Of a DNA stretch of 64,000 nucleotides, positions 1-64,000 are shown piece by piece. The translations under genes and the position numbers were made by a program. The notes beneath the pieces are model-generated. The model had not been told where the DNA came from and did no database searches. It saw nothing but the letters and a program-made list of their open reading frames with translations. Source of the DNA: Clostridia bacterium (GTDB lineage: Bacteria; Bacillota; Clostridia; Oscillospirales; CAG-272); contig JAFTNU010000001.1 in NCBI GenBank assembly GCA_017451735.1, positions 11,156 through 75,155 of the forward strand, given 5' to 3'. Positions within the stretch are counted from its first letter, which is position 1; each line of letters begins with the position of its first letter.

Positions 1-2
1 TC

Positions 3-608
3 TTGCATATCGGATACATCCTGCTTCTGGATGAATTCGATCAGCCCGATCCGGAATACGGCACCGTTATGGCAAAATTTCTGCATCGGGTACAGCAGGC
101 GGGGATCAGGACCTCTGTGGATGTGGTCAGTCACAGTAATGTGGATGCAAGCATTGTGCGCCCTGCCTTGAAGTACTGTGATTATGTGATCATTGACGAA
201 GAGGAGTGCTGTGGAATTTGGGGTCTGTCTGCCAGGCATACGGACGGCAGTATTCATAGAGAGAATGTGCAGCTTGCCATGAAAAAAACAGTGGCAGAGG
301 GCGTGAAGCACAAGGTGATCGTTCATGCCCGGGAGGCCTGTTGGCTATTGGATGTACACAGTGGGAGATCGACCGAGGCGCATTCCTTGCGGGTGCCCCG
401 CGAGGAGATCAGAGGCAGAGTGGGCGTTGGAGATGCCTTTTGCGCCGGATGCCTTTACGGAATTTATCACCATTACGGGGATAAGCAATTGCTGGAGTTT
501 GCCTCTGCGGCGGCGGCCTGTAATCTGCTTGCCGCCAACTCGGTGGACGGCATGCGCCCCAAGGAAGAAATATTGAAGATCGCACAAAAATACGGGAGGT
601 TGCTATGA
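3..608 (+). CDS. PfkB-family carbohydrate kinase, C-terminal part (5' end outside the window)
   Basis: Frame is open to the window edge. GVGDAFCAGCLYG near the C-terminus resembles the PfkB/ribokinase signature. Stop overlaps the next start (ATGA at 605-608). Confidence 0.7.
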   Translation: MHIGYILLLDEFDQPDPEYGTVMAKFLHRVQQAGIRTSVDVVSHSNVDASIVRPALKYCDYVIIDEEECCGIWGLSARHTDGSIHRENVQLAMKKTVAEGVKHKVIVHAREACWLLDVHSGRSTEAHSLRVPREEIRGRVGVGDAFCAGCLYGIYHHYGDKQLLEFASAAAACNLLAANSVDGMRPKEEILKIAQKYGRLL

Positions 609-2968
609 AGCAAAGCATCGACAACAAAGCAGGACAAGCAAAGCGGACTCTGTTGAACGGTTCCTGGAATTTGACCTTTACCCACCCGGAGAGCGGAGAG
701 CAGATCGGGACCGTGGCTCCGGTGCCGGGCAATGTAGAGCCGGTGTTGCAAAAATTGGGACTGATCGGGGATTATATGCCCACCGATCATCCCCATGCCA
801 CGACCATGTTCACTGCCGTGGATGACTGGACCTATACCACGGTGTTTGACGCGCCGACGCTTGCCGACGGGTGGCAACGTCAATTGGTCTTCGAGGGCAT
901 CGATACCATTGCGGAGGTTTGGCTCAACGGAGAAAAGCTATTGGATACCATGGATATGCACATGGTCTATCAAGCAGACGTATCCAAGAAGCTGAGGGTG
1001 CGGGGGAATGCACTGCGGGTGGTGATCCGCAGCAGTGAGCTATGGGCAAGGAAGCATCCGCACGATATGCTTTCCGCTTCCCATGGGGTGACCTCTTACT
1101 ATGATTCTCAAAGCTTTTTGCGTAAGGCGCGGCATCAATGGGGGTGGGATAACGCTCCCCGCTTGCTGACCTCCGGTATCATCGGATCGGTATATCTGGA
1201 GGATCTGCCCCCTTGCCGTTTTGAGGAGGTCTATCTTTATACACAGTCTGTGAGAGAGAATACGGTGAGCATCGGTGTTCAATTCTTCTTTGCCACCGAT
1301 CGGAAATATCTGATGGATCATCGGATCTGCTTTTCGCTTTTGGACGGGAAACGGGTTGTGTTTTCGGAGGAAAAGCCCCTTTATTTTGTGCAGGGCACCT
1401 ACACCTGCAAGCTCGACCGCTCGGCGGTGGAGCTCTGGTGGCCTGCCGGCTTTGGTGCGGCAAAACTTTATACCGTTCGCTTGAAATTGCTGCAAAAGGA
1501 CGAATGCCTTGCCGAATATGAGGCACCCTTCGGCATCCGTACCGTGAAGCTGGAGCGCACGGGGGATATCAATGCCAAGGGCGAGGGAGAATTTCAGTTT
1601 TATGTCAACGGGGAGCCGATCTTCATCAAGGGCACCAACTGGAAGCCCCTGGATCCCCTGGCCTCGGTTGCCCATCGAAAGACCGCCGAGGGGCGAGCGC
1701 TTGCCGAGCTGACGGCCCTGAATTGCAACATGGTGCGCATCTGGGGCGGCGGCATCTATGAGGATCATCCCTTTTTTGACTATTGTGACAGACACGGCAT
1801 TCTGGTCTGGCAGGATTTCATGCTTGCCTGTGAGCTGCCCACAAGGGATCGGGGCTATGGCGACCTGGTCGCCGCAGAGGCGGTACAGGCAGTCAAAAAA
1901 CTGCGCAATCACCCCTCCCTTGCTGTCTGGTGCGGAGATAACGAGGATGACGAATGTTTTTCCTGGATCCATCGGCACAGCACCTTGCTGCCGTCGCATA
2001 GCCGTATCAGCCGTGAGGTGTTGAAGGAGGTCATTCTTTGTCACGATCCTTACCGCCATTATGTAGAAAGCTCCCCCTTTGTATCGGACGATATGCACCG
2101 TGGTGAGGCGGGGGTGCTTCAAACCGAAAAGCACCTGTATGCCGTGCCGACGGCTTATGCGGAGGCTCTGCGAAATTGCAAGAGTCGGTTCTTGGGCGAG
2201 ACGGGCCCCATCAAGGCCAATCCCATTGCTGTGAATCGGACGACCTTTGAGCGGGAGCGGGCCAGAGCCGTGCGGCTATGGGATTCTCCCAAGCTCCCCT
2301 CGGACGGCACTCATCAGAACGACGGTTACTTTACCCATTGGCGGCAGGCGGGGCGCGAGGCTTGCCTGCAACGCTTTGGCAGAGATTTTTCCTTCGCCGA
2401 ATTTGATGACTATACGCTGGCATTGAACCTTGTGTGTGCGGAGGTATTCAAGGATGTGATCGAGTATGGTCGTGCCACCCGCCCCCAAAAGACCGGGGTG
2501 CTTTGGTGGTCGCTGATCGATATGTGGCCCATGCTCTTTAATTATTCCGTGATCGATTGGGAATACAACCGCAAATTGCCTTACTACTGGATCAGGCAAT
2601 CCCAGCAGGATGTGCTGCTGATGGCGGTCTGCACCGAAAAGGAGAGTGCACCCACACTGTATGTCGCCAACGATACTCTGCAGAAAGCAGACTTTTCCTA
2701 TACCGTTACCGCATATAATGACCGATGCGAGAGCAGGGAGATCGCCTGCGGCGAATGGTCGCAGGCGGCAAATTCCGCGGCACCGATTCTGACGCTTGAC
2801 CGACCTGCCGCCCCCGAGCTTTGGGTTATTCGGTGGCGGATGGGGGAAAAGCAGCTTGTCAATCACTTTTTTACCGCTTTCGCTCCCTTTGATGTATATG
2901 CCCGCTGGACAGAGATCTACGCAAGGCTTTGCGGCTTTGACGGAGAGCTGTCGGAGATCAAGACCTGA
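605..2968 (+). CDS. Glycoside hydrolase family 2-like enzyme (beta-mannosidase-like)
   Basis: 787-aa ORF translationally coupled to the kinase. Size and motifs (NWKPLDPL, VRIWGGGIYE, WQDFMLACE) fit the GH2 TIM-barrel catalytic region as remembered. Confidence 0.75.
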   Translation: MKQSIDNKAGQAKRTLLNGSWNLTFTHPESGEQIGTVAPVPGNVEPVLQKLGLIGDYMPTDHPHATTMFTAVDDWTYTTVFDAPTLADGWQRQLVFEGIDTIAEVWLNGEKLLDTMDMHMVYQADVSKKLRVRGNALRVVIRSSELWARKHPHDMLSASHGVTSYYDSQSFLRKARHQWGWDNAPRLLTSGIIGSVYLEDLPPCRFEEVYLYTQSVRENTVSIGVQFFFATDRKYLMDHRICFSLLDGKRVVFSEEKPLYFVQGTYTCKLDRSAVELWWPAGFGAAKLYTVRLKLLQKDECLAEYEAPFGIRTVKLERTGDINAKGEGEFQFYVNGEPIFIKGTNWKPLDPLASVAHRKTAEGRALAELTALNCNMVRIWGGGIYEDHPFFDYCDRHGILVWQDFMLACELPTRDRGYGDLVAAEAVQAVKKLRNHPSLAVWCGDNEDDECFSWIHRHSTLLPSHSRISREVLKEVILCHDPYRHYVESSPFVSDDMHRGEAGVLQTEKHLYAVPTAYAEALRNCKSRFLGETGPIKANPIAVNRTTFERERARAVRLWDSPKLPSDGTHQNDGYFTHWRQAGREACLQRFGRDFSFAEFDDYTLALNLVCAEVFKDVIEYGRATRPQKTGVLWWSLIDMWPMLFNYSVIDWEYNRKLPYYWIRQSQQDVLLMAVCTEKESAPTLYVANDTLQKADFSYTVTAYNDRCESREIACGEWSQAANSAAPILTLDRPAAPELWVIRWRMGEKQLVNHFFTAFAPFDVYARWTEIYARLCGFDGELSEIKT

Positions 2969-2997
2969 CAGGATTTTAATTTTAACCGTGTTTTCTG

Positions 2998-3026
2998 TAG
3001 ACATATGACTGCTTTTGTGCTACAAT
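2998..3026 (+). promoter_or_regulatory. Sigma-A-type promoter candidate
   Basis: TAGACA, 17-nt spacer, TACAAT with TG at -15/-14. It lies upstream of the TIM-barrel gene. Confidence 0.4.
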
Positions 3027-3059
3027 AAAGGCAATGATATGAAAACAGAGGCAAACGGT

Positions 3060-3923
3060 ATGAAATTATCCATGGAGATCTACGCATTGCAGCAAAGGTT
3101 CGGGGACAAACGGGCGGCGGAGCTGATCGCCGCGGCGGGCTTTGATTGCATTGACTATTCTTATTACTGGCAAGCGGAGGATTCCCCCGTGCTGGGCGAC
3201 GGCTATCTGGCATACGCCAAGGATCTGCGCGCTCATCTGGACGCCGTGGGCATCGCCTGTAACCAGGCCCATGCACCCTTTGTGGTGAAGTATGGCGATG
3301 CCTTTGATGAGAGCAATCCCCGCTTTCTTCAAACGGTTCGCGCCATCGAGGCGGCATCGGTTCTGGGGGCCGACTGCATTGTGGTGCACAGCATCGGCAT
3401 CCCCGAGGAGGAAAAAGGAGTGGAGCTTGCCGATTATAATGACATCTATTTCAAATCTCTTGAGCCTTATTGTAAAAAATACGGCATCCGGATCGCGGTG
3501 GAAAACCTCTTTTCCAGAGATAAAAAGCGCAGATGCTTCAAGGGGCGGTTCGGCACGCCTGCCGAGCTTTGCGGCTTTCTCCGCCGTCTGAATTCCCCTT
3601 GGTTTGTTGCCTGTATCGATGTGGGGCATGCGGCGCTGGTCGGTTGCGAGCCCGAGGATTTCATCGCGGGCATGGAGCGGGGCATGCTCAAGTCGTTGCA
3701 CATTCAGGATAACGACTACCTGGGGGATTGCCATGTGCTCCCCTATATGGGGCAGCTCAATTGGCAGGGGATCACTGCGGCGCTGAAGGACATTGCATAC
3801 GACGGGGAATTGACCTTTGAGATTTTTAAGTTCCTGGGCAGGATCCCCGATGGGCTCGTGCCCGATGCCTTGCGCTTTGCCGTAGCAGTGGGCAGGGATC
3901 TGATCGCTCGGATCGAACAATAA
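3060..3923 (+). CDS. Sugar phosphate isomerase/epimerase (xylose isomerase-like TIM barrel)
   Basis: MKLSMEIYALQ start follows AGAGG. The earlier ATG at 3039 sits too close to the predicted -10. AP-endonuclease-2/xylose-isomerase-like pattern (VENL, DVGH, HIQDN). Confidence 0.75.
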   Translation: MKLSMEIYALQQRFGDKRAAELIAAAGFDCIDYSYYWQAEDSPVLGDGYLAYAKDLRAHLDAVGIACNQAHAPFVVKYGDAFDESNPRFLQTVRAIEAASVLGADCIVVHSIGIPEEEKGVELADYNDIYFKSLEPYCKKYGIRIAVENLFSRDKKRRCFKGRFGTPAELCGFLRRLNSPWFVACIDVGHAALVGCEPEDFIAGMERGMLKSLHIQDNDYLGDCHVLPYMGQLNWQGITAALKDIAYDGELTFEIFKFLGRIPDGLVPDALRFAVAVGRDLIARIEQ

Positions 3924-4028
3924 AAAATGAAAGGGATGCAAGGTCCTCTCTTTTGTTACCGTTGAGTGATGTTACAAAAAGCACGCCCCGTTGTTGTATT
4001 TTTGCAACAACGGGGCGTGTTTTGCCGT

Positions 4029-5020
4029 TTAAAACCGAAACGCGGCCTTGATAAAGCCGTCGGTGTGATTCTCCATCATTTCGCTCACCCGGTCAAAATC
4101 CTTGATGTTATAAATTTTGGTGACGCCCTTGAAATTCCAGATGCCCTTGTCCAAAAGCTCCATGCAACGGCGGCAGAGATCGGCCTCATAGTCAATGCGC
4201 CGCTCATGGCAGTTGATCGTGGTAATAGCCTTGAAGTTCCAGAGCTTATAATCAATGGTGCGGTCACCGTCATTGTGATAGCCGCCGATGCCAAGGCGGC
4301 CGTGACCCTGAACCAGATCTCCTGCCAGACGCAGGCCGTCCTCAGTGCCCGTGAACTCCATTACCGTGGGGATGCCGCCGTTGAGTACTGTGAAATTGTT
4401 GCCGTCGCGGGTCAGGCTGATCTTGCCCATGGTTTCAAAGGTGAGAACATATTCCATGGGAATCTGATCGGGGGTGTAGACCTCGGTGGCACCGAATTTT
4501 TTGGCATTTTCCAGCGCCTCGGGACGTTTGTCGATGGCAATGACGTTGCCATAGCCCATGGCCTTGAACAGTGAAACGGCGCCAAGCCCCATATAGCCGC
4601 AGCCCACCACCGCCACCGTGTCGCCAAGGAGGCGGCAGGGGAGCTTGGTGGCCGCCGAGAGCAGACAGGCAAGGGGCTCGGAAATGGCATCCTCATCCGC
4701 CAGCGAGTCGGGCACGTGCGCCATTTTCTTTGGATTGACCGAAATGTATTCCTTATAACCGCCGCCGCCAAGGCCCGTGACACGATCGCCGACGCGAAAG
4801 CCCTGACATTGGCTCCCACCTTTACCACCACGCCTACGGTCTCATGGCCGAGGACCTTTCCCTCTGTGGCGGTTGCCCAAGGGTAAAGCTCCGAGTGGCA
4901 CATGCCCGTCAGTGTGACCTTGACCAGCATCCGGTCCTCTGTGATCTCGGGGATCGGCACCTCGATGATCTTACTTTTGCGAGGTCCTGCCATGACCATT
5001 TGCTTCATTGTTGCTTGCAT
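4029..5020 (-). pseudogene. Zn-dependent medium-chain alcohol/polyol dehydrogenase, frameshifted
   Basis: The N-terminal part (MKQMVMAGP..CHSEL..GHETVGVVVKVGANV) and the C-terminal part (GFRVGDRVTGLGGGGYKEY..VVGCGYMGLG Rossmann motif) are in different frames. A 1-nt shift lies at ~4800-4806 (minus-strand GTCAGGGCTTT). GGGAGGTG RBS precedes the ATG at 5020. Confidence 0.75.
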
Positions 5021-5098
5021 AACGCACCTCCCGTGTTTTCTTGCCTTCATTCTATCATGAGGGTGCAAAAAGCAACAGAACAAATACGATATATATGT

Positions 5099-5127
5099 GG
5101 ACAAAAACGATATTTTGTGTTACAATG
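5099..5127 (+). promoter_or_regulatory. Sigma-A-type promoter candidate
   Basis: TGGACA, 17-nt spacer, TACAAT with TG extension. About 20 nt upstream of the AraC-family gene RBS. Confidence 0.4.
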
Positions 5128-5146
5128 AGCCAAAGGAGGTGACAGT

Positions 5147-5884
5147 ATGGCACTGCTGTACATCGGAACATCCCCCAAGCTCTTCACCTATTACGGCGCC
5201 CATCGGCACGGGTGCTATGAGGTCATCCTGAATCTGGAGGGGGAGGGGACGATAACCATCGGGCATGAAACCTTTGACTTTTTTCCGGGGAGCGTTCACG
5301 TTGTTCCGCCCGATACGTCCCATATCAAGGCCTCGCGGGAGAGCTTCCGCGACATCTATTTTCATACCGATACCCTGTCGCCGTCAAATATTCCGCTCAG
5401 CTTTTGTGACGACAGCCGAGGCACCCTGGAGCAGGTGATGCGGCTGATGCTTTGCCGCTATTTGCAGGGGAACAAAAACGATGCCGTTCTGACAAAAATG
5501 TATGAGCTGGCCATGGAGCTGGTGAAGGAGGGCACACCCGCCGTGCGGTACGATCCCGCCGTGCAGGCATGCATACAGCGATTGACGCTTTCCTTTAATG
5601 ATCCGGAGTTGTCGGTGGCCCGGCTATTGACCGATATGGGCTACAGCAGAGATCATCTTCGCCGCAAATTTGTTGCCGACCTGGGGGTAACGCCCAATGC
5701 TTATCTCACCGCCCTGCGGATCGATCATGCCAAAAAGCTGCTGACACAGCGGGAGCTGGGGCTGTCTGTGGCCGATGTGGGCGCTATGTGCGGTTATTAC
5801 GATGCCCGCTACTTTTCCCGTGTCTTTAAGCGCGAAACGGGGTTCTCTCCTGTGGAATATGCAAAAAAATCTGCAGAAAAATAA
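5147..5884 (+). CDS. AraC-family transcriptional regulator (cupin sensor plus HTH_18)
   Basis: Strong RBS AAGGAGGTG. N-terminal cupin-like HRHGCYEVILNLEGEG. C-terminal AraC HTH (GYSRDHLRRKF..GVTPNAYLTALRI..A..LL, YFSRVFKRETGFSP). Confidence 0.85.
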   Translation: MALLYIGTSPKLFTYYGAHRHGCYEVILNLEGEGTITIGHETFDFFPGSVHVVPPDTSHIKASRESFRDIYFHTDTLSPSNIPLSFCDDSRGTLEQVMRLMLCRYLQGNKNDAVLTKMYELAMELVKEGTPAVRYDPAVQACIQRLTLSFNDPELSVARLLTDMGYSRDHLRRKFVADLGVTPNAYLTALRIDHAKKLLTQRELGLSVADVGAMCGYYDARYFSRVFKRETGFSPVEYAKKSAEK

Positions 5885-5918
5885 GCAAAATTTTTCAAAA
5901 TTTTTTTGTGTGATCCGA

Positions 5919-5947
5919 TTGAAAAAGCGTATGGATTATGCTACAAT
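5919..5947 (+). promoter_or_regulatory. Sigma-A-type promoter candidate for ddh
   Basis: TTGAAA, 17-nt spacer, TACAAT. Confidence 0.45.
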
Positions 5948-5993
5948 AAAATCGTATTTTTTGGGACATTCATGCCCGTAAAGGAGTGTTTTT

Positions 5994-6980
5994 ATGAGTA
6001 TTCGCATCGGTATTTTCGGTTACGGTAATCTGGGCCGCGGCGTAGAGGCCGCCATTGCACAGAATCCCGACATGGAGCTGGTCACGGTCTTTACCCGCCG
6101 CGATCCCGCAGCTCTTACGCTTCGCACCCCCGGCGTCACCGCCACTGCGGCCGACAAGGCAGCGGAAATGGCGGATCAGATCGACGTTATGATTATCTGC
6201 GGTGGCTCGGCCACCGATCTGCCCGTCCAGACCCCCGCGCTGGCGAAATATTTCAATGTGGTGGACAGCTTTGATAACCATGCCCACATTCCCGAGCATT
6301 TTGACAATGTGGATGCCGCCGCAAGGGCCGCCGGCAAGATCGCCATGATCTCGGTGGGCTGGGACCCCGGTATGTTTTCCCTTAACCGTCTGCTGGGCGA
6401 GGCAATCCTGCCCGACAGCAAGGCGTATACCTTCTGGGGTAAGGGCGTCAGCCAAGGCCACTCCGATGCTATCCGCCGCGTGGAGGGCGTTGCCGACGGT
6501 AAGCAGTACACCATCCCCGTGGAATCGGCACTGGAGGCAGTTCGCAGTGGTGCCGACCCCGAGCTGACCACCCGTCAAAAGCACATCCGTGAGTGCTTTG
6601 TGGTGGCAAAGGAGGGTGCCGACAAGGCAAGGATCGAGAAGGAGATCAAGGAGATGCCCAACTACTTTGCCGATTACGACACCACCGTTCACTTCATCAC
6701 CGCCGAGGAGATGAAGCGCGACCATAGCCGCATCCCTCACGGCGGTTTCGTCATCCGCAGTGGCAAGACCGGCTTTAACGGCGAGAACAAGCACATCATT
6801 GAGTATAGCTTAAAGCTGGATTCCAACCCCGAGTTCACCTCCTCGGTGTTGGTGGCCTACGCCCGCGCCGCTTATCGGATGAGCAAAGAGGGCATGAGCG
6901 GTTGCAAGACCGTCTTTGATGTGGCTCCCGCCTATCTCTCTCCCAAATCCGGCGCGGCATTGCGCAAGGAACTACTGTAA
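5994..6980 (+). CDS. ddh: meso-Diaminopimelate D-dehydrogenase
   Basis: Colinear with Corynebacterium Ddh as remembered: IGIFGYGNLGRGVE, GWDPGMFSLNR, FWGKGVSQGHSDAIRR, PHGGFVI, LKLDSNPEFT. RBS AAAGGAG. Confidence 0.9.
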   Translation: MSIRIGIFGYGNLGRGVEAAIAQNPDMELVTVFTRRDPAALTLRTPGVTATAADKAAEMADQIDVMIICGGSATDLPVQTPALAKYFNVVDSFDNHAHIPEHFDNVDAAARAAGKIAMISVGWDPGMFSLNRLLGEAILPDSKAYTFWGKGVSQGHSDAIRRVEGVADGKQYTIPVESALEAVRSGADPELTTRQKHIRECFVVAKEGADKARIEKEIKEMPNYFADYDTTVHFITAEEMKRDHSRIPHGGFVIRSGKTGFNGENKHIIEYSLKLDSNPEFTSSVLVAYARAAYRMSKEGMSGCKTVFDVAPAYLSPKSGAALRKELL

Positions 6981-6989
6981 GAAAATCAT

Positions 6990-7028
6990 AACAGGCGGTG
7001 GCACACGTGCCACCGCCTGTTATTTTTG
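6990..7028 (+). terminator. Rho-independent terminator after ddh
   Basis: Perfect palindrome AACAGGCGGTGGCAC/GTGCCACCGCCTGTT followed by ATTTTTG. Confidence 0.7.
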
Positions 7029-7133
7029 ATCTCCGGGACCTTCGGTTGCCTCTTCCGCGTCCTTGCCTTTCCCGGCGAGGTGGAACTCCCAAGGAGAAGG
7101 GAAGGACGCGAATTTGCGCAAACATTACGGCTA

Positions 7134-7211
7134 CGTGTCATCCTGAGCCAACTTCGCCTTTGGCGAATGAACTCGCCAGAGGCGAGTTCATTTTCCGCTC
7201 AGAATGACACG
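7134..7211. repeat. Nested palindromic intergenic element
   Basis: Outer inverted repeat CGTGTCATCCTGAGC / GCTCAGAATGACACG (1 mismatch) encloses an inner stem GAATGAACTCGCC / GGCGAGTTCATT. Confidence 0.5.
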
Positions 7212-7225
7212 CGGAGCGTAGCGAC

Positions 7226-7293
7226 GCGTGTCATGGTATGACTGCGGAGGGCGTCATGGTATGAGACTGCGGAGCGTGCCATGGTATGACGAC
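7226..7293. repeat. About 24-bp tandem repeat, about 2.7 copies
   Basis: GCGTGTCATGGTATGACTGCGGAGG / GCGTCATGGTATGAGACTGCGGAGC / GTGCCATGGTATGACGAC. Confidence 0.55.
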
Positions 7294-7463
7294 AAAGGGA
7301 AAACAATCAAGAAATGCACAAACCCGTAGGGCGCATCACGATGCGCCCGCGATAGATTGCCTTGCGGTCATGCGATATACCATTCGGTGCGATATGTCGC
7401 CTGCGGCGACGTGTACGTATCCCGGCGGATACGCATGATTTGTTATCGCGCATGTCCCTTCGG

Positions 7464-9176
7464 TCATGCCCGCAGTCGGCTGCGCTGCAGGGCGGCGTAG
7501 GCGCCGTTCTTTTCCAGCAGTTCCTCATGTGTGCCGCACTCCACGATCTCGCCGCCGTCAATGACGGCGATCTCGTCGGCGTTCCGGATGGTGGAAAGAC
7601 GGTGCGCCACCACCAGGGTGGTGCGTCCACGGCAAAGCTCGTCCAGGGCATCCTGTATGAGAATCTCCGTGGCGTTGTCCAGGGCGCTGGTGGCCTCGTC
7701 CAGAATGAGAATGGGCGGATTCTTTAAAAAGACGCGGGCAATGGAAAGTCGTTGCTTCTGCCCGCCCGAAAGGCGCACGCCCCGCTCACCGATCTCGGTA
7801 TCATAGCCCTTTTCCAGGGACATGACATAATCATGAATATTGGCCCGCTTGGCCGCGGCGATGATCTCCTCCTCGGTGGCGTCCAGCCGTCCGTAGAGAA
7901 TGTTTTCGCGGATCGTGGCATTAAAGAGGTACACGTCCTGTTGAACGATGCCGATGTTACGGCGCAGGGATTCGCGGGAAATTTGGGAAATATCCACCCC
8001 GTCCAGCAGGATTCTGCCCTCGGTGATCTCATAAAAGTGGGGGATCAGATGGCAGATGGTGGTCTTGCCGCCTCCCGAGGGGCCTACAAGGGCGAAGGTC
8101 TTTCCTGCCTGTATATCCAGAGAAACACCGTTCAGGACCTCCCGATGTCCGTCATAGGTGCAGTGGACGTTCTGAAGCTCGATATGTCCCACGGCGCGGC
8201 CGATGCTGGTGGCGTTTTCCGCATCCTTCTCGGGGGCCGCGTCCATGATCTCCACAAAGCGGGCAAAGCCCGTGACACCGTTCTCGTACTGCTCCATAAA
8301 GTTGATTAATGTCATAACGGGTGTGATAAACAGGCCGATCGATACAATAAAGGCCGAATAATCGCCGAACCGGATCTGCCCGTTGTAAAGAAACAGACCG
8401 CCCGCGATCAGCACCACCACATTGAAGATATCGGTGATGAAGGAGGTGGTGGAATGGAACTGCCCCATGGCCTTATAGGCGGCGCGACGGGATTTTACGA
8501 ATCTGCCGTTACCCACCTCAAATTTTTCGTGCTCTTTTAAAGCGTTGTTGAAGGCCTTGGTCACACGGATGCCCGAAATACTGCTCTCCAGTGCCGCATT
8601 GATCTCGGCCACGGCCTTGCGGCTTTCGGTAAAGGCGCGGCGCATGCGACGGCGCAGTGTCAGAGATACCACCAGCAAAAGCGGTGCACAGGCAAAAATC
8701 AGCAGGGTCAGCCAGAGGTTGATGGTGGAGAGATAGATAAAGGAGATGATGATGGACACGGCGGAAATGATCAGATTCTCGGGGCCGTGATGGGCCAGCT
8801 CGCTGATGTCCATCAGGTCGTTGGTCATGCGGGACATGATCTTACCCGTCTCATGGTCGTCAAAATAAGAGAACGGTAGCGTTTCTAAGTGACAGAACAT
8901 ATCACTGCGCATCTGCGCCTGCATCCGTACGCCCATGACATGGCCGTAATACTGGATGAAGTAGTTGAGCAGCATCCGCAGAAGGTACAGTCCGAGCAGT
9001 GTGACGCCGAAGATGATCACCATCCGATAGTTGCGGTTGGGGATCAGATCGTTGAGCATGGTGCGGGTAACGATGGGGTAGAAGATGCCGATGATCGACA
9101 CCAGAAGAGACGCCAGCATATCGGCGATAAAGATCCCTTTGTGGGGCTTGTAATAGGCAAGAAAGCGCTTTAGCAT
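7464..9176 (-). CDS. ABC transporter, fused permease/ATP-binding protein (type-1 exporter, MsbA/LmrA-like)
   Basis: Six-TM N-terminal domain. Walker A GPSGGGKTT, signature LSGGQKQR, Walker B ILILDEATSALD, H-loop VVAHRLS. Confidence 0.9.
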   Translation of the reverse strand: MLKRFLAYYKPHKGIFIADMLASLLVSIIGIFYPIVTRTMLNDLIPNRNYRMVIIFGVTLLGLYLLRMLLNYFIQYYGHVMGVRMQAQMRSDMFCHLETLPFSYFDDHETGKIMSRMTNDLMDISELAHHGPENLIISAVSIIISFIYLSTINLWLTLLIFACAPLLLVVSLTLRRRMRRAFTESRKAVAEINAALESSISGIRVTKAFNNALKEHEKFEVGNGRFVKSRRAAYKAMGQFHSTTSFITDIFNVVVLIAGGLFLYNGQIRFGDYSAFIVSIGLFITPVMTLINFMEQYENGVTGFARFVEIMDAAPEKDAENATSIGRAVGHIELQNVHCTYDGHREVLNGVSLDIQAGKTFALVGPSGGGKTTICHLIPHFYEITEGRILLDGVDISQISRESLRRNIGIVQQDVYLFNATIRENILYGRLDATEEEIIAAAKRANIHDYVMSLEKGYDTEIGERGVRLSGGQKQRLSIARVFLKNPPILILDEATSALDNATEILIQDALDELCRGRTTLVVAHRLSTIRNADEIAVIDGGEIVECGTHEELLEKNGAYAALQRSRLRA

Positions 9177-9177
9177 T

Positions 9178-10107
9178 TCACACCCCGTCTTCTAAAATGC
9201 GGTCTCTGAAATAGCGACCCACGGCGGCAATGTAGCGAAGCAGATCGCCCTTTAAGGGCTTGGGCAAATGCTTGAGCACCCGGAAGGTCTCAAAGTTCAG
9301 CGCTCCCCGATAGCCACTGTCCTTCAGCCCCGCGATAAAGCCCTCCCAATCGGTCTGGTGGCCGGCGGAGGCCACGCAGGTATAGGGGGCGGTGTGCCAG
9401 TCGGCAATGCCGTTGTTGTCGTGAATATGTAAAACGGTCAGCCGTTTTCCTGCCTTTTTCAGATGGTCGTGCAGATTGCAGCCCATCATGTTGGCGTGCC
9501 CCACATCAAAGCAATAGCCAAAGGCATCACAGCCTGCCTCGACGTTCAGGGTGTCGATATAGCGGCAAACCTCCTCTCCGCTACTGCAAACGCCGTCGAT
9601 CAGGCGACCGTTGAAGTGTATGGGCAGATTTTCGAGGCAGACCTTGACGCCGGTTTTGACGGCGGCGGGGATCAGACGGCGGTAAAGCTGCATATTATGC
9701 TCCCACTCCAGCTCCTTGTCGGTCTGTCTGTCGGGGTGCACCACCAGGGCGGGACAGCCCACATAAGCACAGACCTCCAGACACTTTTCCACACTCATCA
9801 GAATGTAGTCGGTCAGCTCGGCGCGGCCGTCGATCCATACGGGTGCGGGAGCGTGCATCTGGGCAAAGGCAACGCCGTGCTTCTCGGCGGCCTCCTTTAA
9901 GGGTGTGAAAAAGGCAAGAATATCCTCGGTGCTCTGATCAAAAAAAGAGGAGGGTGCGGTCTCGCTTTTGGTCAGGGTCTTGACGGGTAGATAATGGTCA
10001 ATATTGAAATCCACCGCCTCGAAGCCGCAGTCCTTGATAAAGGCAAAGGAGCTGTCGGGGTCGTTTTTGTCATACCAGCCTGCAGACTGAACAGAAATTT
10101 CCAGCAT
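9178..10107 (-). CDS. Sugar phosphate isomerase/epimerase (xylose isomerase-like TIM barrel), paralogue 1
   Basis: ATG at 10107 is preceded by GGAGGA. MLEISVQSAGWY..CGFEAVDFNIDHYL..LENL..DVGHAN..HIHDNNG. Paralogous to 10190-11134. Confidence 0.8.
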   Translation of the reverse strand: MLEISVQSAGWYDKNDPDSSFAFIKDCGFEAVDFNIDHYLPVKTLTKSETAPSSFFDQSTEDILAFFTPLKEAAEKHGVAFAQMHAPAPVWIDGRAELTDYILMSVEKCLEVCAYVGCPALVVHPDRQTDKELEWEHNMQLYRRLIPAAVKTGVKVCLENLPIHFNGRLIDGVCSSGEEVCRYIDTLNVEAGCDAFGYCFDVGHANMMGCNLHDHLKKAGKRLTVLHIHDNNGIADWHTAPYTCVASAGHQTDWEGFIAGLKDSGYRGALNFETFRVLKHLPKPLKGDLLRYIAAVGRYFRDRILEDGV

Positions 10108-10124
10108 GATCAATTCCTCCGAAT

Positions 10125-10158
10125 TAAAAAATACAGGCACGGGGATCCCCGTGCCTGT
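10125..10158 (-). terminator. Intrinsic terminator/attenuator between the two isomerase paralogues
   Basis: Perfect 13-bp-arm palindrome ACAGGCACGGGGA/TCCCCGTGCCTGT followed on the minus strand by ATTTTTT. It sits only ~20 nt before the next RBS. Confidence 0.55.
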
Positions 10159-10189
10159 TCATACACGGCAAAGCCGTATTGTCGGTTTG

Positions 10190-11134
10190 TTACTTAGCCT
10201 CGGGCCAGTTGGGGTCGTCGATGCACTCGGCCCAGTAATGACCGATGCCCGAGATCAGCTTCAGCGCCTGGGTGTGGACAGCCTTGGGGTAGGCAGAGAA
10301 GATACGGAAGGTCTCAAAGGCGATCACGCCGGGGTAGTTGATCTCCTTCAACCCCTCTACAAAGCCGTTCCAGTCGCAGACATGACTGCCGCCGGTGGCC
10401 AGATAGGAGTAGGGGATCATGTGCAGATCCTCCAGACCGTTGTTGTCGTGGATGTGAAGGATGGTCAGACGGGAGCCCAGCTCCTTGACATATTCCTTGA
10501 TATTGCGGTTGGTCAGATTGGCGTGACCCACGTCCAGGCAGAAGCCGAAGTAATCTCCGCCGGCCTCCTCATTGAGGATATCCAGCATGCGGCAGGCGTC
10601 GGTGGCGTTGGCAAGGCGACCCTCGATGATGCGGTTGGGGCGGCGGCTGAAGATGTTCTCCAGGCAGATCTTAACGCCCTTGTATTTTTTGATCACGGGG
10701 ATCAGACGGCGGTAGATCATCAGGTTGGTATCCCATTCCTTTTCCTTGGTGGAACGGTTGACGGGGTGCACCACGATGGCGGGGCAGCCCACATACTCGC
10801 AAACGGCAAAGCACTTGTCCAGAGCCATAAAGATGTGATCGTTGACCTCCTCCATGTCCTTGAACCAGACAGGGAAGGGTGCATGCATCTGGCCGATGAT
10901 CACACCGGTCTTTTCCGATGCTTCCTTGAGGGGGGTGAAGAACTCCAGGATCTCTTCAACGGGCTTGTCGAAGATGGTGGGGTAAATGCCGTCCTTGGCG
11001 GTTTTACCTGTGCTCAGGTAGTGGTCGATATTGAAGTCGATGGACTCAAAGCCGCACTCTTTGATGTACTCAAAGGATGCAAGGGGGTCATTTTTGTTAT
11101 ACCAACCCGCGGACTGAACGCCAACTTTCAACAT
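10190..11134 (-). CDS. Sugar phosphate isomerase/epimerase (xylose isomerase-like TIM barrel), paralogue 2
   Basis: ATG at 11134 lies 8 nt after GGAGGA. MLKVGVQSAGWY..CGFESIDFNIDHYL..LENI..DVGHAN..HIHDNNG. Confidence 0.8.
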   Translation of the reverse strand: MLKVGVQSAGWYNKNDPLASFEYIKECGFESIDFNIDHYLSTGKTAKDGIYPTIFDKPVEEILEFFTPLKEASEKTGVIIGQMHAPFPVWFKDMEEVNDHIFMALDKCFAVCEYVGCPAIVVHPVNRSTKEKEWDTNLMIYRRLIPVIKKYKGVKICLENIFSRRPNRIIEGRLANATDACRMLDILNEEAGGDYFGFCLDVGHANLTNRNIKEYVKELGSRLTILHIHDNNGLEDLHMIPYSYLATGGSHVCDWNGFVEGLKEINYPGVIAFETFRIFSAYPKAVHTQALKLISGIGHYWAECIDDPNWPEAK

Positions 11135-11187
11135 AATCAAAATCCTCCGATTTTCTAAAAGATAGTCGTGCGGTGACGACTATCTTC

Positions 11188-11216
11188 ATTATAAAAAAGG
11201 GCGGGGGAAAAGTCAA
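11188..11216 (-). promoter_or_regulatory. Sigma-A-type promoter of the isomerase/ABC operon
   Basis: Minus strand reads TTGACT, 17-nt spacer, TATAAT. The predicted transcript starts at an 11-bp hairpin (11159-11186) followed by UUUUAG. Confidence 0.55.
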
Positions 11217-11474
11217 CCCAAAATGCAAAATTATCTTGCAATAAAATTCGGAGCAAGCCCGCCGCATCCGTTTGAATGTCTCGGGACGTCGAGGCGCCGT
11301 ACTTTACAATCTAAACGGAACACCCATCCATAGGGTGGGCACCCTCGACAGCCTGCATGCAAAACCGCTTGCGGTTTTGTTGGTCGTCCTCCCGTACTCT
11401 CGCCTTCTTCATGAGAGTTCCACCTCGGCTCCGCCCGGCTGCCAAATCGGATGAGGTCACTTGGTGAAAAATGC

Positions 11475-11503
11475 TTGCACATTTCTTTGAAATATGTTAT
11501 ACT
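11475..11503 (+). promoter_or_regulatory. Sigma-A-type promoter candidate
   Basis: TTGCAC, 17-nt spacer, TATACT. About 35 nt upstream of the 11538 start. Confidence 0.55.
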
Positions 11504-11537
11504 GACATCAGAAAATTACTGCCGAAGGAGCAAACAA

Positions 11538-12119
11538 ATGCACTTCAAAGATATGAAATGGTATATGAAAGCACTGATGGGGGTGCTTGTGATCCTGCTT
11601 TCCCCCGTTTTACTGCTTGCCATCATTGCCACATTGGTCAGCGCCATCGTCAGTCCGTGGTTTGAGATGCCTTATTATGCAAGATCGGCCTATTATCGCA
11701 CCTTTGGCGAAAAATACTCTTGGTTTATTACCAGTACGCCCCGCTTTCGCGTATTTCGCCGGTTGCGCAAGCGCCGCCCGGATGTGGCCTTTCCTCCTGC
11801 AGGCACCGACCGTTTTCATTGCTTTACCTGTGGCACGACCCTGATCTATTTCGGAATCTTCGACCGCTTCGTTTATGATACGGAGAAGGGGGAGTGGTGT
11901 GCCGCCGCCTCCGAGAATGACGAGCCCCGCGAGCTGAGTGAGGCTCTTGCCGAATATCCTCACAAGCCCGATGGTGAAAAATATCCCACAACGGATGTAA
12001 AAATTCTTGCCTGTGCCGAGCTGTTTTACGAAGAAAATCTTTACCGTGCCTATGATGATCCGCGCTTTATTATCTATAAAAACAGTAAGGATCTGAAAAA
12101 GAAATTGCTGGAGCTGTAA
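11538..12119 (+). CDS. Hypothetical membrane protein
   Basis: RBS GAAGGAG. N-terminal TM helix (ALMGVLVILLSPVLLLAIIATLVSAIV). No family recognised. Confidence 0.55.
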   Translation: MHFKDMKWYMKALMGVLVILLSPVLLLAIIATLVSAIVSPWFEMPYYARSAYYRTFGEKYSWFITSTPRFRVFRRLRKRRPDVAFPPAGTDRFHCFTCGTTLIYFGIFDRFVYDTEKGEWCAAASENDEPRELSEALAEYPHKPDGEKYPTTDVKILACAELFYEENLYRAYDDPRFIIYKNSKDLKKKLLEL

Positions 12120-12125
12120 GCCGAT

Positions 12126-12166
12126 CCCCGGCCGACGCGTTGCGTCGGCCGGGGATGCTTTTATTT
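12126..12166. terminator. Bidirectional terminator between convergent genes
   Basis: 13-bp perfect stem CCCCGGCCGACGC / GCGTCGGCCGGGG, T-rich on the plus side. Confidence 0.65.
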
Positions 12167-12357
12167 GTCAAAGGACGGATTGAATGCGTAAAAATTTTTG
12201 CTGTCCATGTGATCCTGCGCAATGCGCAGGGCGTCGCCGAAGCGCTGATAATGCACCAGCTCCCGCTGACGCAGATATTTGATGGGATCCCGCACATCGG
12301 GGTCATCCACCATGCGCAGGATGTTGTCGTAGGTCACACGGGCCTTTTGCTCTGTTA
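12161..12357 (-). pseudogene. cotJC: cotJC segment 3 of 3 (C-terminal piece of the interrupted gene)
   Basis: Encodes (I)TEQKARVTYDNILRMVDDPDVRDPIKYLRQRELVHYQRF..SFDK, colinear with the CotJC/Mn-catalase C-terminus. It has no start of its own and abuts the element A junction core GTTA (12354-12357). Confidence 0.85.
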
Positions 12358-12391
12358 CTATCACGTATTCGCAACAAAATCGTGGTGTGTA

Positions 12392-12418
12392 AAAGTGCGA
12401 AAAATCCTTATTTTACAA
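12392..12418 (+). repeat. R-box copy (left end of element A)
   Basis: AAAGTGCGAAAAATCCTTATTTTACAA matches 34759-34785 at 25/27 in the same orientation. It lies 34 nt inside the junction core. Confidence 0.7.
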
Positions 12419-12450
12419 TGGTTTATAGCACTTTTGGGTTAACCCGTTTT

Positions 12451-14010
12451 TCAAAAATTCCAATGAATTTCGAGGGGTACGTTTCGTGTGCCCGGAATGC
12501 GCTTTCCGACCATTATTTTGTCGATCAAAATCTCCACCATTTCCCGTGTCAGATGCTCTACCTTGACGTATTTTTCGATCAGCTCACGGCGGTTGTCACC
12601 CACGGCAATTTTGACGTCGATCTCGGCAATTTGTTTTTGGCATTCGAGAACCTGCGATTCAAGGCGTTCTTTTTGCGAAGTGAAGTCCTTTGATAGCTCG
12701 ATGAAGTCAGCTTCACAAATCAAGCCCTTTACTTTGTCAAGATAGAGGTCGCGCACACCTTTGGAAAACTGATTGATCTTTCCTTGATAGGTTGTAATTT
12801 CGGCTTCGATTTCTTGCTTTTGCTCCAAGAGATCAGCATGAAACTGCACCTTGCGTTCCAACTCATCCATATCAAGATACTCGGCGTTGAGTCGCCTCAA
12901 CTCCGCGATGACCATCCGTTCAAGCCTATCCACCGAGATAAACGCGCCCACGCAAGCTCCCTTGGCGTAGTGTCGGCTGGGGCATTGCAGAAAGTGCCTT
13001 CCGCCCGACTTTGACGAGCGCATGACATACCCGCAGGATGCGCAACGCACTTTCTTGGCGAAAAGACCGATCGTGCCAACCTTGAACGGCTTTGCCCGTT
13101 CAGCTATCATCCTTTGCACTCGATCCCACAAGGCGCGATCAATGATGGGTTCGTGCGTACCTTCCACCCGAAACCATTGCTCCTTTGGGCGCGGTCGGTT
13201 GATCGAGGTTTTGTAGGAAATGCTCTCGTACTTGCCCTGAACGAGATTGCCGATGTAGGTCTCGTTGGTCAGCATATCCGAAATGGCGAAATACTTCCAC
13301 AGCGTACTGTTCTTGCTCGGCGGCAGACTGAACCTGAGCCCCTGCATCCGCTTGTACTCGGTGGGGTTGGGGATCCCTCGGTCATTGAGCATTCGCGCGA
13401 TTGCCGTCTTGCCATAGCCCTGCGAAAAAAGAGTAAACACCTCTCGCACCACGGCGGCTGCTTCCTCGTCGATAATGAGATGCCCTTTCAGGTCGGGATC
13501 CTTTTTGTATCCGTAGAGCGCAAAGGAACCGATGTGAAAGCCGTTTTTGCGGCGGCTGTCCAGCGCGGATTTGATGCTGTCCGACATATCCTCCAAGTAC
13601 CACTCGTTGACAAGTCCGTTGATCTGACGGCTTTTTTTGTTGCCCTTGTTGGCGGTGTCGGCGTTGTCCACGATGCTGACGAAACGAATACCCCAGATCG
13701 GAAAAAGACCGTGTATGTATCGCTCGACTAATTCAAGCTCACGGGTAAAACGGGATTGTGTTTTGCACAGAATAATATCAAATTTTCTCGCCTGTGCGTC
13801 AGCAAGTAACCGCTTGAACTCGGGACGGTTTCTATCCGAGCCTGCATAATCGTCGTCGCTGTAAATGCCGTAAAGCTCCCAGCCCATGCGGTCGGCGTAG
13901 TCGCGGAGCATCGCCTTTTGGTTCTGAATGCTACCCGAATCGTCGGTGGCGTTCTGCTTGTTTTTGTCCTCCTCGGACAGTCTGCAATAGATTGCTACTT
14001 TTTCTCTCAT
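12451..14010 (-). CDS. Large serine recombinase (element A)
   Basis: N-terminal resolvase domain with catalytic-Ser context VAIYCRLSEED. Recombinase domain, Zn-ribbon (CASCGY..LQCPSRHYAKGAC) and C-terminal coiled coil. RBS GGAGGAG. Confidence 0.9.
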   Translation of the reverse strand: MREKVAIYCRLSEEDKNKQNATDDSGSIQNQKAMLRDYADRMGWELYGIYSDDDYAGSDRNRPEFKRLLADAQARKFDIILCKTQSRFTRELELVERYIHGLFPIWGIRFVSIVDNADTANKGNKKSRQINGLVNEWYLEDMSDSIKSALDSRRKNGFHIGSFALYGYKKDPDLKGHLIIDEEAAAVVREVFTLFSQGYGKTAIARMLNDRGIPNPTEYKRMQGLRFSLPPSKNSTLWKYFAISDMLTNETYIGNLVQGKYESISYKTSINRPRPKEQWFRVEGTHEPIIDRALWDRVQRMIAERAKPFKVGTIGLFAKKVRCASCGYVMRSSKSGGRHFLQCPSRHYAKGACVGAFISVDRLERMVIAELRRLNAEYLDMDELERKVQFHADLLEQKQEIEAEITTYQGKINQFSKGVRDLYLDKVKGLICEADFIELSKDFTSQKERLESQVLECQKQIAEIDVKIAVGDNRRELIEKYVKVEHLTREMVEILIDKIMVGKRIPGTRNVPLEIHWNF

Positions 14011-14057
14011 GTTCTTATCTCCTCCACGATAAGAACAAGCTGTTTTCCTCCGCCTCT

Positions 14058-14087
14058 ATTATACCACAGACTGCCCTTGTTTGTCAT
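14058..14087 (-). promoter_or_regulatory. Promoter candidate for the element A recombinase
   Basis: Minus strand reads ATGACA, 18-nt spacer, TATAAT preceded by TGG. The spacer contains GGGCAGTCT, the motif shared with the dispersed repeats. Confidence 0.4.
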
Positions 14088-14218
14088 GAACTTGGAGTAA
14101 AATTTACACTTTTTCTGCGTTCTAACGTTGAGATCAGTTCTATCCATATACGCGTGTAATCCTCCTTCGTCAGTTCTTTTTTCTTGAAAACACTTATAAC
14201 GTGTGATTGCTTTTCCAT
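14084..14218 (-). CDS. Small hypothetical protein (44 aa) upstream of the recombinase
   Basis: AAAGGAG RBS 6 nt before the ATG. MEKQSHVISVFKKKELTKEDYTRIWIELISTLERRKSVNFTPSS. Below the ORF-track size cutoff and no homology recognised. Confidence 0.3.
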   Translation of the reverse strand: MEKQSHVISVFKKKELTKEDYTRIWIELISTLERRKSVNFTPSS

Positions 14219-14295
14219 GATTGTCTCCTTTCGGTTTACTAAAATAATATGAATTCGAGCATGTACACTATACTCGAATCGGTGTGTACGACTAT

Positions 14296-14324
14296 AGTAT
14301 AAACCATAAAATCCCGTTTGTCAT
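14296..14324 (-). promoter_or_regulatory. Promoter candidate overlapping an operator-like inverted repeat
   Basis: Minus strand reads ATGACA, 17-nt spacer, TATACT. The -35 lies inside TCCCGTTTGTCA (14312-14323), whose perfect inverted partner is at 14396-14407. Confidence 0.4.
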
Positions 14325-14517
14325 CGGCGAAACTCCGCCAACTTTTTGCCTATTTTGTGCCATTTCATTTTCACCCAAAAAAGCGAAAAAACTATTGACA
14401 AACGGGACATGATAAAAACTAACTCATAAGTTACTAATTCGTGATACAGTTATTTGCAAGGAAAGGAGATTTGTAATGTTGCTTACCCTTGACGACATCT
14501 ATCGCAAATAAAGCACA

Positions 14518-14565
14518 GAGGTCACGCAACCGAAAGGACGGAAGCGTGACCTCATTTTGATTTGT
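14518..14565 (+). terminator. Hairpin terminator candidate
   Basis: 10-bp perfect stem GAGGTCACGC / GCGTGACCTC followed by ATTTTGATTT. Confidence 0.45.
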
Positions 14566-14640
14566 GTGAGCATGATAGACGTCGTGGGACGCAGTGTGTA
14601 ATTTCGAAATCGTGGTATGTCAACCGACGTATCTTGCAAG

Positions 14641-14762
14641 AATTGTGAAGACTGCCCGGGGTGGCTTGTATAATGTGGAAGAATTACGAAATTACGCACT
14701 GCACGAGCCTCTCTCATGCGTAATTTGAAACAGCCCCACCGCCGAAAGTCCTTATTTTACAA
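14641..14762 (+). repeat. Dispersed hairpin-repeat module, copy 1
   Basis: AATTGTGAAGACTGCCCGGGG. Stem AAATTACGCA/TGCGTAATTT with an 18-nt loop carrying CTCTCT at loop positions 11-16. Ends in CCTTATTTTACAA. Confidence 0.7.
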
Positions 14763-14785
14763 GGGCTTTTGATGGCAAACAAAAG

Positions 14786-14842
14786 AAAAAACATGGGTAC
14801 TTTTCAAAGCTGATTTTTGCTCGAAAAATACCCATGTTTTTT
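14786..14842. terminator. Long bidirectional terminator hairpin (repeat copy a)
   Basis: AAAAACATGGGTACTTTT .. AAAATACCCATGTTTTTT. Nearly identical to 16567-16622. Confidence 0.6.
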
Positions 14843-14849
14843 GATTACT

Positions 14850-15971
14850 TTAGTCGTATTGAACTGGGATGCAACGACGGTGTTCCTGTCTGATTCTGCG
14901 ATTGATCGAATCAAAATCAAGGGGATGCCACCATGCGCTCCTCACCCATTCCGAGATCCATTCGTGGTCGGGATGGTCAGGATCGTTCAGGATTTTCATC
15001 TTCTCGTCAAACCCATACGGTCCGCCGCTGTCCTCCATCGGCGCGTCGCCAATCGCCTCGGTGCAGTGTGGGTACGGGGTAGTGCAGTCGGAAATAAAAC
15101 GCTTCAACTTTATCGTATGTATCCAACCGTCCCCGAAATCGTATTCATAGTCGATCTTCTTTTGCACTTCGAAAATTTCACGAACGGTAACCGTCGTGCT
15201 GTCAATGCTTTCAAGATTTTCGTCAAGCGCAAGCCAATCTTCGTTTTTCATAAATTCGGGCTGTATAATTTTCATCGGTCTGCCCATACTGTCCTTTTTC
15301 AAAACAAACTGATGCAGATGGCAATCGTGCCACTCAAATGCGTCTTGCAAAATCCTGTGAAGCTGATAGAAATTGAGATTGCTCGGAACGACCAATGTTC
15401 TCTTGCAGGGAGTAAGCAGATCAAGCGTGACTTCAAGCTCTGCCACGCGAGCAGATTGCACGGGGGTGCCGTATTTTTCGGTAAGCGCCGTGATCAGATT
15501 CTCATAGATAAACGAATAGTCATCCTTGGCAATCATATCGTCGTTGATCCACGGCAGATATTTCTCTTGAAGCATACTGTCAGATTCAAACAGATTCACA
15601 AAACGCTCTACTCGCTCGCACGCCTTGTTGCAATATGCAACGTCAGACCGAGACGCAGTTGTTGCAAATGTTAAGTCCTTCCCACATTCGTCAAGATATC
15701 TTTCTATAATCTCGGGAGCAATATACTCACTTTGCAATACCGCGCGAATACCGTCTTTCATCAGCGCGGGCATTTTGGCAATACTTTTTGCCGTTAGTCC
15801 GTGAAGCACGAAACAACATTTGGTCGCGTTGTTTACCGCAACCAACGTCTTGCGGCGATTCAGTATGATAAGATTCGCCGTCCAAAAAAACAGCGGGTCA
15901 CTCTCGGTAGTTAATTTTTGTGGCTTCACTGCCAAAAAGCCAAGCAGCTTTTTTGTACATCCTATAACCAT
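14850..15971 (-). CDS. pRiA4b ORF-3-like (MM3350-like) domain protein
   Basis: YEYDFGDGWIHTIKL is the hallmark DFGDxWxH motif. ATG at 15971 follows GGAAGGAGAG and the promoter at 16007-16034. Confidence 0.7.
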   Translation of the reverse strand: MVIGCTKKLLGFLAVKPQKLTTESDPLFFWTANLIILNRRKTLVAVNNATKCCFVLHGLTAKSIAKMPALMKDGIRAVLQSEYIAPEIIERYLDECGKDLTFATTASRSDVAYCNKACERVERFVNLFESDSMLQEKYLPWINDDMIAKDDYSFIYENLITALTEKYGTPVQSARVAELEVTLDLLTPCKRTLVVPSNLNFYQLHRILQDAFEWHDCHLHQFVLKKDSMGRPMKIIQPEFMKNEDWLALDENLESIDSTTVTVREIFEVQKKIDYEYDFGDGWIHTIKLKRFISDCTTPYPHCTEAIGDAPMEDSGGPYGFDEKMKILNDPDHPDHEWISEWVRSAWWHPLDFDSINRRIRQEHRRCIPVQYD

Positions 15972-16006
15972 CTTGCTCTCCTTCCTCGCACTCACTTCTA
16001 TAATAC

Positions 16007-16034
16007 ATTATATCACATTTTCGGAAAATTTCAA
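16007..16034 (-). promoter_or_regulatory. Promoter candidate for the pRiA4b-like gene
   Basis: Minus strand reads TTGAAA, 16-nt spacer, TGA-TATAAT (extended -10). Confidence 0.5.
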
Positions 16035-16116
16035 TAGGAACAACGGAATGAGCATAGGCATTTTTATCATAGCAATTTCGCTCCATACTAATTCCGAAAA
16101 GAGCAAAAGTTGTGTA

Positions 16117-16200
16117 AATTGCGAAGACTGCCCGAGGACTCGCGTAAAATGGAGAACGCGCGAAATTGCGCCACATAGACTGCTCTCTTTGGCGTAACTT
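16117..16200 (+). repeat. Dispersed hairpin-repeat module, copy 2
   Basis: AATTGCGAAGACTGCCCGAGG. Stem AAATTGCGCC/GGCGTAACTT (one wobble, one mismatch). 18-nt loop with CTCTCT at positions 11-16. Confidence 0.65.
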
Positions 16201-16421
16201 TTGAGCGATAACCTCTTGAATGCTTTGAAAAAACAAGACTTTTCCGCGAGATTTTTTATGTAATAAGAGTGCTTGATTTTAAGGCGGTTTTTACATAAAA
16301 AATTTCTCGTATTTAGGGAGCGTTATGGGCTTTGTCGTGCATTTTAGATATGGCGTAGAATTCGAATAGGTATGTATTCACCATAGCAATTCCACTCAAT
16401 ACTCGTTTTCCAAACGGTAAG

Positions 16422-16505
16422 AATTGTGAAGACTGCCCGGGGCGGAAGGAAAAAGGCAATCGTTGCGAAATTGCGTTATAATGAAGACTCTCTCTAACGC
16501 AATTT
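16422..16505 (+). repeat. Dispersed hairpin-repeat module, copy 3
   Basis: AATTGTGAAGACTGCCCGGGG. Stem AAATTGCGTT/AACGCAATTT. 18-nt loop with CTCTCT at positions 11-16. Confidence 0.7.
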
Positions 16506-16566
16506 TAGAAACGCTGAGTTTGAAAAAGTCAAGTAACATAAGGAATTATGCTTATTTTTAATTATC

Positions 16567-16622
16567 AAAAACAAGGGTACTTTTTGAGAGCGTTTTTTGC
16601 GCAAAAAATACCCATGTTTTTT
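16567..16622. terminator. Long bidirectional terminator hairpin (repeat copy b)
   Basis: AAAAACAAGGGTACTTTTT .. AAAAAATACCCATGTTTTTT. Confidence 0.6.
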
Positions 16623-16632
16623 AATGCGGATA

Positions 16633-16661
16633 TTGACAAACGTTATAACATTTGGTATAAT
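16633..16661 (+). promoter_or_regulatory. Consensus sigma-A promoter
   Basis: TTGACA, 17-nt spacer, TATAAT. About 40 nt upstream of the 16701 start. Confidence 0.65.
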
Positions 16662-16700
16662 AAAAATAATAAAACTTGTTATACAAAGCGGAGGCATAAA

Positions 16701-17564
16701 ATGCAAAAGCTAATCAAGAGAATAAGAGAATATTTGGGGCTGAGCCAAGCCGACTTCGCTGAGAAGCTGGGCGTGACCTTTGCGACCATTAACCGTTGGG
16801 AAAACGGTCGCGCAATTCCCACGAAGCTGGCGCAGGCAACCCTTTATGAATACTGCAAGGCACAAGGCGTTCCCGTTTACGATATGATCCTCGATAAGAT
16901 CAGAGCAACGACCGAAGAAATCGCACTTGAAGAAGGTCGCGTCCTTCTCTACCACGGCTCAAAATCGGGCATCGTTGGCGACATCGCACCCAAGAGCCGC
17001 GAGATGTGTGACTTCGGCAAGGGCTTCTATATGGGAACTGAGCCCGGACAACCGCTGACTCTGATATGCGATTTTGAAAAATCCAAGTTCTATATCGTGT
17101 CGATTGATACGCAAGAGCTTGATGCCATTGAGATCAAAGCCGACCTCGATTGGGCAATGCTTGTTGCATTCCACCGTGGCAGAATGGCGCAGATCAAGGG
17201 TACGGAGTTCTACAGCAAATACAGTCAACTTGATGCAGGCAAGGATCTCATAATCGGAAGCATCGCAAACGACAGAATGTTCTACGTGCTCGATAACTTC
17301 TTCACCGGCGGCATCACGGATATGGCACTCGTCAATAGCCTCTCTGCCCTCAAACTCGGAAAGCAGTACGTGGCGACCACCGAAAAGGCGTGTGCAGCCG
17401 TTCGCATTGAGAAGGAGCTCCCCATCTCCATGATGGAGCGCAGATTCCTTCAGGACGAAAGCGAAGCCAACCGACAGAAAGGAATACACCTTGCAAACGA
17501 TATTTGCAAGAACTATCGCCGTGAAGGAAAGTTCTTTGACGAAATACTTGACGAAGCAAAATAA
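16701..17564 (+). CDS. XRE-type HTH fused to a DUF3990-like domain
   Basis: RBS GCGGAGG. N-terminal HTH (LGLSQADFAEKLGVTFATINRWENGR). The C-terminal LYHGSKSG..DFGKGFYMG pattern is recalled as DUF3990. Confidence 0.65.
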   Translation: MQKLIKRIREYLGLSQADFAEKLGVTFATINRWENGRAIPTKLAQATLYEYCKAQGVPVYDMILDKIRATTEEIALEEGRVLLYHGSKSGIVGDIAPKSREMCDFGKGFYMGTEPGQPLTLICDFEKSKFYIVSIDTQELDAIEIKADLDWAMLVAFHRGRMAQIKGTEFYSKYSQLDAGKDLIIGSIANDRMFYVLDNFFTGGITDMALVNSLSALKLGKQYVATTEKACAAVRIEKELPISMMERRFLQDESEANRQKGIHLANDICKNYRREGKFFDEILDEAK

Positions 17565-17576
17565 CAGGAGGACACA

Positions 17577-17993
17577 ATGAACGAACTCCAACTGAAAATG
17601 TGTGATATACAAGGCAGACTTTTCGAGCTGTCAGGCGCGAGCGGTTACGATAGCGTGACATTCATCAAGGCGTTTATGACGAGCGAGGTCGCCAAAGGAC
17701 TTGATTCCAAGTTCAACCGCATGCAATGGGCTGGCGAAGAATATCTTCTCGCTGAGATCGCCGATAACGCCGAGCTCACCAAGGGCGGCACCGTGTACGA
17801 TAAAGAGGTGCTCTATTGGGCAGGCTACCTCTACCGCTTCTGGCACTTCGCCACAGGTGAGGATAGCAAAGATATCTACCGCCAAGCCCCTGCCGAAACC
17901 ATGAGCCGCAATTGGCTTATCTTCCACACCCTCGCCCCCGAAGTGGCAATTGAGGATCTGAAAGAGATTTATAGGCAGAAAAACGAAAAGTAA
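17577..17993 (+). CDS. Hypothetical protein (138 aa)
   Basis: Tightly linked downstream of the HTH-DUF3990 gene. No motif recognised. Confidence 0.55.
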   Translation: MNELQLKMCDIQGRLFELSGASGYDSVTFIKAFMTSEVAKGLDSKFNRMQWAGEEYLLAEIADNAELTKGGTVYDKEVLYWAGYLYRFWHFATGEDSKDIYRQAPAETMSRNWLIFHTLAPEVAIEDLKEIYRQKNEK

Positions 17994-18007
17994 GATGGGA
18001 GGCAAAT

Positions 18008-19090
18008 ATGTCAGATAAGAATTGGCAATTTGAACTTGAAGAATATATAAAACAGGGTGAGCCCGGAAAAACAGAAAAAAGTGATGCATGGCGAACAGCC
18101 ATCGGTCTTCAAGCGGTAGACGGGCTGACTACCTCGGAATATCTTCTCGATACTGCGAAGGAGCATATCGAGGGTAACATCAGTATCGACGAGGCGCAAA
18201 AGCGCATTCAAAGCTACTATGAGCAACGTACCGAGCGCACCGAAATCGAAGATGCGATCAAGGAAGCCGATATCGTTTCCGCAAGAATCGCAAAGCTCCT
18301 CGGCGAAAAGAGTTTTCAGTTTTCGCCTGCGGAGTGGATGACCATTCACCGCAGACTGTTCGAGGGCGTATTCAAGCACGCAGGTCAGGTCAGACCATAC
18401 AACATCACCAAGAAGGAATGGGTGCTGAACGGCGACACGGTCATCTATGCGGATTTCAACAGCATCCGTGATACTTTGGATTACGACTTCGCAACCGAAA
18501 AACAGTTCTCATACGAGGGGTTGTCCGTAGAAGCAGCCGTTAAACACCTTGCAAAATTTGCATCGGACATCTGGCAGATCCATCCCTTCTGCGAGGGCAA
18601 CACGAGAGCGACTGCCGTCTTTATGATCAAATATATGAAAACATTCGGTTTCCGCGTAAATAACGATGCTTTCCAAAAGAATTCGTGGTATTTCCGCAAT
18701 GCGCTTGTAAGAGCGAACTACAACAATTTGCAAAAAGGCATTCATTCCACAACGAAATTTTTGGAAATGTTCTTCGACAATCTCCTCTTGGAAACCAATC
18801 ACGAGTTGAGAAACAGATATATGCATGTGGATTACGTGGCTGAAAATGATTTCCAAAGTATCATTTCCAAAGCTCCAAAGTCTCAATTTGATACTTTGGA
18901 CTGCACTTTGGAAGAATTGGCGGTGCTGGAATTGGTAGCAAAAAATCCAATGATAAAACAGCAAGAGCTTGCCGATGCCACGGGAAAATCTATCGCCACC
19001 ATCAAACGCGTGATGAAATCCCTGCAAGACAAGAACTATATCCGCCGCGAAAGCGGAAAACGCTACGGCAAATGGGAAGTTTTAGTATAA
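18008..19090 (+). CDS. Fic-family protein with C-terminal winged-helix domain
   Basis: Fic motif HPFCEGNTRATAVF (HxFx[DE]GN[GT]R). C-terminal MarR-like wHTH (ELADATGKSIATIKRVMKSLQDKNYIRR). Confidence 0.8.
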   Translation: MSDKNWQFELEEYIKQGEPGKTEKSDAWRTAIGLQAVDGLTTSEYLLDTAKEHIEGNISIDEAQKRIQSYYEQRTERTEIEDAIKEADIVSARIAKLLGEKSFQFSPAEWMTIHRRLFEGVFKHAGQVRPYNITKKEWVLNGDTVIYADFNSIRDTLDYDFATEKQFSYEGLSVEAAVKHLAKFASDIWQIHPFCEGNTRATAVFMIKYMKTFGFRVNNDAFQKNSWYFRNALVRANYNNLQKGIHSTTKFLEMFFDNLLLETNHELRNRYMHVDYVAENDFQSIISKAPKSQFDTLDCTLEELAVLELVAKNPMIKQQELADATGKSIATIKRVMKSLQDKNYIRRESGKRYGKWEVLV

Positions 19091-19109
19091 TATGAAAGAG
19101 GAAACAAAA

Positions 19110-19949
19110 ATGGCTATCAGTAAAAAACTTGAAATTATATATCACAACGGTCAGCCCGATGGAATTCGATCCATTCGCAGACATCTCTCCACGATGACAA
19201 CCTATGTTATTCCTCGTCCTCTGCTGTCGGAAGCAAAGAAACTTTCCAGAATCAACCGCCCCGGAATCTACTATCTGATCAGCGAGAATGACGATAACAA
19301 AATCGCTCAGATTTATATCGGTCAGACGAGAAATGGCGTTGTTCGCCTTGATGATCATAATCGTTCAAAGGACTTTTGGAATAAAGCAATTATGTTCTTG
19401 GCAGATAACAAAACATTCTCTCTTGATATGATAAGCGGTCTTGAAGCTTATGCCATCGGCAAGGCTCACGACTCCAAGCGCTACAAAGTGGAAAATTCGG
19501 TCAATCCCAAGTATGAGATTGATGAATATGATCTCCCTTTAATCGAGGAGGTTTACGAAGAAATTCAATTCATCATGGCAACGCAGGGCTACAAGATGGA
19601 TAACTCCAAAACAACCCTAAATGAAGCTAATACGTTACATACCACTCGCAACGGAATTCTTGCTTTTGGTGTTTACGACGGTGAGAATTTTGAGGTTTTG
19701 GAAGGCTCGGAAATCGATATGAACCGTAGATGCCATTCGGCAACGATAGAAAAACAACGCCAAACAGCTCTCGCAAACGGCAATATTGTTTGCATTGACG
19801 GAAAATACAAATTAAATGTTTCTGTATCCTTCACCTCTCCCAGCTCTGCTGCTATGTTTGCTTTGGGCGGCAGTACAAATGGTTGGGTTGAATGGAAAGA
19901 CAAAGACGGAAAAACGCTGGACGAGATTTATAGAAAACAATTCAACTGA
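19110..19949 (+). CDS. GIY-YIG nuclease domain protein with DUF4357-like C-terminus
   Basis: PGIYYLISEN..IYIGQT (GIY..YIG). C-terminal FTSPSSAAMFALGGSTNGWVEWK resembles DUF4357. ATG at 19110 follows AAAGAGGAAA (alternative ATG at 19092). Confidence 0.7.
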   Translation: MAISKKLEIIYHNGQPDGIRSIRRHLSTMTTYVIPRPLLSEAKKLSRINRPGIYYLISENDDNKIAQIYIGQTRNGVVRLDDHNRSKDFWNKAIMFLADNKTFSLDMISGLEAYAIGKAHDSKRYKVENSVNPKYEIDEYDLPLIEEVYEEIQFIMATQGYKMDNSKTTLNEANTLHTTRNGILAFGVYDGENFEVLEGSEIDMNRRCHSATIEKQRQTALANGNIVCIDGKYKLNVSVSFTSPSSAAMFALGGSTNGWVEWKDKDGKTLDEIYRKQFN

Positions 19950-19980
19950 CAATATTTCAAGTTACATAAAGGGGTAAAAG

Positions 19981-22545
19981 ATGTCTATCAGATTATGGCC
20001 GCAAGACTTTGAACGTAAAGATCATATTACAAAAGCCGAAAAGGCTCTTTTGAGGTATGCTTCTCGCAACTTTCAGAATGGTCATATGGTGATAGGTATT
20101 GACCCTGTAGGATTAAGTACCGATAAAGTTAGAATGGGAATGTATATTTCACCTAACGAGGGGCTTGTTACATTCTCGATATATACAGGTAGCATTAATG
20201 CCTTATTAATCCCTCACTATATCAGTTATGTTGAAATGGTCGAGGCGAAAATACACGAGCGCCTTTTGGATTCTAAAATGTTGATCGTTAGAAATGGGCA
20301 AAATAAGGCTCTCAAATTTCCTTATAAACACATTATAATTTTTGCGGATGAAACTGCTGGAAAAACTACTCTCTCATCGCAAGATCTTAATAAATTGTTG
20401 CACTATGCTACCTTTGAATCCTTTAGACCGATTACATCTCAAGGCAAGGAAAAAAGAATTGAAGACTTGATGGTATTCGGAGGAATTAGGAAAGCGTACG
20501 ACAAAACATTCAAGTCTTTGTCTGATTCGGAATGCAGAGCGATATTTGAACGTTTGGCGGAAGAATACACCGTCGTAATGAATGAAACCGAAAACGTTAA
20601 AATTACCGAAAAGAAAGCTCTTGTTACAGAAAAAGATCTTCGAATAACCGGTCGAGAGGTGGAATACAAGACCTTTTTCCTTGATGAATATCAGGTCGGT
20701 GTCGTTAACGATATGGGTAAAGGACATCGTGTAATCCTTGCGAACCCTGGGGCTGGAAAGAGTGTATTGTTATTGTCGAAAGCTTTCAAATACGCGAGCC
20801 TTTATAAAGGTTCCAATGTCTTGTTGACTTGCTATAATAACAATTTGGCAGATTCTTATAATTTTAAGCGTAACTGCGCGAATTTTGGCGAAAATAATAA
20901 TTTGTTTATTATGACTTTCCATAAACTCGTCAAAAAGATTTATGAGGAATGTCTCCATTCGCACTGTGAAACCAACATAGCAACTGATGAAGAGATTCAA
21001 AAGTGCATAGATTTGGTGAAACAAGGAAAGGTTAATCTTAAATTTAAGGCAATTTTCATAGATGAAGTTCAAATTTTTGATCCTCTCTACCTTGAATTGT
21101 GCTATAGCTTACTTGAAGAAGACGAAGATCGAGTTTTCTTGATGGCCGGCGACTTGAATCAGGCTGTTCGAGCGTTGAGCCGAAAAGGAGATGCACCGTG
21201 GAAACGAATGAACGGTGTCCATTTGGACTTTACTGGGCGCGTTCGTTACATTGAAAAAAACTATAGAAACAGTAAGGAAATCGGCGAATACATTTCTCAT
21301 ATGTTACAGCATATGAACACTCGCCTCTCAATGTTGGATTTGATCAATTCACTTGAATATGAGTATAACTCATTTAAGATAGGTACAAATCCAACAATAG
21401 CATTGAAAGTTCAAACCGGAGTTCAAAGAATAGATATAAAAAAGCAAGTAATTGCAGCTATTAAAGAAATCTCCACAAAATACAAAATCAGTTATTCGGA
21501 AATCGCTGTGCTTTTCCCGTTCAGAAAGGTTCCTTATCACAAATATCACTTCCTGTATTGGCTTCAGCAAGGACTTGACGAAGAAGGAATCCCTTATTCG
21601 ATGATTATTAACGAACATGAAGGAAGTCATGTTAAGGTGAGACAAGGGGATATTTCCGGAGTGGTTGTATCTACTATTGAATCTTCGCTCGGACTGGACT
21701 TTAAGGCTGTTATTTTAGCAGGTCTATACCCCTATAGCTATGTCAATGTGGATGGCGAGGTTGTCGGGGATATCAAAACATGGACCAGCATTAAGAATAT
21801 GCCTGACAATCAACAAACTGCTGTCCAAAGCCAAATGCGAGCTGTATATACTGCGTGTTCAAGAGCTCGAGATGTGTTGTATGTTATAAGTGATTTGAAA
21901 CCCGGTTCTCCTATGGAAGAGATCATAAAGAAGCAATCTGACAGGAACAGTGTATCAACATCAACTGTACGCATGTCGCCAACACCTGCCAAGGCCAACA
22001 GCAATACCAGCTCAAGAACGGCAGGCAACAATTCTTTTACAACAACTAAAGAGTATTTAGTACAAGAGGTCACTGACCACGTTACGGTTCAGGCAACGAT
22101 TCAAGAGTCTAAAAAGCCTACTACTATTACTGTTGATGTTGCAAAATACCCGAAGCAGAAAAGCATTATTGGAAAAAAGGTCGGGGAAACATTTAAGTTT
22201 GTGGGTATTCCCTTAACCTACAAAATAGATAAAATCATTTCTTCCGAACCGCCTAAGTTTGATAAAGGACCTACGATATCAACAAAGCCTATAGAAGCTA
22301 AGCCTGCTGTAAAAAATTCTTCACCAACTGAGAAAAAGCTTTCACTAAAAGAATATTTTGAAAGCAAAGGCTTTTTCACTATAGACTGTCGCGGATGGAA
22401 CGGATGTCTTTGGGTTCTTGGCGATCAAAAGAAATTAGAGCCGTATGTAACAGAAGCAAAACGATTATATGGAGCAACTGGTGCGTATGGTTCGGGTAAA
22501 CAAACCAACTATAAACCTGCATGGTGGACAAAATCGAACAAATAA
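19981..22545 (+). CDS. UvrD/SF1-type helicase with N- and C-terminal extensions
   Basis: Walker A NPGAGKSVLL, Walker B FIDEVQIFD. UvrD_C-like STIESSLGLDFKAVIL and YTACSRARDVLYV. A low-complexity linker then a small C-terminal domain. Confidence 0.75.
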   Translation: MSIRLWPQDFERKDHITKAEKALLRYASRNFQNGHMVIGIDPVGLSTDKVRMGMYISPNEGLVTFSIYTGSINALLIPHYISYVEMVEAKIHERLLDSKMLIVRNGQNKALKFPYKHIIIFADETAGKTTLSSQDLNKLLHYATFESFRPITSQGKEKRIEDLMVFGGIRKAYDKTFKSLSDSECRAIFERLAEEYTVVMNETENVKITEKKALVTEKDLRITGREVEYKTFFLDEYQVGVVNDMGKGHRVILANPGAGKSVLLLSKAFKYASLYKGSNVLLTCYNNNLADSYNFKRNCANFGENNNLFIMTFHKLVKKIYEECLHSHCETNIATDEEIQKCIDLVKQGKVNLKFKAIFIDEVQIFDPLYLELCYSLLEEDEDRVFLMAGDLNQAVRALSRKGDAPWKRMNGVHLDFTGRVRYIEKNYRNSKEIGEYISHMLQHMNTRLSMLDLINSLEYEYNSFKIGTNPTIALKVQTGVQRIDIKKQVIAAIKEISTKYKISYSEIAVLFPFRKVPYHKYHFLYWLQQGLDEEGIPYSMIINEHEGSHVKVRQGDISGVVVSTIESSLGLDFKAVILAGLYPYSYVNVDGEVVGDIKTWTSIKNMPDNQQTAVQSQMRAVYTACSRARDVLYVISDLKPGSPMEEIIKKQSDRNSVSTSTVRMSPTPAKANSNTSSRTAGNNSFTTTKEYLVQEVTDHVTVQATIQESKKPTTITVDVAKYPKQKSIIGKKVGETFKFVGIPLTYKIDKIISSEPPKFDKGPTISTKPIEAKPAVKNSSPTEKKLSLKEYFESKGFFTIDCRGWNGCLWVLGDQKKLEPYVTEAKRLYGATGAYGSGKQTNYKPAWWTKSNK

Positions 22546-22580
22546 ACAACAATCTTGGTACTCAACAGGAGGATCATCAT

Positions 22581-25500
22581 ATGGCAAATAATTATAACAT
22601 TTTAGCAGATTACATAGTATCCAAATACATCGAAAGAATCTCCGGAGAAGATATTGCGGAGACTTTTGTAGATGATTCTCCTGCTGATCGTGTTATGGTC
22701 GGTATGTTAGCCGAAAACAGAATGGAGCAGCGATTTGACGGTGGATACGCAGAAAATAGTACCACTCGTTTCGAAAGCGTTCCGTCTATAAGCGTTTCTT
22801 TTGCTGTGAAAAAGAATCCGTTGGGTATGCTTAAGGTTGTTCCAAAAGGTCTCCTGTTTTATACAGTAGAACCTGACTATGATAAGACAGTTGCTTTTTT
22901 GATACAAAAGTATTCTGAAAAGGATAACGTTCGATATACCAACATTCAGCAACTTTGCGATGCCCACCCCGAAGACAAGTTCTATCTTCCTTTGACATAT
23001 AAAAAAATCAAGATCGAAGATGAAATGAAAGGTGGAATATCTGTACCGCTAATATCTCTTCAAGAATCCAAATTTCATTTGGAACAACAGATAAACGAAC
23101 GCCTTTCTGAACTTGCCGATAAAATTAGCAACGAGATTAAGGTGATAAAAAGTGATCGCGTATCTTTGTTTGACTTGGTGGATAAAGAACGCTTTTATCT
23201 GGTGACTGGTGGAAGCGAAGAGCCTGTATATCCTCGTTGGATTATCGATATCTATTGTACGGTTATTGACGAGGGGGACTCCTACCACTTCTTGATGCAG
23301 ATGGTTAATAAGACCCCTGTAAACGGAAAAAGCAATATTGGCTATCTGCCTAAAGTATTCAATGCCGGGATGGATATCATCGGCAACAGAGCTGTTAAGT
23401 TCAAAAATATAGATTTGGACTACTTCAAAAGCAGTTACAAATCTCGTTCTTTGGTATATGCTGTTGCAGAAAACACATCTGCTTCTCACTGCCCCGAAGA
23501 TAATGCTATACGTACTGACAATATTCCTCGGTACTACCAAAAGCGCTTGAAAACCAAAGACGGATTAACCGAATATGTTAAATTTGAAAAGCTTATTCAA
23601 GATCCTGTTGGCAATTTGAATTGCATTTACAGAGAGATGAAGGCTGATTACGAACAATGTTCTAACGAATTTAACACTACAAGATTTCCCAGTGCTGTCG
23701 CAAAAGATAAATTCAGAACAGCGTTGGAGGAATATGGTCGCGAAATAGCTCGTTTCAAAAAAGGCATAGAACAAATTGAATATAAGGATTATGTTAAAAA
23801 GGCTTTTGTTTGTATGAACAAAACCTTTATGACAAAACTTTCTGGTGAGCATAGACAAATTAGCGGTTGGCGTTTGTTTCAGATCGTATTTATAGTCTCT
23901 TTGATTTGTGAAATGATCAGAAGTGAATATAAGAATGACAGGACCATCGCTGAAGCTGATATAGAAATGGCAAATCTTTTGTATTTTCCCACAGGTGGTG
24001 GTAAGACAGAAGCTTTTCTTGGTGCATGCGTTTTCAATATGTTTTTTGATCGCTTACGCGGCAAAAACGAAGGAATTACTGCTTTTCTTAAATATCCCTT
24101 GAGATTGCTTGCAGTACAGCAGTTAGATCGTGTACTGACAATTGTTATGAAGGCAAATGTTGTACGCGAATCTATTCCCGAGCTTGCTCACAAGACACCG
24201 TTCCAAGTAGGATTTTTTGTTGGAAAAGGAAATACACCTAACAAGATTGATGCTTATGAGCGTTTGAGCGAACGCGGAGAAAAGAATAAATCGAAAGATC
24301 TTATTCTTGAAAGCGATCAGGAAACCCTGAACGATTATTATCGCTTCATCGATACTTGTCCCTTCTGCGGTAAGAAAGAGGTTAATCTTCGTTTTAATCA
24401 AGACAATTGGAAATTGGAGCATGTTTGCGACAACCCCGAGTGCCCCATCAATGTGCTCCCCTTGATGATTGTCGATAATGAAATATATCGATACTTGCCC
24501 TCTATTGTAGTTAGCACAATAGATAAAATGGCTATGCTTGGTACAAGCAACGATTTCAAGATGCTGTTTGGTCAAGTAAAGAAAAAATGCCCCGTGCATG
24601 GATTTACAAGCACTTCAAGATGTTCTTGCTCCGCTTGTAATAACAATTCTCTTGAGAATGTAGGATTGCTGAAGGATCCTATCCCCACTTTATTTATTCA
24701 AGACGAAATGCACTTGGTAAAAGAGAGTTTGGGAACATTTGATGCGCACTATGAGTCTTTTTTGAGTTATTATGCCAAAGAACTTGTTCCGGAAGCTCAT
24801 CGTAAACTTATTCGCTTTGTGGGTGCAACCGCGACAATTTCCATGTATGAAGCTCACATATGGAATTTGTATCACATGGAGGGACGCCGGTTCCCGTGTG
24901 AATATCCTTCTGCTAAATCCGGAGAGGATTTTTATTCGTATACCGATGAAAACGACATAACTCGTATATTGATCGGCTATGCACCTTACGGAAGGTCTAT
25001 CACAGATGGAATGTGGGAATCCGTATATATTATGAGGCTCATTGTCTACAGAATGATTCAATTCATAGATGAGAGTTATGCAGCTCTATGTGATGCAGGA
25101 TTTGTTGGCAGCATCGATGAGTACAAGGAAATGCTATATGATTATTGGATCGAATTGGTTTACAACAACCGCAAGCAAGATGCAATGGAACTCGAAAATG
25201 CATTTCAAAACCAGGCTAACAACTATTTGGAAGCCAAGGGCGTTCCAAAATATGTTATAGAGCAAATGACCAGTGATGTGGATTTTCAAACGGTAAGAAA
25301 AACATTGTTTGATATCCATGCAAACAGAAGAAATTTTGATAGTACCAACTTGCTATTGGCAACAAGTACGATCTCACATGGTGTAGACGAGGATTCCTTC
25401 AACATTATGTATTTCTTTGGTATGCCCAACAATAACGCAGAGTATATTCAAGCATATTCTCGTACCGGACGTAAACATACGGGTATAGTCGTTGATATTA

Positions 25501-25979
25501 TCCGTTTGATGCGAGTACGTGACCGCTCATACTTGAAGAATTTTGTGATTTTCCATCAAAACCGAGACGACTTGGTTGAAGCCGTTCCGATTAATCGTTG
25601 GGCGAAGAATGCTATTTATAGCACATTACCGGGATTGCTGTCCGGATTGATTAGGCAACACTATACAATCATTACAGGCACCGATAGCTTGCATCAGGCT
25701 ATAAAAGTGCAAAAGCTGTTGCGTTCTGAAGATATTGATATTGACGACGTTATGTCGAAGCTGATTAATGCATATGGCTGCAACAACCAAGAAAAGATGT
25801 CGCTTGCGTACAAAGAAATTATAGCTGAAGAAACGAACAACATCCTTTCCGGACTTAAAAATGGCAACTTCACAAATGAATTTTCTCTTTCTGACGCTAT
25901 TGGAAAATTCTCACGCGGCAAGAAAACGCCTATGACAAGCTTGCGCGATACAGAAGAACAGATTGAGATAAAGATCTGA
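22581..25979 (+). CDS. DrmA-like DExH (SF2) helicase
   Basis: ATG at 22581 follows GGAGGA. Motif I FPTGGGKTEAF, motif II FIQDEMHLV, motifs V/VI TSTISHGVDE..QAYSRTGR. Internal Zn-ribbon CPFCGKK..CDNPECP. About 1130 aa and followed by a DUF1998-like gene, as in DISARM. Confidence 0.65.
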   Translation: MANNYNILADYIVSKYIERISGEDIAETFVDDSPADRVMVGMLAENRMEQRFDGGYAENSTTRFESVPSISVSFAVKKNPLGMLKVVPKGLLFYTVEPDYDKTVAFLIQKYSEKDNVRYTNIQQLCDAHPEDKFYLPLTYKKIKIEDEMKGGISVPLISLQESKFHLEQQINERLSELADKISNEIKVIKSDRVSLFDLVDKERFYLVTGGSEEPVYPRWIIDIYCTVIDEGDSYHFLMQMVNKTPVNGKSNIGYLPKVFNAGMDIIGNRAVKFKNIDLDYFKSSYKSRSLVYAVAENTSASHCPEDNAIRTDNIPRYYQKRLKTKDGLTEYVKFEKLIQDPVGNLNCIYREMKADYEQCSNEFNTTRFPSAVAKDKFRTALEEYGREIARFKKGIEQIEYKDYVKKAFVCMNKTFMTKLSGEHRQISGWRLFQIVFIVSLICEMIRSEYKNDRTIAEADIEMANLLYFPTGGGKTEAFLGACVFNMFFDRLRGKNEGITAFLKYPLRLLAVQQLDRVLTIVMKANVVRESIPELAHKTPFQVGFFVGKGNTPNKIDAYERLSERGEKNKSKDLILESDQETLNDYYRFIDTCPFCGKKEVNLRFNQDNWKLEHVCDNPECPINVLPLMIVDNEIYRYLPSIVVSTIDKMAMLGTSNDFKMLFGQVKKKCPVHGFTSTSRCSCSACNNNSLENVGLLKDPIPTLFIQDEMHLVKESLGTFDAHYESFLSYYAKELVPEAHRKLIRFVGATATISMYEAHIWNLYHMEGRRFPCEYPSAKSGEDFYSYTDENDITRILIGYAPYGRSITDGMWESVYIMRLIVYRMIQFIDESYAALCDAGFVGSIDEYKEMLYDYWIELVYNNRKQDAMELENAFQNQANNYLEAKGVPKYVIEQMTSDVDFQTVRKTLFDIHANRRNFDSTNLLLATSTISHGVDEDSFNIMYFFGMPNNNAEYIQAYSRTGRKHTGIVVDIIRLMRVRDRSYLKNFVIFHQNRDDLVEAVPINRWAKNAIYSTLPGLLSGLIRQHYTIITGTDSLHQAIKVQKLLRSEDIDIDDVMSKLINAYGCNNQEKMSLAYKEIIAEETNNILSGLKNGNFTNEFSLSDAIGKFSRGKKTPMTSLRDTEEQIEIKI

Positions 25980-25991
25980 GGTGAGAAAAAA

Positions 25992-27902
25992 ATGAAAAGA
26001 AGTAAAACACAAGCGGTATACAGATTTTTACCCGATATGTGGATATCTGAAAAAGGTGATTCTGATCGTGCCATTTCTGCAAGGATCAAGAATTGGAACT
26101 ATATCAAGATGTCCGACATCTATGAAGACTTTATCGAGGAAGAAATAAAGCGTCAAATAAAGTTGTTTGGGGATCGCGGAGGCGATATTAGTGCATTCGA
26201 TATCACTCATGGTACGCACACCTTTTCGGTTGTAGAAACTGCATGTAATGAAGGCATTCCGGATATTATTGGCGAAATGTCGCCATTGGTGTTCTATTGC
26301 AGCTCGTGCGGAACGGTTTTTGATGTTAGAAATCCATCGGATGTAGATAAGTATACTTGGAAATGTAAGGAATGTGGTAAATGGGCCGTAAAACAGCTCC
26401 AGATGATTTATGCATGCGAATGTGGTCATGCACAGCCCATTAAAATTCCCTATGTACCAGGCGTTAAAGATTTTAAGTATCGCCCCAATGAAACACAGTA
26501 TAAAATGTTTTATAAAAGCGGTCTCGCTGACAAGCCTGCAGAATTTGTGCTACCATGCCCTACGTGCAATTCAAGACTTGTTCCTGACAACGCAAATTCC
26601 GGACGGAATTACAAGCCTTTTACTCTGAGAGTAATAAATTTGGTGGATGAACGTTGTGGACGGTTTTATAAAAAGGGCTTGGACGCTCAAAAAACGATCG
26701 TATCGCGTTGGTTTGATAAGATATCGGCTGAAGACTACGAAGAGATTCTAAACAATATCGATTTGGCATTCAGCGATGCATTTAGAAGCGATGCCCAGCG
26801 GCTTCAGTTCGAACAACAGGTACGTTCTTTAATAGATATCGGTTTAATACCGGCAGACCAGTTCGAAAGCGCTGTTAATAAGCTCATGCAGGATAATCCT
26901 AACACAAAAAGCGTTGAAACATATGTTGCACAGTGCGATGATTTGTTTGCAAAGAGAAAAGCAGAGGACCCCGTTGGGTATACAGAGTGGCTCGGTCATT
27001 TTTCTTTCAAATTGATGCAATACGATACTCTTAAGTATGCGAAGAGAATTGTAACTTTGGAGGAAGCAATTCTGCGCCAGCTTGAAATGGAGTTTATTGA
27101 TTCCGCTGATGAGGTGCATGAGTTGAACGCCAAGTTAGGAATCAAAAATATGCAAGTTTCTTGCGATATTCAAATCCTTAACTGCACCTATGGCTATACT
27201 CGAAGAAGCGCTGATCCTAAGATTGCTTCCAACAACAACTCCCGTTGTAGATTAAAGCTCAATGCCTATGACAAAACACGTGACGGAACTGCAAATCTTG
27301 TGTACGGTGCAAAATTGGATACAGAGGGTATCCTTTTTGAAATTGATCGAAGAAAAATCATTGAGTGGCTGCATGATAATGATATTATCCTTGAAGAGCA
27401 ACTACCGGACCTTGACGATGAAGTATCCGTAAAAAAATGGTTTGCGGAGTATGTTCATAGCGATGTAATTTCTATGTTTGGAGAAATTGATGAAAGCGAA
27501 GTCATCACAAAGAATGTTTTTGCATTGCTCCATTCAATGTCACATGCATTTATGAATGCAGCCGGCGAATTAAGTGGTCTTTCCAGTAATTCCTTGACAG
27601 AAATAATCATTGTCGAAACGGCAAGCATATTCATTTATGCTCAGACCAGCCAAGGCATCCCTCTTGGTGCATTGTCTGGTATGGCTGAAACCAACTACGC
27701 TTATTTCTTGAAAAAAGCATTTGATGAAACCAAGAATTGTGTGTTTGATCCGATTTGTACGGAAAGAGACGATACTGCTTGTAGCGCTTGTTTAATCATT
27801 CCGGAGATATCGTGCAATCACTTTAACGCAGAACTTGGAAGAAAATATCTGTATTCAATAGACGGTGCTGAAACACCAACTATTGGTTTTTGGGAGATGT
27901 AA
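25992..27902 (+). CDS. DUF1998-like (DrmB-like) protein
   Basis: C-terminal Cys cluster CVFDPICTERDDTACSACLIIPEISCNHFNAELGRKYL resembles the DUF1998 Zn motif. N-terminal CxxC pairs are present. It immediately follows the DExH helicase. Confidence 0.6.
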   Translation: MKRSKTQAVYRFLPDMWISEKGDSDRAISARIKNWNYIKMSDIYEDFIEEEIKRQIKLFGDRGGDISAFDITHGTHTFSVVETACNEGIPDIIGEMSPLVFYCSSCGTVFDVRNPSDVDKYTWKCKECGKWAVKQLQMIYACECGHAQPIKIPYVPGVKDFKYRPNETQYKMFYKSGLADKPAEFVLPCPTCNSRLVPDNANSGRNYKPFTLRVINLVDERCGRFYKKGLDAQKTIVSRWFDKISAEDYEEILNNIDLAFSDAFRSDAQRLQFEQQVRSLIDIGLIPADQFESAVNKLMQDNPNTKSVETYVAQCDDLFAKRKAEDPVGYTEWLGHFSFKLMQYDTLKYAKRIVTLEEAILRQLEMEFIDSADEVHELNAKLGIKNMQVSCDIQILNCTYGYTRRSADPKIASNNNSRCRLKLNAYDKTRDGTANLVYGAKLDTEGILFEIDRRKIIEWLHDNDIILEEQLPDLDDEVSVKKWFAEYVHSDVISMFGEIDESEVITKNVFALLHSMSHAFMNAAGELSGLSSNSLTEIIIVETASIFIYAQTSQGIPLGALSGMAETNYAYFLKKAFDETKNCVFDPICTERDDTACSACLIIPEISCNHFNAELGRKYLYSIDGAETPTIGFWEM

Positions 27903-27904
27903 TT

Positions 27905-29494
27905 ATGGCAAATATGTATCCGAAAAATATCAACGAATATATGCCTACAGATTCAGAACGAATTGTGTATCAGGAACTGAAAAATCAACTTCCTGATTCC
28001 TTTGATGTGTTCTATTCTGTTAGCTGGACAAGCTATAATGCCGGACGTTTGGTAAAATCAGAAGCTGATTTTGTTGTTGCCAGCCCGGATTATGGTTTTC
28101 TCTGTCTTGAGGTAAAAGGCGGGAGTGGTATTCGAATTGAGGATAATGTTTGGTATCTTTCGGATGCAGTCCATGGAGAGCGGAAACTTAATATGTCGCC
28201 GTACGCCCAAGCAGAAAAGAACATGTATTATTTTAATCAGGTCTTTTCTAATAAGTATCACATGAAGTATTCTGGAACCTTTGGCGCAGGCGTTGTTTTT
28301 CCTTTCTATCCTATAGGAAACGATGTTGATTTGAGCAATCGAGACCGTGATTGTACTATAGATAGTAATGATTTAAACAATCTCTATAATCGAATCAAAA
28401 AAATGTTTCGTTTATGGGGGGGAGCTTCATATGGCAGACGCTTTTATCCATTAAGTCAACACCATGCCTTCCTGGAATTAATCCGTGATAGACTCGCCAT
28501 TTCTGCTGCCGCAGGGGCTCTTGTCCGATACAAAGATCAACAACTGAATGTGATCAATCGTGTGCAGGATAATTACATATATTTGCTTTCAAACGTAAAA
28601 CAGTTTTATATGCGCGGAGGCGCAGGCACAGGTAAAACATGGATTGCTATGAAAATGGCCAAAAATGCTACCGAGACATCTGAGCAAAAGGTGTTATTTG
28701 TGTGTGCTTCCAAACCACTTGCAGAAATGGTGCATTCCCATATTGGTAATACAGTGGACGTAAAAGATATTCGTTCCTTGTTCCAAGGTGTAATACATAA
28801 TTTTGAGACCTTCTACGAGCCAACATTCATTGGATTAAGCAATAATCTGATCGAGGATTGCCCGAAGTATGACGCTATATTTGTAGATGAAGCTCAGGAT
28901 TTCACTTCGGAGTGGGCAACTATAGTAAAAAAGCTGTTGGTTGATGAGAAAAACTCTCGTCTCGGCGTATTCTTTGATGATATTCAAGTACTGAGAGAAG
29001 ATAGCTTCGGCGATGGATTTGGTATTCAGGAAGCACCGTATTTGCTGAGAGAAAATATCCGAAACACAGCGAATATATACAATTGGGTTGCTGACAAAAC
29101 AAATCTCGGAACTGATATGATTGCCAATCCCGTTGAAGGCCCTACTCCTATCACAGAGATGGTATCCGAACGCGGTCAGCTGATTCTACTTCTTGAAACA
29201 CTTTTCAGACGTTATCTCGAAGAAGAATATTTAAAAAACGATTGTCTGGTGATTATATCTGACAACAAAGAAAAACTGTTGCGTGAGTTTCCTGATGGTA
29301 TAGCAAAATGGAAATTCGTTGATGGACCTCCTTGTAGCGAAACAGAAATAGGGGTGTACTCTATCGAAGAGTATAAAGGCTTGGAATCCAATATGGTAAT
29401 CTACATACATGATATAGTCGCAACGGAAAATATGAATTACATCGCATATACAAGAGCGAAATATTATCTTATAGAGTTGGTGAGGAATTTCTAA
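27905..29494 (+). CDS. NERD-domain nuclease fused to SF1 helicase
   Basis: NERD-like SEADFVVASPDYGFLCLEVKGG. Walker A GGAGTGKTW, Walker B FVDEAQDF, C-terminal YIAYTRAKYYL. Start lies 3 nt after the upstream stop. Confidence 0.7.
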   Translation: MANMYPKNINEYMPTDSERIVYQELKNQLPDSFDVFYSVSWTSYNAGRLVKSEADFVVASPDYGFLCLEVKGGSGIRIEDNVWYLSDAVHGERKLNMSPYAQAEKNMYYFNQVFSNKYHMKYSGTFGAGVVFPFYPIGNDVDLSNRDRDCTIDSNDLNNLYNRIKKMFRLWGGASYGRRFYPLSQHHAFLELIRDRLAISAAAGALVRYKDQQLNVINRVQDNYIYLLSNVKQFYMRGGAGTGKTWIAMKMAKNATETSEQKVLFVCASKPLAEMVHSHIGNTVDVKDIRSLFQGVIHNFETFYEPTFIGLSNNLIEDCPKYDAIFVDEAQDFTSEWATIVKKLLVDEKNSRLGVFFDDIQVLREDSFGDGFGIQEAPYLLRENIRNTANIYNWVADKTNLGTDMIANPVEGPTPITEMVSERGQLILLLETLFRRYLEEEYLKNDCLVIISDNKEKLLREFPDGIAKWKFVDGPPCSETEIGVYSIEEYKGLESNMVIYIHDIVATENMNYIAYTRAKYYLIELVRNF

Positions 29495-30312
29495 TGGCAT
29501 CAATAACATCATTTATACGTTGGGCGGGAGGCAAGTCATGGCTTGTTCCATATGTATCCCAACTTATTCAAGGGCTTGACTATAACAATTACTATGAACC
29601 ATTTATGGGTGGTGCGTCGATTTTCTTCTCACTGGATATTCCCCACAACGGATATTTGTCGGATTTGAACGCTGAATTGGTTGATGCTTTCTGTGAGGTA
29701 AGAGATAATCCTCAACAAATCATTGAACACCTTAAAGAATATAAAACCGATGAAAAAAGTTATTATGCAGTTCGAGCTACCGAACCTACTGATAAACATC
29801 AAAAAGCCGCAAGATTTTTGTATTTGAATGCTACCTCGTTTAACGGTATATACAGAGTAAATAAAAACGGAAAGTATAACGTTCCGTATGGAAAAAAAGA
29901 AGTAACCCTTAATTGTCAAAGAATTTTAGATGTTGGAGTAAAGCTTAACGGCATTAATATTACCTGTCAGGACTTTGCCGCTATACAACCCAATTTAGTT
30001 GCAGGAGACTTGGTGTTCTTGGATCCTCCTTATACTGTTTCAAAAGAGGACACCGGCTTTGTTGGATATAATTCCACATGGTTTTCACTCGACGATCAAA
30101 GAAGATTAGCTCAATTAATTGATCACATTAATAACATAGGGGCTTATTATATTATGACGAATGCAGCTCACCCGACAATTACGGACATTTTCGCAGGAAA
30201 AGGACGTATGATAACTCTTGAACGAAACAGTTTGATTGGCGGCAAAAAATCCTTTAGAGGAAGAGTTCAAGAATACATTTTCACAAACATACCCGAAAGG
30301 AGAGATGTATAA
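29494..30312 (+). CDS. Dam-type (D12 class) N6-adenine DNA methyltransferase
   Basis: FIRWAGGKSW (motif I region) and FLDPPY (motif IV). Start overlaps the upstream stop (TAATG). Confidence 0.85.
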   Translation: MASITSFIRWAGGKSWLVPYVSQLIQGLDYNNYYEPFMGGASIFFSLDIPHNGYLSDLNAELVDAFCEVRDNPQQIIEHLKEYKTDEKSYYAVRATEPTDKHQKAARFLYLNATSFNGIYRVNKNGKYNVPYGKKEVTLNCQRILDVGVKLNGINITCQDFAAIQPNLVAGDLVFLDPPYTVSKEDTGFVGYNSTWFSLDDQRRLAQLIDHINNIGAYYIMTNAAHPTITDIFAGKGRMITLERNSLIGGKKSFRGRVQEYIFTNIPERRDV

Positions 30313-32618
30313 TGGGAAGAACAGATTGGGGACAAATAGTATTCGATAAACAGTTGGCTACTGCCAAAAGCAATCACAAAAAAATATTTGTTTCACAGAA
30401 GATTCTAGCTTCGGAACTTCCCGAGTATATTGATGCCGGGTGGGAGAAGAGCAAAGATTATAAGAGTCCTAAATTCGTTGGTGTTTCAAAAGAAAAGCCC
30501 ATAAGCGAACAATTTGAAGATCGCATTTGGTTATTGTTTGCAAGCATGGGATTTAACGGACTTAATGAAGAGAATGGAATACAAATATCTTATGACTTTA
30601 ACAATGATGACATAAAAGAACGCATCGGTATTGTTGCGGTAGATGAAGAAACTGTTCTAATCGTTTTGTGTCACGCTTCTGAGACGATGGTTGAGCGTAG
30701 CTTTGCTACTGAAATTAACGATTTTAGCAACAAAATTGCAGGGATAAGAAAAGAAGTTCTCAAGCAATATCCTGGCAGAAAGATCAAATTTATTTGGGCA
30801 TCGCATAATTTCATTATGAATCGTCGCGATCTCGCACTTTTGGACAAGGTAGGGATTGCCTATTTCAGCGATACAACGATCGAATACTATTCCGATTTGG
30901 CAAAGCATCTTGGATCATGTTCGAGATATCAACTTTTGGGAAGCCTTTTCGCCAACCAAGAAATTAAGAATATGGATGACAGAGTTCCTGCCATTCAAGG
31001 CAAAATGGGCGGATATACCTATTATTCTTTTTCCATTGAGCCTGAAAAGCTTCTGAAGATCGGATATGTGTTGCATCGTTCTGAAGCGAACAAAAATATG
31101 ATGCCTACATATCAGCGTTTAATTAAAAAGAAACGTCTTCAGGAAGTACGTTCGTTTATCAATGATGGCGGATATTTTCCCAATTCCATCATAATTAGCA
31201 TTGATACCAATGGAAAGGGGCTTTCATTCGATCAATCTTCTTCGAAAGTGGATAGCACCATTTCGAAAATTGGTATCTTGCACATTCCCAAGAGATATAG
31301 ATCTGCCTATATTATTGACGGTCAGCATCGTTTGTACGGATATTCGGATTCTCTCTATGCTGCAACCAATACTATTCCTGTTGTTGCATTTGTAGATTTG
31401 GATCGTACAGAGCAAATCAAACTCTTTATGGATATCAACGAAAATCAAAAGGCTGTTCCCAAGTCCCTCCGCGTAACATTAAATGCGGACATGCTTTGGG
31501 AATCTCCGGACCTTGGTGAACAGCGTCAAGCTCTTCGTTCTAAGATTGCACAAATGCTTGGAGAAGAAGCGACATCTCCTCTTAACTCAAGAATTGTAAT
31601 TGGTGAAAACGAGTCTACTCCTACCCGATGCATTACAGTCGAGGCTTTGCAAGTGGCTCTAAAGAAGTGTAGATTCTTCGATAGTTACGGAAAGAAGAAT
31701 GCTCTTCAAAAAGAAGGAACTTTTGATTGTAAGGATAACCAAGAGACCTGCGATCTGTTTTATCCATTTATCGAAAAATGTTTACTCTATATCAGAGAGA
31801 CCTGTTTGGAAGAATGGGATAAGGGCGACAGTGACAACGGAATGCTCACTATGAACCGTGGTATACAAGCCGTAGTTCGCGTTATTGATGATGTCGTAAA
31901 CATGCTTGTTGAGAAAGGAATGATTAACCCCAAGACGCAAGCATTGGACGATATGTTTGGTCTCATCCAATACTACTTGAAGCCGCTCACCGACTACATA
32001 AACAATTTGAACGCAGAACAGCGCAAAGATTTACGCGGATATTTCGGTGGCGGTGCTGATACTCGTTTCTGGAGAGCATATCAAAAGGCGATTGCTGATA
32101 TGCGTCCCGACTTCACTCCCGAGGGATTAGAAGAGTTCTGGCAAAATGAAACAAAGATGTACAACGATGAAACAGTTTCTATGATTCAGGAAATTGTAAC
32201 CAAGGTTAAACTGTTGATCTCTGAGCGCTTAAATGATTATTTTGGAGAAAGCTGGTTAATTAAAGGCCTCCCCAAAAACATTTATACCCGTGCAAAGGGT
32301 GAGGCAGATGAAGCCATGTATATCCATGTGACCAACACAGGAGAAGAAATTGATATTCCCGTGTGGGATTATGTTACACTCCCCGAGTGTAAGCAGATCG
32401 TACTCAACGGCAAAAACTGGTCTCTGTTTTTCGAAGACACATTTGTCCGTCCCGAAGAAGCTAATCTCATAGGGGGCAAAGATGTAAAAACGGATTGGTT
32501 ACTCAAGGTCAATTCTATATCAAACAAGCTCTCAAAGGAAAGCTATAGTGTTCCCGTTGATGAGTACACGTACGTAAAAAGTATATATGACTGGTTGATG
32601 GGAATTCTTGTTTTCTGA
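30312..32618 (+). CDS. DGQHR-domain (DndB/ParB-like) protein with long C-terminal extension
   Basis: IIDGQHRLYG motif, upstream QRLIKKKRLQEVRSFINDGGYFPNSIIISI. Start overlaps the methylase stop (TAATG). Confidence 0.7.
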   Translation: MGRTDWGQIVFDKQLATAKSNHKKIFVSQKILASELPEYIDAGWEKSKDYKSPKFVGVSKEKPISEQFEDRIWLLFASMGFNGLNEENGIQISYDFNNDDIKERIGIVAVDEETVLIVLCHASETMVERSFATEINDFSNKIAGIRKEVLKQYPGRKIKFIWASHNFIMNRRDLALLDKVGIAYFSDTTIEYYSDLAKHLGSCSRYQLLGSLFANQEIKNMDDRVPAIQGKMGGYTYYSFSIEPEKLLKIGYVLHRSEANKNMMPTYQRLIKKKRLQEVRSFINDGGYFPNSIIISIDTNGKGLSFDQSSSKVDSTISKIGILHIPKRYRSAYIIDGQHRLYGYSDSLYAATNTIPVVAFVDLDRTEQIKLFMDINENQKAVPKSLRVTLNADMLWESPDLGEQRQALRSKIAQMLGEEATSPLNSRIVIGENESTPTRCITVEALQVALKKCRFFDSYGKKNALQKEGTFDCKDNQETCDLFYPFIEKCLLYIRETCLEEWDKGDSDNGMLTMNRGIQAVVRVIDDVVNMLVEKGMINPKTQALDDMFGLIQYYLKPLTDYINNLNAEQRKDLRGYFGGGADTRFWRAYQKAIADMRPDFTPEGLEEFWQNETKMYNDETVSMIQEIVTKVKLLISERLNDYFGESWLIKGLPKNIYTRAKGEADEAMYIHVTNTGEEIDIPVWDYVTLPECKQIVLNGKNWSLFFEDTFVRPEEANLIGGKDVKTDWLLKVNSISNKLSKESYSVPVDEYTYVKSIYDWLMGILVF

Positions 32619-32747
32619 AAATCATTAAGTCAAAAGACTTCTTACATTAATTCCTAATGCGCATTATTTGCCTACACTTTCTGAAGAAAATAGGCTGTTG
32701 AAAATGCAGTGTTAATTTAAAGAGCAAAATGGTATGGAGGTCTGGCG

Positions 32748-33128
32748 ATGACAAAACAAGAATTTCTTGAATATTGCTTCAATACATACAGCACATCGCC
32801 GGACTATCCATTTGACGATCTTCATGAGTCTGCGGTGCTCAGGCATAGGGATAACCGCAAATGGTATGCGATTGTGATGCGCGTATCCCGGCGCAAATTT
32901 GGGTTTGATAGCGACGAGGTAATCGATGTGGTCAATCTCAAGCTCCCGACCGAAATGTTCGGTTCGTTCGGAGCGACTGACGGTGTCTACCCGGCGTACC
33001 ACATGAACAAGCTCCATTGGATCTCCGTGCTTCTGACCGATGCGCCCGATGATGTGGTGCAGTTCCTTGTGAACGTAAGCTTTGAGGCAACAAAGACGGT
33101 CAAAAAAAGAAAGACGCAACAAATGTAA
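32748..33128 (+). CDS. MmcQ/YjbR-family protein
   Basis: DYPFDD..VLRHRDNRKWYAIV..VVNLK..YHMNKLHWISVLL pattern typical of the YjbR fold family. Confidence 0.7.
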   Translation: MTKQEFLEYCFNTYSTSPDYPFDDLHESAVLRHRDNRKWYAIVMRVSRRKFGFDSDEVIDVVNLKLPTEMFGSFGATDGVYPAYHMNKLHWISVLLTDAPDDVVQFLVNVSFEATKTVKKRKTQQM

Positions 33129-33143
33129 TAATGATGACAAACG

Positions 33144-33188
33144 AAAAGCCTAAACAAGTATGACGGATTACTTTGTTCAGGCTTTTTT
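33144..33188 (+). terminator. Rho-independent terminator
   Basis: AAAAGCCTAAACAAG .. CTTTGTTCAGGCTTTTTT. Confidence 0.6.
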
Positions 33189-33214
33189 GTGTGAAATTGT
33201 ACGAATTGCAGTTT

Positions 33215-33478
33215 AAAGACTGCCGGGGGTGGTGGCTCCCCAAACGCTCGTGTATCAGACTGATTTCGGATTTGATTTTTGGTACAGTTTTCGTCTCAGT
33301 GTGGGACGAATTCAAAATGAGTATGGTGGATTTGAGTGCAAAATTAGGTGATTTACACCGAAGTTTCAAATTAGAAGCGCGGAATTTTTGAAATGAGTTG
33401 GGGGCAAATTTGCGGCATATTGTAAGCCTGCGTTGCCGTAAAAATCTTATTTTTTCTCTCAAAAAGCCTTATATTACC
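33215..33478 (+). repeat. Degenerate fourth copy of the dispersed repeat module
   Basis: AAAGACTGCCGGGGGTGG (compare GAAGACTGCCCGGGGTGG in copy 1), TTTTTACATAAAAAATCT (compare 16287-16306), and AAAAAGCCTTATATTACC (R-box-like). Confidence 0.45.
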
Positions 33479-33913
33479 TTGCATTTGCTCTGAAGAAACT
33501 TATGTATTTTGAACATCGATTTTTTGACTCATTTTTACATAAAAAATCTACGGTTTTTACGTCATATCATAGTTGTATCATTGGGAAAAAATGCGTTAAG
33601 AGGACTGCTGAGGCGGTCACACTCGAAAATGCGTTTATACCAGACTCATTCTATCGGTAAAGCTATGATCTATAGTTTATTGCGATTGCAAAATGAGTAT
33701 GGAGAATGAAGCGGTCATAGTATAAAAGGTAAAACTTTGGCTAATTTATGGAAATTCTTAAAATTAGCCGAAGAAATGATTGACAAGCGGGTAAAACCTA
33801 ATTATGCCGATTTGAATGAGACTTTATAGTATCACATATATTTTATACCTTCAGCAATATATTTTCTTCCGTTTTGGGAAATAATAACGGTGAATAAAAA
33901 AACGGAGGTATAT

Positions 33914-34576
33914 ATGTTCAAACACGAAAAACAGTTATTTCATCCCGTAGAGGTGGAGAGACCGAATCCGCAGTATGCCGTTTTGCTTCAGGAACAGCTT
34001 GGTGGCGGAAACGGCGAACTCAAGGCGGCTATGCAGTATATGTCGCAAAGCTTCAGGATCAAGGATCCAGAGATCAAGGATCTGTTCCTTGATATTGCTG
34101 CCGAGGAGCTGGGGCATCTTGAAATGATTGCGCAGACTATCAATCTGCTCAACGGTCACGATGTAGATGCGGCGAAGGTGCAGGCAGGAGAGATACAAGC
34201 ACACGTTCAGAACGGACTCAATCCGGGACTCATCAACGCTTCGGGCTACTCTTGGACTGGCGATTACGTTACAGTCACGGGCGACTTGTGCGCCGATCTG
34301 CTCTCCAACATTGCGTCCGAGCAGAGAGCCAAGGTGGTATACGAATATCTCTACCGTCAGATCGAGGACAAGAAGGTGCGCGAAACCATAGACTTTCTTC
34401 TCAACCGCGAGGAAGCGCACAATCAGATGTTCCGTGATGCCTTCAACAAGGTGCAGGAAACAGGCTCAAACCGTGACTTTGGTACGACCAAGGCGGCAAA
34501 GATGTATTTCTCATTGTCGAATCCGGGGCCGAATACGTTCGCGACGGGCGAGACTCACGCACCGTCGTTTAAGTGA
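33914..34576 (+). CDS. Manganese catalase-family protein
   Basis: RBS ACGGAGGT. LGGGNGELKAAMQYMSQSF, AAEELGHLEMIAQ, SEQRAKVVYEYL: the di-Mn ferritin-like catalase pattern. Paralogous to CotJC. Confidence 0.85.
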   Translation: MFKHEKQLFHPVEVERPNPQYAVLLQEQLGGGNGELKAAMQYMSQSFRIKDPEIKDLFLDIAAEELGHLEMIAQTINLLNGHDVDAAKVQAGEIQAHVQNGLNPGLINASGYSWTGDYVTVTGDLCADLLSNIASEQRAKVVYEYLYRQIEDKKVRETIDFLLNREEAHNQMFRDAFNKVQETGSNRDFGTTKAAKMYFSLSNPGPNTFATGETHAPSFK

Positions 34577-34603
34577 CGCTTATTTAAAAAAATATATAAA
34601 CAG

Positions 34604-34638
34604 AAAACGATGCTCCGCGCTTTGGGGCATCGTTTTTT
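34604..34638 (+). terminator. Rho-independent terminator
   Basis: AAAACGATGC .. GCATCGTTTTTT. Confidence 0.65.
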
Positions 34639-34758
34639 CTATGAATAGAGAGACAGCTTGTCCTTATCAATTTTTAATAAATTAAGTTGATTTTTTGCTA
34701 AAAATGCTTGTTGTTGCTCTTATATGATAGCAGGGTGGCAAATTTTGAGCGTTTTGCC

Positions 34759-34785
34759 AAAGTGTGAAAAAGCCTTATTTTACAA
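34759..34785 (+). repeat. R-box copy (right end of element A)
   Basis: AAAGTGTGAAAAAGCCTTATTTTACAA, 36 nt inside the right junction core. Confidence 0.7.
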
Positions 34786-34821
34786 GTTTTTTTGCTGTTT
34801 TTTGATAAAGGTTGCATTTGC

Positions 34822-35153
34822 GTTATTGCAGCATCAGCGGCAAGATCCTCGTTCAGGTCGGCCAGCACATCGCCCTTGACGGCGATATACTTCATGTCGG
34901 TGGGCACGCCCGAGGCGGCAATGGGATAGATACCGGTTGTATGATCCACAAAATAGGGATCCATACCCGCCTTTTTCATATCCTCGGGGGAAAGGTCTCT
35001 GGTGAGCTGATAAAGAATGGCGGCGATCATCTCTAAGTGGGCCAGCTCCTCGGTGCCTACATCGGTTAAGATTCCGCGCACCTTGTCGTAGGGCATGGAG
35101 TAGCGCTGATGAAGATAGCGCATGGCGGCGGCCAGCTCGCCGTCGGGGCCGCC
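34822..35153 (-). pseudogene. cotJC: cotJC segment 2 of 3 (central piece)
   Basis: Encodes (G)PDGELAAAMRYLHQRYSMPYDKVRGILTDVGTEELAHLEMIAAILYQL..GDVLADLNEDLAADAAI. Bounded by the cores CCGCC (35149-35153) and GTTA (34822-34825). Confidence 0.85.
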
Positions 35154-35172
35154 AGATTGTAATTTATGATAA

Positions 35173-36645
35173 TCAGTTTCTCCTAAAGAAAATGCTGATA
35201 CTTTCCGAGGGCTTGCAGTAGACCACTTTGTCGATCATGGTGCGGATCGCTTCGTTTTTTGCTTTGTCGGTGACATCATTCCGCTTCAAGAAGGCTATCA
35301 GCGCCAGGACCTCTTTTGCCAATGCTTCGACGTCGACCGTCGAGGGCGCTTGCTGTTTATCCCGCATAGCGGTCAGCTTCTTGATCCGTGCTGTGATCTC
35401 CGCTTTGTTCTTGCCGTACTGCTCAATGGTATCTATCTCGGAAAGGTACGCATCCTTGGCTCTTTCCAGTCGTCGCTGTTCCAGAGCGATCAGCTTTTCA
35501 AAATCGGGGGTATCGACCTCTGATTTTTTTGCTTTGGCAGGCGAAATAGCAAATTGTTTGTTGCCCGCTGCTTCCTCCAGTCCTCGGATAAACGCCGCCT
35601 CGATCTTGGGCAACGTCACCGAGTGTGACGTGTGGCAGGATCCCCGGGCATAGTTGCAGCATTGCAGACAGCGCACATGGCTTTTGCCGCTTCTGCCGTT
35701 TATGGCAAGCGTGGCCCCGCAGGAGCTGCACTGTACTAGCCCCTTGAGCATATAGTCAATCGTTTGCTCCTTACGCGCGTGAGGGGCATATTTCTTTTTC
35801 TGTTCTTCCAATTTGTGTTGCACCTTCTCCCATAGCTCTGTGGAGATCAGCGGCTCGTGATGGCCGTCGACCGTTAGAATATTTTCGTTTTCATAGTCCC
35901 GCTTGCTGACGGCTCGCGCTCCTTCCATGCTCCAACGGATCTTGCCGATGTAGCAAGGATTGTGCAGGATATACTCGATCCACCGGTTGTCGGGTGGGTT
36001 TCCTTGTCGTGTGCGCACGCCTCGCTCGCCCAGATTGACGGCGATCTCGCGCTGACCCTCGCCGTTGGCGTATCGGGCGAAGATCTCGCATACAACGGCC
36101 GCAGCTCCGCTTTCGGTGTCGGGAAGGTATTTTTTCTTTTCCATGATATAGCCGAAGGGCGGGGCACAGGTCGGCTCGCCTCTGGAGGCCTTTTCGGTCA
36201 TGCCGCGGACCACTTCCGCGCCGAGGTTGATCAGGTAGAATTCGTCCATCCATTCGATGATTCGTTCCACCAGGGTGCCGAAGTGGCCCTCTGGGATCGG
36301 CTCGGAGACCGAGACGACGGAAACGCTTTTTTTGCGGAGTAGGTTTTTGTAGACCATGCTCTCCTCCTGGTTACGGGCAAAGCGCGAAAATTTCCACACG
36401 TAGATTACGTCAAAAGGGTGCGATTTGTCTTTGGCGATCGCGATCATGCGGTTAAATTCGTCGCGCTTCTTGGTGCTCTTGGCCGAGATGCCGTCGTCGT
36501 AAAAGACGTATTCGTCGGGGACGAGGTAGCCTTCCTTGGCAGCATGTTCGCGGATCTTCTTCAGCTGACTGTCGGGGCTGTATTCGTCCTGCCGTTCATC
36601 CGAAACGCGGATGTAGGCTGCGGCGATCTTCAACAGTTCTGCCAT
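35173..36645 (-). CDS. Large serine recombinase (element B)
   Basis: ATG at 36645 follows GGAGGAG. AAAYIRVSDERQ catalytic-Ser context. Zn-ribbon CSSCGATL..CLQCCNYARGSC and coiled-coil tail. Only distantly related to the element A enzyme. Confidence 0.9.
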   Translation of the reverse strand: MAELLKIAAAYIRVSDERQDEYSPDSQLKKIREHAAKEGYLVPDEYVFYDDGISAKSTKKRDEFNRMIAIAKDKSHPFDVIYVWKFSRFARNQEESMVYKNLLRKKSVSVVSVSEPIPEGHFGTLVERIIEWMDEFYLINLGAEVVRGMTEKASRGEPTCAPPFGYIMEKKKYLPDTESGAAAVVCEIFARYANGEGQREIAVNLGERGVRTRQGNPPDNRWIEYILHNPCYIGKIRWSMEGARAVSKRDYENENILTVDGHHEPLISTELWEKVQHKLEEQKKKYAPHARKEQTIDYMLKGLVQCSSCGATLAINGRSGKSHVRCLQCCNYARGSCHTSHSVTLPKIEAAFIRGLEEAAGNKQFAISPAKAKKSEVDTPDFEKLIALEQRRLERAKDAYLSEIDTIEQYGKNKAEITARIKKLTAMRDKQQAPSTVDVEALAKEVLALIAFLKRNDVTDKAKNEAIRTMIDKVVYCKPSESISIFFRRN

Positions 36646-36753
36646 AGGGCTCCTCCTTTTTTGGAATAAATAAAAATAGAGCGAAGTCACGCAGACTCCG
36701 CTCCGCAAAAAGAATGTGCAAAAGCACTCTTTTTTCTATGTGCGGTTATTATA

Positions 36754-37761
36754 TCACACCTCAAAGAATTTGTCAACAGTTTTTTTGAAAAAATCAAAAG
36801 AGGTAGATATTACCGGATTGTTTGCATAGTAGTCTGCGTGATAACACATCCGGTCAGTCAGTTGTTTTAATGCGGCCCCTCGGTGTTTGCGTACGCCGGT
36901 GCTCGACACAATTTTTTGGTGTACAAAAAGCAGTGTAACGAAGTCTTGAACGGCGGCACTACTCATAAGTCTGTCTCGTTGGCTTTTAGAAACAAGTTTG
37001 CTAAGCTCGCGGTTTAATTCGTAGTCTGTTGGGTGTTTAGATGTATTTCTCTGTAATTGATTTAAGATACAATTGCTATGTGCTGCGGCGTTTCTAATGG
37101 TTTTGATTGAGCGTAGTAAATAATAATCGTTTTCAAACATTTTGGTGAATGCTTTATCTTCAAAATAGCTCAGACAAAAACGAAGAAAATGGATAAGAGA
37201 GCCGAAAGTAATAACTTCCAAAAAGGCCCAGATTGGAAAATTGTTTTGATATTTCTGTACGATGCCGCTGCAATAGCTGTTTTGTTGATTTCTTGCAATT
37301 TCGCTTTTGAGAGAAGAGTATGCTGTGTTTTTCCCAAGCTCTTCTTGCTCTTGCAAAAAATTCATGTATTCTGAAATAACAGAATAACCGTCTTCGTTGC
37401 TTTCGGAGACATATCGCAATAGCTTCACTTTTTCGGAATGTTCTATATCTAAAGCTAACGGCAAAATATTATAGCGCATTTCCATATCAATAATTGCGAC
37501 ATCACGAAGCATTGCAAAATCTAAATCAATATATTTTCCGGCGTTGTCGCCATTCTCTATTTTTTCAAAGCCGGTGCGATAAGCACGAAGCTTAAAATAG
37601 TTGTTGTTTTCTCTTAGGTAGCCGAGGGCTTCTTCCTCGGAGCATTTTTCAAATTTTACGCCCTTGCTTTTCAAGTGTTCTATTTGTTGTTCGGCGGTTA
37701 ATTTGGGACGTTCATGTGCTGTTGTAAGATCTGCTGTTGGTTCTATTAACTGGCTATTCAT
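36754..37761 (-). CDS. Abi_2 (AbiD/AbiF-like) abortive-infection family protein
   Basis: LRSIKTIRNAAAHSNCILN matches the RNxxAH motif of Abi_2. AT-rich relative to the neighbouring genes. Confidence 0.65.
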   Translation of the reverse strand: MNSQLIEPTADLTTAHERPKLTAEQQIEHLKSKGVKFEKCSEEEALGYLRENNNYFKLRAYRTGFEKIENGDNAGKYIDLDFAMLRDVAIIDMEMRYNILPLALDIEHSEKVKLLRYVSESNEDGYSVISEYMNFLQEQEELGKNTAYSSLKSEIARNQQNSYCSGIVQKYQNNFPIWAFLEVITFGSLIHFLRFCLSYFEDKAFTKMFENDYYLLRSIKTIRNAAAHSNCILNQLQRNTSKHPTDYELNRELSKLVSKSQRDRLMSSAAVQDFVTLLFVHQKIVSSTGVRKHRGAALKQLTDRMCYHADYYANNPVISTSFDFFKKTVDKFFEV

Positions 37762-37816
37762 TTTTTACCTCGTCATAGTTATCGTCAGGATCGGCTACGG
37801 CTGTCGCCTGTTTTTT

Positions 37817-38464
37817 TTATATTACGCCGAATTGACCCGCTACGACCTTGCCGAGAATGCAAATCTCGTCCAGTTTGGATCCCTCAAAGCGCATGGGCTT
37901 GTGTGTGGGGTTCTCCGGCATCAGGGTCATGACGTTGTTGTCCCTATCATAATATACGCGCTTGACGGTGGCCTCGTTGTCCACCAGGACTACGGCGATC
38001 TCGCCGTCGGCGACTATTTCCGTCTTTTTAACAAAAAGGATATCACCATCGAAGATCCTGGCGTTGATCATGGAGTCACCTTTGGCGATCAGGGTAAAGT
38101 CAGCATCTACGGAGGCATCGGTCATCACGTAGGCGTCGTGCTCCTCCTCGGCCCAGATGGGTTCACCGCAAGCCACATTGCCCAGCATGGGGAGCCGCTT
38201 GCGCATAATGGGGCGAATCTCTGGAATGATCGATATATCCATTTCGTCCACGGCGTCCATCAGTTCATTAAGGGATATACCTATTGCGGTAGCGATTTTT
38301 TTCATTGTAGAAACGGATGGGACTATTGGCTCGTTTGTTTTTGGATTTTTTCCCTCTTCCAGCATTGAGATATATCCGTTTGAAACTCCGCACGAAGTTG
38401 CGAATTGTCTTTGTGACATGTTCTGTTTTTCTCGAAATGCTTTTATCAATTTTCCAATTTCCAT
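37817..38464 (-). CDS. CI/LexA-like repressor (XRE HTH plus S24 peptidase)
   Basis: ATG at 38464 follows GGAGG. HTH NMSQRQFATSCGVSNGYISMLEEG. S24 motifs GDSMINARIFDGDILFVKK and ATVKRV. Confidence 0.85.
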   Translation of the reverse strand: MEIGKLIKAFREKQNMSQRQFATSCGVSNGYISMLEEGKNPKTNEPIVPSVSTMKKIATAIGISLNELMDAVDEMDISIIPEIRPIMRKRLPMLGNVACGEPIWAEEEHDAYVMTDASVDADFTLIAKGDSMINARIFDGDILFVKKTEIVADGEIAVVLVDNEATVKRVYYDRDNNVMTLMPENPTHKPMRFEGSKLDEICILGKVVAGQFGVI

Positions 38465-38491
38465 ATATAACCTCCTGGGCTTGTTTAATTC

Positions 38492-38520
38492 ATTATACAA
38501 TGAAGGAGGCCGAATGTCAA
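38492..38520 (-). promoter_or_regulatory. Consensus promoter of the repressor gene
   Basis: Minus strand reads TTGACA, 17-nt spacer, TATAAT. Followed by AATTAAACAA (38481-38490, minus). Confidence 0.65.
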
Positions 38521-38561
38521 CAGGAATGTCAAAAAAATTAAACAAATTTTGTTCAACCCAC

Positions 38562-38590
38562 TTGACAGCACCGCCTTGTTGTTGTATAAT
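38562..38590 (+). promoter_or_regulatory. Consensus early (Cro-side) promoter
   Basis: TTGACA, 17-nt spacer, TATAAT. Followed by AATTAAACAA (38601-38610). Confidence 0.65.
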
Positions 38591-38632
38591 GTGTTTAGCC
38601 AATTAAACAAAGCGGCCTGAAAGGAGATTATT

Positions 38633-38833
38633 ATGGGCTATAAAATTAAGGAAAAACGTGATGAAAAGAAAATGACACAAGAGCAACTTGCTCAAAAAAG
38701 CGGTGTTTGTCGTGCAACTATTGCAGCTCTGGAGAGTGGCACAGATAGGACAACTACGACAAAAACGCTTTTGAAAATTGCAAAAGCACTCGATACGACT
38801 GTAGATGTTCTTTTTTTTAGCGATAGTGTTTAA
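38633..38833 (+). CDS. Cro-like XRE-family HTH protein
   Basis: 66 aa, RBS AAAGGAG. HTH MTQEQLAQKSGVCRATIAALESG. Divergent from the repressor gene. Confidence 0.8.
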   Translation: MGYKIKEKRDEKKMTQEQLAQKSGVCRATIAALESGTDRTTTTKTLLKIAKALDTTVDVLFFSDSV

Positions 38834-38990
38834 TACGTTAAACAAAAAGGAGAAAACCCAATGACAGAAAAAGAAAAGAGCCCCGAGCAAGAGCTCATCG
38901 GTTTGTGATTCGCTTTTTAACCCCCAAAATTTATAATTCATATTTTGAGAAAGGAAAGGCGCTCGGGCAATGAGCGGAACGGAGGTAGTG

Positions 38991-39167
38991 ATGGCAAGAA
39001 AAGAGATCACAGTCAAGCTCTATTATGGCGGCCAAGAGGTCGAGCGGCTGACCGAAGAGCAGTGCGACCGCATGATGCAGCGGCTTTCGGAGGCCATGAG
39101 CAATTACTACACGGCTCACCCGGAAGAGTTTGAGATCTTAAAGAAAAACAGCAATGCAAATACATAA
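38991..39167 (+). CDS. Hypothetical small protein
   Basis: GGAGGT RBS. MARKEITVKLYYGG.. No family recognised. Confidence 0.45.
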   Translation: MARKEITVKLYYGGQEVERLTEEQCDRMMQRLSEAMSNYYTAHPEEFEILKKNSNANT

Positions 39168-39170
39168 GTC

Positions 39171-39194
39171 AAAAACGTCAACGTTGCTGTTTTT
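39171..39194 (+). terminator. Element B hairpin repeat, copy 1 (degenerate)
   Basis: AAAAACGTCAACGTTGCTGTTTTT, directly followed by GAAGGAG. Confidence 0.4.
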
Positions 39195-39233
39195 GAAGGA
39201 GATAAAAATGAAAAGAATTGAGGAGGTGATAAT

Positions 39234-39353
39234 ATGGCAAAAGAAGTAGCAAACTGGGGCTTTCATGAGGAAAATGAGATCATGAAGGGCTATTGCCAAA
39301 AGGCTTTTGATGATTTGTCTCGATACGGTGATGTTGAAATTTCAGAGGAGTAA
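39234..39353 (+). CDS. Hypothetical small protein (39 aa)
   Basis: GAGGAGGTG RBS. MAKEVANWGFHEENEIMKGYCQKAF.. Below the ORF-track cutoff. Confidence 0.35.
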   Translation: MAKEVANWGFHEENEIMKGYCQKAFDDLSRYGDVEISEE

Positions 39354-39436
39354 CGAGATGCATTTTTTCGGGCGTTGGGCTGGGCCATTGATGAGTTTAC
39401 CGCTTCGGAAGCGCTTGAATATTATTACAATGGTTG

Positions 39437-39460
39437 AAAAACCGCAACGTTGCGGTTTTT
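39437..39460 (+). terminator. Element B hairpin repeat, copy 2 (perfect palindrome)
   Basis: AAAAACCGCAAC/GTTGCGGTTTTT followed by GAAGGAGG and an ATG. Confidence 0.5.
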
Positions 39461-39473
39461 GAAGGAGGTACAT

Positions 39474-39617
39474 ATGACGGTTGAACAAATGCGCGCTGAG
39501 CTGAGCAAAGTCTATACCGGTGAAGGTTGGCGTAAGAAGGTCGCCCACATGCATGACAATCAGATCATTGCTATCTACCGAAAGTTTTTAGAAGAAAATC
39601 GTTTGAAAGGAAGATGA
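39474..39617 (+). CDS. Hypothetical small protein (47 aa)
   Basis: GAAGGAGG RBS. MTVEQMRAELSKVYTGEGWRKKVAHMHDNQIIAIYRKF.. Confidence 0.4.
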   Translation: MTVEQMRAELSKVYTGEGWRKKVAHMHDNQIIAIYRKFLEENRLKGR

Positions 39618-39621
39618 AAGT

Positions 39622-39990
39622 ATGACACAGATACAAACGGACGCGATCCGGAAGCTGACCGAGGCGAAGCACGACGGGCTCACGGATATGCAGAAATATC
39701 TTGCCACCCACGTGGCAAAGACGTGCGCTCAGTTCTGCGAGCAGAGCGAGGAGTTCGCTGCCGCCGTGATGGCACAGGACAAGTCCCTGGTCGGATGCAT
39801 GAAGGCAATGACGCTCCCCGGGCGAGGGCTCGGATATCTTTCGGATTTTGAGGTATACCGTATGGCGGCGCGGTATTTCTTTCCCGAATCGGACGTAGAG
39901 TGGTCCATGAAGATTTCCATGCCGGCGAAAAACCAGACGTCTGCGAAGATCCTGGAACTGAAATTCGAGGATCTGCTGAATTTTCTGTGA
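39622..39990 (+). CDS. Hypothetical protein
   Basis: 122-aa ORF packed in the same operon. No motif recognised. Confidence 0.55.
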   Translation: MTQIQTDAIRKLTEAKHDGLTDMQKYLATHVAKTCAQFCEQSEEFAAAVMAQDKSLVGCMKAMTLPGRGLGYLSDFEVYRMAARYFFPESDVEWSMKISMPAKNQTSAKILELKFEDLLNFL

Positions 39991-39998
39991 GGTGCGCC

Positions 39999-40538
39999 AT
40001 GAGACTTGCATATAAGGCTTTCGAGCCGGGATTTGTGTGTCGTGGCGCTGCCTTCAAGCCCATCGGCGAGAAGAATGTGACCTCCGAGGCCAACTGCGTG
40101 AAAAACGGCTGGCACTGTGCCGAGGATCCCGCCGATTGTTTGCGGTATTATCCGAACCTGCGGGGCTCGGTTTACTGCATCGTAGGCGTAGAGGGAGACA
40201 CCGACGAGGACGCGGTGGACAGCAAGATCTCCTGCACCGAGCTGACGATCCTGCGGGTGCTGGAGCCAAAGGATTACTTTCTGCACATTTTGCTCTATAT
40301 GGCAAAGCACCCGGAGCGGGAGTGCTTTGTGGCAAAGCAAGGGCGCGGAGAGGCGTGGAACGGCTATGTGGTAGTGAGAGGACGGCACCCTTACGCCAAG
40401 GGAAAAGAGGGCGATTTGTTGGCGATGGCTCGCGAGGAGGACGGCGAGATCGTGCAGATTGCGGTTTACGTGGTAGGCGTGGATGTGCCCGAGGGCGTTT
40501 ATGTTGATATTAACGGACAGGAGGAAATCAAAGAATGA
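39999..40538 (+). CDS. Hypothetical protein (conserved phage-associated KAF..CRG..F..G..C..G.H domain)
   Basis: MRLAYKAFEPGFVCRGAAFKPIGEKNVTSEANCVKNGWHCAEDPADCLRYY resembles a domain seen in many phage proteins. No firm family name. Confidence 0.5.
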   Translation: MRLAYKAFEPGFVCRGAAFKPIGEKNVTSEANCVKNGWHCAEDPADCLRYYPNLRGSVYCIVGVEGDTDEDAVDSKISCTELTILRVLEPKDYFLHILLYMAKHPERECFVAKQGRGEAWNGYVVVRGRHPYAKGKEGDLLAMAREEDGEIVQIAVYVVGVDVPEGVYVDINGQEEIKE

Positions 40539-42403
40539 ATGATACAGTAAAGGACGAATTTGCGGGAATGCCCGAGATTCCGCAGTACATATACGACAAG
40601 ATCGACGAGGGCTTTCGCAAGTATCTGTTTTTTGAAACGATCAAGAAGGGGCACCGACGGTACACCTGCACCGCTTGCCATAAGACCTTTGAGGAGGGCG
40701 AACTGGTGCTGAGAGACGTGATGAGCGCTGAGGATTTTGCTTTGTTCCGCGCTAAACACAACGACTATGCGGAATGCCCCTTGTGCGGTGCGCGGGCGAT
40801 GGTCAAAAACGTGAAGGTGAGCGACGTGAGTGGGTTTTGGGAGAGCAATTGTGTGGCGGTGTTTATGGCAAACAGTCACGACGATGTGTGGATCCGCGCC
40901 ATCTATGCTGACCGCGGCTACTGCTACAAGAACGCGACCGGCGAGATCGTGAACTATCTGCACGGCAAAACAAAGCACTGGGAAAGTGCCCGTTACCATC
41001 TAACGCCCGGGCATTACGACCATTGGAAAGCGTGGTCGAGTGACCGCCCTTTGGTGTATGAGACGCACGCCACCGAGCCCTTTACCTGGAACCACGGGCT
41101 GTATGCCGAGAAATACGACTATCACATCGCCTATGTACAGGATCTGAAGGACACTTTCCTCTGCTATCACGGCATGAGCAATTTCTATATGGCCAATCAC
41201 CCGATCCGTTATCTTTGCCATTACGCAGAGCACCCTCAGTTGGAGATGCTGTCGCGTATGAAGCATGATTTTCTTGTTTATGAGGTGGTGATGGAGAACC
41301 GTGACAATACCTCACTGCTTGATTGGAGTGCGAAAAAACCGTGGGATCTGTACCGTCTGCCCAAACAGGAGTACAACGAATGGGCGAAGTATCGCTATGA
41401 TCTGGACGTGTACAAGATCTTCAAGAGGATCAAGGGCAAGGGACGACGTGATTGGGAGAGGGCCAAGGAGCTGGATGACAATTTCTATCGGTTGAAAGGT
41501 GTTTATGCCTTTATTGCCAAGGCGCGGCGCTTGAAGGTGGAGGTGCGCGAGCTGATGAATTACATTAACCGTGTGCAGCAGAACAGCGGCGGTGGGTGTT
41601 GGCATTGTCCCGGTATTACCTTGCAAGAGGCCTACACCCTGTGGGGTGACTACATAGCTTTGGCAGAAAAGGCGGGAATGGTGGGTACCGTGTCGCCAAT
41701 GCCAAAGGACTTGAAGGTCGAGCATGACCGCCTGTTGAATGTGTTGAAGGCTATCGAGGAGCGTAAGCAGCGGCGCAAGTGGGCAGAGGCTCGCAAGGCG
41801 CGTATGACTGCGGCGCAGAAGGAAGGTAAGGCACTGGAGCGCAAATACGGAGGCGTGCGTGCTTTTTACAAAACGGTGCAGAAATACGCCTACAAGGGCA
41901 AGAAATATGCCGTGGTGGTGCCCACGTGCATCGGCGACATTTTGTATGAGGCCAAGGATCTGAATCATTGCATTGCCCGCGCTCCGGAGCGCTACTTTGA
42001 CCGCATTCGTTCCGGCGAGAGCTTTCTGCTCTTTGTACGCAAGGCCAAAAAGCCAAACGTCCCGTATTATACCATCGAGGTGGAGCCGGGCGGCGCGGTG
42101 CGGCAAAAGCGCACTTACAACGACACACAGGATCACAATATCGGGGAGATCACCGCTTTTTTGGCCGAGTGGCAGGCGGCGATACAGGACAAGCTCACCG
42201 AAAAGGACAAGCAGGCGGCGGCAGCGAGCCGCGAAAAGCGCATCGAGGGCTTGGCCGAACTCCGGCAGAACAAAACCGTCGTGCGCAACGGTCACCTGCA
42301 GGGCAAGCTCCTTGCCGACGTGCTGGAGGCGGATCTTTTGGAGGTTGGATTTGCACCCGAAACGAAAAAGAAGGCCGAGAGGGCCAAAAGAAAGGTTGGT
42401 TAA
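40535..42403 (+). CDS. PcfJ-like protein
   Basis: 622 aa. C-terminal DLNHCIARAPERYFDRIRSGESFLLFVRK..PYYTIEV recalled as the PcfJ-like domain. ATGA overlap with the upstream gene. Confidence 0.5.
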   Translation: MNDTVKDEFAGMPEIPQYIYDKIDEGFRKYLFFETIKKGHRRYTCTACHKTFEEGELVLRDVMSAEDFALFRAKHNDYAECPLCGARAMVKNVKVSDVSGFWESNCVAVFMANSHDDVWIRAIYADRGYCYKNATGEIVNYLHGKTKHWESARYHLTPGHYDHWKAWSSDRPLVYETHATEPFTWNHGLYAEKYDYHIAYVQDLKDTFLCYHGMSNFYMANHPIRYLCHYAEHPQLEMLSRMKHDFLVYEVVMENRDNTSLLDWSAKKPWDLYRLPKQEYNEWAKYRYDLDVYKIFKRIKGKGRRDWERAKELDDNFYRLKGVYAFIAKARRLKVEVRELMNYINRVQQNSGGGCWHCPGITLQEAYTLWGDYIALAEKAGMVGTVSPMPKDLKVEHDRLLNVLKAIEERKQRRKWAEARKARMTAAQKEGKALERKYGGVRAFYKTVQKYAYKGKKYAVVVPTCIGDILYEAKDLNHCIARAPERYFDRIRSGESFLLFVRKAKKPNVPYYTIEVEPGGAVRQKRTYNDTQDHNIGEITAFLAEWQAAIQDKLTEKDKQAAAASREKRIEGLAELRQNKTVVRNGHLQGKLLADVLEADLLEVGFAPETKKKAERAKRKVG

Positions 42404-42406
42404 GAT

Positions 42407-43603
42407 ATGGCAAAGAAAGTTATCAACGACAGATGCCCGTTGGCGGATGAGTGTGAGCGCAAGACGTGCGTTTATAAAGGCCACGAGTTGGATTGCATTT
42501 ACTACGACACGAACGGTGAGGCAAGTGGCGGCATATCCGATCAGGAGCAGCGCAGGCGAGAAAGAGAGCGGCGTGCAATGGATGAATTTTACGAGGAACG
42601 TTTCAAGCAAAAAAAGGCCGAGCGTTCCAACGAGGAGAAATTGCCTGCGCCTGCGGCAGAGGTGTTGCCGGTACGCGAGGCAAGCGAGATCGCGCTGGAG
42701 ATCAACATCATCAAGCGCGAGACGTGGGAGATCTGTGCACGTTCGTCAATCAAGATTGGTGAGCTGTTGAATGAGGCAAAAGCCTCGGTCGGTCACGGCA
42801 ATTGGGAAAACTGGCTGCGGGATAATGTGGATTATTCTATTTCCACGGCGCAACGCTTGATGAAGCTGGCAGATACATATGGCGGGCAGTTGATCTCCGG
42901 TGAGGAGGATGCGGTGACTGAGGCGATCGCTTCTATGCTTCCCTCCAAAGCCCTGTTGCTTGCTCAGCTTGAGCCCGAGCAGCGTCGCGAGTATGTAGAA
43001 AATCATGATGTAGAAAGCGAATCTACCCGTGAGATGCGGGAGCAGATCAGGATCCTCAAAGCAGAAAAGGAACAGCTTGTGGCAGATTTGGATGCTGAGA
43101 CGGGCAAAGCCCAAAGTGCCACCGAGCAGTTGGAAGCCGAAAAGGCTGCCCATGCAGAAGCCTTAAAAAAGGCCATTGCGGAAAATGAGGATATAGTCAA
43201 ACGTGCCGATGAGGCAGACAAACTCAAAAAGGAAGTGGAAACACTGAAACAAAAGTTGGAGAAAGCCGAGGCACAGAAAAAGAGCGCCCAGGAAGCCGCC
43301 GAGCAGGCGAAAGTCGAAGTCAAGCCGGATCCTGTTCTGGAAACCGAGATCGAGCGCTTGCGTAAAGAGGTGGCAGAAGCCGAAGGGCGCGCGAACACGA
43401 TCGAGGAGGAGTATCGGCGCAAGCTGGAGCGTGCCGCCAATCCGAATATGCAAGCGTTCCTGTATGCGGTGCAAGCCTGGCAGAGGAGCAGCGCTGAGCT
43501 TCTTCAACACTACGCTACTGTAAAGGCAGATGATGCCGAGGGCGCCGAGAAGTTCGCGACAGCGATCAAACAACAGATCGCGGCTCTGGAACAGAGCCTG
43601 TAA
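42407..43603 (+). CDS. DUF3102-like protein with coiled-coil C-terminus
   Basis: GHGNWENWLRDNVDYSISTAQRLMKLA fits the DUF3102 pattern. Long E/K/A-rich coiled coil. Confidence 0.55.
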   Translation: MAKKVINDRCPLADECERKTCVYKGHELDCIYYDTNGEASGGISDQEQRRRERERRAMDEFYEERFKQKKAERSNEEKLPAPAAEVLPVREASEIALEINIIKRETWEICARSSIKIGELLNEAKASVGHGNWENWLRDNVDYSISTAQRLMKLADTYGGQLISGEEDAVTEAIASMLPSKALLLAQLEPEQRREYVENHDVESESTREMREQIRILKAEKEQLVADLDAETGKAQSATEQLEAEKAAHAEALKKAIAENEDIVKRADEADKLKKEVETLKQKLEKAEAQKKSAQEAAEQAKVEVKPDPVLETEIERLRKEVAEAEGRANTIEEEYRRKLERAANPNMQAFLYAVQAWQRSSAELLQHYATVKADDAEGAEKFATAIKQQIAALEQSL

Positions 43604-43614
43604 GGAGAATTACA

Positions 43615-44466
43615 ATGGCTGGTCGTCCGCTCAAAAGTGGAGTTGATTACTGGTCGTTTGATGTTGGACTGTTTGAAGATAAGAAATTCAAACTGATCCG
43701 CGGGGAGTTTGGCGCTAAAGGCGTGTTGATCGCGCTTTTTGCGCTGAACTCCTGCTATAAGGACAATGGGTATTTCAGAGTTTGGGAGGATGATGACGCG
43801 ATCCTGCTTTCAGAGGAAGTAGGTTGTGGTTGTTCTCCAGGGCTTGTGCAGCAGGTCGTACGGGCGTGTGTCGCGCGTTCGCTTTTTGATAAGCGGGTTT
43901 TCGATACGCACCAAGTGTTGACTTCTGTGGGTATCCAGCGGCGCTACTTGCGAATTGTAGCGAAGAACCGCCTTGCCATACCGCTGATCTCAGAGTATTG
44001 GGTCTTGCCGAAAGACGAGATCCCGCCCGATACTCTTTTAAAGTGTACCTTTAAAAACATCAACGACACGGAAAAATCAATTATCCGCACGGAAAATGAA
44101 GAAGCCCGAACGGAAAATAACACTAATGAAAGTAAACGAAGTAAACAGTTTTCCTCTCCCGCGCGCGAAGGCACGGAGACCTTTGGACGTTTTCAGAACG
44201 TGTTCTTGCTTCCCGAGGAATATCAGACCTTGAAAGAGCAGATCCCCGATACGGATGCTTTCATAGATGCCTTTTCGGAGAAGCTGGAGAGCAAAGGGTA
44301 CGTTTATCAGAATCATTTTGCCACGCTTTTGTTGTGGTATCGTGATGAGCAAAAGGAGAAAATGGGTAGAACCGAAGGAAAGAAGGAGCCCGTAAGTCAA
44401 AGCAGCTTTGACATTGACGATATGTGGGAAGCTGCATTAAAACGGACATATGGCGACATGGAATGA
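43615..44466 (+). CDS. DUF4373 (Lin1244/Lin1753-like) replisome-organizer-type protein
   Basis: MAGRPLKSGVDYWSFDVGLFEDKKFKLIRGEFGAKG matches the DUF4373 N-terminus seen in phage replication modules. Confidence 0.55.
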   Translation: MAGRPLKSGVDYWSFDVGLFEDKKFKLIRGEFGAKGVLIALFALNSCYKDNGYFRVWEDDDAILLSEEVGCGCSPGLVQQVVRACVARSLFDKRVFDTHQVLTSVGIQRRYLRIVAKNRLAIPLISEYWVLPKDEIPPDTLLKCTFKNINDTEKSIIRTENEEARTENNTNESKRSKQFSSPAREGTETFGRFQNVFLLPEEYQTLKEQIPDTDAFIDAFSEKLESKGYVYQNHFATLLLWYRDEQKEKMGRTEGKKEPVSQSSFDIDDMWEAALKRTYGDME

Positions 44467-44478
44467 AAGGAGGCAGTG

Positions 44479-44643
44479 ATGCTATTACATATCGGCGGAT
44501 TTAATATATTTCAAAACGATACGACCTTTGGTGTGTGGATCTATAAAGAGGGCAAGTGCATTGCCACTGCCTCCTGTAACGGCCCGTTGGACGGTAAGAC
44601 CCTTATGGAAATTTTATATCACGTACAAGGAGGGCGGAAATGA
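44479..44643 (+). CDS. Hypothetical small protein (54 aa)
   Basis: AAAGGAGG RBS. Stop overlaps the next start (ATGA). Confidence 0.35.
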   Translation: MLLHIGGFNIFQNDTTFGVWIYKEGKCIATASCNGPLDGKTLMEILYHVQGGRK

Positions 44644-44999
44644 CAAAGGAAGATTTGTTGGAATATAACTCTCTATGCGACGAATGGGACGAGCTGTGCC
44701 GACGGATCAATGAGTTGGAGCAGCATCACGAAGTGAATCGCTCTGCCTTTGCCGAGTTGGTTTATGATCGCAGACTGCTCTCTTTGAAAAAGAGGAAAGT
44801 GTACGTGGACGAGCGTATCAGCGCCATGGAAGTAGAGATCGAACGTCTGCCGAGTATAGAGCGCCGATTGATCTGTCTCCGCTATTTTGAAGGTTGGAGT
44901 TGGCGTAAGATTGCGTGTGAATTGGGGTATTCATACGATCATGTAACTGGATATTTGCATAAAAAAGCGCTTTGCGATTTGAAAGTTAACAATTCATAA
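44640..44999 (+). CDS. Sigma-70 region-4-type HTH protein (phage late-regulator-like)
   Basis: LPSIERRLICLRYFEGWSWRKIACELGYSYDHVTGYLHKKAL is a region-4-like HTH. Confidence 0.55.
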   Translation: MTKEDLLEYNSLCDEWDELCRRINELEQHHEVNRSAFAELVYDRRLLSLKKRKVYVDERISAMEVEIERLPSIERRLICLRYFEGWSWRKIACELGYSYDHVTGYLHKKALCDLKVNNS

Positions 45000-45139
45000 C
45001 AAACTTTTTTTGCTATTTTGGAAATAGAGGGCGGGTGTACCCGTCGATAGAACGAGCCGCGGTTTTGTCTATCGGCGCACTGCACTCGCCTTCACACTAT
45101 TTCCCTGGGCCCGGGTCAAAGGGCAGAAAGGAAAACAAG

Positions 45140-45715
45140 ATGGCAGAAAACAAGAAGAACGTGAACGAGGCAACGGAAATGAACGTGGACAAGCAGACCG
45201 GTGAGGTCTTTGATACTCCCGTCAGTCCTACTCCCTTTGGAATCCCTACGGTATCGGCACCGACCGTCCAATCTGAGTACGACGCGGAAGGGTACGACGA
45301 TGATCTTGGCAATGATGAAGATCTGCGCCGCGAGGGCGATGCGATCGCTACCGGCTTGCTGGTACGACGTGTGGTCTTGAAGCCCCGCACCAGAGGCGCC
45401 AAGCCTGTGCACGTGTATAATATCGAAGGCGAGTTGCGCGGGCAGAAGATCAGCGTGGCAATGAATCCCCCCGACAAGAGAGGCTTTTCCCTGCTGGATC
45501 TTGTCTATGGCGATGCGGTGGCACTTCCCCTTTGGATGGTGCCTTATGAGATGAAGGACGATAACGGTCAAAAGATCTCGGGCTGCACCTACAAGATCAT
45601 GTCGTTGGATGCCGAGGGCGACGTGCTGGAATGTAAGATGAAGCCCCGCCAGGATAGCGACAAGCGCATGTTGGAATGCCTGATTCGTAAGGCTCAGAAA
45701 AAGGCGGCACAATGA
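45140..45715 (+). CDS. Hypothetical protein
   Basis: ATG follows AAAGGAAA. Acidic N-terminus then a beta-rich domain. No family recognised. Confidence 0.5.
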   Translation: MAENKKNVNEATEMNVDKQTGEVFDTPVSPTPFGIPTVSAPTVQSEYDAEGYDDDLGNDEDLRREGDAIATGLLVRRVVLKPRTRGAKPVHVYNIEGELRGQKISVAMNPPDKRGFSLLDLVYGDAVALPLWMVPYEMKDDNGQKISGCTYKIMSLDAEGDVLECKMKPRQDSDKRMLECLIRKAQKKAAQ

Positions 45716-45915
45716 GTGAAGCCGATGCCAAGCAGCTGATGCTGACAGAATGTCAGATGGTCTATGACGGGATCGTGTATTTGCGCATTGATTCGTTGGA
45801 GATCCGTTACGATCGCACAAAGCGAACTTTTGTTCTATACCTGCTCTTGCTGGATAGGAACCGTAATTCGGTAACGCGCGCTCCGGCGGAGAAATGTGTA
45901 CCGGTCCCGTTGTAA
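45712..45915 (+). CDS. Hypothetical protein
   Basis: ATGA overlap with the upstream gene. 67 aa. Confidence 0.4.
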   Translation: MSEADAKQLMLTECQMVYDGIVYLRIDSLEIRYDRTKRTFVLYLLLLDRNRNSVTRAPAEKCVPVPL

Positions 45916-45988
45916 ATATACCGAGAAAGGGGCGTATGAGGTGGTAACCATGTAGCAGGCGTTGAAGAATATAGCAACCAAACAGATC

Positions 45989-46012
45989 AAAAACCGCAAC
46001 GTTGCCGTTTTT
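45989..46012 (+). terminator. Element B hairpin repeat, copy 3
   Basis: The 30-nt string AGATCAAAAACCGCAACGTTGCCGTTTTTG is identical to copy 4. Confidence 0.5.
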
Positions 46013-46051
46013 GCAGCTTGCGGTACATCAAAGCCAAAGGAGTAAAAAAAG

Positions 46052-46339
46052 ATGGCAAAACAGTACATGAACAAAAAAGGAGAGAAAAAGACCTGGTTTT
46101 CTCCGAAGGACAAGGTGGTCAAGTATTGCAATGAAAAGAAGTATGACAGAAGTGACTACAGCGGCGCTCCTCTTACAGATGCCCAAAAGGCGTATCGTGA
46201 TGGGTATATCAAAGCTCATCAGGATCATACGACCTTGCATTTGCTGAAAAATGGGCAAGGAGAGAAAGTGCGTGCCTGGGAGGCCAAGAAGCGTGAACAG
46301 CGTAAAAAATATCTTGAGGAGAAAAACGGAAAAAAGTAA
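46052..46339 (+). CDS. Hypothetical lysine-rich protein
   Basis: RBS AAAGGAG. 95 aa, basic. Confidence 0.45.
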   Translation: MAKQYMNKKGEKKTWFSPKDKVVKYCNEKKYDRSDYSGAPLTDAQKAYRDGYIKAHQDHTTLHLLKNGQGEKVRAWEAKKREQRKKYLEEKNGKK

Positions 46340-46377
46340 CCTCGTCGGCGAAAAACCTTTTTGTCGGCCTCGAAGAA

Positions 46378-46653
46378 ATGCCAAATGCGGATAACTCAAT
46401 GGAGTTTTATCCCCATTTTCGTAAGTACCTTAAATCAGGACACCCTACTCTTATCGTATCCGAGCGTTCCGAAAGTGAGTACAATTACCGTAAGGTGATG
46501 CACTCCGATCGAGACGGCCGGCATTTGAATGAGAAGGTTGATCCCAATCCGAATCCAAAGGATTCAAGACCGATGTTTATCGGTAAGCGTGTGCGTCATG
46601 ATGAGAAAAAGTATTTCGGCAAGCGATTTCCGTGGGTTTATCCAAAAAAATAA
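46378..46653 (+). CDS. Hypothetical protein
   Basis: 91-aa ORF. The start is uncertain (internal ATG at 46399). Confidence 0.4.
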   Translation: MPNADNSMEFYPHFRKYLKSGHPTLIVSERSESEYNYRKVMHSDRDGRHLNEKVDPNPNPKDSRPMFIGKRVRHDEKKYFGKRFPWVYPKK

Positions 46654-46803
46654 AGGGAGCAAAATGCTCCCTTTCAGCGACCCACGGGTATTGAACGAAT
46701 TCTCACCATTATTTTGCCCTTACGGGCTCACGCTTTGTTATATTATACCTGATTTTGTTGGGTATGTCAATATCAATTTTAATAAAAGTGAGGTAAAAAA
46801 AAC

Positions 46804-47352
46804 ATGAGTAAAACTGTAAAAAGATTGCTCGGTGTTCTCGGCGTGTTACTGGTGGGCGTGCTGCTGACCGTTCTGGTCAGTAACCTGCTCGGCATTGCCG
46901 AATGGAACGTGAAGGAAGTCAATGAAGACAACTTGTATCAGTCCTTGACATTTGCCGATGCCAACGGTGTGATCGCTTCCGGTGAAGACGGAATTTCCGT
47001 TAAATTGGATGAAGAAGATAACACGATCAAAGTCAAAGGCACCGCCGGGGCAGATGTTACCTATCTGATCGGCACTACTACGCTTAAAGCCGGTACTTCG
47101 TACATCTTTGACGGCTCTCTTGAGGAAGGTTCCAACCAGACCATTTACGTCAGTGTTGTCAATAAGTCTACCGGCGAAGTGATCAAGTCCAGTTATCGCG
47201 ATGCAGTACTGATCTCTGCGGATAGTATCACTGCTGATACCGAGGTTAAGATCGAGATCACGATCAAGGCTGATACCACTGTCAATGAGACCTTGGAGAT
47301 CATCCTTTGTGAAGGCAATGACGTGGATGAGATCGTAAACTACTTCAAGTAA
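46804..47352 (+). CDS. Membrane-anchored/secreted protein
   Basis: N-terminal TM/signal [18 protein letters not shown] then a beta-rich ectodomain. Confidence 0.55.
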
Positions 47353-47365
47353 TAGGGGTGCAGCT

Positions 47366-48535
47366 ATGACCAAGTTTTTGCTTGCGTTGTTAGCGATCCT
47401 GGTCTGTCTGGGATGTGTTGTTGGAGTGTCGAACTTCAATAACACATCCGGTACGGTGGATCGTGTGGACACTTCTCCCGATGCCGATGGTACATCGACG
47501 GCCGAATTTATCGTGATCCAGGAGGAGTTTACCAGCGTGGAGGCTATGAATGCCGGATTTGAGACCGATGGTGTTTCGATCGGCGGCTATGTTCTGGTCA
47601 ACACCAGTGATGTCGAGGACGAAGACAACGCGAAAATGTATATCAAACGTGCGGATGGCTATAAGTTGGTCACCGATCTTTCCGGCGCCAGTGGTGAGCA
47701 AGGCCCCCAGGGCGAAAAGGGCGAACAGGGTGAGCAAGGCATCCAGGGCGTCCAAGGTCCCCAGGGAGAAAAGGGCGAACAAGGTGAGCAAGGCATCCAG
47801 GGTGTCCAAGGCCCCCAGGGCGAAAAGGGCGAACAGGGTGAGCAAGGCATCCAGGGCGTCCAAGGCCCCCAGGGTGAAAAGGGCGAACAGGGTGAGCAAG
47901 GCATCCAGGGCGTCCAAGGTCCTCAAGGTGAGAAAGGTGATCAAGGTGTTAGCATAACCGGCGCAACCATAAACGAAAGCGGGCATCTTATCATTACTCT
48001 TTCCGACGGTACTACCATTGACGCCGGATTGGTCAGCAACGGTTCTGCCGATAGCGATGGTATTACCTATACCGATGTTTGTTTGTGGGACATAGAAACT
48101 TCGACTTGGGTGGATTTAAGCCTTAATGCTCCAGACGATGATAGTCTCCAACGGCAGAGTTGCCCATATTGTAGCAACCGTGTGTATACAACTGGTACGA
48201 TATATTCTCTCAGCGTTGACACTTCATGCCCCCATTGTCAAAAAGGAATTCGCCTTGACAACCGCGAAGGCTCGCTTGTTGTCGATGTTCTCTATGCCGA
48301 TGATACTGCAACCTATATGGTGACCTTGTCTGATGGTAGTATGGAATCGAGTAGTATTAGCAAATATTACGGTGGCAGTTCGATGGGTTACTACTACAAC
48401 GAAACACATAATGTGATGTTCTTAACGTGGAGTTACATTGGTGATATTTCCGGCGATGTTACTGTTACGTTAGACGATGGCACAGAAGTCACCATTGCGG
48501 CATCCGATTGGAAAACGAATCCGTACTATGTGTGA
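47366..48535 (+). CDS. Collagen-like (G-X-Y) repeat protein with N-terminal signal/anchor
   Basis: Signal-like [19 protein letters not shown]. 28 uninterrupted G-X-Y triplets ([18 protein letters not shown] repeated). Cys-rich C-terminal domain. Confidence 0.8.
47693..47945 (+). repeat. 54-bp coding tandem repeat (about 4.5 copies)
   Basis: Near-identical 54-bp units that differ mostly at third codon positions. Confidence 0.85.
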
Positions 48536-48555
48536 TTGAAATAACGAATCAAAAG

Positions 48556-48591
48556 ACAGCCTATGGCCTTTGGGGCTGTAGGCTGTTTTTG
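48556..48591 (+). terminator. Rho-independent terminator candidate
   Basis: ACAGCCTA .. TAGGCTGT followed by TTTT. Confidence 0.55.
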
Positions 48592-48606
48592 AAAGGAGTG
48601 AAAAAA

Positions 48607-49329
48607 ATGGGAAAAAAAGTTTTGATTTTATTTGTGGTAACCCTGTTGGTTTGCGGATTTGTGTTAAGCGCTGCGGTTCATATTGGCGTTTTCGGTTCTG
48701 ATGAAGTAGAGGCATCGCCGGGAAACGATACAAATACCAATGCCGGAACAGATACCGCTCCCGATACGGGTGAAGACTCCGATACAGGAACCACTCCCGA
48801 AGTGGATTCGTTCTTTGATCCGCTTGATGTATCTACCTTCGATCCTGCCAGACATGAGAATCTTTTTGAATATTCGGGAGTGAGCTTGGCAGCAGGCGAG
48901 GTAGTTTGTGACGGCAACGTTTATGATACCGTGACCTTTGCTTCCAATTCCGACCGACAATTTATTCAATTCTATGATCCGAGTGAATCTTTGTTTATGG
49001 TGTCGTGGGAGGCGACCAATATGGATATGGGCAGTGTGACCTTTGAACCCGGTTATATTTATCATTGTTATTACAAAATAGACAATGGCAAATATATTCG
49101 TTATAACCCAACACAGGTGATAAGTGAGGAATCGGGTGAGGTTAGTGGTTATTCCGAATTTACCTTGCTTGATTCTGCCGGAAATGTTGTAAAATTTGGG
49201 TCTGGGCTAATGGTGGAAGAAACGATAACGGCGACTTTGTATTTAGGAGCTGGTTTTTCTGATGAAATATCGGATTTGTTTTTAGGTGACTACCTTTACA
49301 TTTACGTCGTCCGTGTTCCTGCAACGTAA
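48607..49329 (+). CDS. Secreted/membrane-anchored protein
   Basis: RBS AAAGGAG. Signal-like MGKKVLILFVVTLLVCGFVLSAAV. Confidence 0.55.
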   Translation: MGKKVLILFVVTLLVCGFVLSAAVHIGVFGSDEVEASPGNDTNTNAGTDTAPDTGEDSDTGTTPEVDSFFDPLDVSTFDPARHENLFEYSGVSLAAGEVVCDGNVYDTVTFASNSDRQFIQFYDPSESLFMVSWEATNMDMGSVTFEPGYIYHCYYKIDNGKYIRYNPTQVISEESGEVSGYSEFTLLDSAGNVVKFGSGLMVEETITATLYLGAGFSDEISDLFLGDYLYIYVVRVPAT

Positions 49330-49348
49330 TGAAAGCGAGGAGTAAGTT

Positions 49349-51322
49349 ATGTTTCGAAAAATTTGTTGTTTAGTTCTAATGTTATGCATTTTGGCGTCTG
49401 TGTTCGCGGTAACAGCATCTGCCGCAGCCGGTGACGGTAAAGTGATGGAGGAATTGTCAAAACTTAAGATTGACGGTCTGCCTTTTTTTGAATCGATGTA
49501 TCCTGTAAATTCTCAAGATGACAATATGTATGTATTGACAGCTGTAGAGATAGGATATCGAACCAGTAGTGCCTCCCCCGGTTTTGCGTTTTTTGTGTAT
49601 ATCTATAATCCAAGTTGCAAGACGGTGGTGGATGATCCTTCTAATGCGATTCAGATCGGTTTGAATGATTCTTGTGAGGACTATATCTATTTGGGTCTGA
49701 AATTGGATGGTTTTTCCCGTGATAACCGCTTTTTGAAATTCAAAGTCGTCACTACAGATACATACGGCTCTGTGACACAAATGTACAGTTCTCAGAGAAC
49801 CGATGCTGAACGCATTTACAATATAGCGTCATTGCGCTTATTGGCTGAGGGAACGGTGAAGACTTTCCCGATTAAGCGTGCGTTTTGTTTTTCCGGATAT
49901 GATTCAGATAGTTCCTTGACTTGCCAATTCAAGGAGCTTTATGCCCTGGATGCAAAGATTCGTTTCACCAATTGGATCTCCCCCAATGCCGGAGCCAAGA
50001 CCGATGGAAGCCCGGCTACGATTTATGACCATTATGAGATCAATTCGGCATATTTTACTTTGCCTAAGTCCCTTTTTAAAGCTTACAATACAGACGGCTA
50101 TGACTTTATCCAGAGCATTAGAGCGGCTTATAATGCTTATAAACTTACACCTATTATTGTTACAAGACCGGATATTTTTGATTTAACTACAATTGATGCT
50201 ATTAAGAGCGGTACCGTAGTTGGAGACAATGGTAGCAATATAGATGTTATGGATTTGCTTGCAAAACCCGCTTACTGGTGGACTACCGGTGGTTATGATC
50301 CCGGTTGGATCTATACTGAGAGCTCTTGGCTTGCAAGTGATTTGAATGTTGGTGATGCCGATCGCTATGATTGCTTGGCTTATTATTTTGAAAATCCGCT
50401 TATTCCTAAGGATTTCGATTTTGAATATGGCAAAAATTCTATGGTTGCTGTTTCTGCAGAGGAATTAGAGACGTATTTTCTGGAACGGTATAATAATTCC
50501 TCGTACGAAAATAGTAAACTCTATTCATACGAAGAATATTGCTTGATTGACTATAATTCCGCCGATTACGGTAAGGATTATCTCTATAACATGTCTACTT
50601 ATCAGATGTCTGTTGACCTGAATAAGTGGTATTATAAACGAAACCTGAAAACCGATTCCTATGTGTATGAGGATTTCAATGTTACTGCAAAAAAGATAGA
50701 AGTGATCACTGAGCCTTCTGCTTATTCTTCTCTTACTTCGGATCGGTATGAGGCTGTTGCCGAGGATTTGTACTTAGGATATAACGATGTTGGCGATTTT
50801 TCTAAGCTTTGCGCCAGTGCTGCAGCCAATGACGAGGTAGTGGTTCTGCTTCGTTTTGGATGGTCCGATTATACTTGTACTCCTGTTTATGATGTTCCGG
50901 AAGTTGCAGCTGTTATTTTTGGCGATCCTGTTGCCATGGCTATCGAAAAATGGGCTTATATGGACGTGAATTTGGTCCACGTGGTTTTTTCTAAAAATGG
51001 ACAGGCCATTACCGTGCCGATCGTCAGCAATACGAGCAATTCTTTCGGCGACATTGTGATCTTTGAGGATCCTGTTAAGGATAATCCCTTTACCGATGAT
51101 GGTGGTGGCGATGATAACGGTCTGCCCGAATGGTTGAAAAATGCGCTGCGGGTTATTTTCATCGTGATAGCTTTCGTTCTAATCATCTTGTTCGTTGTCC
51201 TCGTATTTCCGATTCTAAAACCAATATTCGGCATTGCGGGAGACGATTTGTCAAGCGCAAGAGAAGAAGCTAAGCGACGACGAAAATTAAAGAATGAGGG
51301 AAAGCGAAAAAAGAAGAAGTAA
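49349..51322 (+). CDS. Large secreted protein with C-terminal TM anchor and basic tail
   Basis: Signal peptide MFRKICCLVLMLCILASVFAVTASA. C-terminal TM VIFIVIAFVLIILFVVLVFPIL then KRRRKLKNEGKRKKKK. Confidence 0.6.
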   Translation: MFRKICCLVLMLCILASVFAVTASAAAGDGKVMEELSKLKIDGLPFFESMYPVNSQDDNMYVLTAVEIGYRTSSASPGFAFFVYIYNPSCKTVVDDPSNAIQIGLNDSCEDYIYLGLKLDGFSRDNRFLKFKVVTTDTYGSVTQMYSSQRTDAERIYNIASLRLLAEGTVKTFPIKRAFCFSGYDSDSSLTCQFKELYALDAKIRFTNWISPNAGAKTDGSPATIYDHYEINSAYFTLPKSLFKAYNTDGYDFIQSIRAAYNAYKLTPIIVTRPDIFDLTTIDAIKSGTVVGDNGSNIDVMDLLAKPAYWWTTGGYDPGWIYTESSWLASDLNVGDADRYDCLAYYFENPLIPKDFDFEYGKNSMVAVSAEELETYFLERYNNSSYENSKLYSYEEYCLIDYNSADYGKDYLYNMSTYQMSVDLNKWYYKRNLKTDSYVYEDFNVTAKKIEVITEPSAYSSLTSDRYEAVAEDLYLGYNDVGDFSKLCASAAANDEVVVLLRFGWSDYTCTPVYDVPEVAAVIFGDPVAMAIEKWAYMDVNLVHVVFSKNGQAITVPIVSNTSNSFGDIVIFEDPVKDNPFTDDGGGDDNGLPEWLKNALRVIFIVIAFVLIILFVVLVFPILKPIFGIAGDDLSSAREEAKRRRKLKNEGKRKKKK

Positions 51323-51417
51323 CAAAAATTCCCCGGCTGAAATATGCCGGGGAGATCTAAAAGCAGCTTTGAGTAATTTGTCAATCTTTATTTTGGGATT
51401 TTTGAAAGGAAGTGTTT

Positions 51418-51534
51418 ATGAAACATATATTACGATTTTTCCGCTTGCTGTGGCGCTGCATTCAGTTGTGCCTGTTGTTTGCCGTGGTGCTGTGCATCGG
51501 CTATTTTGCCTATCTGCTGTGCTTTGTCGCGTGA
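51418..51534 (+). CDS. Small hydrophobic protein (38 aa)
   Basis: RBS AAAGGAAG. MKHILRFFRLLWRCIQLCLLFAVVLCIGYFAYLLCFVA. Below the ORF-track cutoff. Confidence 0.35.
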   Translation: MKHILRFFRLLWRCIQLCLLFAVVLCIGYFAYLLCFVA

Positions 51535-51543
51535 GGTGCCGCT

Positions 51544-53709
51544 ATGTGGAAGAAGTTAAAACAACTTGATTACCGTCATCTGCTCTGTTTGGCCTTGGTG
51601 CTGGGCTCGGTGGCGCTGGGGATATTCGTATATAAATATCCCTTCGTGCGAGTTGGTGAGTCTCTTAATGACTTCGGACGTGCCCTGGCGTATACCGTCA
51701 CCGATCTGATCGGGATCGCCGAGCGCGCACCCGAGCAGACAGTCAATGAGTTTTCAGGCGTGGACCTGATGGAGATCTTCAATATTGATGCATCGGGGAT
51801 CCGGGACAAGCTGACCAGTGTATGGCGGGAGATCTTCGTGTGGGAGAATTTCGCTTCGTATCTGTTTTTCCTGCTTCGCGGGTTCGTTTGGATCCTGTTT
51901 TATTTGTGCATCGCGTTCCTGCTGGTCATTCCTTTGGCGTTGCCTGTGATTTTAAGCTGGGAGAGCGTCAATAACGATTATAACGCAGATACACTTCCTT
52001 TGCGTCTGTTCAAACGGTTTGTCGTGACGCCCTGCCGCAGTGTTTTTGCGTGGTGTAAGGCATTTTGGCACTTCTTTCGGGAATCTACCTACTGGGGTTG
52101 GTTCGTTGCCGTCTGGCTCTTAAATCTGGGTGTGTTCACGGTGATATTTTCCTTTTTGGCATATTATTTCTGGATGCTCACCACTCTTGATTTTTCCACC
52201 GTAGGCGTACAACTCCTGAAGCTGATCGCGGATCTGCTTCTCGCGTTCCATACCTTGCCCCTTTTCTGTTGGCTCCTGTTCGCGGCGCTATTCTGTGGGT
52301 GGTTTTTCCGCCGCTTTGCCCTTCGGGTCCTGCGCGGCATGGTCGCTAAAACTGTTGAGACGATAGCAAAACTCCCCATGGTCATATTCCTGGTGGGTCT
52401 GCCCCGCAGCGGTAAGACCACGCTTTTGACCGCCCTGGGTCTGTACTTCTCGATCCTGTTCCGACAGACGGCACAAAAACTTATGGCGCGTAACGTATTG
52501 AAATTCCCCACTTTTCCCTGGATCAATCTGGAACTGGAGATCCGGGCCCGCGTAGAGGATCATACTGTTTGGAATTTTTACACCATTCGTAAATGGGTGG
52601 ACGAGCTGCAAGCAGAGTTTGAGGCGGATCCTTGCCGGGAGAAGATCTTCGACTATGATTTTGAGAAGGAGCGTTATGAGTATGACGATCATTTGCAGGT
52701 CATAGATATCTGGACTTCGATCAAAAACTATTCCCAAGAATTCTTTATCTATTGGCTTCAAAGCTCGATGCTGGTCGCCAATTACGCGGTGCGTGAGGAT
52801 TTTGTTTTTCATGATCTGGGCAACTTTCCGATGCTCGATACCGATTTCTTTTCGCGTGATGCGCGGGATCAGGATCAGATCAGTACCATGTCGCACATTC
52901 TCGACCACGATATGCTCCGCAGAGGCGTGAAAATGTTGGAGGACAACGTGCGCAGCGGCACTCTGGAGTTCGGTATCGCCATGGTTTCGGAGGGCTCCCA
53001 GGAACGGCAAAATACCCTCCAACTGCAAGAGGTCAAGGCAAAAGCTGAGGAGTGCAACCAAAAGAACGACCTTTACGAGGAGGACCTTCAGACCCGAGGC
53101 CACGCCGCCACAGTGGAGAATTTCTGTTTCTTCCACTTTCTCATTGATTCTCAGCGCGCCGAGGGTTGGTCTGCCAAGGGTCGTGAGTTAGGCTATGTGC
53201 TCCATATCTCCCCCAAGAGCGGCACACGGAGCGCTCTGCCTTTCTTTTGGATCATCAATGGTTTGATCTCCCGTTATCTCAATTGGTGGGAGGACGGCTA
53301 TTGGAACGGTCGCTATAAGTGGGGCAATAATCGTCTGATCACCTATATCCTCAACGGCATAGCGTCGGCGCTTTACGGCTACCAGTTACGCCGCACCAAT
53401 GATTTCGGTTTTTACCGTCAGATCACCGAGTTGGAGAGCGGCAAGTCGGGCGGTCATAAGGAGAAGCTAACGCTGGATATGCCTCTTAAGGTGATCTACA
53501 GCCGCCGCTTTGCCACCGATTGCTTTAAGGCGTATACAGAGCCCTTCACGGCGGAGTGTCCCGTCGGCTTGAACGATCTGCCCGCCTATCGCGCCCTGTA
53601 CCCCTCCTTCGAGGAACTGATGGAGCAGCACAGTCATTTCTTCAACAAGCTGTTCCGTTATTACATATTGCATTATAGCGAAGAAGAGAACGACGAAAGA
53701 AAGGAGTAA
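51544..53709 (+). CDS. Polytopic membrane protein fused to a P-loop NTPase
   Basis: Several N-terminal TM helices, then Walker A VGLPRSGKTTLL (about residue 290). Possible degenerate Walker B GIAMVSEG. Confidence 0.6.
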   Translation: MWKKLKQLDYRHLLCLALVLGSVALGIFVYKYPFVRVGESLNDFGRALAYTVTDLIGIAERAPEQTVNEFSGVDLMEIFNIDASGIRDKLTSVWREIFVWENFASYLFFLLRGFVWILFYLCIAFLLVIPLALPVILSWESVNNDYNADTLPLRLFKRFVVTPCRSVFAWCKAFWHFFRESTYWGWFVAVWLLNLGVFTVIFSFLAYYFWMLTTLDFSTVGVQLLKLIADLLLAFHTLPLFCWLLFAALFCGWFFRRFALRVLRGMVAKTVETIAKLPMVIFLVGLPRSGKTTLLTALGLYFSILFRQTAQKLMARNVLKFPTFPWINLELEIRARVEDHTVWNFYTIRKWVDELQAEFEADPCREKIFDYDFEKERYEYDDHLQVIDIWTSIKNYSQEFFIYWLQSSMLVANYAVREDFVFHDLGNFPMLDTDFFSRDARDQDQISTMSHILDHDMLRRGVKMLEDNVRSGTLEFGIAMVSEGSQERQNTLQLQEVKAKAEECNQKNDLYEEDLQTRGHAATVENFCFFHFLIDSQRAEGWSAKGRELGYVLHISPKSGTRSALPFFWIINGLISRYLNWWEDGYWNGRYKWGNNRLITYILNGIASALYGYQLRRTNDFGFYRQITELESGKSGGHKEKLTLDMPLKVIYSRRFATDCFKAYTEPFTAECPVGLNDLPAYRALYPSFEELMEQHSHFFNKLFRYYILHYSEEENDERKE

Positions 53710-53712
53710 AAT

Positions 53713-54714
53713 ATGCTTTGCAGAGTTTTTCATGATGGTACTAACTATGTAGCTCATGCCCCCGGCAGAAGCCCGTATGCCGGCGTAAAACGGCGTCCGA
53801 AGAAGCCCCACGAACTGGCTTTCCGAGAGCTTTATCGCAGCACTCTCACGGGCACCAGATCCGTGACCGCGGATGGCGTTAGCTTTACCCCCGGCATCAG
53901 CGGCAAGAAACAGGCGCAGTACATCATGGAAACTCTGGAAGACACCTTCGGCGCCATAGAGAATTGGGAAAAATTCGTTGAAGAGGAATTTGCCCGGGAG
54001 GAGCACAATTATTACGTACGGAAACGGCGCTTTTGCCGTAAGGCATTTCTCAACGACTGGAACTATTTTGTAACCTTTACTTACAGTGACGAAAAGGAGA
54101 CCGAGGAGAGCTTCAAGCGGCGATTGAGACGTGCACTGTCGAATCTCCATTCCCGTAGGAACTGGTACTATATGGGGTGTTTCGAGCGCTCCGAGATCGG
54201 AAGACTGCACTTTCATGGGCTCTTTTATATCCCGCCGGGGCAAATGGTGGGAAAGATTCGCGAGGAAAAGTCCTATAGCACCAAGCGGCGGCGTATGCAG
54301 ATCTCTTTTATTAACAGTTGGTTTGAGAAGCGCTTCGGTCGTAACGACTTTGAGGAGATCACGGGCGACGACGTCAAACGCGGTCCCACGTTGGGGTATA
54401 TTCTGAAATATATCGAGAAGACGGGGGAACGAATCATCTACAGCCGCGGCATTCCCACCAACATTGTGGCAGAGATCAGTTATGATCAGTGTGTGTGCGA
54501 GTTTTTTAATTTTGTCAGGAAGTGGGTACTGTTCCGTGATTGGCAAAGGATAAATCCATGCACCGAAAACAAGCTCCTGGAGGGAGAGGAAGCCGAGGAG
54601 TGGCTGATCTGCTTCACCGGTTATGAATACGAGGGCTACAGTTGTTTTTCTGAGCCCGATCCACCGCCCCGCCCAACAGGTCCGTACATTCCGTCTCCTT
54701 ATCTCACAGCATAG
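53713..54714 (+). CDS. HUH rolling-circle replication initiator (two-tyrosine, phiX174 gpA-like motif set)
   Basis: Motif 1 FVTFTY, motif 2 RLHFHGLFY (HUH), motif 3 YILKYIEK (YxxKY, compare phiX174 YVAKYVNK). Confidence 0.7.
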   Translation: MLCRVFHDGTNYVAHAPGRSPYAGVKRRPKKPHELAFRELYRSTLTGTRSVTADGVSFTPGISGKKQAQYIMETLEDTFGAIENWEKFVEEEFAREEHNYYVRKRRFCRKAFLNDWNYFVTFTYSDEKETEESFKRRLRRALSNLHSRRNWYYMGCFERSEIGRLHFHGLFYIPPGQMVGKIREEKSYSTKRRRMQISFINSWFEKRFGRNDFEEITGDDVKRGPTLGYILKYIEKTGERIIYSRGIPTNIVAEISYDQCVCEFFNFVRKWVLFRDWQRINPCTENKLLEGEEAEEWLICFTGYEYEGYSCFSEPDPPPRPTGPYIPSPYLTA

Positions 54715-54717
54715 ATC

Positions 54718-54741
54718 AAAAACCGCAACGTTGCCGTTTTT
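54718..54741 (+). terminator. Element B hairpin repeat, copy 4
   Basis: AAAAACCGCAACGTTGCCGTTTTT, 3 nt after the Rep stop. Confidence 0.5.
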
Positions 54742-54834
54742 GACCTCTCCCTACCATCTCCTTTTTCTTTCTGAAAAAATGACATAACCTCGGCAGCCCT
54801 TGTGGTGCCGACTGTCTTAAACCAGTTTTCCATA

Positions 54835-55030
54835 TGTGGTAAGGTGGTGGCATGTACGGTAGATCGGTAGACTTTTGCACATGCATGGCTTGTGTGAAAG
54901 TCGTGAAGCCGATCACCGTGCAGGACAAAAAAGCGGTAGGCGGTCATGCCCCTCTGTGGTAAGGCGGCACCATAGGTAAAGCGGTAGGTTTTTGCACATG
55001 CGTAGCTTGTGTTAAAACCGTTAAGCCGAT
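54835..55030 (+). repeat. Iteron-like direct repeats (two ~78-nt units, ~120-bp period, plus shorter copies up to 55194)
   Basis: TGTGGTAAGG..GGTAG..TTTTGCACATGC..GCTTGTGT..AAGCCGAT occurs twice. The 18-mer GAAAGTCGTGAAGCCGAT is exact at 54896 and 55110. TTTCCAYATRKGG occurs three times. Confidence 0.65.
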
Positions 55031-55241
55031 TTGCCGTATATGGGGCAAAAATCGGTAGAGCTTTTCAACCGCCTTAGCGGTCGTAGACAGATCCCGAGGG
55101 GAGCTGTTGGAAAGTCGTGAAGCCGATTTTTAGGCTTTCCACATAGGGGCAGGAACGGCGTGAAGGCGCTTTTTAAGCTTTCCACATGTGGTAAACTTGC
55201 CGTCTGTGCAGAAACAGACAATAAAACTCAAACAAAAAAAG

Positions 55242-55267
55242 AGCCCATGAGAGCCATGGGCTTTTTG
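55242..55267. terminator. Bidirectional hairpin terminator
   Basis: A-run, AGCCCATG / CATGGGCT, T-run. Confidence 0.55.
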
Positions 55268-55272
55268 GCGTT

Positions 55273-55376
55273 GCGGCGGATTACGGTCAAGGGTGACGAA
55301 AGACGCATCGGGGGACGCCGAGGCAGGAGCGAAGCCCCCTCGGCGCCCCGCGCTTTCGCACCTTGACCGCCGCCGC
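55273..55376. other. About 104-nt GC-rich imperfect hairpin
   Basis: GCGGCGG..GGTCAAGG..CGAAAG..GGGGACGCCGAGG pairs with CCTCGGCGCCCC..CTTTCG..CCTTGACC GCCGCCGC. An overlapping alternative hairpin lies at 55371-55390. Confidence 0.55.
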
Positions 55377-55491
55377 GCGTCAGCGCGGCGGCGCTCGTCA
55401 AGTCAAGGTGTCGTCTAATGCTCATTTTTAAAAAAATGGGTGATGAGAGTGTATGTGATGTGACACTAATTCTCATAAATTACATTTAGGC

Positions 55492-55583
55492 CCGCCCAGC
55501 TGACTGATGATGATCTTGGCGTAATTGGCGTTGGGGGTCTTGATCTTAACGGGGTATTGCAGCTTCTTATCATAGGTCCACAT
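55492..55583 (-). pseudogene. cotJC: cotJC segment 1 of 3 (N-terminal piece)
   Basis: ATG at 55583 lies 3 nt after the cotJB stop, with an AAGGAGG RBS inside the cotJB end. MWTYDKKLQYPVKIKTPNANYAKIIISQLGG matches the B. subtilis CotJC N-terminus (MWVYEKKLQYPVKV..). It ends at the core CCGCC. Confidence 0.85.
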
Positions 55584-55586
55584 GGG

Positions 55587-55859
55587 TCAGTTTGCCTCCT
55601 TTTCCCAGGGCCAGGGGCCTTCGACCCATTCCCAGTTGTTTTCGCTTTGGTTGTTGTAGAGGGTGAGGGGGCCGAATTTCTCTTCGAATTCTGCCCTGAG
55701 CATGTCGGTGATCCTTTTATGCTCGTGGTAGTATTTCAATGCCTTTTTGTTGCCGGGGTGGGCATCCAGGTAAAGGGCAACCTCATAAAGGGCAAAATCC
55801 TCTGCCCGGAGCTTGTGCAGCAGGGCGGAGCGGTCATTGGAATTCATGCTTTGATTCAT
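55587..55859 (-). CDS. cotJB: Spore coat protein CotJB
   Basis: DFALYEVALYLDAHPGN..FGPLTL..WEWVEGPWPWE matches the CotJB pattern. Overlaps the cotJA stop. Confidence 0.85.
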   Translation of the reverse strand: MNQSMNSNDRSALLHKLRAEDFALYEVALYLDAHPGNKKALKYYHEHKRITDMLRAEFEEKFGPLTLYNNQSENNWEWVEGPWPWEKEAN

Positions 55860-56113
55860 TTAAGCCTCCCCGCCCCCAGAAAGGGCTTATCCAATTTCAT
55901 AAAGATGGTGCCCCGGGAAAGTCCTGCTTCGGGGGCGTAGATCTCTTCGAATTCCTGACAGGGCGAATAGACCATGGCAAGACTTCTGCCGGTCATGCAA
56001 TCGTTGGTATCGGATGCGGCACCGTCGCATCCGGGGGGCAAGGAACCGTCGCAACGGGGCGTGCAGTCCTGCTGCTCCCCGGAAAGCTCCTGCATGTTGT
56101 TCTGTTCATTCAC
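55856..56113 (-). CDS. cotJA: Spore coat-associated protein CotJA
   Basis: LAMVYSPCQEFEEIYAPEAGLSRGTIF fits the CotJA core. GTG start 9 nt after AAGGAG. Confidence 0.75.
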   Translation of the reverse strand: MNEQNNMQELSGEQQDCTPRCDGSLPPGCDGAASDTNDCMTGRSLAMVYSPCQEFEEIYAPEAGLSRGTIFMKLDKPFLGAGRLK

Positions 56114-56282
56114 GTCGGTGGTCTCCTTTTGGGTTGATAACGAGCGGAGAACCGCTCATTGACAGTATATGCCGACGGGGGAGAACTGTCGAAAAAAGTC
56201 ACTCTGCTCCCGACGGGGTGCGGCAGAATAGGCTTTATATAATTTTTTATGTAAAATAATCAAGGGAGCCTGCAAAAAAATC

Positions 56283-56311
56283 TTGACAAACGACAAGTTT
56301 CGTGGTATGAT
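56283..56311 (+). promoter_or_regulatory. Consensus sigma-A promoter of the pur operon
   Basis: TTGACA, 17-nt spacer, TATGAT. Confidence 0.6.
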
Positions 56312-56330
56312 TAACTCGTCAATCAAAAGG

Positions 56331-56412
56331 CCTTTGCGACTGACGGAAAACGTGGTTTACCACGGTGGAGCAAGGGCTCTTGCGGGCGGTGCCCGCGCCG
56401 ACCGTCTGGGCA
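56331..56412 (+). promoter_or_regulatory. ZTP (pfl-motif) riboswitch
   Basis: P1 CCUUUGC/GCAAGGG. GACUGACGG. P2 CGUGG-UUUA-CCACG. GGUGGAGC. Distal CCGUCUGGGCA, whose CCGUC is complementary to GACGG (pseudoknot). This matches the remembered consensus ..GACUGGCG..GGUGGA..CCGCCUGGGCA with a compensatory change. It lies upstream of purE. Confidence 0.75.
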
Positions 56413-56449
56413 CACTGATCCGATTCGGGTTAAGTGCGCCTTTTTTATT
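56409..56449 (+). terminator. Riboswitch expression-platform terminator
   Basis: GGCACACT .. AGTGCGCC (1 mismatch) followed by TTTTTTATT. The 5' arm overlaps the CUGGGCA pseudoknot strand. Confidence 0.5.
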
Positions 56450-56497
56450 GCGGGTGTGTTGATCGGCGCCTGCAAAGTTCACCCAAGGAGGACTCAA

Positions 56498-56995
56498 ATG
56501 AGCAAAAAAGTAGGAATTCTGATGGGGAGCGACAGCGACCTGCCCATCGTTCGCAAGGCCACCGATATGCTGGACTCGCTCGGTATCCCTTATGAGGTCC
56601 ATGTCTATTCGGCCCACCGCACCCCCGTGGAGGCGGCGGAATTCTCCAAAAACGCAAGAGCCAGCGGCTTTGGTGCCATGATCGCCTTTGCCGGCATGGC
56701 AGCACATCTGGCGGGCGCCGTGGCGGCCAACACCACCCTGCCCGTGATCGGCGTGCCCTGTAAATCCTCCAATCTTGACGGGCTTGACGCGCTCCTTTCC
56801 ACCGTGCAGATGCCCACGGGCATTCCCGTGGCCACCGTTGCCATCAACGGGGGCGGAAATGCCGCTCTGCTGGCGGCGCAGATCCTTGCCACCGCGGACG
56901 AGACGCTTGCCGAAAAGCTGATTGCCAAGCGCGCCGCCGATGCGGCCAAGGTATTGGAGAAGGATGCCGCTGTTTCTGCCGAATTCAATCGGTAA
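56498..56995 (+). CDS. purE: 5-(carboxyamino)imidazole ribonucleotide mutase
   Basis: RBS AAGGAGG. GILMGSDSDLP, SAHRTP, AGMAAHLAGAVAA, PVIGVP are canonical PurE motifs. Confidence 0.9.
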   Translation: MSKKVGILMGSDSDLPIVRKATDMLDSLGIPYEVHVYSAHRTPVEAAEFSKNARASGFGAMIAFAGMAAHLAGAVAANTTLPVIGVPCKSSNLDGLDALLSTVQMPTGIPVATVAINGGGNAALLAAQILATADETLAEKLIAKRAADAAKVLEKDAAVSAEFNR

Positions 56996-57091
56996 AAACG
57001 CCGTATCGATTTTCCCGATGGAGGATATTCCATCATCTCACAGAATCATGATCTGAAAAAAATAAATTTTCACCATAAAGGAGAAAACAAA

Positions 57092-57772
57092 ATGAAGCTC
57101 GTTTACACCGGAAAGACCAAGAACGTATATGCTCTGGACAACGGCAACTATCTGCTCAAATTCAAGGACGATTGCACCGGCAAGGACGGTGTATTCGATC
57201 CCGGCGAAAACTCGGTGGGTCTGACCATCGAGGGTGTGGGTGATGTCAATCTCCGTATGTCTATTTATTTCTTTGAGAAGATCAATGCCGCCGGCATTCT
57301 GACCCACTACGTCAGCGCCAACCTGAAGGACACCACCATGGAGGTCAAGCCCGCCAAGGTGTTCGGCAAGGGTCTGGAGGTCATCTGCCGCTACAAGGCC
57401 GTGGGCTCCTTCTACCGCCGCTACTCCGATTACTGCACCGAGGGCCAGGATCTGCCCGCATACGTGGAGACCACCTTCAAGAACGATGCCAAGGGCGATC
57501 CGCTGGTCACCAAGGACGGTCTGGTGGATCTGGGCGTGATGACCGCCAAGCAGTACGACGATTTGAAGGATATGACCCAGAAGATCACAAAGATCGTTGC
57601 CGATGATCTGAAGGCAAAGGGCCTTGATATGTACGACATCAAATTTGAGTTCGGCTATGACGCAGAGGGTAACGTGATGCTGATCGACGAGATCGCTTCG
57701 GGCAATATGAGAGTTTATAAGGATGGCGAGTATATTGACCCGATGACTCTCAACAAACTCTTTTTCGCGTAA
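57092..57772 (+). CDS. purC: SAICAR synthase
   Basis: [27 protein letters not shown], and LIDEI..GNMR at the C-terminus. Confidence 0.9.
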
Positions 57773-58001
57773 AAATCGCACATAGTATCGTTGCTCCTCG
57801 CAGACGAACTCGACGTAGATCAACTACGCCATCGTCTGTCTGCTCCGGTGCGCCTAACTCTGCACGATTTTTCCTGTGAAAAAGTGGGTAGCCGGTAAAA
57901 GGAAATATACGATGAATGCCTTGCCCCGAAACGGGGCAAGGCTACCTCTGTCTTTTAGAAAAAACAAAAATCACATAAAAACGCTGTAAAGGAGCCGAAA
58001 A

Positions 58002-59054
58002 ATGGATCACAAAAATTCTCATTCCGCAAGCTACGCCGCCGCAGGCGTGGATATCACCGCAGGCTACAAGGCGGTGGAATTGATGAAAAAGCACGTTGCC
58101 CGCACCAAGAACGAGGGGTGTCTGGACGACGTGGGCGGCTTTGGCGGCTGCTTCGGTCTGCCCGTTGCCGGCATGGAGGAGCCCGTGCTGGTTTCGGGCA
58201 CCGACGGCTGCGGCACTAAGGTCAAGCTGGCTATTCTTATGGATAAGCACGACACCATCGGCATCGATGCCGTTGCCATGTGCGTCAACGATATCATCTG
58301 CGTGGGCGCAAAGCCTCTGTTTTTCCTTGATTACATCGCCTGTGGCAAGAACGTGCCCGAGAAGATCGCCGAGATCGTCAGCGGCGTGGCAGAGGGCTGT
58401 GTCCAGTCGGGCGCGGCGCTGATCGGCGGCGAGACGGCCGAGCATCCGGGTCTCATGCCCGTAGAGGACTATGACCTGGCGGGCTTTGCTGTGGGTATCG
58501 TAGACAAGAAAAAGATTCTGGATAAGACCAAAATGGCAGAGGGGGACGTGGTGATCGCACTGCCCTCCACGGGTATCCACTCCAACGGATTTTCTCTTTG
58601 CCGCAAGGTGTTCAACATTGACAATAACGATCCTCTACTTTACGTCAAACGGGACGAGCTGGGCGGCAAGACCATTGCCGAGGCACTGCTCACCCCCACC
58701 CGCATCTATGTCAAGCCGGTGTTGGCACTGCTGGAGAAGGTGAACGTAAAGGGCATTTCCCATATCACGGGCGGCGGCTTTTACGAGAATATCCCGCGCT
58801 CCATCCCCACGGGGCTGACGGCTAAGATCAACAAGTCCGCCGTTAAGATCCTGCCCATTTTCGATCTGATCGCCAAGTTCGGCAACATCCCCGAGCGCGA
58901 TATGTTCAACACCTACAATATGGGTGTGGGCATGAGCATCGTGGTGCCCGCAAACGAGGTCGGGACCGCTCTCGAGATCCTCAAGGCAAACGGCGAGGAT
59001 GCTTACGTGATCGGTGAGATCGTCAAGGGCGACGAGGGCGTGATCCTCGCGTAA
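58002..59054 (+). CDS. purM: Phosphoribosylformylglycinamidine cyclo-ligase (AIR synthase)
   Basis: YAAAGVDI, GGFGG, GTDGCGTK, DAVAMCVNDI, GGETAEHPG, HITGGG. Confidence 0.9.
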   Translation: MDHKNSHSASYAAAGVDITAGYKAVELMKKHVARTKNEGCLDDVGGFGGCFGLPVAGMEEPVLVSGTDGCGTKVKLAILMDKHDTIGIDAVAMCVNDIICVGAKPLFFLDYIACGKNVPEKIAEIVSGVAEGCVQSGAALIGGETAEHPGLMPVEDYDLAGFAVGIVDKKKILDKTKMAEGDVVIALPSTGIHSNGFSLCRKVFNIDNNDPLLYVKRDELGGKTIAEALLTPTRIYVKPVLALLEKVNVKGISHITGGGFYENIPRSIPTGLTAKINKSAVKILPIFDLIAKFGNIPERDMFNTYNMGVGMSIVVPANEVGTALEILKANGEDAYVIGEIVKGDEGVILA

Positions 59055-59065
59055 TGGGTGACAAT

Positions 59066-59665
59066 ATGAAAAAAGTACGTATTGCCGTGCTGGTTTCGGG
59101 CGGCGGCACCAATCTGCAGGCCCTGCTGGATGCCCAAGCCGCGGGGAAGATCTCACACGGCGAGATTGTTCTGGTGGTCTCCAACAAGGAGGGCGCGTAC
59201 GCCCTCACCCGTGCCGAAAAAGCGGGTGTGGAATCTGCCACTCTGCTCAAAAAGGAGCTGGGCGCCGAGGGCTTTGAGCAGGCGCTGATGACGTTGCTTG
59301 CCGAGAAGCAGATCGATCTGATCGTGCTGGCAGGCTTCCTTGCCATCCTTTCCGAAAAATTCACCAAGGCGTATGAAAAACGCATCATCAACGTGCATCC
59401 CTCCCTGATCCCCGCCTTTTGCGGCAAGGGGTATTATGGGCTGAAGGTACACGAGGCGGCTCTTTCCTACGGCGTCAAGGTGACGGGTGCCACCGTGCAT
59501 TTTGTCAACGAGGTGCCCGACGGAGGAGAGATCATTCTGCAAAAGGCAGTTTATATTGAAGAAGGGGATACCCCCGAGGTGCTTCAGCGCCGCGTGATGG
59601 AGCAGGCCGAGTGGCAGATCCTGCCCGAGGCGGTGGAAAAGGTTTGTAAGACCCTTTCCGAATAA
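59066..59665 (+). CDS. purN: Phosphoribosylglycinamide formyltransferase
   Basis: RIAVLVSGGGTNLQAL, NVHPSLIPAFCG, GATVHFV. An alternative start at 59054 overlaps the purM stop. Confidence 0.85.
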   Translation: MKKVRIAVLVSGGGTNLQALLDAQAAGKISHGEIVLVVSNKEGAYALTRAEKAGVESATLLKKELGAEGFEQALMTLLAEKQIDLIVLAGFLAILSEKFTKAYEKRIINVHPSLIPAFCGKGYYGLKVHEAALSYGVKVTGATVHFVNEVPDGGEIILQKAVYIEEGDTPEVLQRRVMEQAEWQILPEAVEKVCKTLSE

Positions 59666-59742
59666 GCCTATACCCCCCGGCCGAGCCTTGACAGATTGCA
59701 CCTATTGAGACTTGGCGAAAAGGAATCTAACAAGGAGAAAAA

Positions 59743-60465
59743 ATGATGGATATTTACGCAACGCCCACCATGGGCGAGAGAATCAAGGGCAACCCTTATG
59801 TGGGGCGCGGCATTGTCATCGGCAAGACCGCCGACGGTAAAAAGGCCGCCGTTGCCTATTTCATTATGGGCCGCAGTGCCAACAGCCGCAACCGCGTGTT
59901 TGTGGAGCGTGACGGTGCACTCTTTACCGAGCCCTTTGACGCAAGCCTTGTGGAGGACCCCTCCCTCATCATTTATGCGGCCATCCGCCGCTACAAGAAT
60001 CGGCTGATCGTCACCAACGGCGATCAGACCGATACGGTCTATCAGCTGATGAAGAGCGGTGCCACCTTTGAGGAGGCCCTCAACACCCGCGCCTTCGAGC
60101 CCGATGCCCCCAATCTGACCCCTCGCATCAGTGGATGTCTCACCTTCAAGGAGGATGACTTTTCCTATAAAATGAGCATTCTCAAATCCGCCGACGCGGA
60201 AGGCACCGCCTGCAACCGTTACAATTTCTCTTACGTGGCATTGCCCGGCGTGGGTCACTTCATTCACACCTACGTCACCGACGGCAATCCCATTCCCACC
60301 TTCCAGGGTGAGCCCGAGCGCGTTGGCATCGGCAACGATCTCACGGCCTTTGCCACCGATATCTGGGAGAATCTGAACGAGGAGAACAAGATTTCCTTGG
60401 TTGCCCGCTTTATCGACCTGGAAAGCGGCGATGAGGAGCAGGTGCTGATCAATAAGAATCAGTAA
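59743..60465 (+). CDS. IMP cyclohydrolase, PurO-like (stand-alone)
   Basis: RBS AAGGAGAAA. GNPYVGRGIVIGKT..YFIMGRSANSRNR fits the archaeal-type IMP cyclohydrolase family that accompanies truncated purH in Clostridia. Confidence 0.75.
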   Translation: MMDIYATPTMGERIKGNPYVGRGIVIGKTADGKKAAVAYFIMGRSANSRNRVFVERDGALFTEPFDASLVEDPSLIIYAAIRRYKNRLIVTNGDQTDTVYQLMKSGATFEEALNTRAFEPDAPNLTPRISGCLTFKEDDFSYKMSILKSADAEGTACNRYNFSYVALPGVGHFIHTYVTDGNPIPTFQGEPERVGIGNDLTAFATDIWENLNEENKISLVARFIDLESGDEEQVLINKNQ

Positions 60466-60524
60466 CCCACCGATCCAAACAGCAAAAGGGGAATGCCCCC
60501 AAAATCCACAAAGGAGTGATCACA

Positions 60525-61958
60525 ATGGCTGATAAGACTGGCTACATATCCCCGCTCTCCACTCGCTATGCGAGCCCCGAGATGCAGTATATTTTTTCCG
60601 AGAAATTCAAGTTCACCACCTGGCGCAGGTTTTGGATCGCCCTGGCAAAGGCAGAAAAGACGCTGGGGCTTGATATCACCGACGAGCAGATCGCCGAGCT
60701 GGAGGCTCATGCCGACGATGTGAACTTTGAGGTGGCAGAGGAGCGCGAGCGCGTTGTCCGTCACGATGTCATGAGCCATGTGTATGCCTACGGACAGCAG
60801 TGCCCCAAGGCTGCCCCCATCATCCATTTGGGCGCCACCTCCTGCTATGTGGGGGATAATACCGATGTTGTGATCCTGCGTGAGGCCGCCAATATTGTTT
60901 TGAAAAAGGCCGCACGTGTGCTTGCAAATCTTGCCGGGTTTGCCGATCGGTATAAATCCATGCCATGCCTTGCCTACACCCACTTGCAGCCCGCTCAGCT
61001 TACCACCGTGGGCAAGCGTGCCACACTCTGGATGAACGAGCTGGTGATGGATATCGAAAATATGGAATATCAGCTTTCTCAATTAAAGCTTCTGGGCTCC
61101 AAGGGTACCACGGGCACCCAGGCCAGCTTTATGGAGCTTTTTGAGGGGGATGAGGATAAGATCAAAAAAATGGAGGAGCTGATCGCCGCCGACATGGGCT
61201 TTGCCGGCTCTGTTCCGGTCTCGGGTCAGACCTACTCCCGCAAGGTGGATGCCTACTTCCTTTCGGTGCTCTCGGGCTTTGCACAGAGCGCCTATAAATT
61301 CTCCAACGATATGCGCATTCTCATGTCCTTTGAGGAGATGGAAGAGCCCTTTGGCAAGAGCCAGATCGGTTCCTCCGCCATGCCCTACAAGCGTAACCCC
61401 ATGCGGTGCGAGCGGATGTCGGCCCTTTCCCGCTTTGTGATCGCCAATGCCATCAATCCCGCCATGACCGCGGGCACCCAGTGGTTTGAGCGGACGCTTG
61501 ACGACAGCGCCAACCGCCGTTTGGCCATCTCGGAAGGGTTCCTTGCCGTGGATGCCATTTTCAACATTTACATCAATGTCACCGACGGTCTGGTGGTCTA
61601 CCCCAAGGTGGTGGAGCGCCGTGTTATGGAAAAGCTTCCCTTCATGGCCACCGAGAATATTATGATGGAATCGGTCAAGCGGGGCGGCAACCGCCAGGAG
61701 CTGCACGAGGTCATTCGCGTTCACTCCCATGCCGCCGCGGCAAAGGTCAAGCTGGAGGGCGGAGAGAACGATCTGATCGACCGTCTGGCCGCCGATGAGA
61801 ACATCCCCCTGACCAAGGAGGAGATTCTTGCTCAGCTGGATCCTGCCAAATATGTGGGGCGCAGTGCAGGGCAGGTTACCGAGTTCCTTGCCGACGTGGT
61901 ACAGCCCATCCTGGCCTGTTACAACACTGCCGAAATCAAGGCAGAGGTCAATCTGTGA
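60525..61958 (+). CDS. purB: Adenylosuccinate lyase
   Basis: RBS AAGGAG 8 nt upstream. PLSTRYASPEM, GSSAMPYKRNP signature, TQWFERTLDDS. Confidence 0.9.
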   Translation: MADKTGYISPLSTRYASPEMQYIFSEKFKFTTWRRFWIALAKAEKTLGLDITDEQIAELEAHADDVNFEVAEERERVVRHDVMSHVYAYGQQCPKAAPIIHLGATSCYVGDNTDVVILREAANIVLKKAARVLANLAGFADRYKSMPCLAYTHLQPAQLTTVGKRATLWMNELVMDIENMEYQLSQLKLLGSKGTTGTQASFMELFEGDEDKIKKMEELIAADMGFAGSVPVSGQTYSRKVDAYFLSVLSGFAQSAYKFSNDMRILMSFEEMEEPFGKSQIGSSAMPYKRNPMRCERMSALSRFVIANAINPAMTAGTQWFERTLDDSANRRLAISEGFLAVDAIFNIYINVTDGLVVYPKVVERRVMEKLPFMATENIMMESVKRGGNRQELHEVIRVHSHAAAAKVKLEGGENDLIDRLAADENIPLTKEEILAQLDPAKYVGRSAGQVTEFLADVVQPILACYNTAEIKAEVNL

Positions 61959-61991
61959 TCTCAGCCGCACCAAGAAGAACGGAGAAATAAA

Positions 61992-63170
61992 ATGAACGAA
62001 TTTGAACTGAAATACGGCTGTAATCCCAATCAGAAGCCCGCAAGAATTTATATGCACGACGGCAGTGAGCTGCCCATCAGGATCCTGAACGGCCGCCCCG
62101 GCTATATCAACTTTCTGGATGCCTTCAACTCCTGGCAGCTGGTCAAGGAGCTGAAGGCGGCATTGAACCTTCCTGCCGCGACCTCCTTCAAGCATGTCAG
62201 CCCTACCTCGGCGGCTGTGGGCATCCCCATGTCCGAGAAGCTGATGGCTGCCTGCTTTGTGACGCCCGAGGAGGTCAGCACGCCCCTTTCCTGCGCTTAT
62301 GCCCGTGCACGTGGCACCGACCGTATGTGCTCCTTCGGCGACTGGGTGGCACTCTCCGACGTGTGTGATGTGCCCACCGCCAAGCTGATTCAGCGGGAGG
62401 TCTCGGATGGTGTGATCGCCCCCGGCTATGAGCCCGAGGCACTGGAGATCCTCAAGTCCAAGCGCAAGGGAGCCTACAACATCGTGGAGATCGACCCCAA
62501 CTTCGTTCCCGACGAGGTGGAGCGCAAGCAGGTCTTTGGCATCACCTTTGAGCAGGGCAGAAACAATTTTCATATCGGCGAGGAGCTGCTGGAGAATATC
62601 GTGACCGAGAAGAAGAATCTGCCCGAGAGTGCCAAGCGCGATCTGATCATTTCGCTGATCACCCTGAAATACACCCAGTCCAACTCGGTCTGCTATGCCG
62701 TGGACGGACAGGCCATCGGCGTGGGCGCGGGTCAGCAGTCCCGCATCCATTGCACCAGACTGGCAGGCACTAAGGCAGATACCTGGTTCCTGCGCCAGCA
62801 CGAAAAGGTGCTGAATCTGCCCTTTATCGAGGGGTTGGCCCGTCCCACCCGCGATAACGTCATCGATGGCTACATCAACCGAAATGAGGAGGATGTCTGT
62901 GCCGAGGGCAACTGGCAGAAGTACTTTACCCAGCGTCCCGAGCCCCTGACCGATGCCGAGATCAAGGCATATCTTGCCACCAAAACCGATGTGGCACTGG
63001 GCTCCGATGCCTTCTTCCCCTTTGACGATAACATTCAGCGTGCCGCCGCCAGCGGCGTCAAGTACGTGGCCGAGCCCGGCGGCTCGATCCGGGACGATGC
63101 GGTGATCGCATGTGCCGACAAGTATGGCATGGTCATGGCCTTTACCGGCATGAGACTGTTCCATCACTGA
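61992..63170 (+). CDS. purH: AICAR formyltransferase (purH lacking the MGS-like cyclohydrolase domain)
   Basis: ELKYGCNPNQ, SFKHVSP, VGVGAGQQSRIHC, GSDAFFPF, EPGGSIRD. 392 aa, so it is the AICARFT domain only. Confidence 0.85.
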   Translation: MNEFELKYGCNPNQKPARIYMHDGSELPIRILNGRPGYINFLDAFNSWQLVKELKAALNLPAATSFKHVSPTSAAVGIPMSEKLMAACFVTPEEVSTPLSCAYARARGTDRMCSFGDWVALSDVCDVPTAKLIQREVSDGVIAPGYEPEALEILKSKRKGAYNIVEIDPNFVPDEVERKQVFGITFEQGRNNFHIGEELLENIVTEKKNLPESAKRDLIISLITLKYTQSNSVCYAVDGQAIGVGAGQQSRIHCTRLAGTKADTWFLRQHEKVLNLPFIEGLARPTRDNVIDGYINRNEEDVCAEGNWQKYFTQRPEPLTDAEIKAYLATKTDVALGSDAFFPFDDNIQRAAASGVKYVAEPGGSIRDDAVIACADKYGMVMAFTGMRLFHH

Positions 63171-63194
63171 TACCGAAAAGAGAGGAACCTATCG

Positions 63195-64000
63195 ATGAAA
63201 ATTATGGTAGTGGGTGGCGGCGGCCGTGAGCACGCCATCATCCAGAAGCTGAAAGAAAATAAATCGGTGGAAAAGATCTATGCGCTCCCCGGCAACGGCG
63301 GCATCGCCGCCGACGCCGAGTGCGTTGCCATCGGCGCAAAGGATATTCCCGCCATCGTGGAGTTTGCCAAGGCAAATGCCATTGACTTTGCGGTGGTCGC
63401 CCCCGACGACCCGCTGGTGCTGGGCTGTGTGGACGCTCTGGAGGAGCTGGGCATCCCCTGCTTCGGCCCCCGCGCCAACGCCGCTATTATTGAGGGCAGT
63501 AAGGTCTTTTCCAAGGGACTGATGCACAAGTACGGCATTCCCACCGCCGCCAGCTGTACCTTTGACAATCCCGACAAGGCGATTGCTTATCTTGAAAAGC
63601 AGGAGTACCCCACCGTCATCAAGGCAGACGGTCTGGCGCTGGGCAAGGGCGTTGTGATTGCGCAGAATTTCGAGGAGGCCAAGGCGGCCGTCAAGGAGAT
63701 GATGTGCGACAAGGTCTTTGGCGAGAGCGGCAGTCGCATTCTTGTTGAGGAGTTCATGACCGGCCCTGAGGTCTCGGTGCTGGCGTTTATGGACGGCAAG
63801 ACTGTGGTGCCCATGGTTTCTGCCATGGATCACAAGCGGGCCAAGGATAACGATCAGGGCCTGAACACCGGCGGTATGGGCACCGTTGCCCCCAATCCCT
63901 ACTATACCGAGGCGGTGGCAAAGGAGTGCATGGAGAAGATCTTCGTGCCCACCATGCATGCCATGAACGCTGAGGGGCGCCCCTTCAAGGGCTGTCTGTT
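63195..64000 (+). CDS. purD: Phosphoribosylamine-glycine ligase (3' end outside the window)
   Basis: Absent from the ORF track because it has no stop in the window. ATG at 63195 follows AGAGAGG. MKIMVVGGGGREHAI, PGNGG, VIKADGLALGKGV, MDHKRAKDNDQGLNTGGMG. Confidence 0.85.
   Translation, partial: MKIMVVGGGGREHAIIQKLKENKSVEKIYALPGNGGIAADAECVAIGAKDIPAIVEFAKANAIDFAVVAPDDPLVLGCVDALEELGIPCFGPRANAAIIEGSKVFSKGLMHKYGIPTAASCTFDNPDKAIAYLEKQEYPTVIKADGLALGKGVVIAQNFEEAKAAVKEMMCDKVFGESGSRILVEEFMTGPEVSVLAFMDGKTVVPMVSAMDHKRAKDNDQGLNTGGMGTVAPNPYYTEAVAKECMEKIFVPTMHAMNAEGRPFKGCL

Follow-up and report, generated by a model that had tools for sequence, protein, structure and literature searches.

Two unrelated serine-recombinase elements interrupt the spore coat gene cotJC in a gut clostridium

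We describe here a cotJC gene divided into three pieces by two unrelated large serine recombinase (LSR) elements, found in a 64,000-nt stretch of DNA (the window) from a Clostridia bacterium. The same gene is broken at the same codons in over a hundred related species, and its interrupted fragments remain intact. We consider it somewhat probable that both elements are reversible insertions, excised most likely in the mother cell.

The cotJ operon and the cotJC junctions

The genes cotJA and cotJB are followed by cotJC as three in-frame minus-strand pieces, with gaps of 20.3 kb and 22.5 kb between them.

55856-56113, minus: cotJA (Pfam CotJA, 7.7e-14)
55587-55859, minus: cotJB (Pfam CotJB, 5.7e-28)
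55492-55583, minus: cotJC piece A, codons 1-31 with the GG crossover copy (55492-55493)
34834-35148, minus: cotJC piece B, codons 32-135 plus GA of codon 136
12161-12350, minus: cotJC piece C, remainder of codon 136 through the stop

The strand, order and gaps of these pieces had been described in an earlier note and are borne out, as is the cotJC start at an ATG (55583) 3 nt past cotJB. The frame opens MWTYDKKLQYPVKIKTPNANYAKIIISQLGG, breaks at 55492, and is colinear by blastn with two intact loci of relatives (L001 and L002) as far as 55489. Piece B reads PDGEL...NEDLAA from 35148, and the same loci match 35153-34834; piece C reads EQKARVTYDNIL...SFDK and a stop, ending at 12161, and the loci match 12352-12160 and then the downstream host gene at 12117-11538. 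Orthologues of cotJC are annotated as spore coat protein JC. Upstream of cotJA, a box of the form AC-16 nt-CATAnnnT, kept in the window and four relatives, resembles mother-cell (sigma-E/sigma-K) promoters. Judging from this box and from knowledge of B. subtilis, the interrupted cotJC is presumably a mother-cell-expressed sporulation gene.

The crossover at junction 1 is GG, in the codons for GG/PDGE, and the attB previously predicted for this site was right. At junction 2, the intact loci overlap by exactly 2 nt when compared with the window by blastn (34834/12352), 107 of the 120 best intact homologues listed are 198 aa long (85-91% identical to the window gene), the residues DAAIT are absent from all 12 aligned intact homologues, and 20 intact relatives have ...GAGGATCTnGCnGCnGAGCAAAAGGC... 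in their DNA; the crossover is therefore GA (34834-34835 and 12351-12352; TC on the plus strand), in the codons for AA/EQKAR. The corrected plus-strand attB is GGCCTTTTGCTCAGCGGCAAGATCC. GTTA (TAAC), the core proposed before, lies 15 nt from the true GA, and its identity falls inside element 1 as a chance match.

The 612-nt, 203-codon join built on GTTA is open and matches Pfam Mn_catalase (7.8e-54, over residues 1-189 of the joined gene), and it aligns colinearly with intact CotJC, but it creates DAAIT as five extra residues. The corrected join (55492-55583, 34834-35148, and 12161-12350) is 597 nt, or 198 codons. Its product is about 88-93% identical to intact 198-aa orthologues without an indel (85-91% in the homologue listing), and solved Mn catalases align through both junctions. 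The reconstructed attP sites display dyad symmetry about the non-palindromic GG and GA cores.

The two elements and their genes

Each gap has an LSR gene of its own, which shares the strand of cotJC and sits at the end closest to the 3′ part of that gene (12451-14010 and 35173-36708), as the earlier note had it. Its view that the elements are unrelated also holds: the recombinases are only 28% identical, the cargo is wholly different, and each element has its own att sites, so that an intact cotJC would need two independent, precise excisions.

12351-34833: element 1, 22,483 bp, GA core copy at 12351-12352
12451-14010, minus: recombinase 1 (LSR; Pfam Resolvase, Recombinase, Zn_ribbon_recom, and C-terminal DUF4368)
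14084-14218, minus: conserved 44-aa ORF, immediately upstream of recombinase 1
14850-15995, minus: PRiA4_ORF3/DUF6933 family match
16548-17564: HTH and DUF3990 family match
18008-19090: Fic (PDC-S72) family match
19092-19949: GIY-YIG/DUF4357 (PDC-S14) family match
19981-22545: UvrD-like family match
22521-25979: DrmA (3.9e-132)
25992-27902: DrmB (7.2e-52)
27890-29494: NERD-helicase family match
29494-30312: D12 methyltransferase family match
30312-32618: DndB/DpdB-like family match
32748-33128: YjbR family match
33914-34576, plus: Mn-catalase paralogue, 220 aa (Pfam Mn_catalase, 5.5e-56)

By its gene content, element 1 reads as a non-phage defence island, with a GC content of about 40% versus about 55% in the host. 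DrmA and DrmB are found together with a methyltransferase of the D12 class and with helicases that fit NERD and UvrD models rather than DrmD/E; "DISARM-like" is a safe description. Family searches of the cargo recognised no transfer, conjugation, mobilisation, phage, or resistance genes. A direct repeat of 44 nt (36/44 identical) lies about 40 to 85 nt inside each end. Recombinase 1, whose gene ends 99 nt from attR1, is classed as a TnpX/TndX-type LSR on its domain set, its best solved-structure match (TnpX 2mhc, 6.7e-15), and its GA core; this GA is invariant across the recombinase 1 family, in about 60 related junctions. The 44-aa ORF is kept in 11 related elements, has no Pfam match, and is followed by an extended -10 promoter and a ribosome-binding-site-sequestering hairpin; speculatively, it could encode an accessory or directionality factor.

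The Mn-catalase paralogue lies about 260 nt from the end of element 1, convergent with piece B. It is 35% identical to the host CotJC and has no cotJA or cotJB partners. Copies 90-99% identical occur in at least 80 species, with an omega of 0.01-0.04. In eight other species the paralogue shares a contig with a broken cotJC or a recombinase of the recombinase 1 type, and therefore sits inside such an element there. Contigs that carry the paralogue often terminate a short way downstream. The paralogue, like a DAO/Rieske gene in L285/L253, looks like a captured chromosomal gene. This intact Mn-catalase gene and the double split in other genomes, both of which change the picture, were absent from the earlier note.

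35149-55491: element 2, 20,343 bp, GG core copy at 35149-35150
35173-36644, minus: recombinase 2 (LSR; Pfam Resolvase, Recombinase, and Zn_ribbon_recom)
36754-37761, minus: Abi_2 family match
37817-38602, minus: S24/HTH CI-like repressor family match
39622-39990: PcfK-like family match
39900-40538: DUF7666 family match
40535-42403: PcfJ family match
42407-43603: DUF3102 family match
43615-44466: Lin1244_N replication protein family match
44640-44999: sigma70_r4 family match
47366-48535: collagen-like, tail-fibre-like protein family match
53713-54714: REP_ORF2-G2P family match

Element 2 appears to be a phage- or plasmid-like integrative element. Terminase, portal, capsid, and packaging genes were not recognised with PHROGs and Pfam, which divergent structural genes could escape, and matches to uncultured phages are weak. 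A temperate tailed prophage was considered and set aside, since, of phage-type genes, these searches recovered a CI-like repressor, replication proteins, and a collagen-like fibre protein. Of the 25 attP bases closest to the GG core, 20 show dyad symmetry, as do 24 of the 30 given here (arms TCATAAATTACA). The recombinase 2 gene ends 22 nt from attR2; its start is TTG 36708 in the ORF list, and ATG 36644 is likely, with relatives aligning from about residue 24. A perfect TTGACA-17-TGnTATAAT promoter is found at 36776-36748 and a leader hairpin at 36704-36678.

Recurrence, fragment integrity, and competing explanations

Split cotJC genes were found in over 120 related species, nearly all of them represented by metagenome-assembled genomes. 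The break lies at about codon 136, beside relatives of recombinase 1 (73-98% identical), in 74 of 80 species genomes, and at about codons 30-33 (GG/PDGE), beside relatives of recombinase 2, in 50 of 79. A third site, at about residues 63/64 (GT/EELAHLE), is used by a third LSR lineage. The double split occurs in at least 13 other species. One source (10.1101/2021.11.22.469490, citing Abe 2013) names cotJC among the loci where integration is frequent; a cotJC with more than one site, more than one LSR lineage, or two elements at once is not described in the literature searched, in which Abe 2013 is represented by that citing paper.

An assembly artefact, in which a chimera joined at repeated recombinase/cotJC sequences mimics an arrangement present in no single genome, is very improbable. 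The metagenomic origin of most relatives and the early ends of the paralogue contigs would be compatible with it. However, single intact loci of relatives follow the outer flanks and all three pieces colinearly, the only gaps being the two insertions, so the window is not a chimera; the breaks at GG and GA are precise to the base pair. The same double break is also present in the independent assemblies L173, L211, and L236, with element-1 end sequence (77% identical) after the break in L173, and same-codon breaks occur in the isolates Roseburia faecis JCM 17581 (complete genome) and Clostridiaceae bacterium Marseille-Q4145. Old, vertically inherited, and immobile intervening sequences like the degenerate skin element, with recombinases domesticated by the host alone, would agree with the lack of recognisable transfer or phage genes in element 1 and with its captured-looking chromosomal genes, but are improbable. 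Recombinase 1 is 92-98% identical across hosts and the adjacent CotJC piece only about 63-85%, a difference that indicates horizontal transfer, i.e., active integration; the cargo between conserved ends ranges from about 2 kb to 20 kb among species, and many close relatives have empty sites.

Under the reversible-insertion reading that we favour, element 2 would have been inserted by site-specific recombination at the GG of the GG/PDGE codons and element 1 by its TnpX/TndX-type recombinase at the GA of the AA/EQKAR codons. Both sites encode metal-ligand motifs of the Mn-catalase fold, and their near-invariant DNA between hosts would make cotJC a portable landing pad. Each recombinase would join the attL and attR of its own element again. 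Two excisions would thereby restore the 597-nt gene, most likely while the mother cell undergoes terminal differentiation, which is what happens with skin/sigK, SPbeta/spsM, gin/gerE, and yin/yabG; a normal coat would form on the spore, and the forespore genome would retain both elements. A substantial possibility, which we rate short of even, is that the elements merely find a safe harbour in conserved metal-ligand codons of a dispensable gene, with cotJC inactivated in carriers outside any developmental control, the element Mn catalase perhaps partly compensating, and excision occurring at a low rate, in any cell type, for transfer only. B. subtilis cotJ mutants still sporulate. Both recombinase genes have sigma-A-type promoters, a B. 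subtilis-style scan found no sigma-E/sigma-K consensus near the recombinases or RDF candidates, and no RDF was recognised among the small ORFs of either element, which lack family matches; we know of no common sequence signature of RDFs. Small minus-strand ORFs beside piece A do not have the look of coding sequence and have terminators ahead of them, so read-through from the cotJ promoter is unlikely to drive excision. The strongly conserved paralogue might make cotJC restoration unnecessary, and the closeness of recombinases from diverged hosts points to a recent spread. TndX, of the same type as recombinase 1, is reported to be both necessary and enough for integration as well as for excision, always at GA, and targets conserved-domain DNA (PMC4430133).

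Fragment integrity argues the other way. All 48 co-directional 3′ fragments begin EQKAR; 42 have an open frame of 62-86 codons, five reach a stop at 45-50, and one leaves its contig. E136, E166, and H169 in the C-terminal piece, which we take to be metal ligands (two Glu, one His), are kept in 50/50 fragments. No internal stop, frameshift, or ligand-residue loss was found in these 48-50 interrupted fragments from very diverged hosts. Counting against restoration, however, CotJC of the window departs from all others compared at three positions that are invariant elsewhere (F114T, V119I, and G120A). Omega is 0.13 for the fragments and 0.04-0.10 for the joined gene versus intact orthologues; dS is saturated (about 1), so that a recent relaxation of selection would be invisible; recent acquisition alone could also have left the fragments intact. 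Because they stay intact under purifying selection, sporulation-coupled excision of both elements is plausible. The 35% identity of the paralogue to CotJC and its lack of cotJA/cotJB partners also count against the safe-harbour reading. There are precedents for LSR elements that leave mother-cell genes specifically during sporulation (PMC4191935, PMC5595907, PMC5025042, PMC10747680), and every tested sporulation-gene element excises in the mother cell (PMC4191935, PMC5595907, PMC10747680). Exact-match searches of viral and metagenome contigs recovered neither attP nor restored attB of either element, a result uninformative on timing.

More tentatively, and with some doubt, cotJC may be a dedicated landing pad in gut Clostridia for three LSR lineages, each specialised on a metal-ligand codon block of its own (GG/PDGE, GT/EELAHLE, and AA/EQKAR), with elements stacked up to two and perhaps three deep, all excised in the mother cell. 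The excisions would be independent and possibly ordered, defence islands would use the pad as their vehicle, and the Mn catalase carried by one element family would be a stand-in that buffers the host against failed excision. Among Firmicutes, such a gene would correspond to the cyanobacterial nif genes that are split several times over.

Significance and relation to known systems

Sporulation genes with interruptions are a textbook illustration of how development has co-opted mobile DNA, and to our knowledge each known case in spore-formers involves one element in one gene. The novelty here is a doubly occupied coat gene within a pattern of three most-conserved-codon sites and three recombinase lineages. 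If excision is coupled to sporulation, coat assembly in many gut Clostridia would need several independent DNA rearrangements, offering a tractable system for the coordination of several recombinase and directionality modules. Insertion into cotJC may also be a route for anti-phage defence islands between gut spore-formers, and the elements supply natural LSR/att pairs with defined 2-bp cores.

The layout agrees with skin, SPbeta, gin, and yin, and the earlier comparison with skin/sigK and SPbeta/spsM was apt. Like skin in sigK (B. subtilis and C. difficile) and SPbeta in spsM, the elements are LSR-bounded, split a mother-cell gene in frame, and have the recombinase gene at one end, such that exact removal would make the gene whole again (PMC4191935, PMC5025042). 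Unlike in those systems, a single gene holds two elements, what is split encodes a structural component or enzyme of the coat rather than a regulator, no equivalent of the RDFs SprB, Skr, and CD1234 was identified, and excision is what we infer. Element 1 resembles gin, a 28.6-kb non-prophage element with serine recombinases in the small mother-cell gene gerE of B. cereus ATCC 10987 (PMC5595907), in being non-phage and of similar size. However, gin encodes three recombinases, and its RDF, GirX, is proven, whereas element 1 has one TnpX/TndX-type recombinase, a DISARM-like island, and a paralogue of the gene that it splits. Recombinase 1 shares with the Tn4451 and Tn5397 enzymes (TnpX and TndX) the LSR domain set including DUF4368, the invariant GA crossover, and a target encoding a conserved motif, Fic for TndX and Mn catalase here (PMC4430133). 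In contrast to Tn4451/Tn5397, conjugation or mobilisation genes and resistance cargo were not found in element 1, and the specificity of recombinase 1 appears tight (same codon in 74/80 genomes). Although they belong to another phylum and cell type, and their excision is demonstrated where ours is inferred, the nif genes of heterocystous cyanobacteria offer a likeness to the double occupancy: several elements, each with its own recombinase and all needing removal, in one developmental gene whose use is confined to terminally differentiated cells (PMC4874684, PMC11249958).

The divided cotJC gene and its junctions

The window contains a cotJ operon in which cotJC lies behind cotJA and cotJB as three minus-strand pieces (A, B and C), with element 2 between A and B and element 1 between B and C. 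This arrangement had been described in an earlier note made from the sequence alone; the finding is real and was well described except at the junction between B and C. As also described there, a separate large serine recombinase (LSR) gene lies in each gap; both genes are on the cotJC strand and sit at the end that borders the downstream cotJC piece.

Features of the cotJ operon and the two recombinase genes (window coordinates)
56113-55856, minus: cotJA (Pfam family match)
55859-55587, minus: cotJB (Pfam family match)
From ATG 55583, minus: cotJC piece A, 3 nt past cotJB, CotJC N-terminus to ...SQLGG
35173-36708, minus: recombinase 2 (LSR)
35148-34834, minus: cotJC piece B, PDGELAAAMRYLHQRY...NEDLAA
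12451-14010, minus: recombinase 1 (LSR)
12350-12161, minus: cotJC piece C, EQKARVTYDNIL...SFDK and stop

After ...SQLGG, the cotJC frame continues into unrelated sequence. A conserved AC-16-CATAnnnT box at the operon resembles mother-cell promoters. The outer flanks hold ordinary chromosomal genes (purM/purB/purH, DAP dehydrogenase, and an ABC transporter), and GC content is ~55% in the host flanks, ~40% in element 1, and 40 to 54% in element 2. A ZMP/ZTP riboswitch (56326-56418, plus strand; 60 bits, above the gathering score) is divergent from cotJA and precedes PurM, PurB, and PurH.

Two loci from relatives, L001 and L002, each span this region in a single 4.3-kb stretch and are colinear with the window, insertions of 20,343 bp and 22,483 bp being the sole differences. 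The window is thus not an artefact of chimeric assembly, a possibility that the earlier note had itself raised.

Blocks of the window matched by L001 and L002
To 55489: upstream genes, cotJA, cotJB, and piece A
35153-34834: piece B
12352-12160: piece C
12117-11538: downstream host gene

Junction 1 (pieces A and B; element 2) stands as first given: the two sides share GGCGG, and the dyad of the reconstructed attP site is centered on its last GG. Because GGCGG is shared, the cotJC product is independent of the exact cut. Junction 2 (pieces B and C; element 1) required correction. The original join through a shared TAAC/GTTA core gave 612 nt and 203 codons with an open frame and a strong Mn_catalase match, but it placed five extra residues, DAAIT, at this junction. 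A length of 198 amino acids is shared by 107 of the 120 top-listed intact homologues (85 to 91% identical), several of which are named spore coat protein JC; none of the 12 that were aligned contains DAAIT. In 20 intact relatives, the DNA across the site reads ...GAGGATCTnGCnGCnGAGCAAAAGGC..., and in blastn comparisons of intact loci with the window, homology stops at 34834 and restarts at 12352, with an overlap of 2 nt. The TAAC/GTTA core is therefore ruled out, since homology to the empty sites ends elsewhere, and the crossover is placed at a GA dinucleotide. The left side reads ...GCCGCTGA followed by TGCTGC..., and the right side reads ...TAACAGA followed by GCAAAAGG.... Joined at GA, the restored cotJC is 597 nt (198 codons), and its predicted product reads …QLGGPDGEL… across junction 1 and …EDLAAEQKAR… across junction 2; the earlier frame had stayed open because the 15-nt error is a multiple of three.

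Predicted attachment sites, numbered after the elements
attB2: CAGCTGGGCGGCCCCGACGG
attB1: GATCTTGCCGCTGAGCAAAAGGCC
attP2 junction: …ATTACAATCTGGCGGGCCTAAATGTAAT…
attP1 junction: …GATAGTAACAGATGCTGCAATAAC…

Around its GG core, the reconstructed attP2 shows dyad symmetry at 20 of the closest 25 bases (by our count, at 24 of the 30 shown), with arms TCATAAATTACA; the reconstructed attP1 is symmetric around GA at 15 of 25 positions. Directional serine recombinases need nonpalindromic cores, and both GG and GA are nonpalindromic.

Contents of the two elements

The two recombinases are only 28% identical, so the elements are regarded as independent. Recombinase 1 has the domain order Resolvase-Recombinase-Zn ribbon-DUF4368; among solved structures, TnpX matches it best.

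Element 1 (12351-34833) contains no phage or conjugation genes. Its main cargo is the following:
16548-32618, plus: defence island
33914-34576, plus: intact Mn-catalase paralogue, 260 nt away from where element 1 meets piece B

The cargo comprises DrmA, DrmB, a D12 methyltransferase, NERD- and UvrD-type helicases, a DndB/DpdB-like protein, Fic (PDC-S72), GIY-YIG/DUF4357 (PDC-S14), HTH-DUF3990 (PDC-M13/M42), PRiA4_ORF3/DUF6933, and YjbR, and is best called a DISARM-like defence island, the gene set not being canonical. A 44-nt direct repeat (12392-12435 and 34759-34802, minus strand; 36/44 identical) lies ~40 to 85 nt inside both element ends. The repeat, whose core TTGTAAAATAAGGnTTTTTCnCACTTT is a small hairpin with a T-run, is seen also in locus L173 and related right ends and may be a terminator or a site for accessory binding.

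The paralogue is 35% identical to the host CotJC. At least 80 species carry copies; their proteins are 90 to 99% identical, but the DNA is only 84 to 88% identical, and omega values are 0.01 to 0.04. In eight other species, it shares a contig with a broken cotJC or a recombinase-1-type recombinase and is therefore taken to lie inside such an element there too. It is not always element borne, as very similar copies adjoin housekeeping genes; among loci whose flanks are complete, roughly one in four has a broken cotJC beside it. Two related cotJC-splitting elements, in L285 (4492-7707) and L253 (3076-5648), carry host-like genes beside the paralogue, namely, a DAO/Rieske oxidoreductase, a YetF-like DUF421 protein, a cupin, and a choloylglycine hydrolase. 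Since the DAO/Rieske gene also neighbours the paralogue in chromosomal contexts (locus L240), the two look like a captured chromosomal block. The paralogue could compensate for CotJC loss or could be ordinary cargo. Many paralogue contigs (L247, L249, L251, L252, L257, and others) stop a few hundred bases past the gene, which points to assembly breaks at an att region that is repeated or heterogeneous.

Element 2 (35149-55491) encodes an S24 CI-like repressor, Abi_2, PcfK-, PcfJ-, and DUF3102-type proteins, two replication proteins, a sigma-70 region-4 protein, and a collagen-like fibre protein. No terminase, portal, or capsid genes were recognised in it; a tailed prophage was rejected on the lack of recognisable packaging and capsid genes, matches to uncultured phages being only weak. 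Iteron-like repeats (CGGCTTCACGACTTTC and variants; 54700-55470) adjoin a REP_ORF2-G2P gene (53713-54714).

Split cotJC among relatives

Relatives of recombinase 1 (73 to 98% identical) were collected from 80 species-representative genomes and those of recombinase 2 (37 to 72% identical) from 79 genomes. A CotJC fragment lies right beside the recombinase-1 relative in 74 of 80 genomes, with the break always at residue 133 to 136 (site 2, the GA site) and an invariant element end, ...CAGA followed by (G/A)CA(A/G)AA(G/A)GC. The recombinase adjoins the 5′ piece instead in one subgroup, whose members include Roseburia faecis JCM 17581 (complete genome), Blautia difficilis, Clostridium fessum, and Anaerotignum lactatifermentans. 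A fragment abuts the recombinase-2 relative in 50/79, with the break at residue ~30 to 33, between GGnGGn and CCnGAyGG (site 1, the GG site). A third site, at residue 63/64 between GT and EELAHLE, is broken in every locus listed below with site 3 and is adjoined by a third LSR lineage, 23 to 29% identical to the window's two recombinases. All three sites fall within the metal-ligand motifs of the Mn-catalase fold, the most conserved DNA of the gene. Cultured strains among the carriers include R. faecis JCM 17581, A. lactatifermentans DSM 14214, C. fessum SNUG30386, B. difficilis M29, Lacrimispora indolis, and Clostridiaceae bacterium Marseille-Q4145. Double splits were found in at least 13 other species.

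Loci with a double split of cotJC
Sites 1 and 2: L173, L211, L236, L140, L132
Sites 1 and 3: L188, L213, L218, L239, L208
Sites 3 and 2: L125, L148 (isolate Marseille-Q4145), L155

In L173, the sequence past the GA break matches the left end of element 1 in the window at 77% identity; this locus therefore stacks the same two element families. Across hosts, recombinase 1 is 92 to 98% identical while the adjacent CotJC piece is only about 63 to 85% identical, and element 1 has therefore moved between species. In L040 (SVSV01000038.1), cotJC matches over residues 1 to 176 only, despite the presence of flanking sequence; the gene there could be broken at yet another point or could diverge at its C-terminus.

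Signs of continued selection are seen in the interrupted genes. All 48 codirectional 3′ fragments start with EQKAR; 42 remain open for 62 to 86 codons, five stop after 45 to 50, and one runs off its contig. Residues E136, E166, and H169 are retained in 50/50 interrupted fragments. Pairwise omega is 0.13 for interrupted fragments versus 0.08 for intact genes, which is weak evidence because the two sets are not of equal phylogenetic breadth and their dS is saturated. For the joined window cotJC against intact orthologues, omega is 0.04 to 0.10, at a dS of about 1 that would make a recent loss of constraint invisible. Piece B in the window has three private substitutions, F114T, V119I, and G120A, at positions that are F, V, and G in all 12 close intact homologues. 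These are a faint hint against cotJC still being used; they could mean that constraint is slightly relaxed or just that the lineage is more distant.

Control of excision and known systems

Sigma-A-type promoters are present at both recombinase genes. That of recombinase 2 (36678-36776, minus) is a perfect TTGACA-17-TGnTATAAT, after which comes a leader hairpin resembling a terminator; that of recombinase 1 (14010-14240, minus) has an extended -10 box, with a hairpin after it that sequesters the ribosome-binding site, and a conserved 44-amino-acid open reading frame (ORF; 14084-14218) precedes the gene. These features suggest that expression of both recombinases is controlled after initiation. 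No B. subtilis-type sigma-E/sigma-K consensus was found near the recombinases; of two such matches in the elements, neither is near a recombinase or a candidate recombination directionality factor (RDF) on the right strand. A Pfam search of the small element ORFs returned no Xis- or RDF-like domains. An RDF produced when transcription from the cotJ promoter reads through into the end of element 2 was rejected because the small minus-strand ORFs there (54.7 to 55.5 kb) are of low complexity and terminators intervene, two strong minus-strand terminator hairpins lying directly after piece A. The exact attP1 and attP2 junctions were not found in viral or metagenome contigs.

In SPbeta, the integrase is constitutive and developmental control rests on the RDF (PMC5499854). 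Sigma-A promoters and the lack of a recognised RDF are compatible with this scheme and equally with no developmental control. Developmental excision of the elements from cotJC is probable.

In the literature searched, we did not find described two elements in one Firmicute sporulation gene, three hot spots with one dedicated LSR lineage apiece, or a defence island bearing a paralogue of the gene that it splits. A passage of one earlier report (10.1101/2021.11.22.469490, citing Abe 2013) mentions a single cotJC interruption. Nonphage intervening elements are known from gin (PMC5595907) and multiply fragmented developmental genes from cyanobacteria (PMC4874684, PMC11249958). TndX, of the same type as recombinase 1, always uses GA and targets DNA encoding a conserved protein domain; it is reported to be necessary, and also sufficient, for integration as well as excision (PMC4430133). 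Element 1 fits this type in its GA crossover and conserved-motif target and uses a TnpX/TndX-type module. Mechanistically, the split cotJC belongs with the sporulation-gene intervening elements.

Follow-up and report, generated by a model that had tools for sequence, protein, structure and literature searches.

Sibling small RNAs with C/U-rich loops occur in Firmicutes, where they include Listeria LhrC1-5, the streptococcal csRNAs, and RsaE/RoxS. Structured RNAs that act in cis as antiterminators are known from phages and from Bacillus, with putL/putR of HK022 and the EAR element as examples. Sporulation genes in turn can be split by intervening elements, as the abstracts on skin in sigK, SPbeta in spsM, and gin in gerE describe (PMC4191935, PMC5595907, PMC5025042). 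In Clostridioides difficile, overexpression of RCd1 leads to less of the directionality factor CD1234, less spoIIID, and less skin excision (PMC8583004). Here, we analyzed a family of repeated non-coding units in a 64,000-nucleotide stretch of Clostridia bacterium DNA (the window). We tentatively favor the view, while stopping short of confidence, that the units form a new, lineage-specific sibling family of structured regulatory RNAs, paralogous to one another, each combining an internal switch with a pyrimidine-rich loop and a terminator of its own.

The units lie between defence-gene cassettes, at the regulatory end of a defence island of 22 kb. The island, an intervening element of the skin type, interrupts the sporulation gene cotJC and carries a large serine recombinase. 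Its junctions with cotJC fall at ~12.38 kb and ~34.83 kb, and the units lie 2-4 kb inside the element. The recombinase gene of this element (intervening element A; 12451-14010, minus strand; Resolvase, Recombinase, Zn ribbon, and DUF4368 domains) has a stop codon that adjoins the C-terminal piece of cotJC, and a small ORF upstream of it occupies the position of a putative directionality factor. The island resembles skin, SPbeta, and gin in splitting a sporulation gene, in having a large serine recombinase at the end beside a gene fragment, and in the placement of the small ORF. It differs from them in its target, the spore-coat gene cotJC, which is interrupted twice within the window, and in its cargo, a defence island. 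The abstracts on those elements make no mention of repeated structured non-coding modules (PMC4191935, PMC5595907, PMC5025042).

Three copies of AATTGYGAAGACTGCCCGRGG are found in the window, all on one strand and starting at 14641, 16117, and 16422, and each is followed by a hairpin with CTCTCT. The wider box pattern AATTG[TC]GAAGACTGCCCG[GA]GG matches the plus strand in three of three cases, at 14641-14661 in unit t1 (AATTGTGAAGACTGCCCGGGG), 16117-16137 in unit t2 (AATTGCGAAGACTGCCCGAGG), and 16422-16442 in unit t3 (AATTGTGAAGACTGCCCGGGG again). Searching for the box core with up to two mismatches returned five matches against 0.17 expected. The hairpin, P2, lies on the plus strand at 14689-14726 in t1 (arms 14689-14698 and 14717-14726, AAATTACGCA / TGCGTAATTT; CTCTCT at 14709-14714), at 16163-16200 in t2 (arms 16163-16172 and 16191-16200, AAATTGCGCC / GGCGTAACTT; loop ACATAGACTGCTCTCTTT), and at 16468-16505 in t3 (arms 16468-16477 and 16496-16505, AAATTGCGTT / AACGCAATTT; loop ATAATGAAGACTCTCTCT). 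These three main copies have a 10-bp stem and a loop of exactly 18 nt in which CTCTCT takes positions 11-16; the t2 stem contains one A.C mismatch and one G.T pair. Thus, the dispersed copies in a single orientation that the original prediction described are real, as are their hairpins. A fourth copy had also been proposed, and it is present at 33215-33443 in rearranged form, with ~180 nt from box to hairpin. This unit, of type t5, has a degenerate box, AAAGACTGCCGGGGG, at 33215-33229 (plus strand, two mismatches) and a plus-strand hairpin at 33408-33443 (arms 33408-33417 and 33434-33443, ATTTGCGGCA / TGCCGTAAAA) with a 16-nt loop, TATTGTAAGCCTGCGT. The covariance-model match on this hairpin (33409-33442) is weak, and the unit that it most closely resembles is that of a related locus, L068.

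Further unit types come from ~10 related elements of ruminant-gut Clostridia. Modules are ~240-270 nt long. The loop core is GAAGMCU, and CUCUCU is seen in types t1 to t4 and is absent from the t5 loop; the box is missing from type t4. In a set of 15 units that represents four types, P2 is 97.3% paired, and six of its ten pairs have changed on both sides. None of 500 shuffles reached the observed number of pairs or of cells with double changes, and sliding the pairing register lowers pairing to 23-40%. Independent compensating events can be followed among orthologues: the closing pair of t1 P2 goes from A-T through G.T (L056) to G-C (L066), and t3 P2 shows an A-T to T-A double change in L036 and G.T in L024 and L033. 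Between the t2 and t4 stems, TT/AA is replaced by CC/GG. These results bear out the base-pairing constraint proposed for the hairpin and extend its covariation to new unit types and orthologues. Because the family is restricted to one element lineage, much of this covariation stems from the comparison of paralogues.

Conservation among orthologues is a mosaic, with identities of 0.91-0.99 for the box, 0.80-1.0 for the stems, 0.52-0.88 for the spacers, and 0.88-0.90 for coding sequence. The t1 box alone is 98.8% identical, versus 72-86% for the adjoining spacers. This pattern shows purifying selection on the box and stems. Could the units nevertheless be remnants of segmental duplication, without function and in the course of diverging? 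They are narrowly distributed, and decay or rearrangement has affected several copies: t4 of L033 has an internal deletion, the t2 stem of L066 has two mismatches, and the fourth copy of the window is split by ~180 nt. However, the spacers of paralogues are near random and yet the box, loop length, and pairing have been retained, compensating changes recur, and the box and stems of orthologues are conserved above the spacers and on a level with coding sequence. We therefore disfavor this explanation as highly improbable.

A coding function is unlikely as well, as had been argued earlier, since no reading frame is conserved between the copies. Every frame meets a stop in at least one unit, and the sole frame that is open locally would undergo non-synonymous change through the compensating substitutions of the stem; on these grounds small protein genes were rejected. 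The ATG of a tiny ORF at 14477-14512 is not conserved, and this ORF is what remains, at the tail end, of a DUF234 ATPase gene that has been deleted.

The 5' arm of P2, seg2, is also complementary to an upstream segment, seg1, with which it forms a long-range helix, P1. In t1, seg1 (14591-14610, plus strand) is a 20-nt inverted repeat with 14683-14702 (90% complementary); in t2, GCAATTTCGC at 16072-16081 (plus strand) pairs with 16160-16169; and in t3, where P1 is weak, seg1 is AGCAATTCCAC at 16385-16395 (plus strand). The duplex energy of P1 in the window is better than that of shuffled upstream sequence in t1 (p=0.003) and t2 (p=0.017), whereas t3 gives p=0.66 in the window and 0.07-0.13 in orthologues. 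Over the whole set, P1 outperforms shuffled sequence for t1, t2, and t4 (p 0.003-0.02), and its spacing is steady at 74-82 nt; this spacing is kept even in t4, where the P1 sequences are wholly different from those of the other types. P1 has one clearly covarying pair inside the main alignment. The upstream complementarity noted in the original prediction is thus real, and an alternative pairing exists. P1 and P2 are mutually exclusive because both use seg2, and the module is therefore a conformational switch. Forcing each helix in turn in seven units gave folds 0 to 3 kcal/mol apart for four of them (L066 t1, window t2, L036 t2, and L036 t4). Among the others, the window t1 favors P1 by ~10 kcal/mol, a third fold is the best by 7 kcal/mol for L036 t3, and the window t3 adopts P2 outright. 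Pairing of the box with the spacer that follows it, in a hairpin of its own, was also considered and dropped, as its support is confined to type t1.

This architecture is reminiscent of riboswitch and attenuator leaders, in which exclusive helices have one strand in common: seg1, seg2, and seg3 (the 3' arm of P2) offer such a three-segment alternative pairing, at near-equal energies in four of the seven units examined, P1 encloses a conserved core, and t2, (t4), and t3 stand in tandem directly upstream of the HTH-DUF3990/defence operon. One explanation is that the units are cis-acting leaders, either riboswitch-like or working by processive antitermination, that gate plus-strand read-through into this operon. 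An alternative hairpin uses the 3' strand of P1, a terminator comes after each unit, all units are oriented toward the cargo operon, and RNA contigs traverse the t3-type terminator into the HTH promoter region. Moreover, multiple structured copies in one orientation on a mobile element, each before a terminator, recall putL/putR and EAR. However, the units have no sequence or structure similarity to those antiterminators, and t1 faces a convergent gene. The switch is not directly coupled to a regulated ORF or terminator, and the HTH-DUF3990 gene has a perfect consensus promoter before it, downstream of the t3 terminator, so read-through into this gene is unnecessary. P2, with its modest stability, is itself not a terminator, nor does the alternative helix hide a downstream ribosome-binding site in the way an attenuator would. 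Pairing of seg3 or the loop with the downstream terminator is not consistent; it occurs in single copies and is lost in orthologues. Finally, one unit type (t4) lacks the core box, and no riboswitch or leader in Rfam matches the units. We consider the leader explanation quite unlikely.

The three to four units of each element are each closed by a hairpin and T-run, as in sibling small RNAs. In t1, this is a strong two-way terminator at 14787-14845 (A-run, stem, T-run) that also forms the 3' end of the convergent PRiA4 gene and is 96% identical across orthologues. In t3, the terminator hairpin at 16567-16625 is followed directly by the consensus promoter of the HTH-DUF3990 gene (16633-16661). 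The two terminators are 81% identical, in agreement with the similar long terminators first reported for copies 1 and 3. Unit t2 closes with an A+T-rich long hairpin, a plus-strand inverted repeat at 16245-16309, and the motif TTTTTACATAAAAAAT ends both t2 and t5 units in a comparison with L068 and window 33500-33550. At the other end of the units, we found no convincing sigma-70 promoter 5' of seg1 in any unit; this region has a common rGTATGr motif and one weak predicted site at 16332-16361. Visual inspection for promoters of the sigma-70, ECF, sigma-54, sigma-H, and sporulation-sigma classes turned up no pattern that held from one unit type to the next.

Metatranscriptome assemblies of gut origin contain unit sequences, though these assemblies are unstranded and DNA carry-over is possible. 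One 303-nt RNA contig spans 14519-14822 at a depth of 12, with zero depth just upstream. Some of the RNA contigs that cover units extend into neighboring genes. In one run (X23), depth is unbroken from the PRiA4 coding region across 14787-14845 and ends at the base of P2 (~14690); in a second (X22), it is halved at that point; and in a third (X21), it ends at the base of a hairpin at 14518-14553. The X23 profile is equally compatible with a minus-strand 3' UTR and with a plus-strand RNA. The P2 stems themselves favor the plus strand. Their non-Watson-Crick pairs are mostly G.U when read on the plus strand, and P2 is equally or more stable on this strand in 14 of 15 units (summed, -120 versus -104 kcal/mol; the exception, L066 t2, is better on the minus strand by 0.2 kcal/mol). 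The transcripts are thus probably of the plus strand of the window, in the direction of the HTH-DUF3990/defence-gene operon. The non-coding RNA reading of the original prediction is the best fit to the data, and RNA-derived assemblies hold the units.

The same profiles bear on a further explanation, that the units are transcription insulators: stacks of hairpins and terminators that block read-through between cassettes on either strand, notably from the PRiA4 promoter into the directionality-factor and recombinase genes, with t1 as the PRiA4 3' UTR. The DUF6933 + PRiA4_ORF3 gene (14850-15971, minus strand) is flanked by t1 in convergent and t2 in divergent orientation, an arrangement also seen in L066, and t1 lies within a minus-strand series of PRiA4, a 44-aa ORF, and the recombinase, between PRiA4 and the rest. 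The terminators are bordered by A-runs and T-runs on either side, covariation is a property of terminator hairpins as well, and depth passes 14787-14845 from PRiA4 before ending at the P2 base or at the 14518-14553 hairpin. However, insulation leaves the near-invariant 21-nt box, the fixed-length conserved 18-nt loop, and the seg1 pairing all unexplained, and t2, t3, and t5 have no upstream minus-strand gene to terminate. The G.U pairs point to the plus strand, and P2 with its 18-nt loop is a poor terminator (-5 to -10 kcal/mol). We regard insulation as unlikely.

A fourth set of explanations places the function in the DNA, with the units serving a regulator encoded by the element, as its operators or promoter elements, or acting as homology patches for the exchange of defence cassettes. 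The units stand at variable-cassette borders: a t2/t3 hybrid unit occurs in L066, an additional t4 in L036, and a deletion within t4 in L033. In L024, one seg1 variant occurs in all three units, a uniformity that suggests gene conversion. In addition, a -10-like hexamer (TATAAT, TAAAAT, TAAAGT, or GAAAAT) lies at a fixed distance 3' of the box in the window t1 and in five of five t2 copies; other t1 orthologues have TGTAAC or TGCAAC at this position. However, the spacing from any TTG-type -35 hexamer to this -10-like hexamer is 20-21 bp. The binding site of a single protein should keep its sequence rather than covary arm with arm via G.T intermediates, 18 bp separate the inverted repeats, and CCCGGG is the only dyad of the box. 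Moreover, the serine recombinase must act at the junctions with cotJC, and the units are away from these. We consider DNA-level function very unlikely overall, and the suggestion that the units are recombination sites fails: they are internal to the element and have no att-type dyad symmetry. Attachment sites of a large serine recombinase were rejected for these reasons. Cassette sites of the integron attC type were rejected as well, as the Pfam-scanned genes include no tyrosine recombinase and most cassette borders in the cargo operon are without a unit. The original prediction also noted AGACTGCCC in the recombinase promoter spacer. The sequence is there, but its link to the promoter did not hold up, since it is kept in one of three orthologues and is absent from L024 and L037. 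A 9-mer match is expected by chance, and chance is probably its origin.

How widespread is the family? The units are confined to elements whose recombinase is at least ~87% identical. A scan with the box pattern found true homologues in only five loci of Clostridia metagenome-assembled genomes (L024, L032, L033, L036, and L037); its other matches were chance hits in GC-rich genomes. A metagenome search yielded one contig that is a true homologue. When we ran covariance model R1 on 40 further loci, there were no units beside recombinase relatives of 75-86% identity (L059-L065, L069-L072), beside PRiA4 relatives of 58-71% identity (L081-L090), or beside HTH-DUF3990 relatives in viral contigs (L073-L080). 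In IMG/VR, the box scan found no homologues, only coding matches ('NCEDCP'), and the terminator-pattern scan found one unrelated match; blastn of 14400-16700 against phage and plasmid collections gave no match. Homologous covarying copies thus do exist elsewhere, within one narrow element lineage. The Rfam check recommended with the original prediction matched no family to the units: at Rfam 15 gathering thresholds, the sole match in the whole window is a ZTP riboswitch at 56326-56418, and a permissive scan of 14350-16700 gave only sub-threshold miRNA/sRNA matches on the terminator hairpins.

The explanation we favor, a family of regulatory RNAs, can be compared with the sibling small RNAs. 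Like LhrC, the csRNAs, and RsaE/RoxS, the units are present as several paralogues per genome, some in tandem, with their own intrinsic terminators, and they have a pyrimidine-rich apical loop that could pair with purine-rich ribosome-binding sites. Unlike these RNAs, they are longer, are encoded on a mobile element, and have an upstream switch domain (seg1, box, and seg2). They also match these RNAs neither in sequence nor by model; the sole LhrC hit, at 23 bits where the gathering score is 110, lies on an upstream terminator, outside the units. In the proposed mechanism, each module would consist of seg1, usually the near-invariant 21-nt box, seg2, P2 with its displayed loop, and a strong intrinsic terminator. 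Pairing of seg2 with seg1 would form P1 and close a ~75-nt domain around the box, whereas pairing of seg2 with seg3 would form P2 and present the 18-nt loop, with its GAAGMCU core and, in most types, CUCUCU. A factor that binds or stabilizes the box and P1 could then decide whether the pyrimidine-rich loop is displayed on a hairpin or left single-stranded. This anti-Shine-Dalgarno-like loop would be the likely effector, contacting a target RNA or protein. We infer the strand, and likewise that promoters are present, that the units act in trans, and that the loop has this role. When loops and boxes were scanned for duplexes with ribosome-binding sites in 18 start regions from the two elements, the best hits did not beat shuffled probes.

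Why would a sporulation-gene intervening element encode such RNAs? RCd1 offers a parallel as a small RNA tied to an element of this kind, with the units as candidate RNAs; it differs from them in being chromosomal and unrelated in sequence (PMC8583004). With the mRNAs of the putative directionality factor and the recombinase, the units show no complementarity above chance. A more specific idea, which we hold to be rather doubtful, is that the modules are RNA switches particular to the sporulation-gene intervening element, in which the box and P1 sense a cellular or phage-derived signal and set the expression of the defence cassettes or the excision genes. The reach of these findings is limited to a single narrow element lineage in uncultured ruminant-gut Clostridia. 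If the units are regulatory RNAs, they would constitute a new family, absent from Rfam, with a three-segment switch inside a developmentally excised defence island, and would provide a handle on how such islands restrain toxic or costly defence genes and the excision machinery. If they also act as switches that respond to a signal, the activity of a defence island or its developmental excision would be coupled to a previously undescribed family of structured RNAs.

The window carries three copies of a 21-nt box on one strand (at 14641, 16117 and 16422). At 23-27 nt beyond each copy comes a 10-bp plus-strand hairpin (14689-14726, 16163-16200 and 16468-16505) whose loop is exactly 18 nt long, with CTCTCT at loop positions 11-16. 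This arrangement, the core of the original prediction, held up both on reading the sequence and with a repeat finder. Allowing up to two mismatches, the box core pattern has 5 matches against 0.17 expected, and the loop core (GAAGMCTC, TAGACTGC or GAAGCCTGC) is similar to the box core GAAGACTGC. Box and hairpin belong to a unit of about 240-270 nt, consisting of an upstream segment (seg1), the box, the two hairpin arms (seg2 and seg3) and a terminator; the window units are of types t1, t2 and t3. The repeat finder also recovered the near-identical terminator hairpins said to end copies 1 and 3 (59 nt each, 81% identical), while unit 2 closes with a long A+T-rich hairpin. Stacks of terminators or insulators are one rival reading of the units.

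Are the units constrained, or are they products of drift? We scored the seg2/seg3 hairpin, P2, in 15 units of four types. P2 is 97.3% paired, with both sides changed in 6 of its 10 pairs, so that the predicted stems that differ yet stay complementary are borne out. The observed double-change measures were reached in 0 of 500 shuffles, and shifting the register drops pairing to 23-40%. Most t1 units have A-T as the closing pair; L056 has G.T there and L066 has G-C (both loci of related elements). The t3 unit of locus L036 has exchanged A-T for T-A, and between t2 and a further type, t4, TT/AA becomes CC/GG with two repairs of non-standard pairs. Identity between orthologues is 0.91-0.99 in the box and 0.80-1.0 in the hairpin arms, compared with 0.52-0.88 in spacers within units and 0.88-0.90 in flanking coding regions. 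No reading frame is open in all units. We conclude that the repeat family is real, structurally constrained and non-coding.

Another rival is that the units act as sites at the DNA level. At the level of sequence, the two arms of P2 covary by way of G.T intermediates, which favors base pairing over a protein site on duplex DNA; Pfam scans found no relaxase or rolling-circle genes in the element as a source of single-stranded DNA. The suggestion of a recombination site fared poorly, as the units lie away from the recombination junctions. Nor did AGACTGCCC in the recombinase promoter serve as a link to the family: it is kept in L036 and absent from L024 and L037.

Read on the plus strand, the non-standard pairs are mostly G.U, and P2 is equally or more stable there in 14 of 15 units (the t2 unit of L066 is 0.2 kcal/mol better on the minus strand). 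Related sequence occurs in four gut metatranscriptome runs. Strandless assemblies cover t1, t2 and part of t3, and the units are therefore likely transcribed. One strandless contig of 303 nt (14519-14822) has a depth of 12, with zero depth upstream; some others extend into the DUF6933 + PRiA4_ORF3 gene (14850-15971, minus strand) or across the promoter of the plus-strand HTH-DUF3990 gene. On a minus-strand reading, t1 may be the 3' UTR of the PRiA4 gene: in one run depth is continuous from that gene and ends at the base of P2, in contigs that are themselves strandless. Cis-acting leaders are a further rival. We found no promoter consistent across units upstream of seg1, and no target stands out among the element's own start regions.

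The claim that an upstream segment also complements the 5' arm was confirmed. Seg2 can pair with seg1, 74-82 nt upstream, in a helix we call P1: t1 contains a 20-nt inverted repeat (14591-14610 / 14683-14702), and in t2 GCAATTTCGC at 16072 is complementary to 16160-16169. In t1, t2 and t4 the duplex outperforms controls with shuffled upstream sequence (p 0.003-0.02); in t3 it is weak. The strongest evidence for the existence of P1 comes from t4, in which both partners of seg2 differ entirely in sequence from those of other types and pairing is kept; the main alignment holds only one covarying P1 pair. P1 and P2 share seg2 and are mutually exclusive. When forced, the two folds lie 0 to 3 kcal/mol apart in 4 of 7 units tested. 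P1 is favored by about 10 kcal/mol in window t1, window t3 folds outright into P2, and in the L036 t3 unit a third fold is better by 7 kcal/mol. RNAalifold also pairs seg1 with the box, a pairing in which the near-invariance of the box leaves no covariation, and, specifically in t1, the box with the following spacer.

The units sit in a low-GC island whose gene content we surveyed with Pfam and PADLOC, at the regulatory end of a skin-type element, a kind of gene-intervening element already described (PMC4191935, PMC5595907, PMC5025042). The host spore-coat gene cotJC, of the manganese catalase family, lies in three minus-strand pieces (Pfam profile positions 1-33 at 55583-55476, 29-151 at 35159-34827 and 147-198 at 12373-12164), and the window therefore holds two such elements, of about 22 kb and 20 kb. 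In each, a large serine recombinase gene adjoins the downstream cotJC piece (12451-14010 and 35173-36708); the product of the first, which is on the minus strand, carries a DUF4368 tail. Its closest relatives, 74-97% identical, adjoin a C-terminal manganese catalase fragment in 8 of 11 contexts fetched, and L060, L066 and L068 share the order CotJA-CotJB-CotJC(N) / element / recombinase / CotJC(C). Near its far end, the first element (about 12.38-34.83 kb) also bears an intact manganese catalase paralogue (33890-34576, plus strand), whose identity to the interrupted host cotJC is only about 31-35%; L066 has one too.

A 44-aa ORF (14084-14218, minus strand) immediately precedes the recombinase gene; it has a good ribosome-binding site and no Pfam match and is a candidate recombination directionality factor. 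An ORF of 44-88 aa occupies the same place in 9 of 11 relatives' contexts. A tiny ORF before t1 was rejected as a gene, being the last part of a DUF234 ATPase gene of which L066 has an intact copy. The decayed DUF234/ATPase_2 remnant (14395-14553) keeps its promoter, with a spacer now 5 bp shorter, its ribosome-binding site, its last ten codons (LLTLDDIYRK) and its terminator. TGACAAACR occurs 6 times in the window against 1.2 expected (14078 and 14315, minus; 14396, 16634, 33135 and 56284, plus). Four copies form the -35 regions of the recombinase, 44-aa ORF, ATPase remnant and HTH-DUF3990 promoters, and the motif may be a shared -35/operator element; an operator-like palindrome, AACTCATAAGTT, follows the copy at 14396.

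The cargo of the first element (16701-32618) is a defence island. Its plus-strand genes include HTH-DUF3990, Fic, GIY-YIG/DUF4357, a DISARM-like set of DrmA (22521-25979), DrmB (25992-27902) and a Dam methylase, and a DndB/DpdB-like gene; UvrD-type and NERD helicases are also present. PADLOC candidate families match HTH-DUF3990 (PDC-M13), Fic (PDC-S72), GIY-YIG/DUF4357 (PDC-S14) and the N-terminus of the PRiA4 gene (PDC-S63). In host DNA past the second element lies a ZMP/ZTP riboswitch (56326-56418, plus strand; Rfam RF01750, 60 bits against a gathering score of 39).

How widespread are the units? In box pattern scans, true homologues were limited to five ruminant-gut Clostridia MAG loci and one metagenome contig, with none in viral contigs, phage records or plasmid records. 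These loci carry the same element, 87-91% identical. A covariance model built from 15 units added the t4 unit of L036, which lacks the box (stem AAACCGCGCC / GGCGCGGTTT, loop ATGTAGACTGCTCTCTCT), two units either side of the L066 PRiA4 gene and a divergent t5 unit upstream of HTH-DUF3990 in L068. It also weakly matched the hairpin (33409-33442) of a fourth window copy, at 33215-33443. The model found no units where the adjacent gene was a recombinase relative of 75-86% identity, a PRiA4 relative of 58-71% or, in viral contigs, an HTH-DUF3990 relative. The family, though real, is thus restricted to a single element lineage.

Within that lineage the units turn over. L036 has its t4 unit between t2 and t3 (4000-4300), L033 a t4 unit with the middle deleted (5780-5860), and L066 a single hybrid, t2-type in its 5' half and t3-type in its 3' half (4200-4640). 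All three L024 units share the seg1 variant AGCAATTTTG, a sequence pattern that suggests gene conversion. Contigs from two gut metatranscriptome runs (X21 and X23), with loose ends matching window 16164-16202, show a t2-type hairpin whose flanks differ from those of every fetched unit; gut communities therefore contain further unit variants.

In construction the units resemble both sibling sRNAs and riboswitch-type switches, and they fall outside every described family. We tentatively read them as structured regulatory RNAs, paralogous to one another, that combine a P1/P2 switch with a pyrimidine-rich display loop and terminators of their own, an interpretation we place a little short of an even chance. 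The family is narrowly distributed, and its regulatory function is putative.

Follow-up and report, generated by a model that had tools for sequence, protein, structure and literature searches.

Gene content and organization of the locus

Within the 64,000-nt window, which is the whole stretch of DNA analyzed and to which all coordinates refer, positions 19981-32618 carry six intact, co-directional and tightly packed open reading frames on the + strand, read directly from the sequence and designated p1 to p6 from 5' to 3'. They encode an 854-aa UvrD-like SF1 helicase (p1, 19981-22545, +), a DrmA-like helicase (p2, 22521/22581-25979, +), a 636-aa DrmB-like protein (p3, 25992-27902, +), a NERD-SF1 helicase (p4, 27890/27905-29494, +), a 272-aa Dam-family (D12) methyltransferase (p5, 29494-30312, +) and a 768-aa DGQHR protein (p6, 30312-32618, +). 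For p2, which is also readable from an ATG at 22521, the ATG at 22581 (1132 aa) is the likely start, being preceded by AGGAGG at 8 nt and agreeing with homologues of 1131-1133 aa; for p4, the ATG at 27905 (529 aa) is likely to be used rather than a start at 27890. The junctions read in the sequence are gaps of 35 nt (p1/p2), 12 nt (p2/p3) and 2 nt (p3/p4), followed by TAATG stop/start overlaps at both p4/p5 and p5/p6, and all six reading frames are full length relative to their homologues. The preliminary description of this DNA had reported six co-directional genes in an AT-rich block, with junctions of 0-3 nt or TAATG among the last four, and this layout was confirmed, the GC content being 0.38-0.40 across the block versus ~0.55 in the flanks. 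The PGAP annotation gives the six genes generic names only. A promoter and terminator scan of the block returned counts no different from shuffled sequence, and GATC counts revealed no depletion and gave no signal either way on restriction pressure.

The block is set in a defense island on a mobile element. PDC-M42, Fic/PDC-S72, PDC-S14, AbiD and serine recombinases were found near it, and the element carrying the locus is bounded by serine recombinases. Neighboring genes were screened from 11.4 to 38.6 kb of the window. In agreement with the preliminary description, Pfam and PADLOC models for PLD, SNF2, DrmC, DrmD and DrmE matched neither the six proteins nor these neighbors, and none for DrmMI, DrmMII or a C5 methylase matched among the six proteins. 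HMM searches of the block and flanks likewise detected no DpdA/TGT, DpdC, DndACDE or 7-deazaguanine synthesis genes. Two candidates for a seventh member were rejected, namely an upstream GIY-YIG/DUF4357 gene, which is present in the closest relatives only, and a PLD-helicase-DUF3427 gene, which follows the block only in loci L001 and L002.

p2 and p3 resemble the DrmA/DrmB pair of DISARM

p2 carries the motifs PTGGGKT, DEMH and QAYSRTGR, and matched Pfam Helicase_C (9e-7) and DEAD (1.6e-6), the PADLOC DrmA model PDLC02576 (3.9e-132) and the solved DrmA structure 7s9v_A (3.9e-44). Its score against NCBIfam DISARM_DrmAS was 358 bits, under the cut-off of 950. By these sequence matches, p2 is a DrmA-like, YprA-family SF2 DExH helicase, a family-level relative of DrmA rather than an equivalog. 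p3 combines N-terminal zinc ribbons with a C-terminal DUF1998/MZB-type Cys cluster, and residues C103, C106, C583, C589, C597, C600 and C608 are invariant in 41 homologues. It matched the PADLOC DrmB model (7.2e-52) and, over residues 502-620 in the Cys-cluster region, the solved DrmB structure 7s9v_B (1.4e-5), and scored 86 bits against NCBIfam DrmB_fam, under the cut-off of 240. Pfam searches of p2 residues 1-420 and p3 residues 1-360 (E up to 1) gave nothing useful except the p3 zinc ribbons.

The DrmA/DrmB-like pair recognized in the preliminary description is therefore supported by DISARM-specific HMMs, by the DrmAB structure and by natural p2+p3 fusion proteins (e.g. P0170, 1646 aa). The HMM support is divided, in that both PADLOC models matched but neither protein reached its NCBIfam cut-off. 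The DUF1998-like assignment of p3 also stood in part: PF09369 found no Pfam match in the window's p3 but was detected in 20 of the 41 family members.

Two SF1 helicases flank the pair, one of them fused to a NERD domain

p1 matched AAA_19, UvrD-helicase and UvrD_C in Pfam and, in its helicase part only, the PADLOC 'NERD+UvrD' model C3a187 (1e-18); against the sequences of solved structures its sole match was a weak one to helicase IV. GxGKS (257-261), DExQ (361-364) and Y623/T624/R628 are invariant across 16 homologues, and a Foldseek search with the AF2 model recovered the SF1 helicases SLFN11, Dna2, RecD2, UvrD and GajB (E 1e-9 to 1e-6). The N-terminal ~235 aa were modeled at pLDDT <50, too low to interpret, and the C-terminal tail of ~200 aa (655-854) occurs in the closest relatives only; Pfam searches of residues 1-235 and 651-854 (E up to 1) gave nothing useful.

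p4 matched Pfam NERD (2.4e-9) and SLFN-g3_helicase (1e-9) and, over its full length, PADLOC RTasNERD-Hel (7e-44), with no match among the sequences of solved structures. Residues E53, D55 and E69-V-K71, the Walker A motif (238-245) and DExQD (328-332) are invariant in 15 homologues down to 34% identity. p4 joins a NERD (PD-(D/E)xK) nuclease domain to an SF1 helicase in one protein, and it is predicted to be the effector, in the position of DrmC. p4 shares the NERD plus SF1 architecture, over its full length, with the nuclease-helicases, a group including Nhi, AbiO, GajB and the NERD-helicase partners of DRT reverse transcriptases, although the PADLOC matches of p4 to Nhi, AbiO and GajB were weaker than that to RTasNERD-Hel. 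Whereas proteins of the Nhi, AbiO, GajB and DRT types stand alone or partner a reverse transcriptase, p4 is a fixed part of a four-gene operon with the DrmAB-like pair.

A Dam methyltransferase paired with a large DGQHR protein

p5 matched Pfam MethyltransfD12 (3e-40) and TIGR00571 dam (196 bits, over the cut-off of 115), carries DPPY at residue 177, and has DpnM (2dpm) as its best solved relative (8.5e-48). It is a Dam-family N6-adenine DNA methyltransferase of the D12 class and, judging from its similarity to DpnM, is probably GATC-specific. The preliminary description had likened it to the methylase of class 1 DISARM, which proved incorrect: DrmMI of class 1 is a PglX-like pfam13659 enzyme (10.1101/2025.09.15.676423; 10.1101/2021.12.28.474362), and p5 matched PADLOC MTase_II models, not DrmMI.

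p6 scored 170 bits against the DGQHR family TIGR03187, over the cut-off of 59, but stayed under the cut-offs for both DpdB (NF041060, 86 versus 300 bits) and DndB (TIGR03233, 41 versus 328 bits). No match to the sequences of solved structures was found, and Pfam searches of residues 1-224 and 536-768 (E up to 1) gave nothing useful. In the AF2 model, the N-terminal domain (~1-165) has a pLDDT of ~85, the C-terminal region is helical and the DGQHR region is poorly modeled (pLDDT <50). The top Foldseek PDB matches of the N-terminal domain were all PD-(D/E)xK nucleases, at weak E-values (0.01-0.3), which points to a predicted restriction-endonuclease-like fold; the canonical (D/E)xK lysine is absent. 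E69, D70, D95, D111, E113, K157, K159 and DGQHR (336-340) are invariant in p6 homologues from six-gene and pair-only loci.

With these results, the motifs, the N6-adenine methylase, the UvrD-like helicase, the NERD-SF1 fusion and the DGQHR protein of the preliminary description were all borne out, the protein families by Pfam, PADLOC and NCBIfam models.

The block is a composite of two separable modules

The six-gene block is a composite of two separable cassettes, module A (p1-p4) and module B (p5-p6). In a genome scan for the core, based on an alignment of 12 sequences, the order p1-p2-p3-p4 was kept in ~36 of 41 loci from species-level genomes, even where DrmB identity falls to 28%, and also on one viral contig. 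p1 immediately precedes p2 in almost every one of these 41 loci, and p4 was always immediately downstream of p3 in the genome loci surveyed. Conservation of the PLD-less architecture extends over 41 species-level genomes and 80 loci from metagenomes. The companions of module A elsewhere are other Dam genes, DpdE/DpdF-like helicases, a radical-SAM gene, or no methylase. An adenine methylase adjoins most core loci in varying position, with Dam upstream of the core (L024, L025, L027) or downstream (L032, L041, L042, L049, L051, L053), and MT-A70 in L033; no methylase is visible in L028, L034, L037, L045, L046, L048 and L050. MT-A70 was rejected as a regular partner of DpdE/F-type loci, being present only in L033, beside a relaxase. 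Module B, in turn, occurs alone between unrelated flanks (L110-L133), and p5 homologues are paired with p6 homologues even where the four-gene core is absent.

The fused form is nevertheless stable within its clade. The six genes are contiguous in 53 loci (36 distinct profiles). Across these, p2-p6 diverge in step, from 98 down to 60% identity (Spearman 0.86-0.94), without loss of the start-stop overlaps at p4/p5 and p5/p6. Moreover, blocks with all six genes in unchanged order and 84-93% identity were found in no fewer than four distinct flanking contexts. The arrangement is thus not a product of chance, and the co-conservation on which the preliminary description had made its reading depend was found. 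Its picture of a single six-gene system needs correction, because the core and the Dam+DGQHR pair can each be found without the other; functional dependence between the modules is therefore not required. p5 is 46-51% identical to the Dams of pair-only loci versus 28-39% to those at other cores, indicating that the pair was captured as a unit. Since not every member of the core family has a methylase, the term 'methylation-guarded', used in the preliminary description, is true of this clade but not of the whole family. The adenine methylase next to most other core loci suggests, however, that the core uses one.

Relationship to known defense systems

DISARM comprises DrmA, DrmB and DrmC together with DrmD/DrmMI (class 1) or DrmE/DrmMII (class 2) (PMC9142583; 10.1101/2021.12.28.474362). 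Judged by the defining families, which are pfam00271 for DrmA, pfam09369 for DrmB, the PLD family pfam13091 for DrmC, the SNF2 family pfam00176 for DrmD, pfam13659 for DrmMI and pfam00145 for DrmMII, p2 and p3 qualify as DrmA and DrmB at the family level; neither DrmC nor the class 1 (DrmD and DrmMI) or class 2 (DrmMII with or without DrmE) components are represented. The locus resembles DISARM in its split YprA-family DrmA-like helicase followed by a separate DUF1998/Zn-binding DrmB-like protein, in the nuclease gene directly after DrmB, and in having a methyltransferase in the operon, extra helicases and a defense-island setting. It differs in that a NERD PD-(D/E)xK-SF1 fusion replaces the PLD protein DrmC, a UvrD-like SF1 helicase precedes DrmA with neither an SNF2 DrmD nor DrmE, the methylase is a small D12/Dam enzyme instead of a PglX-like DrmMI or C5 DrmMII, a DGQHR protein is added, and p2 and p3 fall under the NCBI DISARM cut-offs.

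To the Dpd system the locus is linked by a helicase of the same 'DISARM-like' YprA clade (Bell et al. 2025), by a DGQHR/ParB-like protein as in DpdB, and by core relatives with DpdE-like SNF2 and DpdF-like helicases (L033, L034, L037). In contrast to Dpd, it has no DpdA (TGT), DpdC or preQ0 synthesis, its helicase is split and retains a four-Cys cluster that is missing from canonical DpdJ, and p6 is twice the size of DpdB (~350 aa), with an extra nuclease-like domain and a Dam partner. Of the Dpd and Dnd hallmarks (DpdA/DpdC and a DpdB equivalog; DndB with DndACDE/DndFGH) none was found; p6 falls within the DGQHR family (TIGR03187) and p5 within the Dam family (TIGR00571).

ARMADA, BRIGADE and TALON are likewise modular, YprA-helicase-centered and carried on mobile elements, ARMADA with a methylase and extra helicases and TALON with a NERD nuclease, as here (Bell et al. 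2025). Their helicases, however, belong to the Druantia-like branch, with a fused DUF1998, a BrxA-like insert and a C-terminal nuclease, and ARMADA has BrxHII and a PglX methylase and TALON has TPR-CSD and TBP genes, none of which are present here. NERD, DGQHR, DndB and UvrD are unmentioned in the four supplementary text files of Bell et al. 2025. With GmrSD/SspE (DUF262, DGQQR) and with DndB/DpdB, p6 shares the DGQHR, QR and FxxxN signature of the ParB/Srx-fold NTPase family, and with the former also the combination of this signature with a second, nuclease-like domain. In p6 this PD-(D/E)xK-like domain is N-terminal, unlike the C-terminal HNH/DUF1524 domain of GmrSD/SspE, and no PADLOC model for SspE or GmrSD matched p6. 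The pairing of p6 with a methylase suggests that methylated DNA is spared rather than that modified DNA is targeted.

Proposed function and alternatives

The six genes probably constitute an anti-phage defense locus related to DISARM, whose most likely function would be to restrict invading DNA that lacks methylation, in the manner of DISARM, with the NERD-helicase taking the place of DrmC. We favor, with moderate confidence, a composite anti-invader locus of two co-transcribed cassettes, in which module A would be the DISARM-like core and module B would supply the self mark. p2 and p3 would form a DrmAB-type split YprA helicase complex that engages invader DNA at single-stranded stretches or 5' overhangs and translocates at the expense of ATP, p1 would serve as a second SF1 motor aiding unwinding or processing, and p4, the predicted cleaving protein, would degrade the invader DNA. 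p5 would methylate host DNA, probably at GATC, as the self mark, and the DGQHR/ParB-like NTPase p6 may assist or regulate methylation or, alternatively, may provide a second restriction activity on unmethylated DNA. Such a mechanism is consistent with reports that DrmAB binds 5'-overhang single-stranded DNA, that its ATPase is lowered by methylation, and that DrmC is dispensable and replaceable (PMC9142583; 10.1101/2021.12.28.474362), as well as with the PD-(D/E)xK nucleases that some YprA systems have instead of PLD (10.1101/2025.09.15.676423).

The strongest rival, which we nonetheless regard as rather unlikely, is that two independent systems stand in tandem, p1-p4 being a methylation-independent helicase/nuclease and p5-p6 a self-contained restriction-modification-like pair with p6 as the restriction subunit. 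The occurrence of each module without the other between unrelated flanks, the closer relationship of p5 to the Dams of pair-only loci, the cores without a methylase, and the predicted restriction-endonuclease-like fold with conserved acidic residues in p6 all fit this explanation. Against it stand the p4-p5 stop/start overlap and an arrangement kept while all proteins diverged to ~60% identity, together with the core's apparent use of an adjacent adenine methylase; furthermore, class 1 DISARM tolerates loss of its methylases and still reads methylation (10.1101/2021.12.28.474362).

The remaining explanations are far less probable. Dpd- or Dnd-like hypermodification, in which the DGQHR protein would direct a non-methyl DNA modification read by the helicases, could account for the matches of p6 to the DpdB and DndB models and for the core relatives with DpdE- and DpdF-like helicases or a radical-SAM gene, but it is made very doubtful by the absence of Dpd, Dnd and 7-deazaguanine synthesis genes from the block and flanks, by p6 scores far under the DpdB and DndB cut-offs, and by the constant partnership of p6 with a Dam methylase. 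Equally improbable is a non-defense role in DNA repair or in replication and maintenance of the element, with MrfAB/YprA-like helicases and a Dam serving element replication or regulation. Although the YprA family includes repair helicases (10.1101/2025.09.15.676423) and the locus lies on a recombinase-bounded element, p2 matches DISARM DrmA models rather than housekeeping YprA, a helicase split from its DUF1998 partner is characteristic of DISARM, the block stays constant while flanking genes change and its neighbors are defense candidates, and it includes a NERD nuclease and a restriction-type methylase. A canonical class 1 or class 2 DISARM in decayed or partial form, with DrmC and DrmD/DrmE lost, is the least credible of all and is largely refuted by the neighborhood survey, since despite the DrmA/DrmB HMM matches and the PLD+helicase+DUF3427 gene after the block in a close relative (L001/L002), that gene is absent from the other flanking contexts, the PLD-less architecture is widespread and intact, none of the DrmC, DrmD, DrmE, DrmMI and DrmMII models matches, and p2 and p3 are under the equivalog cut-offs in a block of six full-length reading frames.

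Beyond the composite locus favored above, a broader reading can be put forward tentatively, in which a third DISARM-like class and a new two-gene restriction-modification-like module are fused here. The class, found mainly in Bacillota, would have a core of UvrD-like helicase, DrmA, DrmB and NERD-SF1 to which self-marking or accessory cassettes can be added interchangeably (Dam, Dam+DGQHR, DpdE/F-like helicases, radical SAM), and in the module a ParB-fold DGQHR NTPase with a restriction-endonuclease-like domain would be the restriction partner of Dam. If so, two nucleases working by different mechanisms would both be licensed by a single methylation mark in the fused form.

Implications

The composite nature of the block is the principal new finding. 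Neither cassette has a published name, or matches a named system, in the literature searched, as the preliminary description had supposed in recognizing no named defense subtype. Because DISARM can dispense with its PLD nuclease, the way in which it destroys phage DNA is still unclear. The core described here is a natural DISARM relative that consistently carries, in place of the PLD gene, a nuclease-helicase fusion whose catalytic residues are intact, and its occurrence with, without, or with different methylases offers ready variants for testing the effector and the reading of methylation. If the free-standing Dam+DGQHR pair is active, a methylase as widespread as Dam would gain a restriction partner of a new type, and a role could be assigned to a large DGQHR protein of which metagenomes from gut and rumen contain abundant examples.

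Gene structure and domain assignments of the six-gene block

All six genes claimed in the preliminary description, p1-p6 (window 19981-32618), were found as ORFs on the forward strand; the locus is real and intact, it is conserved, and it has no name. Gene p1 stops at 22545, and p2 most likely starts at ATG 22581 because an AGGAGG lies 8 nt before this codon and the resulting 1132 aa is the length called in every homologous contig. The p2/p3 spacing reads as 12 nt in the sequence, p4 most likely starts at ATG 27905, 2 nt past the p3 stop, giving 529 aa, and the TAATG overlaps at 29494 (p4/p5) and 30312 (p5/p6) are seen in the sequence. The motifs PTGGGKT, DEMH, QAYSRTGR, DPPY and DGQHR and the C-terminal Cys cluster of p3 were all located. 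The AT-richness noted earlier is also evident, with a GC content of 0.38-0.40 in the block versus about 0.55 in the outer flanks.

Searches with three HMM libraries (Pfam, PADLOC and NCBIfam) agreed with the domain calls made beforehand. p1 is a UvrD-type SF1 helicase (Pfam AAA_19, UvrD-helicase and UvrD_C), and p4, a NERD and SF1 helicase protein, matches PADLOC 'RTasNERD-Hel' over its full length (7e-44). p5 is a Dam-family D12 methylase (TIGR00571, 196 bits, cut-off 115) whose nearest solved structure is the GATC methylase DpnM (2dpm, 8.5e-48), and p6 has a DGQHR domain at residues 225-535 (TIGR03187, 170 bits, cut-off 59), scoring far under the DpdB and DndB equivalog cut-offs. The DrmA/DrmB signature holds for PADLOC (p2, 3.9e-132; p3, 7.2e-52) and for solved structures, p2 matching DrmA (7s9v_A, 3.9e-44) and p3 matching DrmB in the Cys-cluster region (7s9v_B, 1.4e-5), but both proteins fall under the NCBIfam DISARM cut-offs (DISARM_DrmAS, 358 bits against 950; DrmB_fam, 86 bits against 240). 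Likewise, the DUF1998 model PF09369, now named 'MZB', does not match p3 of the window but matches 20 of the 41 full-length family members, across which the p3 Cys residues are invariant. The reported absence of PLD, SNF2 and DrmE was upheld in p1-p6 and the neighbours between 11.4 and 38.6 kb, where the DrmC, DrmD, DrmMI and DrmMII models also found no match. The methylase had been likened to that of class 1 DISARM, which is incorrect, as p5 is of the Dam-family D12 type with no match to DrmMI (pfam13659).

Three homologues, P0170, P0191 and P0212, carry p2 and p3 fused in single polypeptides of 1646-1746 aa, and P0170 is 32% identical to p2 along the whole p2 length, indicating that the DrmA/DrmB split is not universal in this lineage. 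This is Rosetta-stone evidence for p2 and p3 acting as one helicase, like unsplit YprA helicases.

Genomic surroundings

Two large serine recombinase genes on the reverse strand (12451-14010 and 35173-36708) bracket the low-GC island. Also in this region are genes for a PRiA4_ORF3/DUF6933 protein (14850-15995, reverse strand), an HTH+DUF3990 protein with a small partner resembling the PDC-M42A/B pair (16548-17993), a Fic+wHTH protein (18008-19090; PDC-S72, 9e-133), a GIY-YIG+DUF4357 protein (19092-19949; PDC-S14, 8e-67) and an AbiD-like Abi_2 protein (36754-37761, reverse strand), the middle three directly upstream of the block and on its strand. The neighbours of the block are defence candidates (PDC-M42, PDC-S72, PDC-S14 and AbiD), and the island resembles a mobile element that has integrated and carries stacked defences. 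The GIY-YIG/DUF4357 gene was rejected as a part of the system, being upstream of the block only in its closest relatives (L003/L004, L018).

To the right of the island lies a phage-like element (37817-54714) encoding an S24/LexA-type repressor, DUF7666, PcfJ-like, DUF3102 and Lin1244_N proteins, a collagen-repeat protein, two large proteins without an assigned family (657 and 721 aa) and a rolling-circle Rep-like protein. CTAG is nearly missing from the window (1-64000), with 2 observed versus about 54 expected from trinucleotide composition, a scarcity common to the host-like flanks and the low-GC island.

A conserved four-gene core with variable accompaniments

When one genome per species was scanned with the DrmB-like alignment, 41 loci of 28-97% identity were recovered, mostly from Clostridia, Lachnospiraceae, Oscillospiraceae, Erysipelotrichaceae, Bacilli, Selenomonas and a Tenericutes MAG, together with a few MAGs carrying other labels. 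The six window proteins were compared by BLAST with every ORF of these loci. The true conserved core is four genes, p1-p4 (module A): this order occurs in nearly every locus uncut by a contig end, down to 28-30% DrmB identity, and in the single viral contig found, with p4 missing from two Bacilli loci (L045 and L046).

What accompanies the core varies. Downstream of p4, p5 and p6 are confined to the clade in which DrmB identity is 60% or more (at least 14 genomes). In other loci a different Dam gene lies upstream (L024, L025, L027, L030) or a lone Dam gene downstream (L032, L041, L042, L049, L051, L053); in L024, ROK, MFS and amylase genes enclose the unit, indicating that Dam plus four genes is complete there. 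In a further subtype, the core is followed by genes for a DpdE-like SNF2 protein and a DpdF-like helicase (PADLOC 7.6e-83 and 2.8e-107; L033 13488-20087, L034 13484-20095, L037 13496-20056), which links it to the Dpd restriction module; a conserved 265-270-aa protein beside these genes had no family match. The most distant cores (28-33% DrmB identity) precede homologous radical-SAM genes (L047 5400-6824, L048 11971-13779, L050 13537-14973), which could be an alternative DNA-modification module. A GHKL-type ATPase gene lies between the core and the radical-SAM gene in L047. The L028 core has nothing recognisable alongside and is flanked by housekeeping genes. A PDC-M33A/B/C candidate triple, whose C protein is DUF6339, adjoins the core on either side in three loci (L032 14521-18699, L042 11595-15580, L045 671-4223) and is a recurrent neighbour or partner.

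The Dam+DGQHR pair is an autonomous module

Among contigs whose DrmB-like protein is 84-93% identical to p3, the six genes recur with their order unchanged, and their flanks represent at least four unrelated contexts; since gene order is constant while the flanks differ, the inherited entity is the block and not its surroundings. As a unit, the block is conserved within one clade only, so that the neighbourhood conservation sought for six genes holds there, but more widely only p1-p4 stay together and the pair is separable. Downstream of the block in one close relative (L001 16688-21759; L002 9273-14344) lie genes for a 1051-aa RE_NgoFVII/PLD, helicase and DUF3427 protein and for a DUF6788/AAA_14 protein; both are missing from the other contexts, for which reason the former was rejected as a component, and the two are probably a separate adjoining system.

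A metagenome scan with the p6 alignment yielded 80 loci. Where p6 identity is at least 60%, the full block is present wherever the contig extends upstream. At 57-61%, a Dam gene overlaps the p6 start, p1-p4 were not found (up to 10 kb upstream inspected in L113, L123 and L130) and the flanking genes differ from locus to locus. A second module (module B), autonomous from the core, is formed by the Dam+DGQHR pair. These pair-only Dams are 46-51% identical to p5, nearer than Dams beside other cores (28-39%), from which we conclude that Dam and DGQHR were added to the core together. In a set of 53 contiguous loci with 36 distinct identity profiles, the identities of p2-p6 to their window counterparts drop jointly from 98% to 60%, with Spearman coefficients of 0.86-0.94 between all pairs; as shared ancestry inflates such correlations, this co-divergence shows stable linkage rather than proving interaction.

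A 126-aa ORF just past p6 (32748-33128), which we take by eye to be MmcQ/YjbR-like, has a counterpart at 82-86% identity past p6 in L021 and another in the pair-only locus L118, where p6 is only 59% identical, hinting at recombination at the 3' end of the cassette. In L018 (3647-16658; CP091718.1, an Oscillospiraceae MAG) the whole block is in many short ORFs despite 90-97% identity, and in L003 (3988-6551) p1 is in two pieces, which points either to frameshifts from sequencing or assembly or to a decaying system.

Predicted catalytic features of p1, p4 and p6

In 15 p4 homologues, down to 34% identity, the NERD residues E53, D55 and E69-V-K71 are invariant, as are Walker A, DExQD and the later SF1 motifs, and p4 is predicted to be an active nuclease-helicase. 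The SF1 motifs of p1 are all invariant in the homologue alignment, and its model matches SLFN11, Dna2, RecD2, UvrD and GajB; its N-terminal 235 residues are weakly conserved, with no nuclease motif seen and a model confidence (pLDDT) below 50. The C-terminal tail of p1 (residues ~655-854; 21940-22545) is confined to the closest relatives, with most homologues ending at ~650 aa, and comprises a low-complexity linker and two small domains (690-755 and 790-854, pLDDT 80-90) with no family match.

The AF2 model of p6 has a mean pLDDT of 61, with an N-terminal domain (about 1-165) near 85. The top Foldseek matches of this domain are uniformly PD-(D/E)xK nucleases (Cdn1, VC1899, the small subunit of R.BspD6I, McrC, Can2, AF1548, XisH and Hjc), with E values of only 0.01-0.3. 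E69, D70, D95, D111, E113, K157 and K159 are invariant in block-borne and pair-only p6, and the domain contains no canonical (D/E)xK lysine. The domain is likely nuclease-like in fold.

Proposed mechanism and relationship to known systems

DrmAB binds ssDNA with a 5' overhang and its ATPase is damped by methylated DNA; DrmC is not essential, and other nucleases may take its place (PMC9142583). Class 1 DISARM acts by recognising unmethylated sites, yet tolerates loss of its methylases (10.1101/2021.12.28.474362). DpdB is an ATPase aiding preQ0 insertion into DNA, and DndB is seen as a negative regulator (PMC12839542). From the published DISARM work, we consider it most likely that p2-p3 would sense invading or replicating DNA and translocate on it, with p4, at the DrmC position, degrading DNA and p1 serving as an auxiliary motor. 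p5 would mark host DNA, probably at GATC, and p6 may assist or control the methylase, or else serve as a second nuclease against unmethylated DNA. The main rival explanation is that modules A and B are functionally independent neighbours, and it is supported by their separability in both directions; evidence to the contrary comes from the overlapping gene junctions, the long co-divergence of the block proteins and the frequent presence of some adenine methylase beside other cores.

DISARM is defined by drmA (pfam00271), drmB (pfam09369) and drmC (pfam13091), to which class 1 adds drmD (pfam00176) and drmMI (pfam13659) and class 2 adds drmMII (pfam00145), with or without drmE (10.1101/2021.12.28.474362). 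The locus has only the drmA and drmB features, at family level; it would therefore work like DISARM but belongs to neither class. Neither is it Dpd or Dnd, as it contains no modification-synthesis genes. ARMADA, BRIGADE and TALON were ruled out because their YprA helicases are of the Druantia branch, with canopy and nuclease domains fused to them, and their partners differ. No named system with this gene combination emerged from the literature searched, in line with the preliminary description, which did not recognise one, and RefSeq names for the Pseudoflavonifractor phocaeensis homologues are generic only ('AAA family ATPase', 'DEAD/DEAH box helicase family protein', 'Zn-binding domain-containing protein', 'nuclease-related domain-containing DEAD/DEAH box helicase', 'Dam family...' and 'DGQHR domain-containing protein').

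The locus fits the description of Bell et al.; its helicase core is of the DISARM-like kind, and specialists already anticipate undescribed classes within the clade. Judged by sequence, its kinship with DISARM and Dpd is clear, and with its DpdB-like p6 and the DpdE/F-like genes of its relatives it links the two families. Three findings are new relative to the preliminary description: the organisation in two modules, the conservation of a four-gene core with a NERD-helicase instead of PLD, and the autonomous Dam+DGQHR pair with its predicted nuclease-like domain. Through these natural variants, it becomes directly testable which component is the DISARM effector and how methylation is read.
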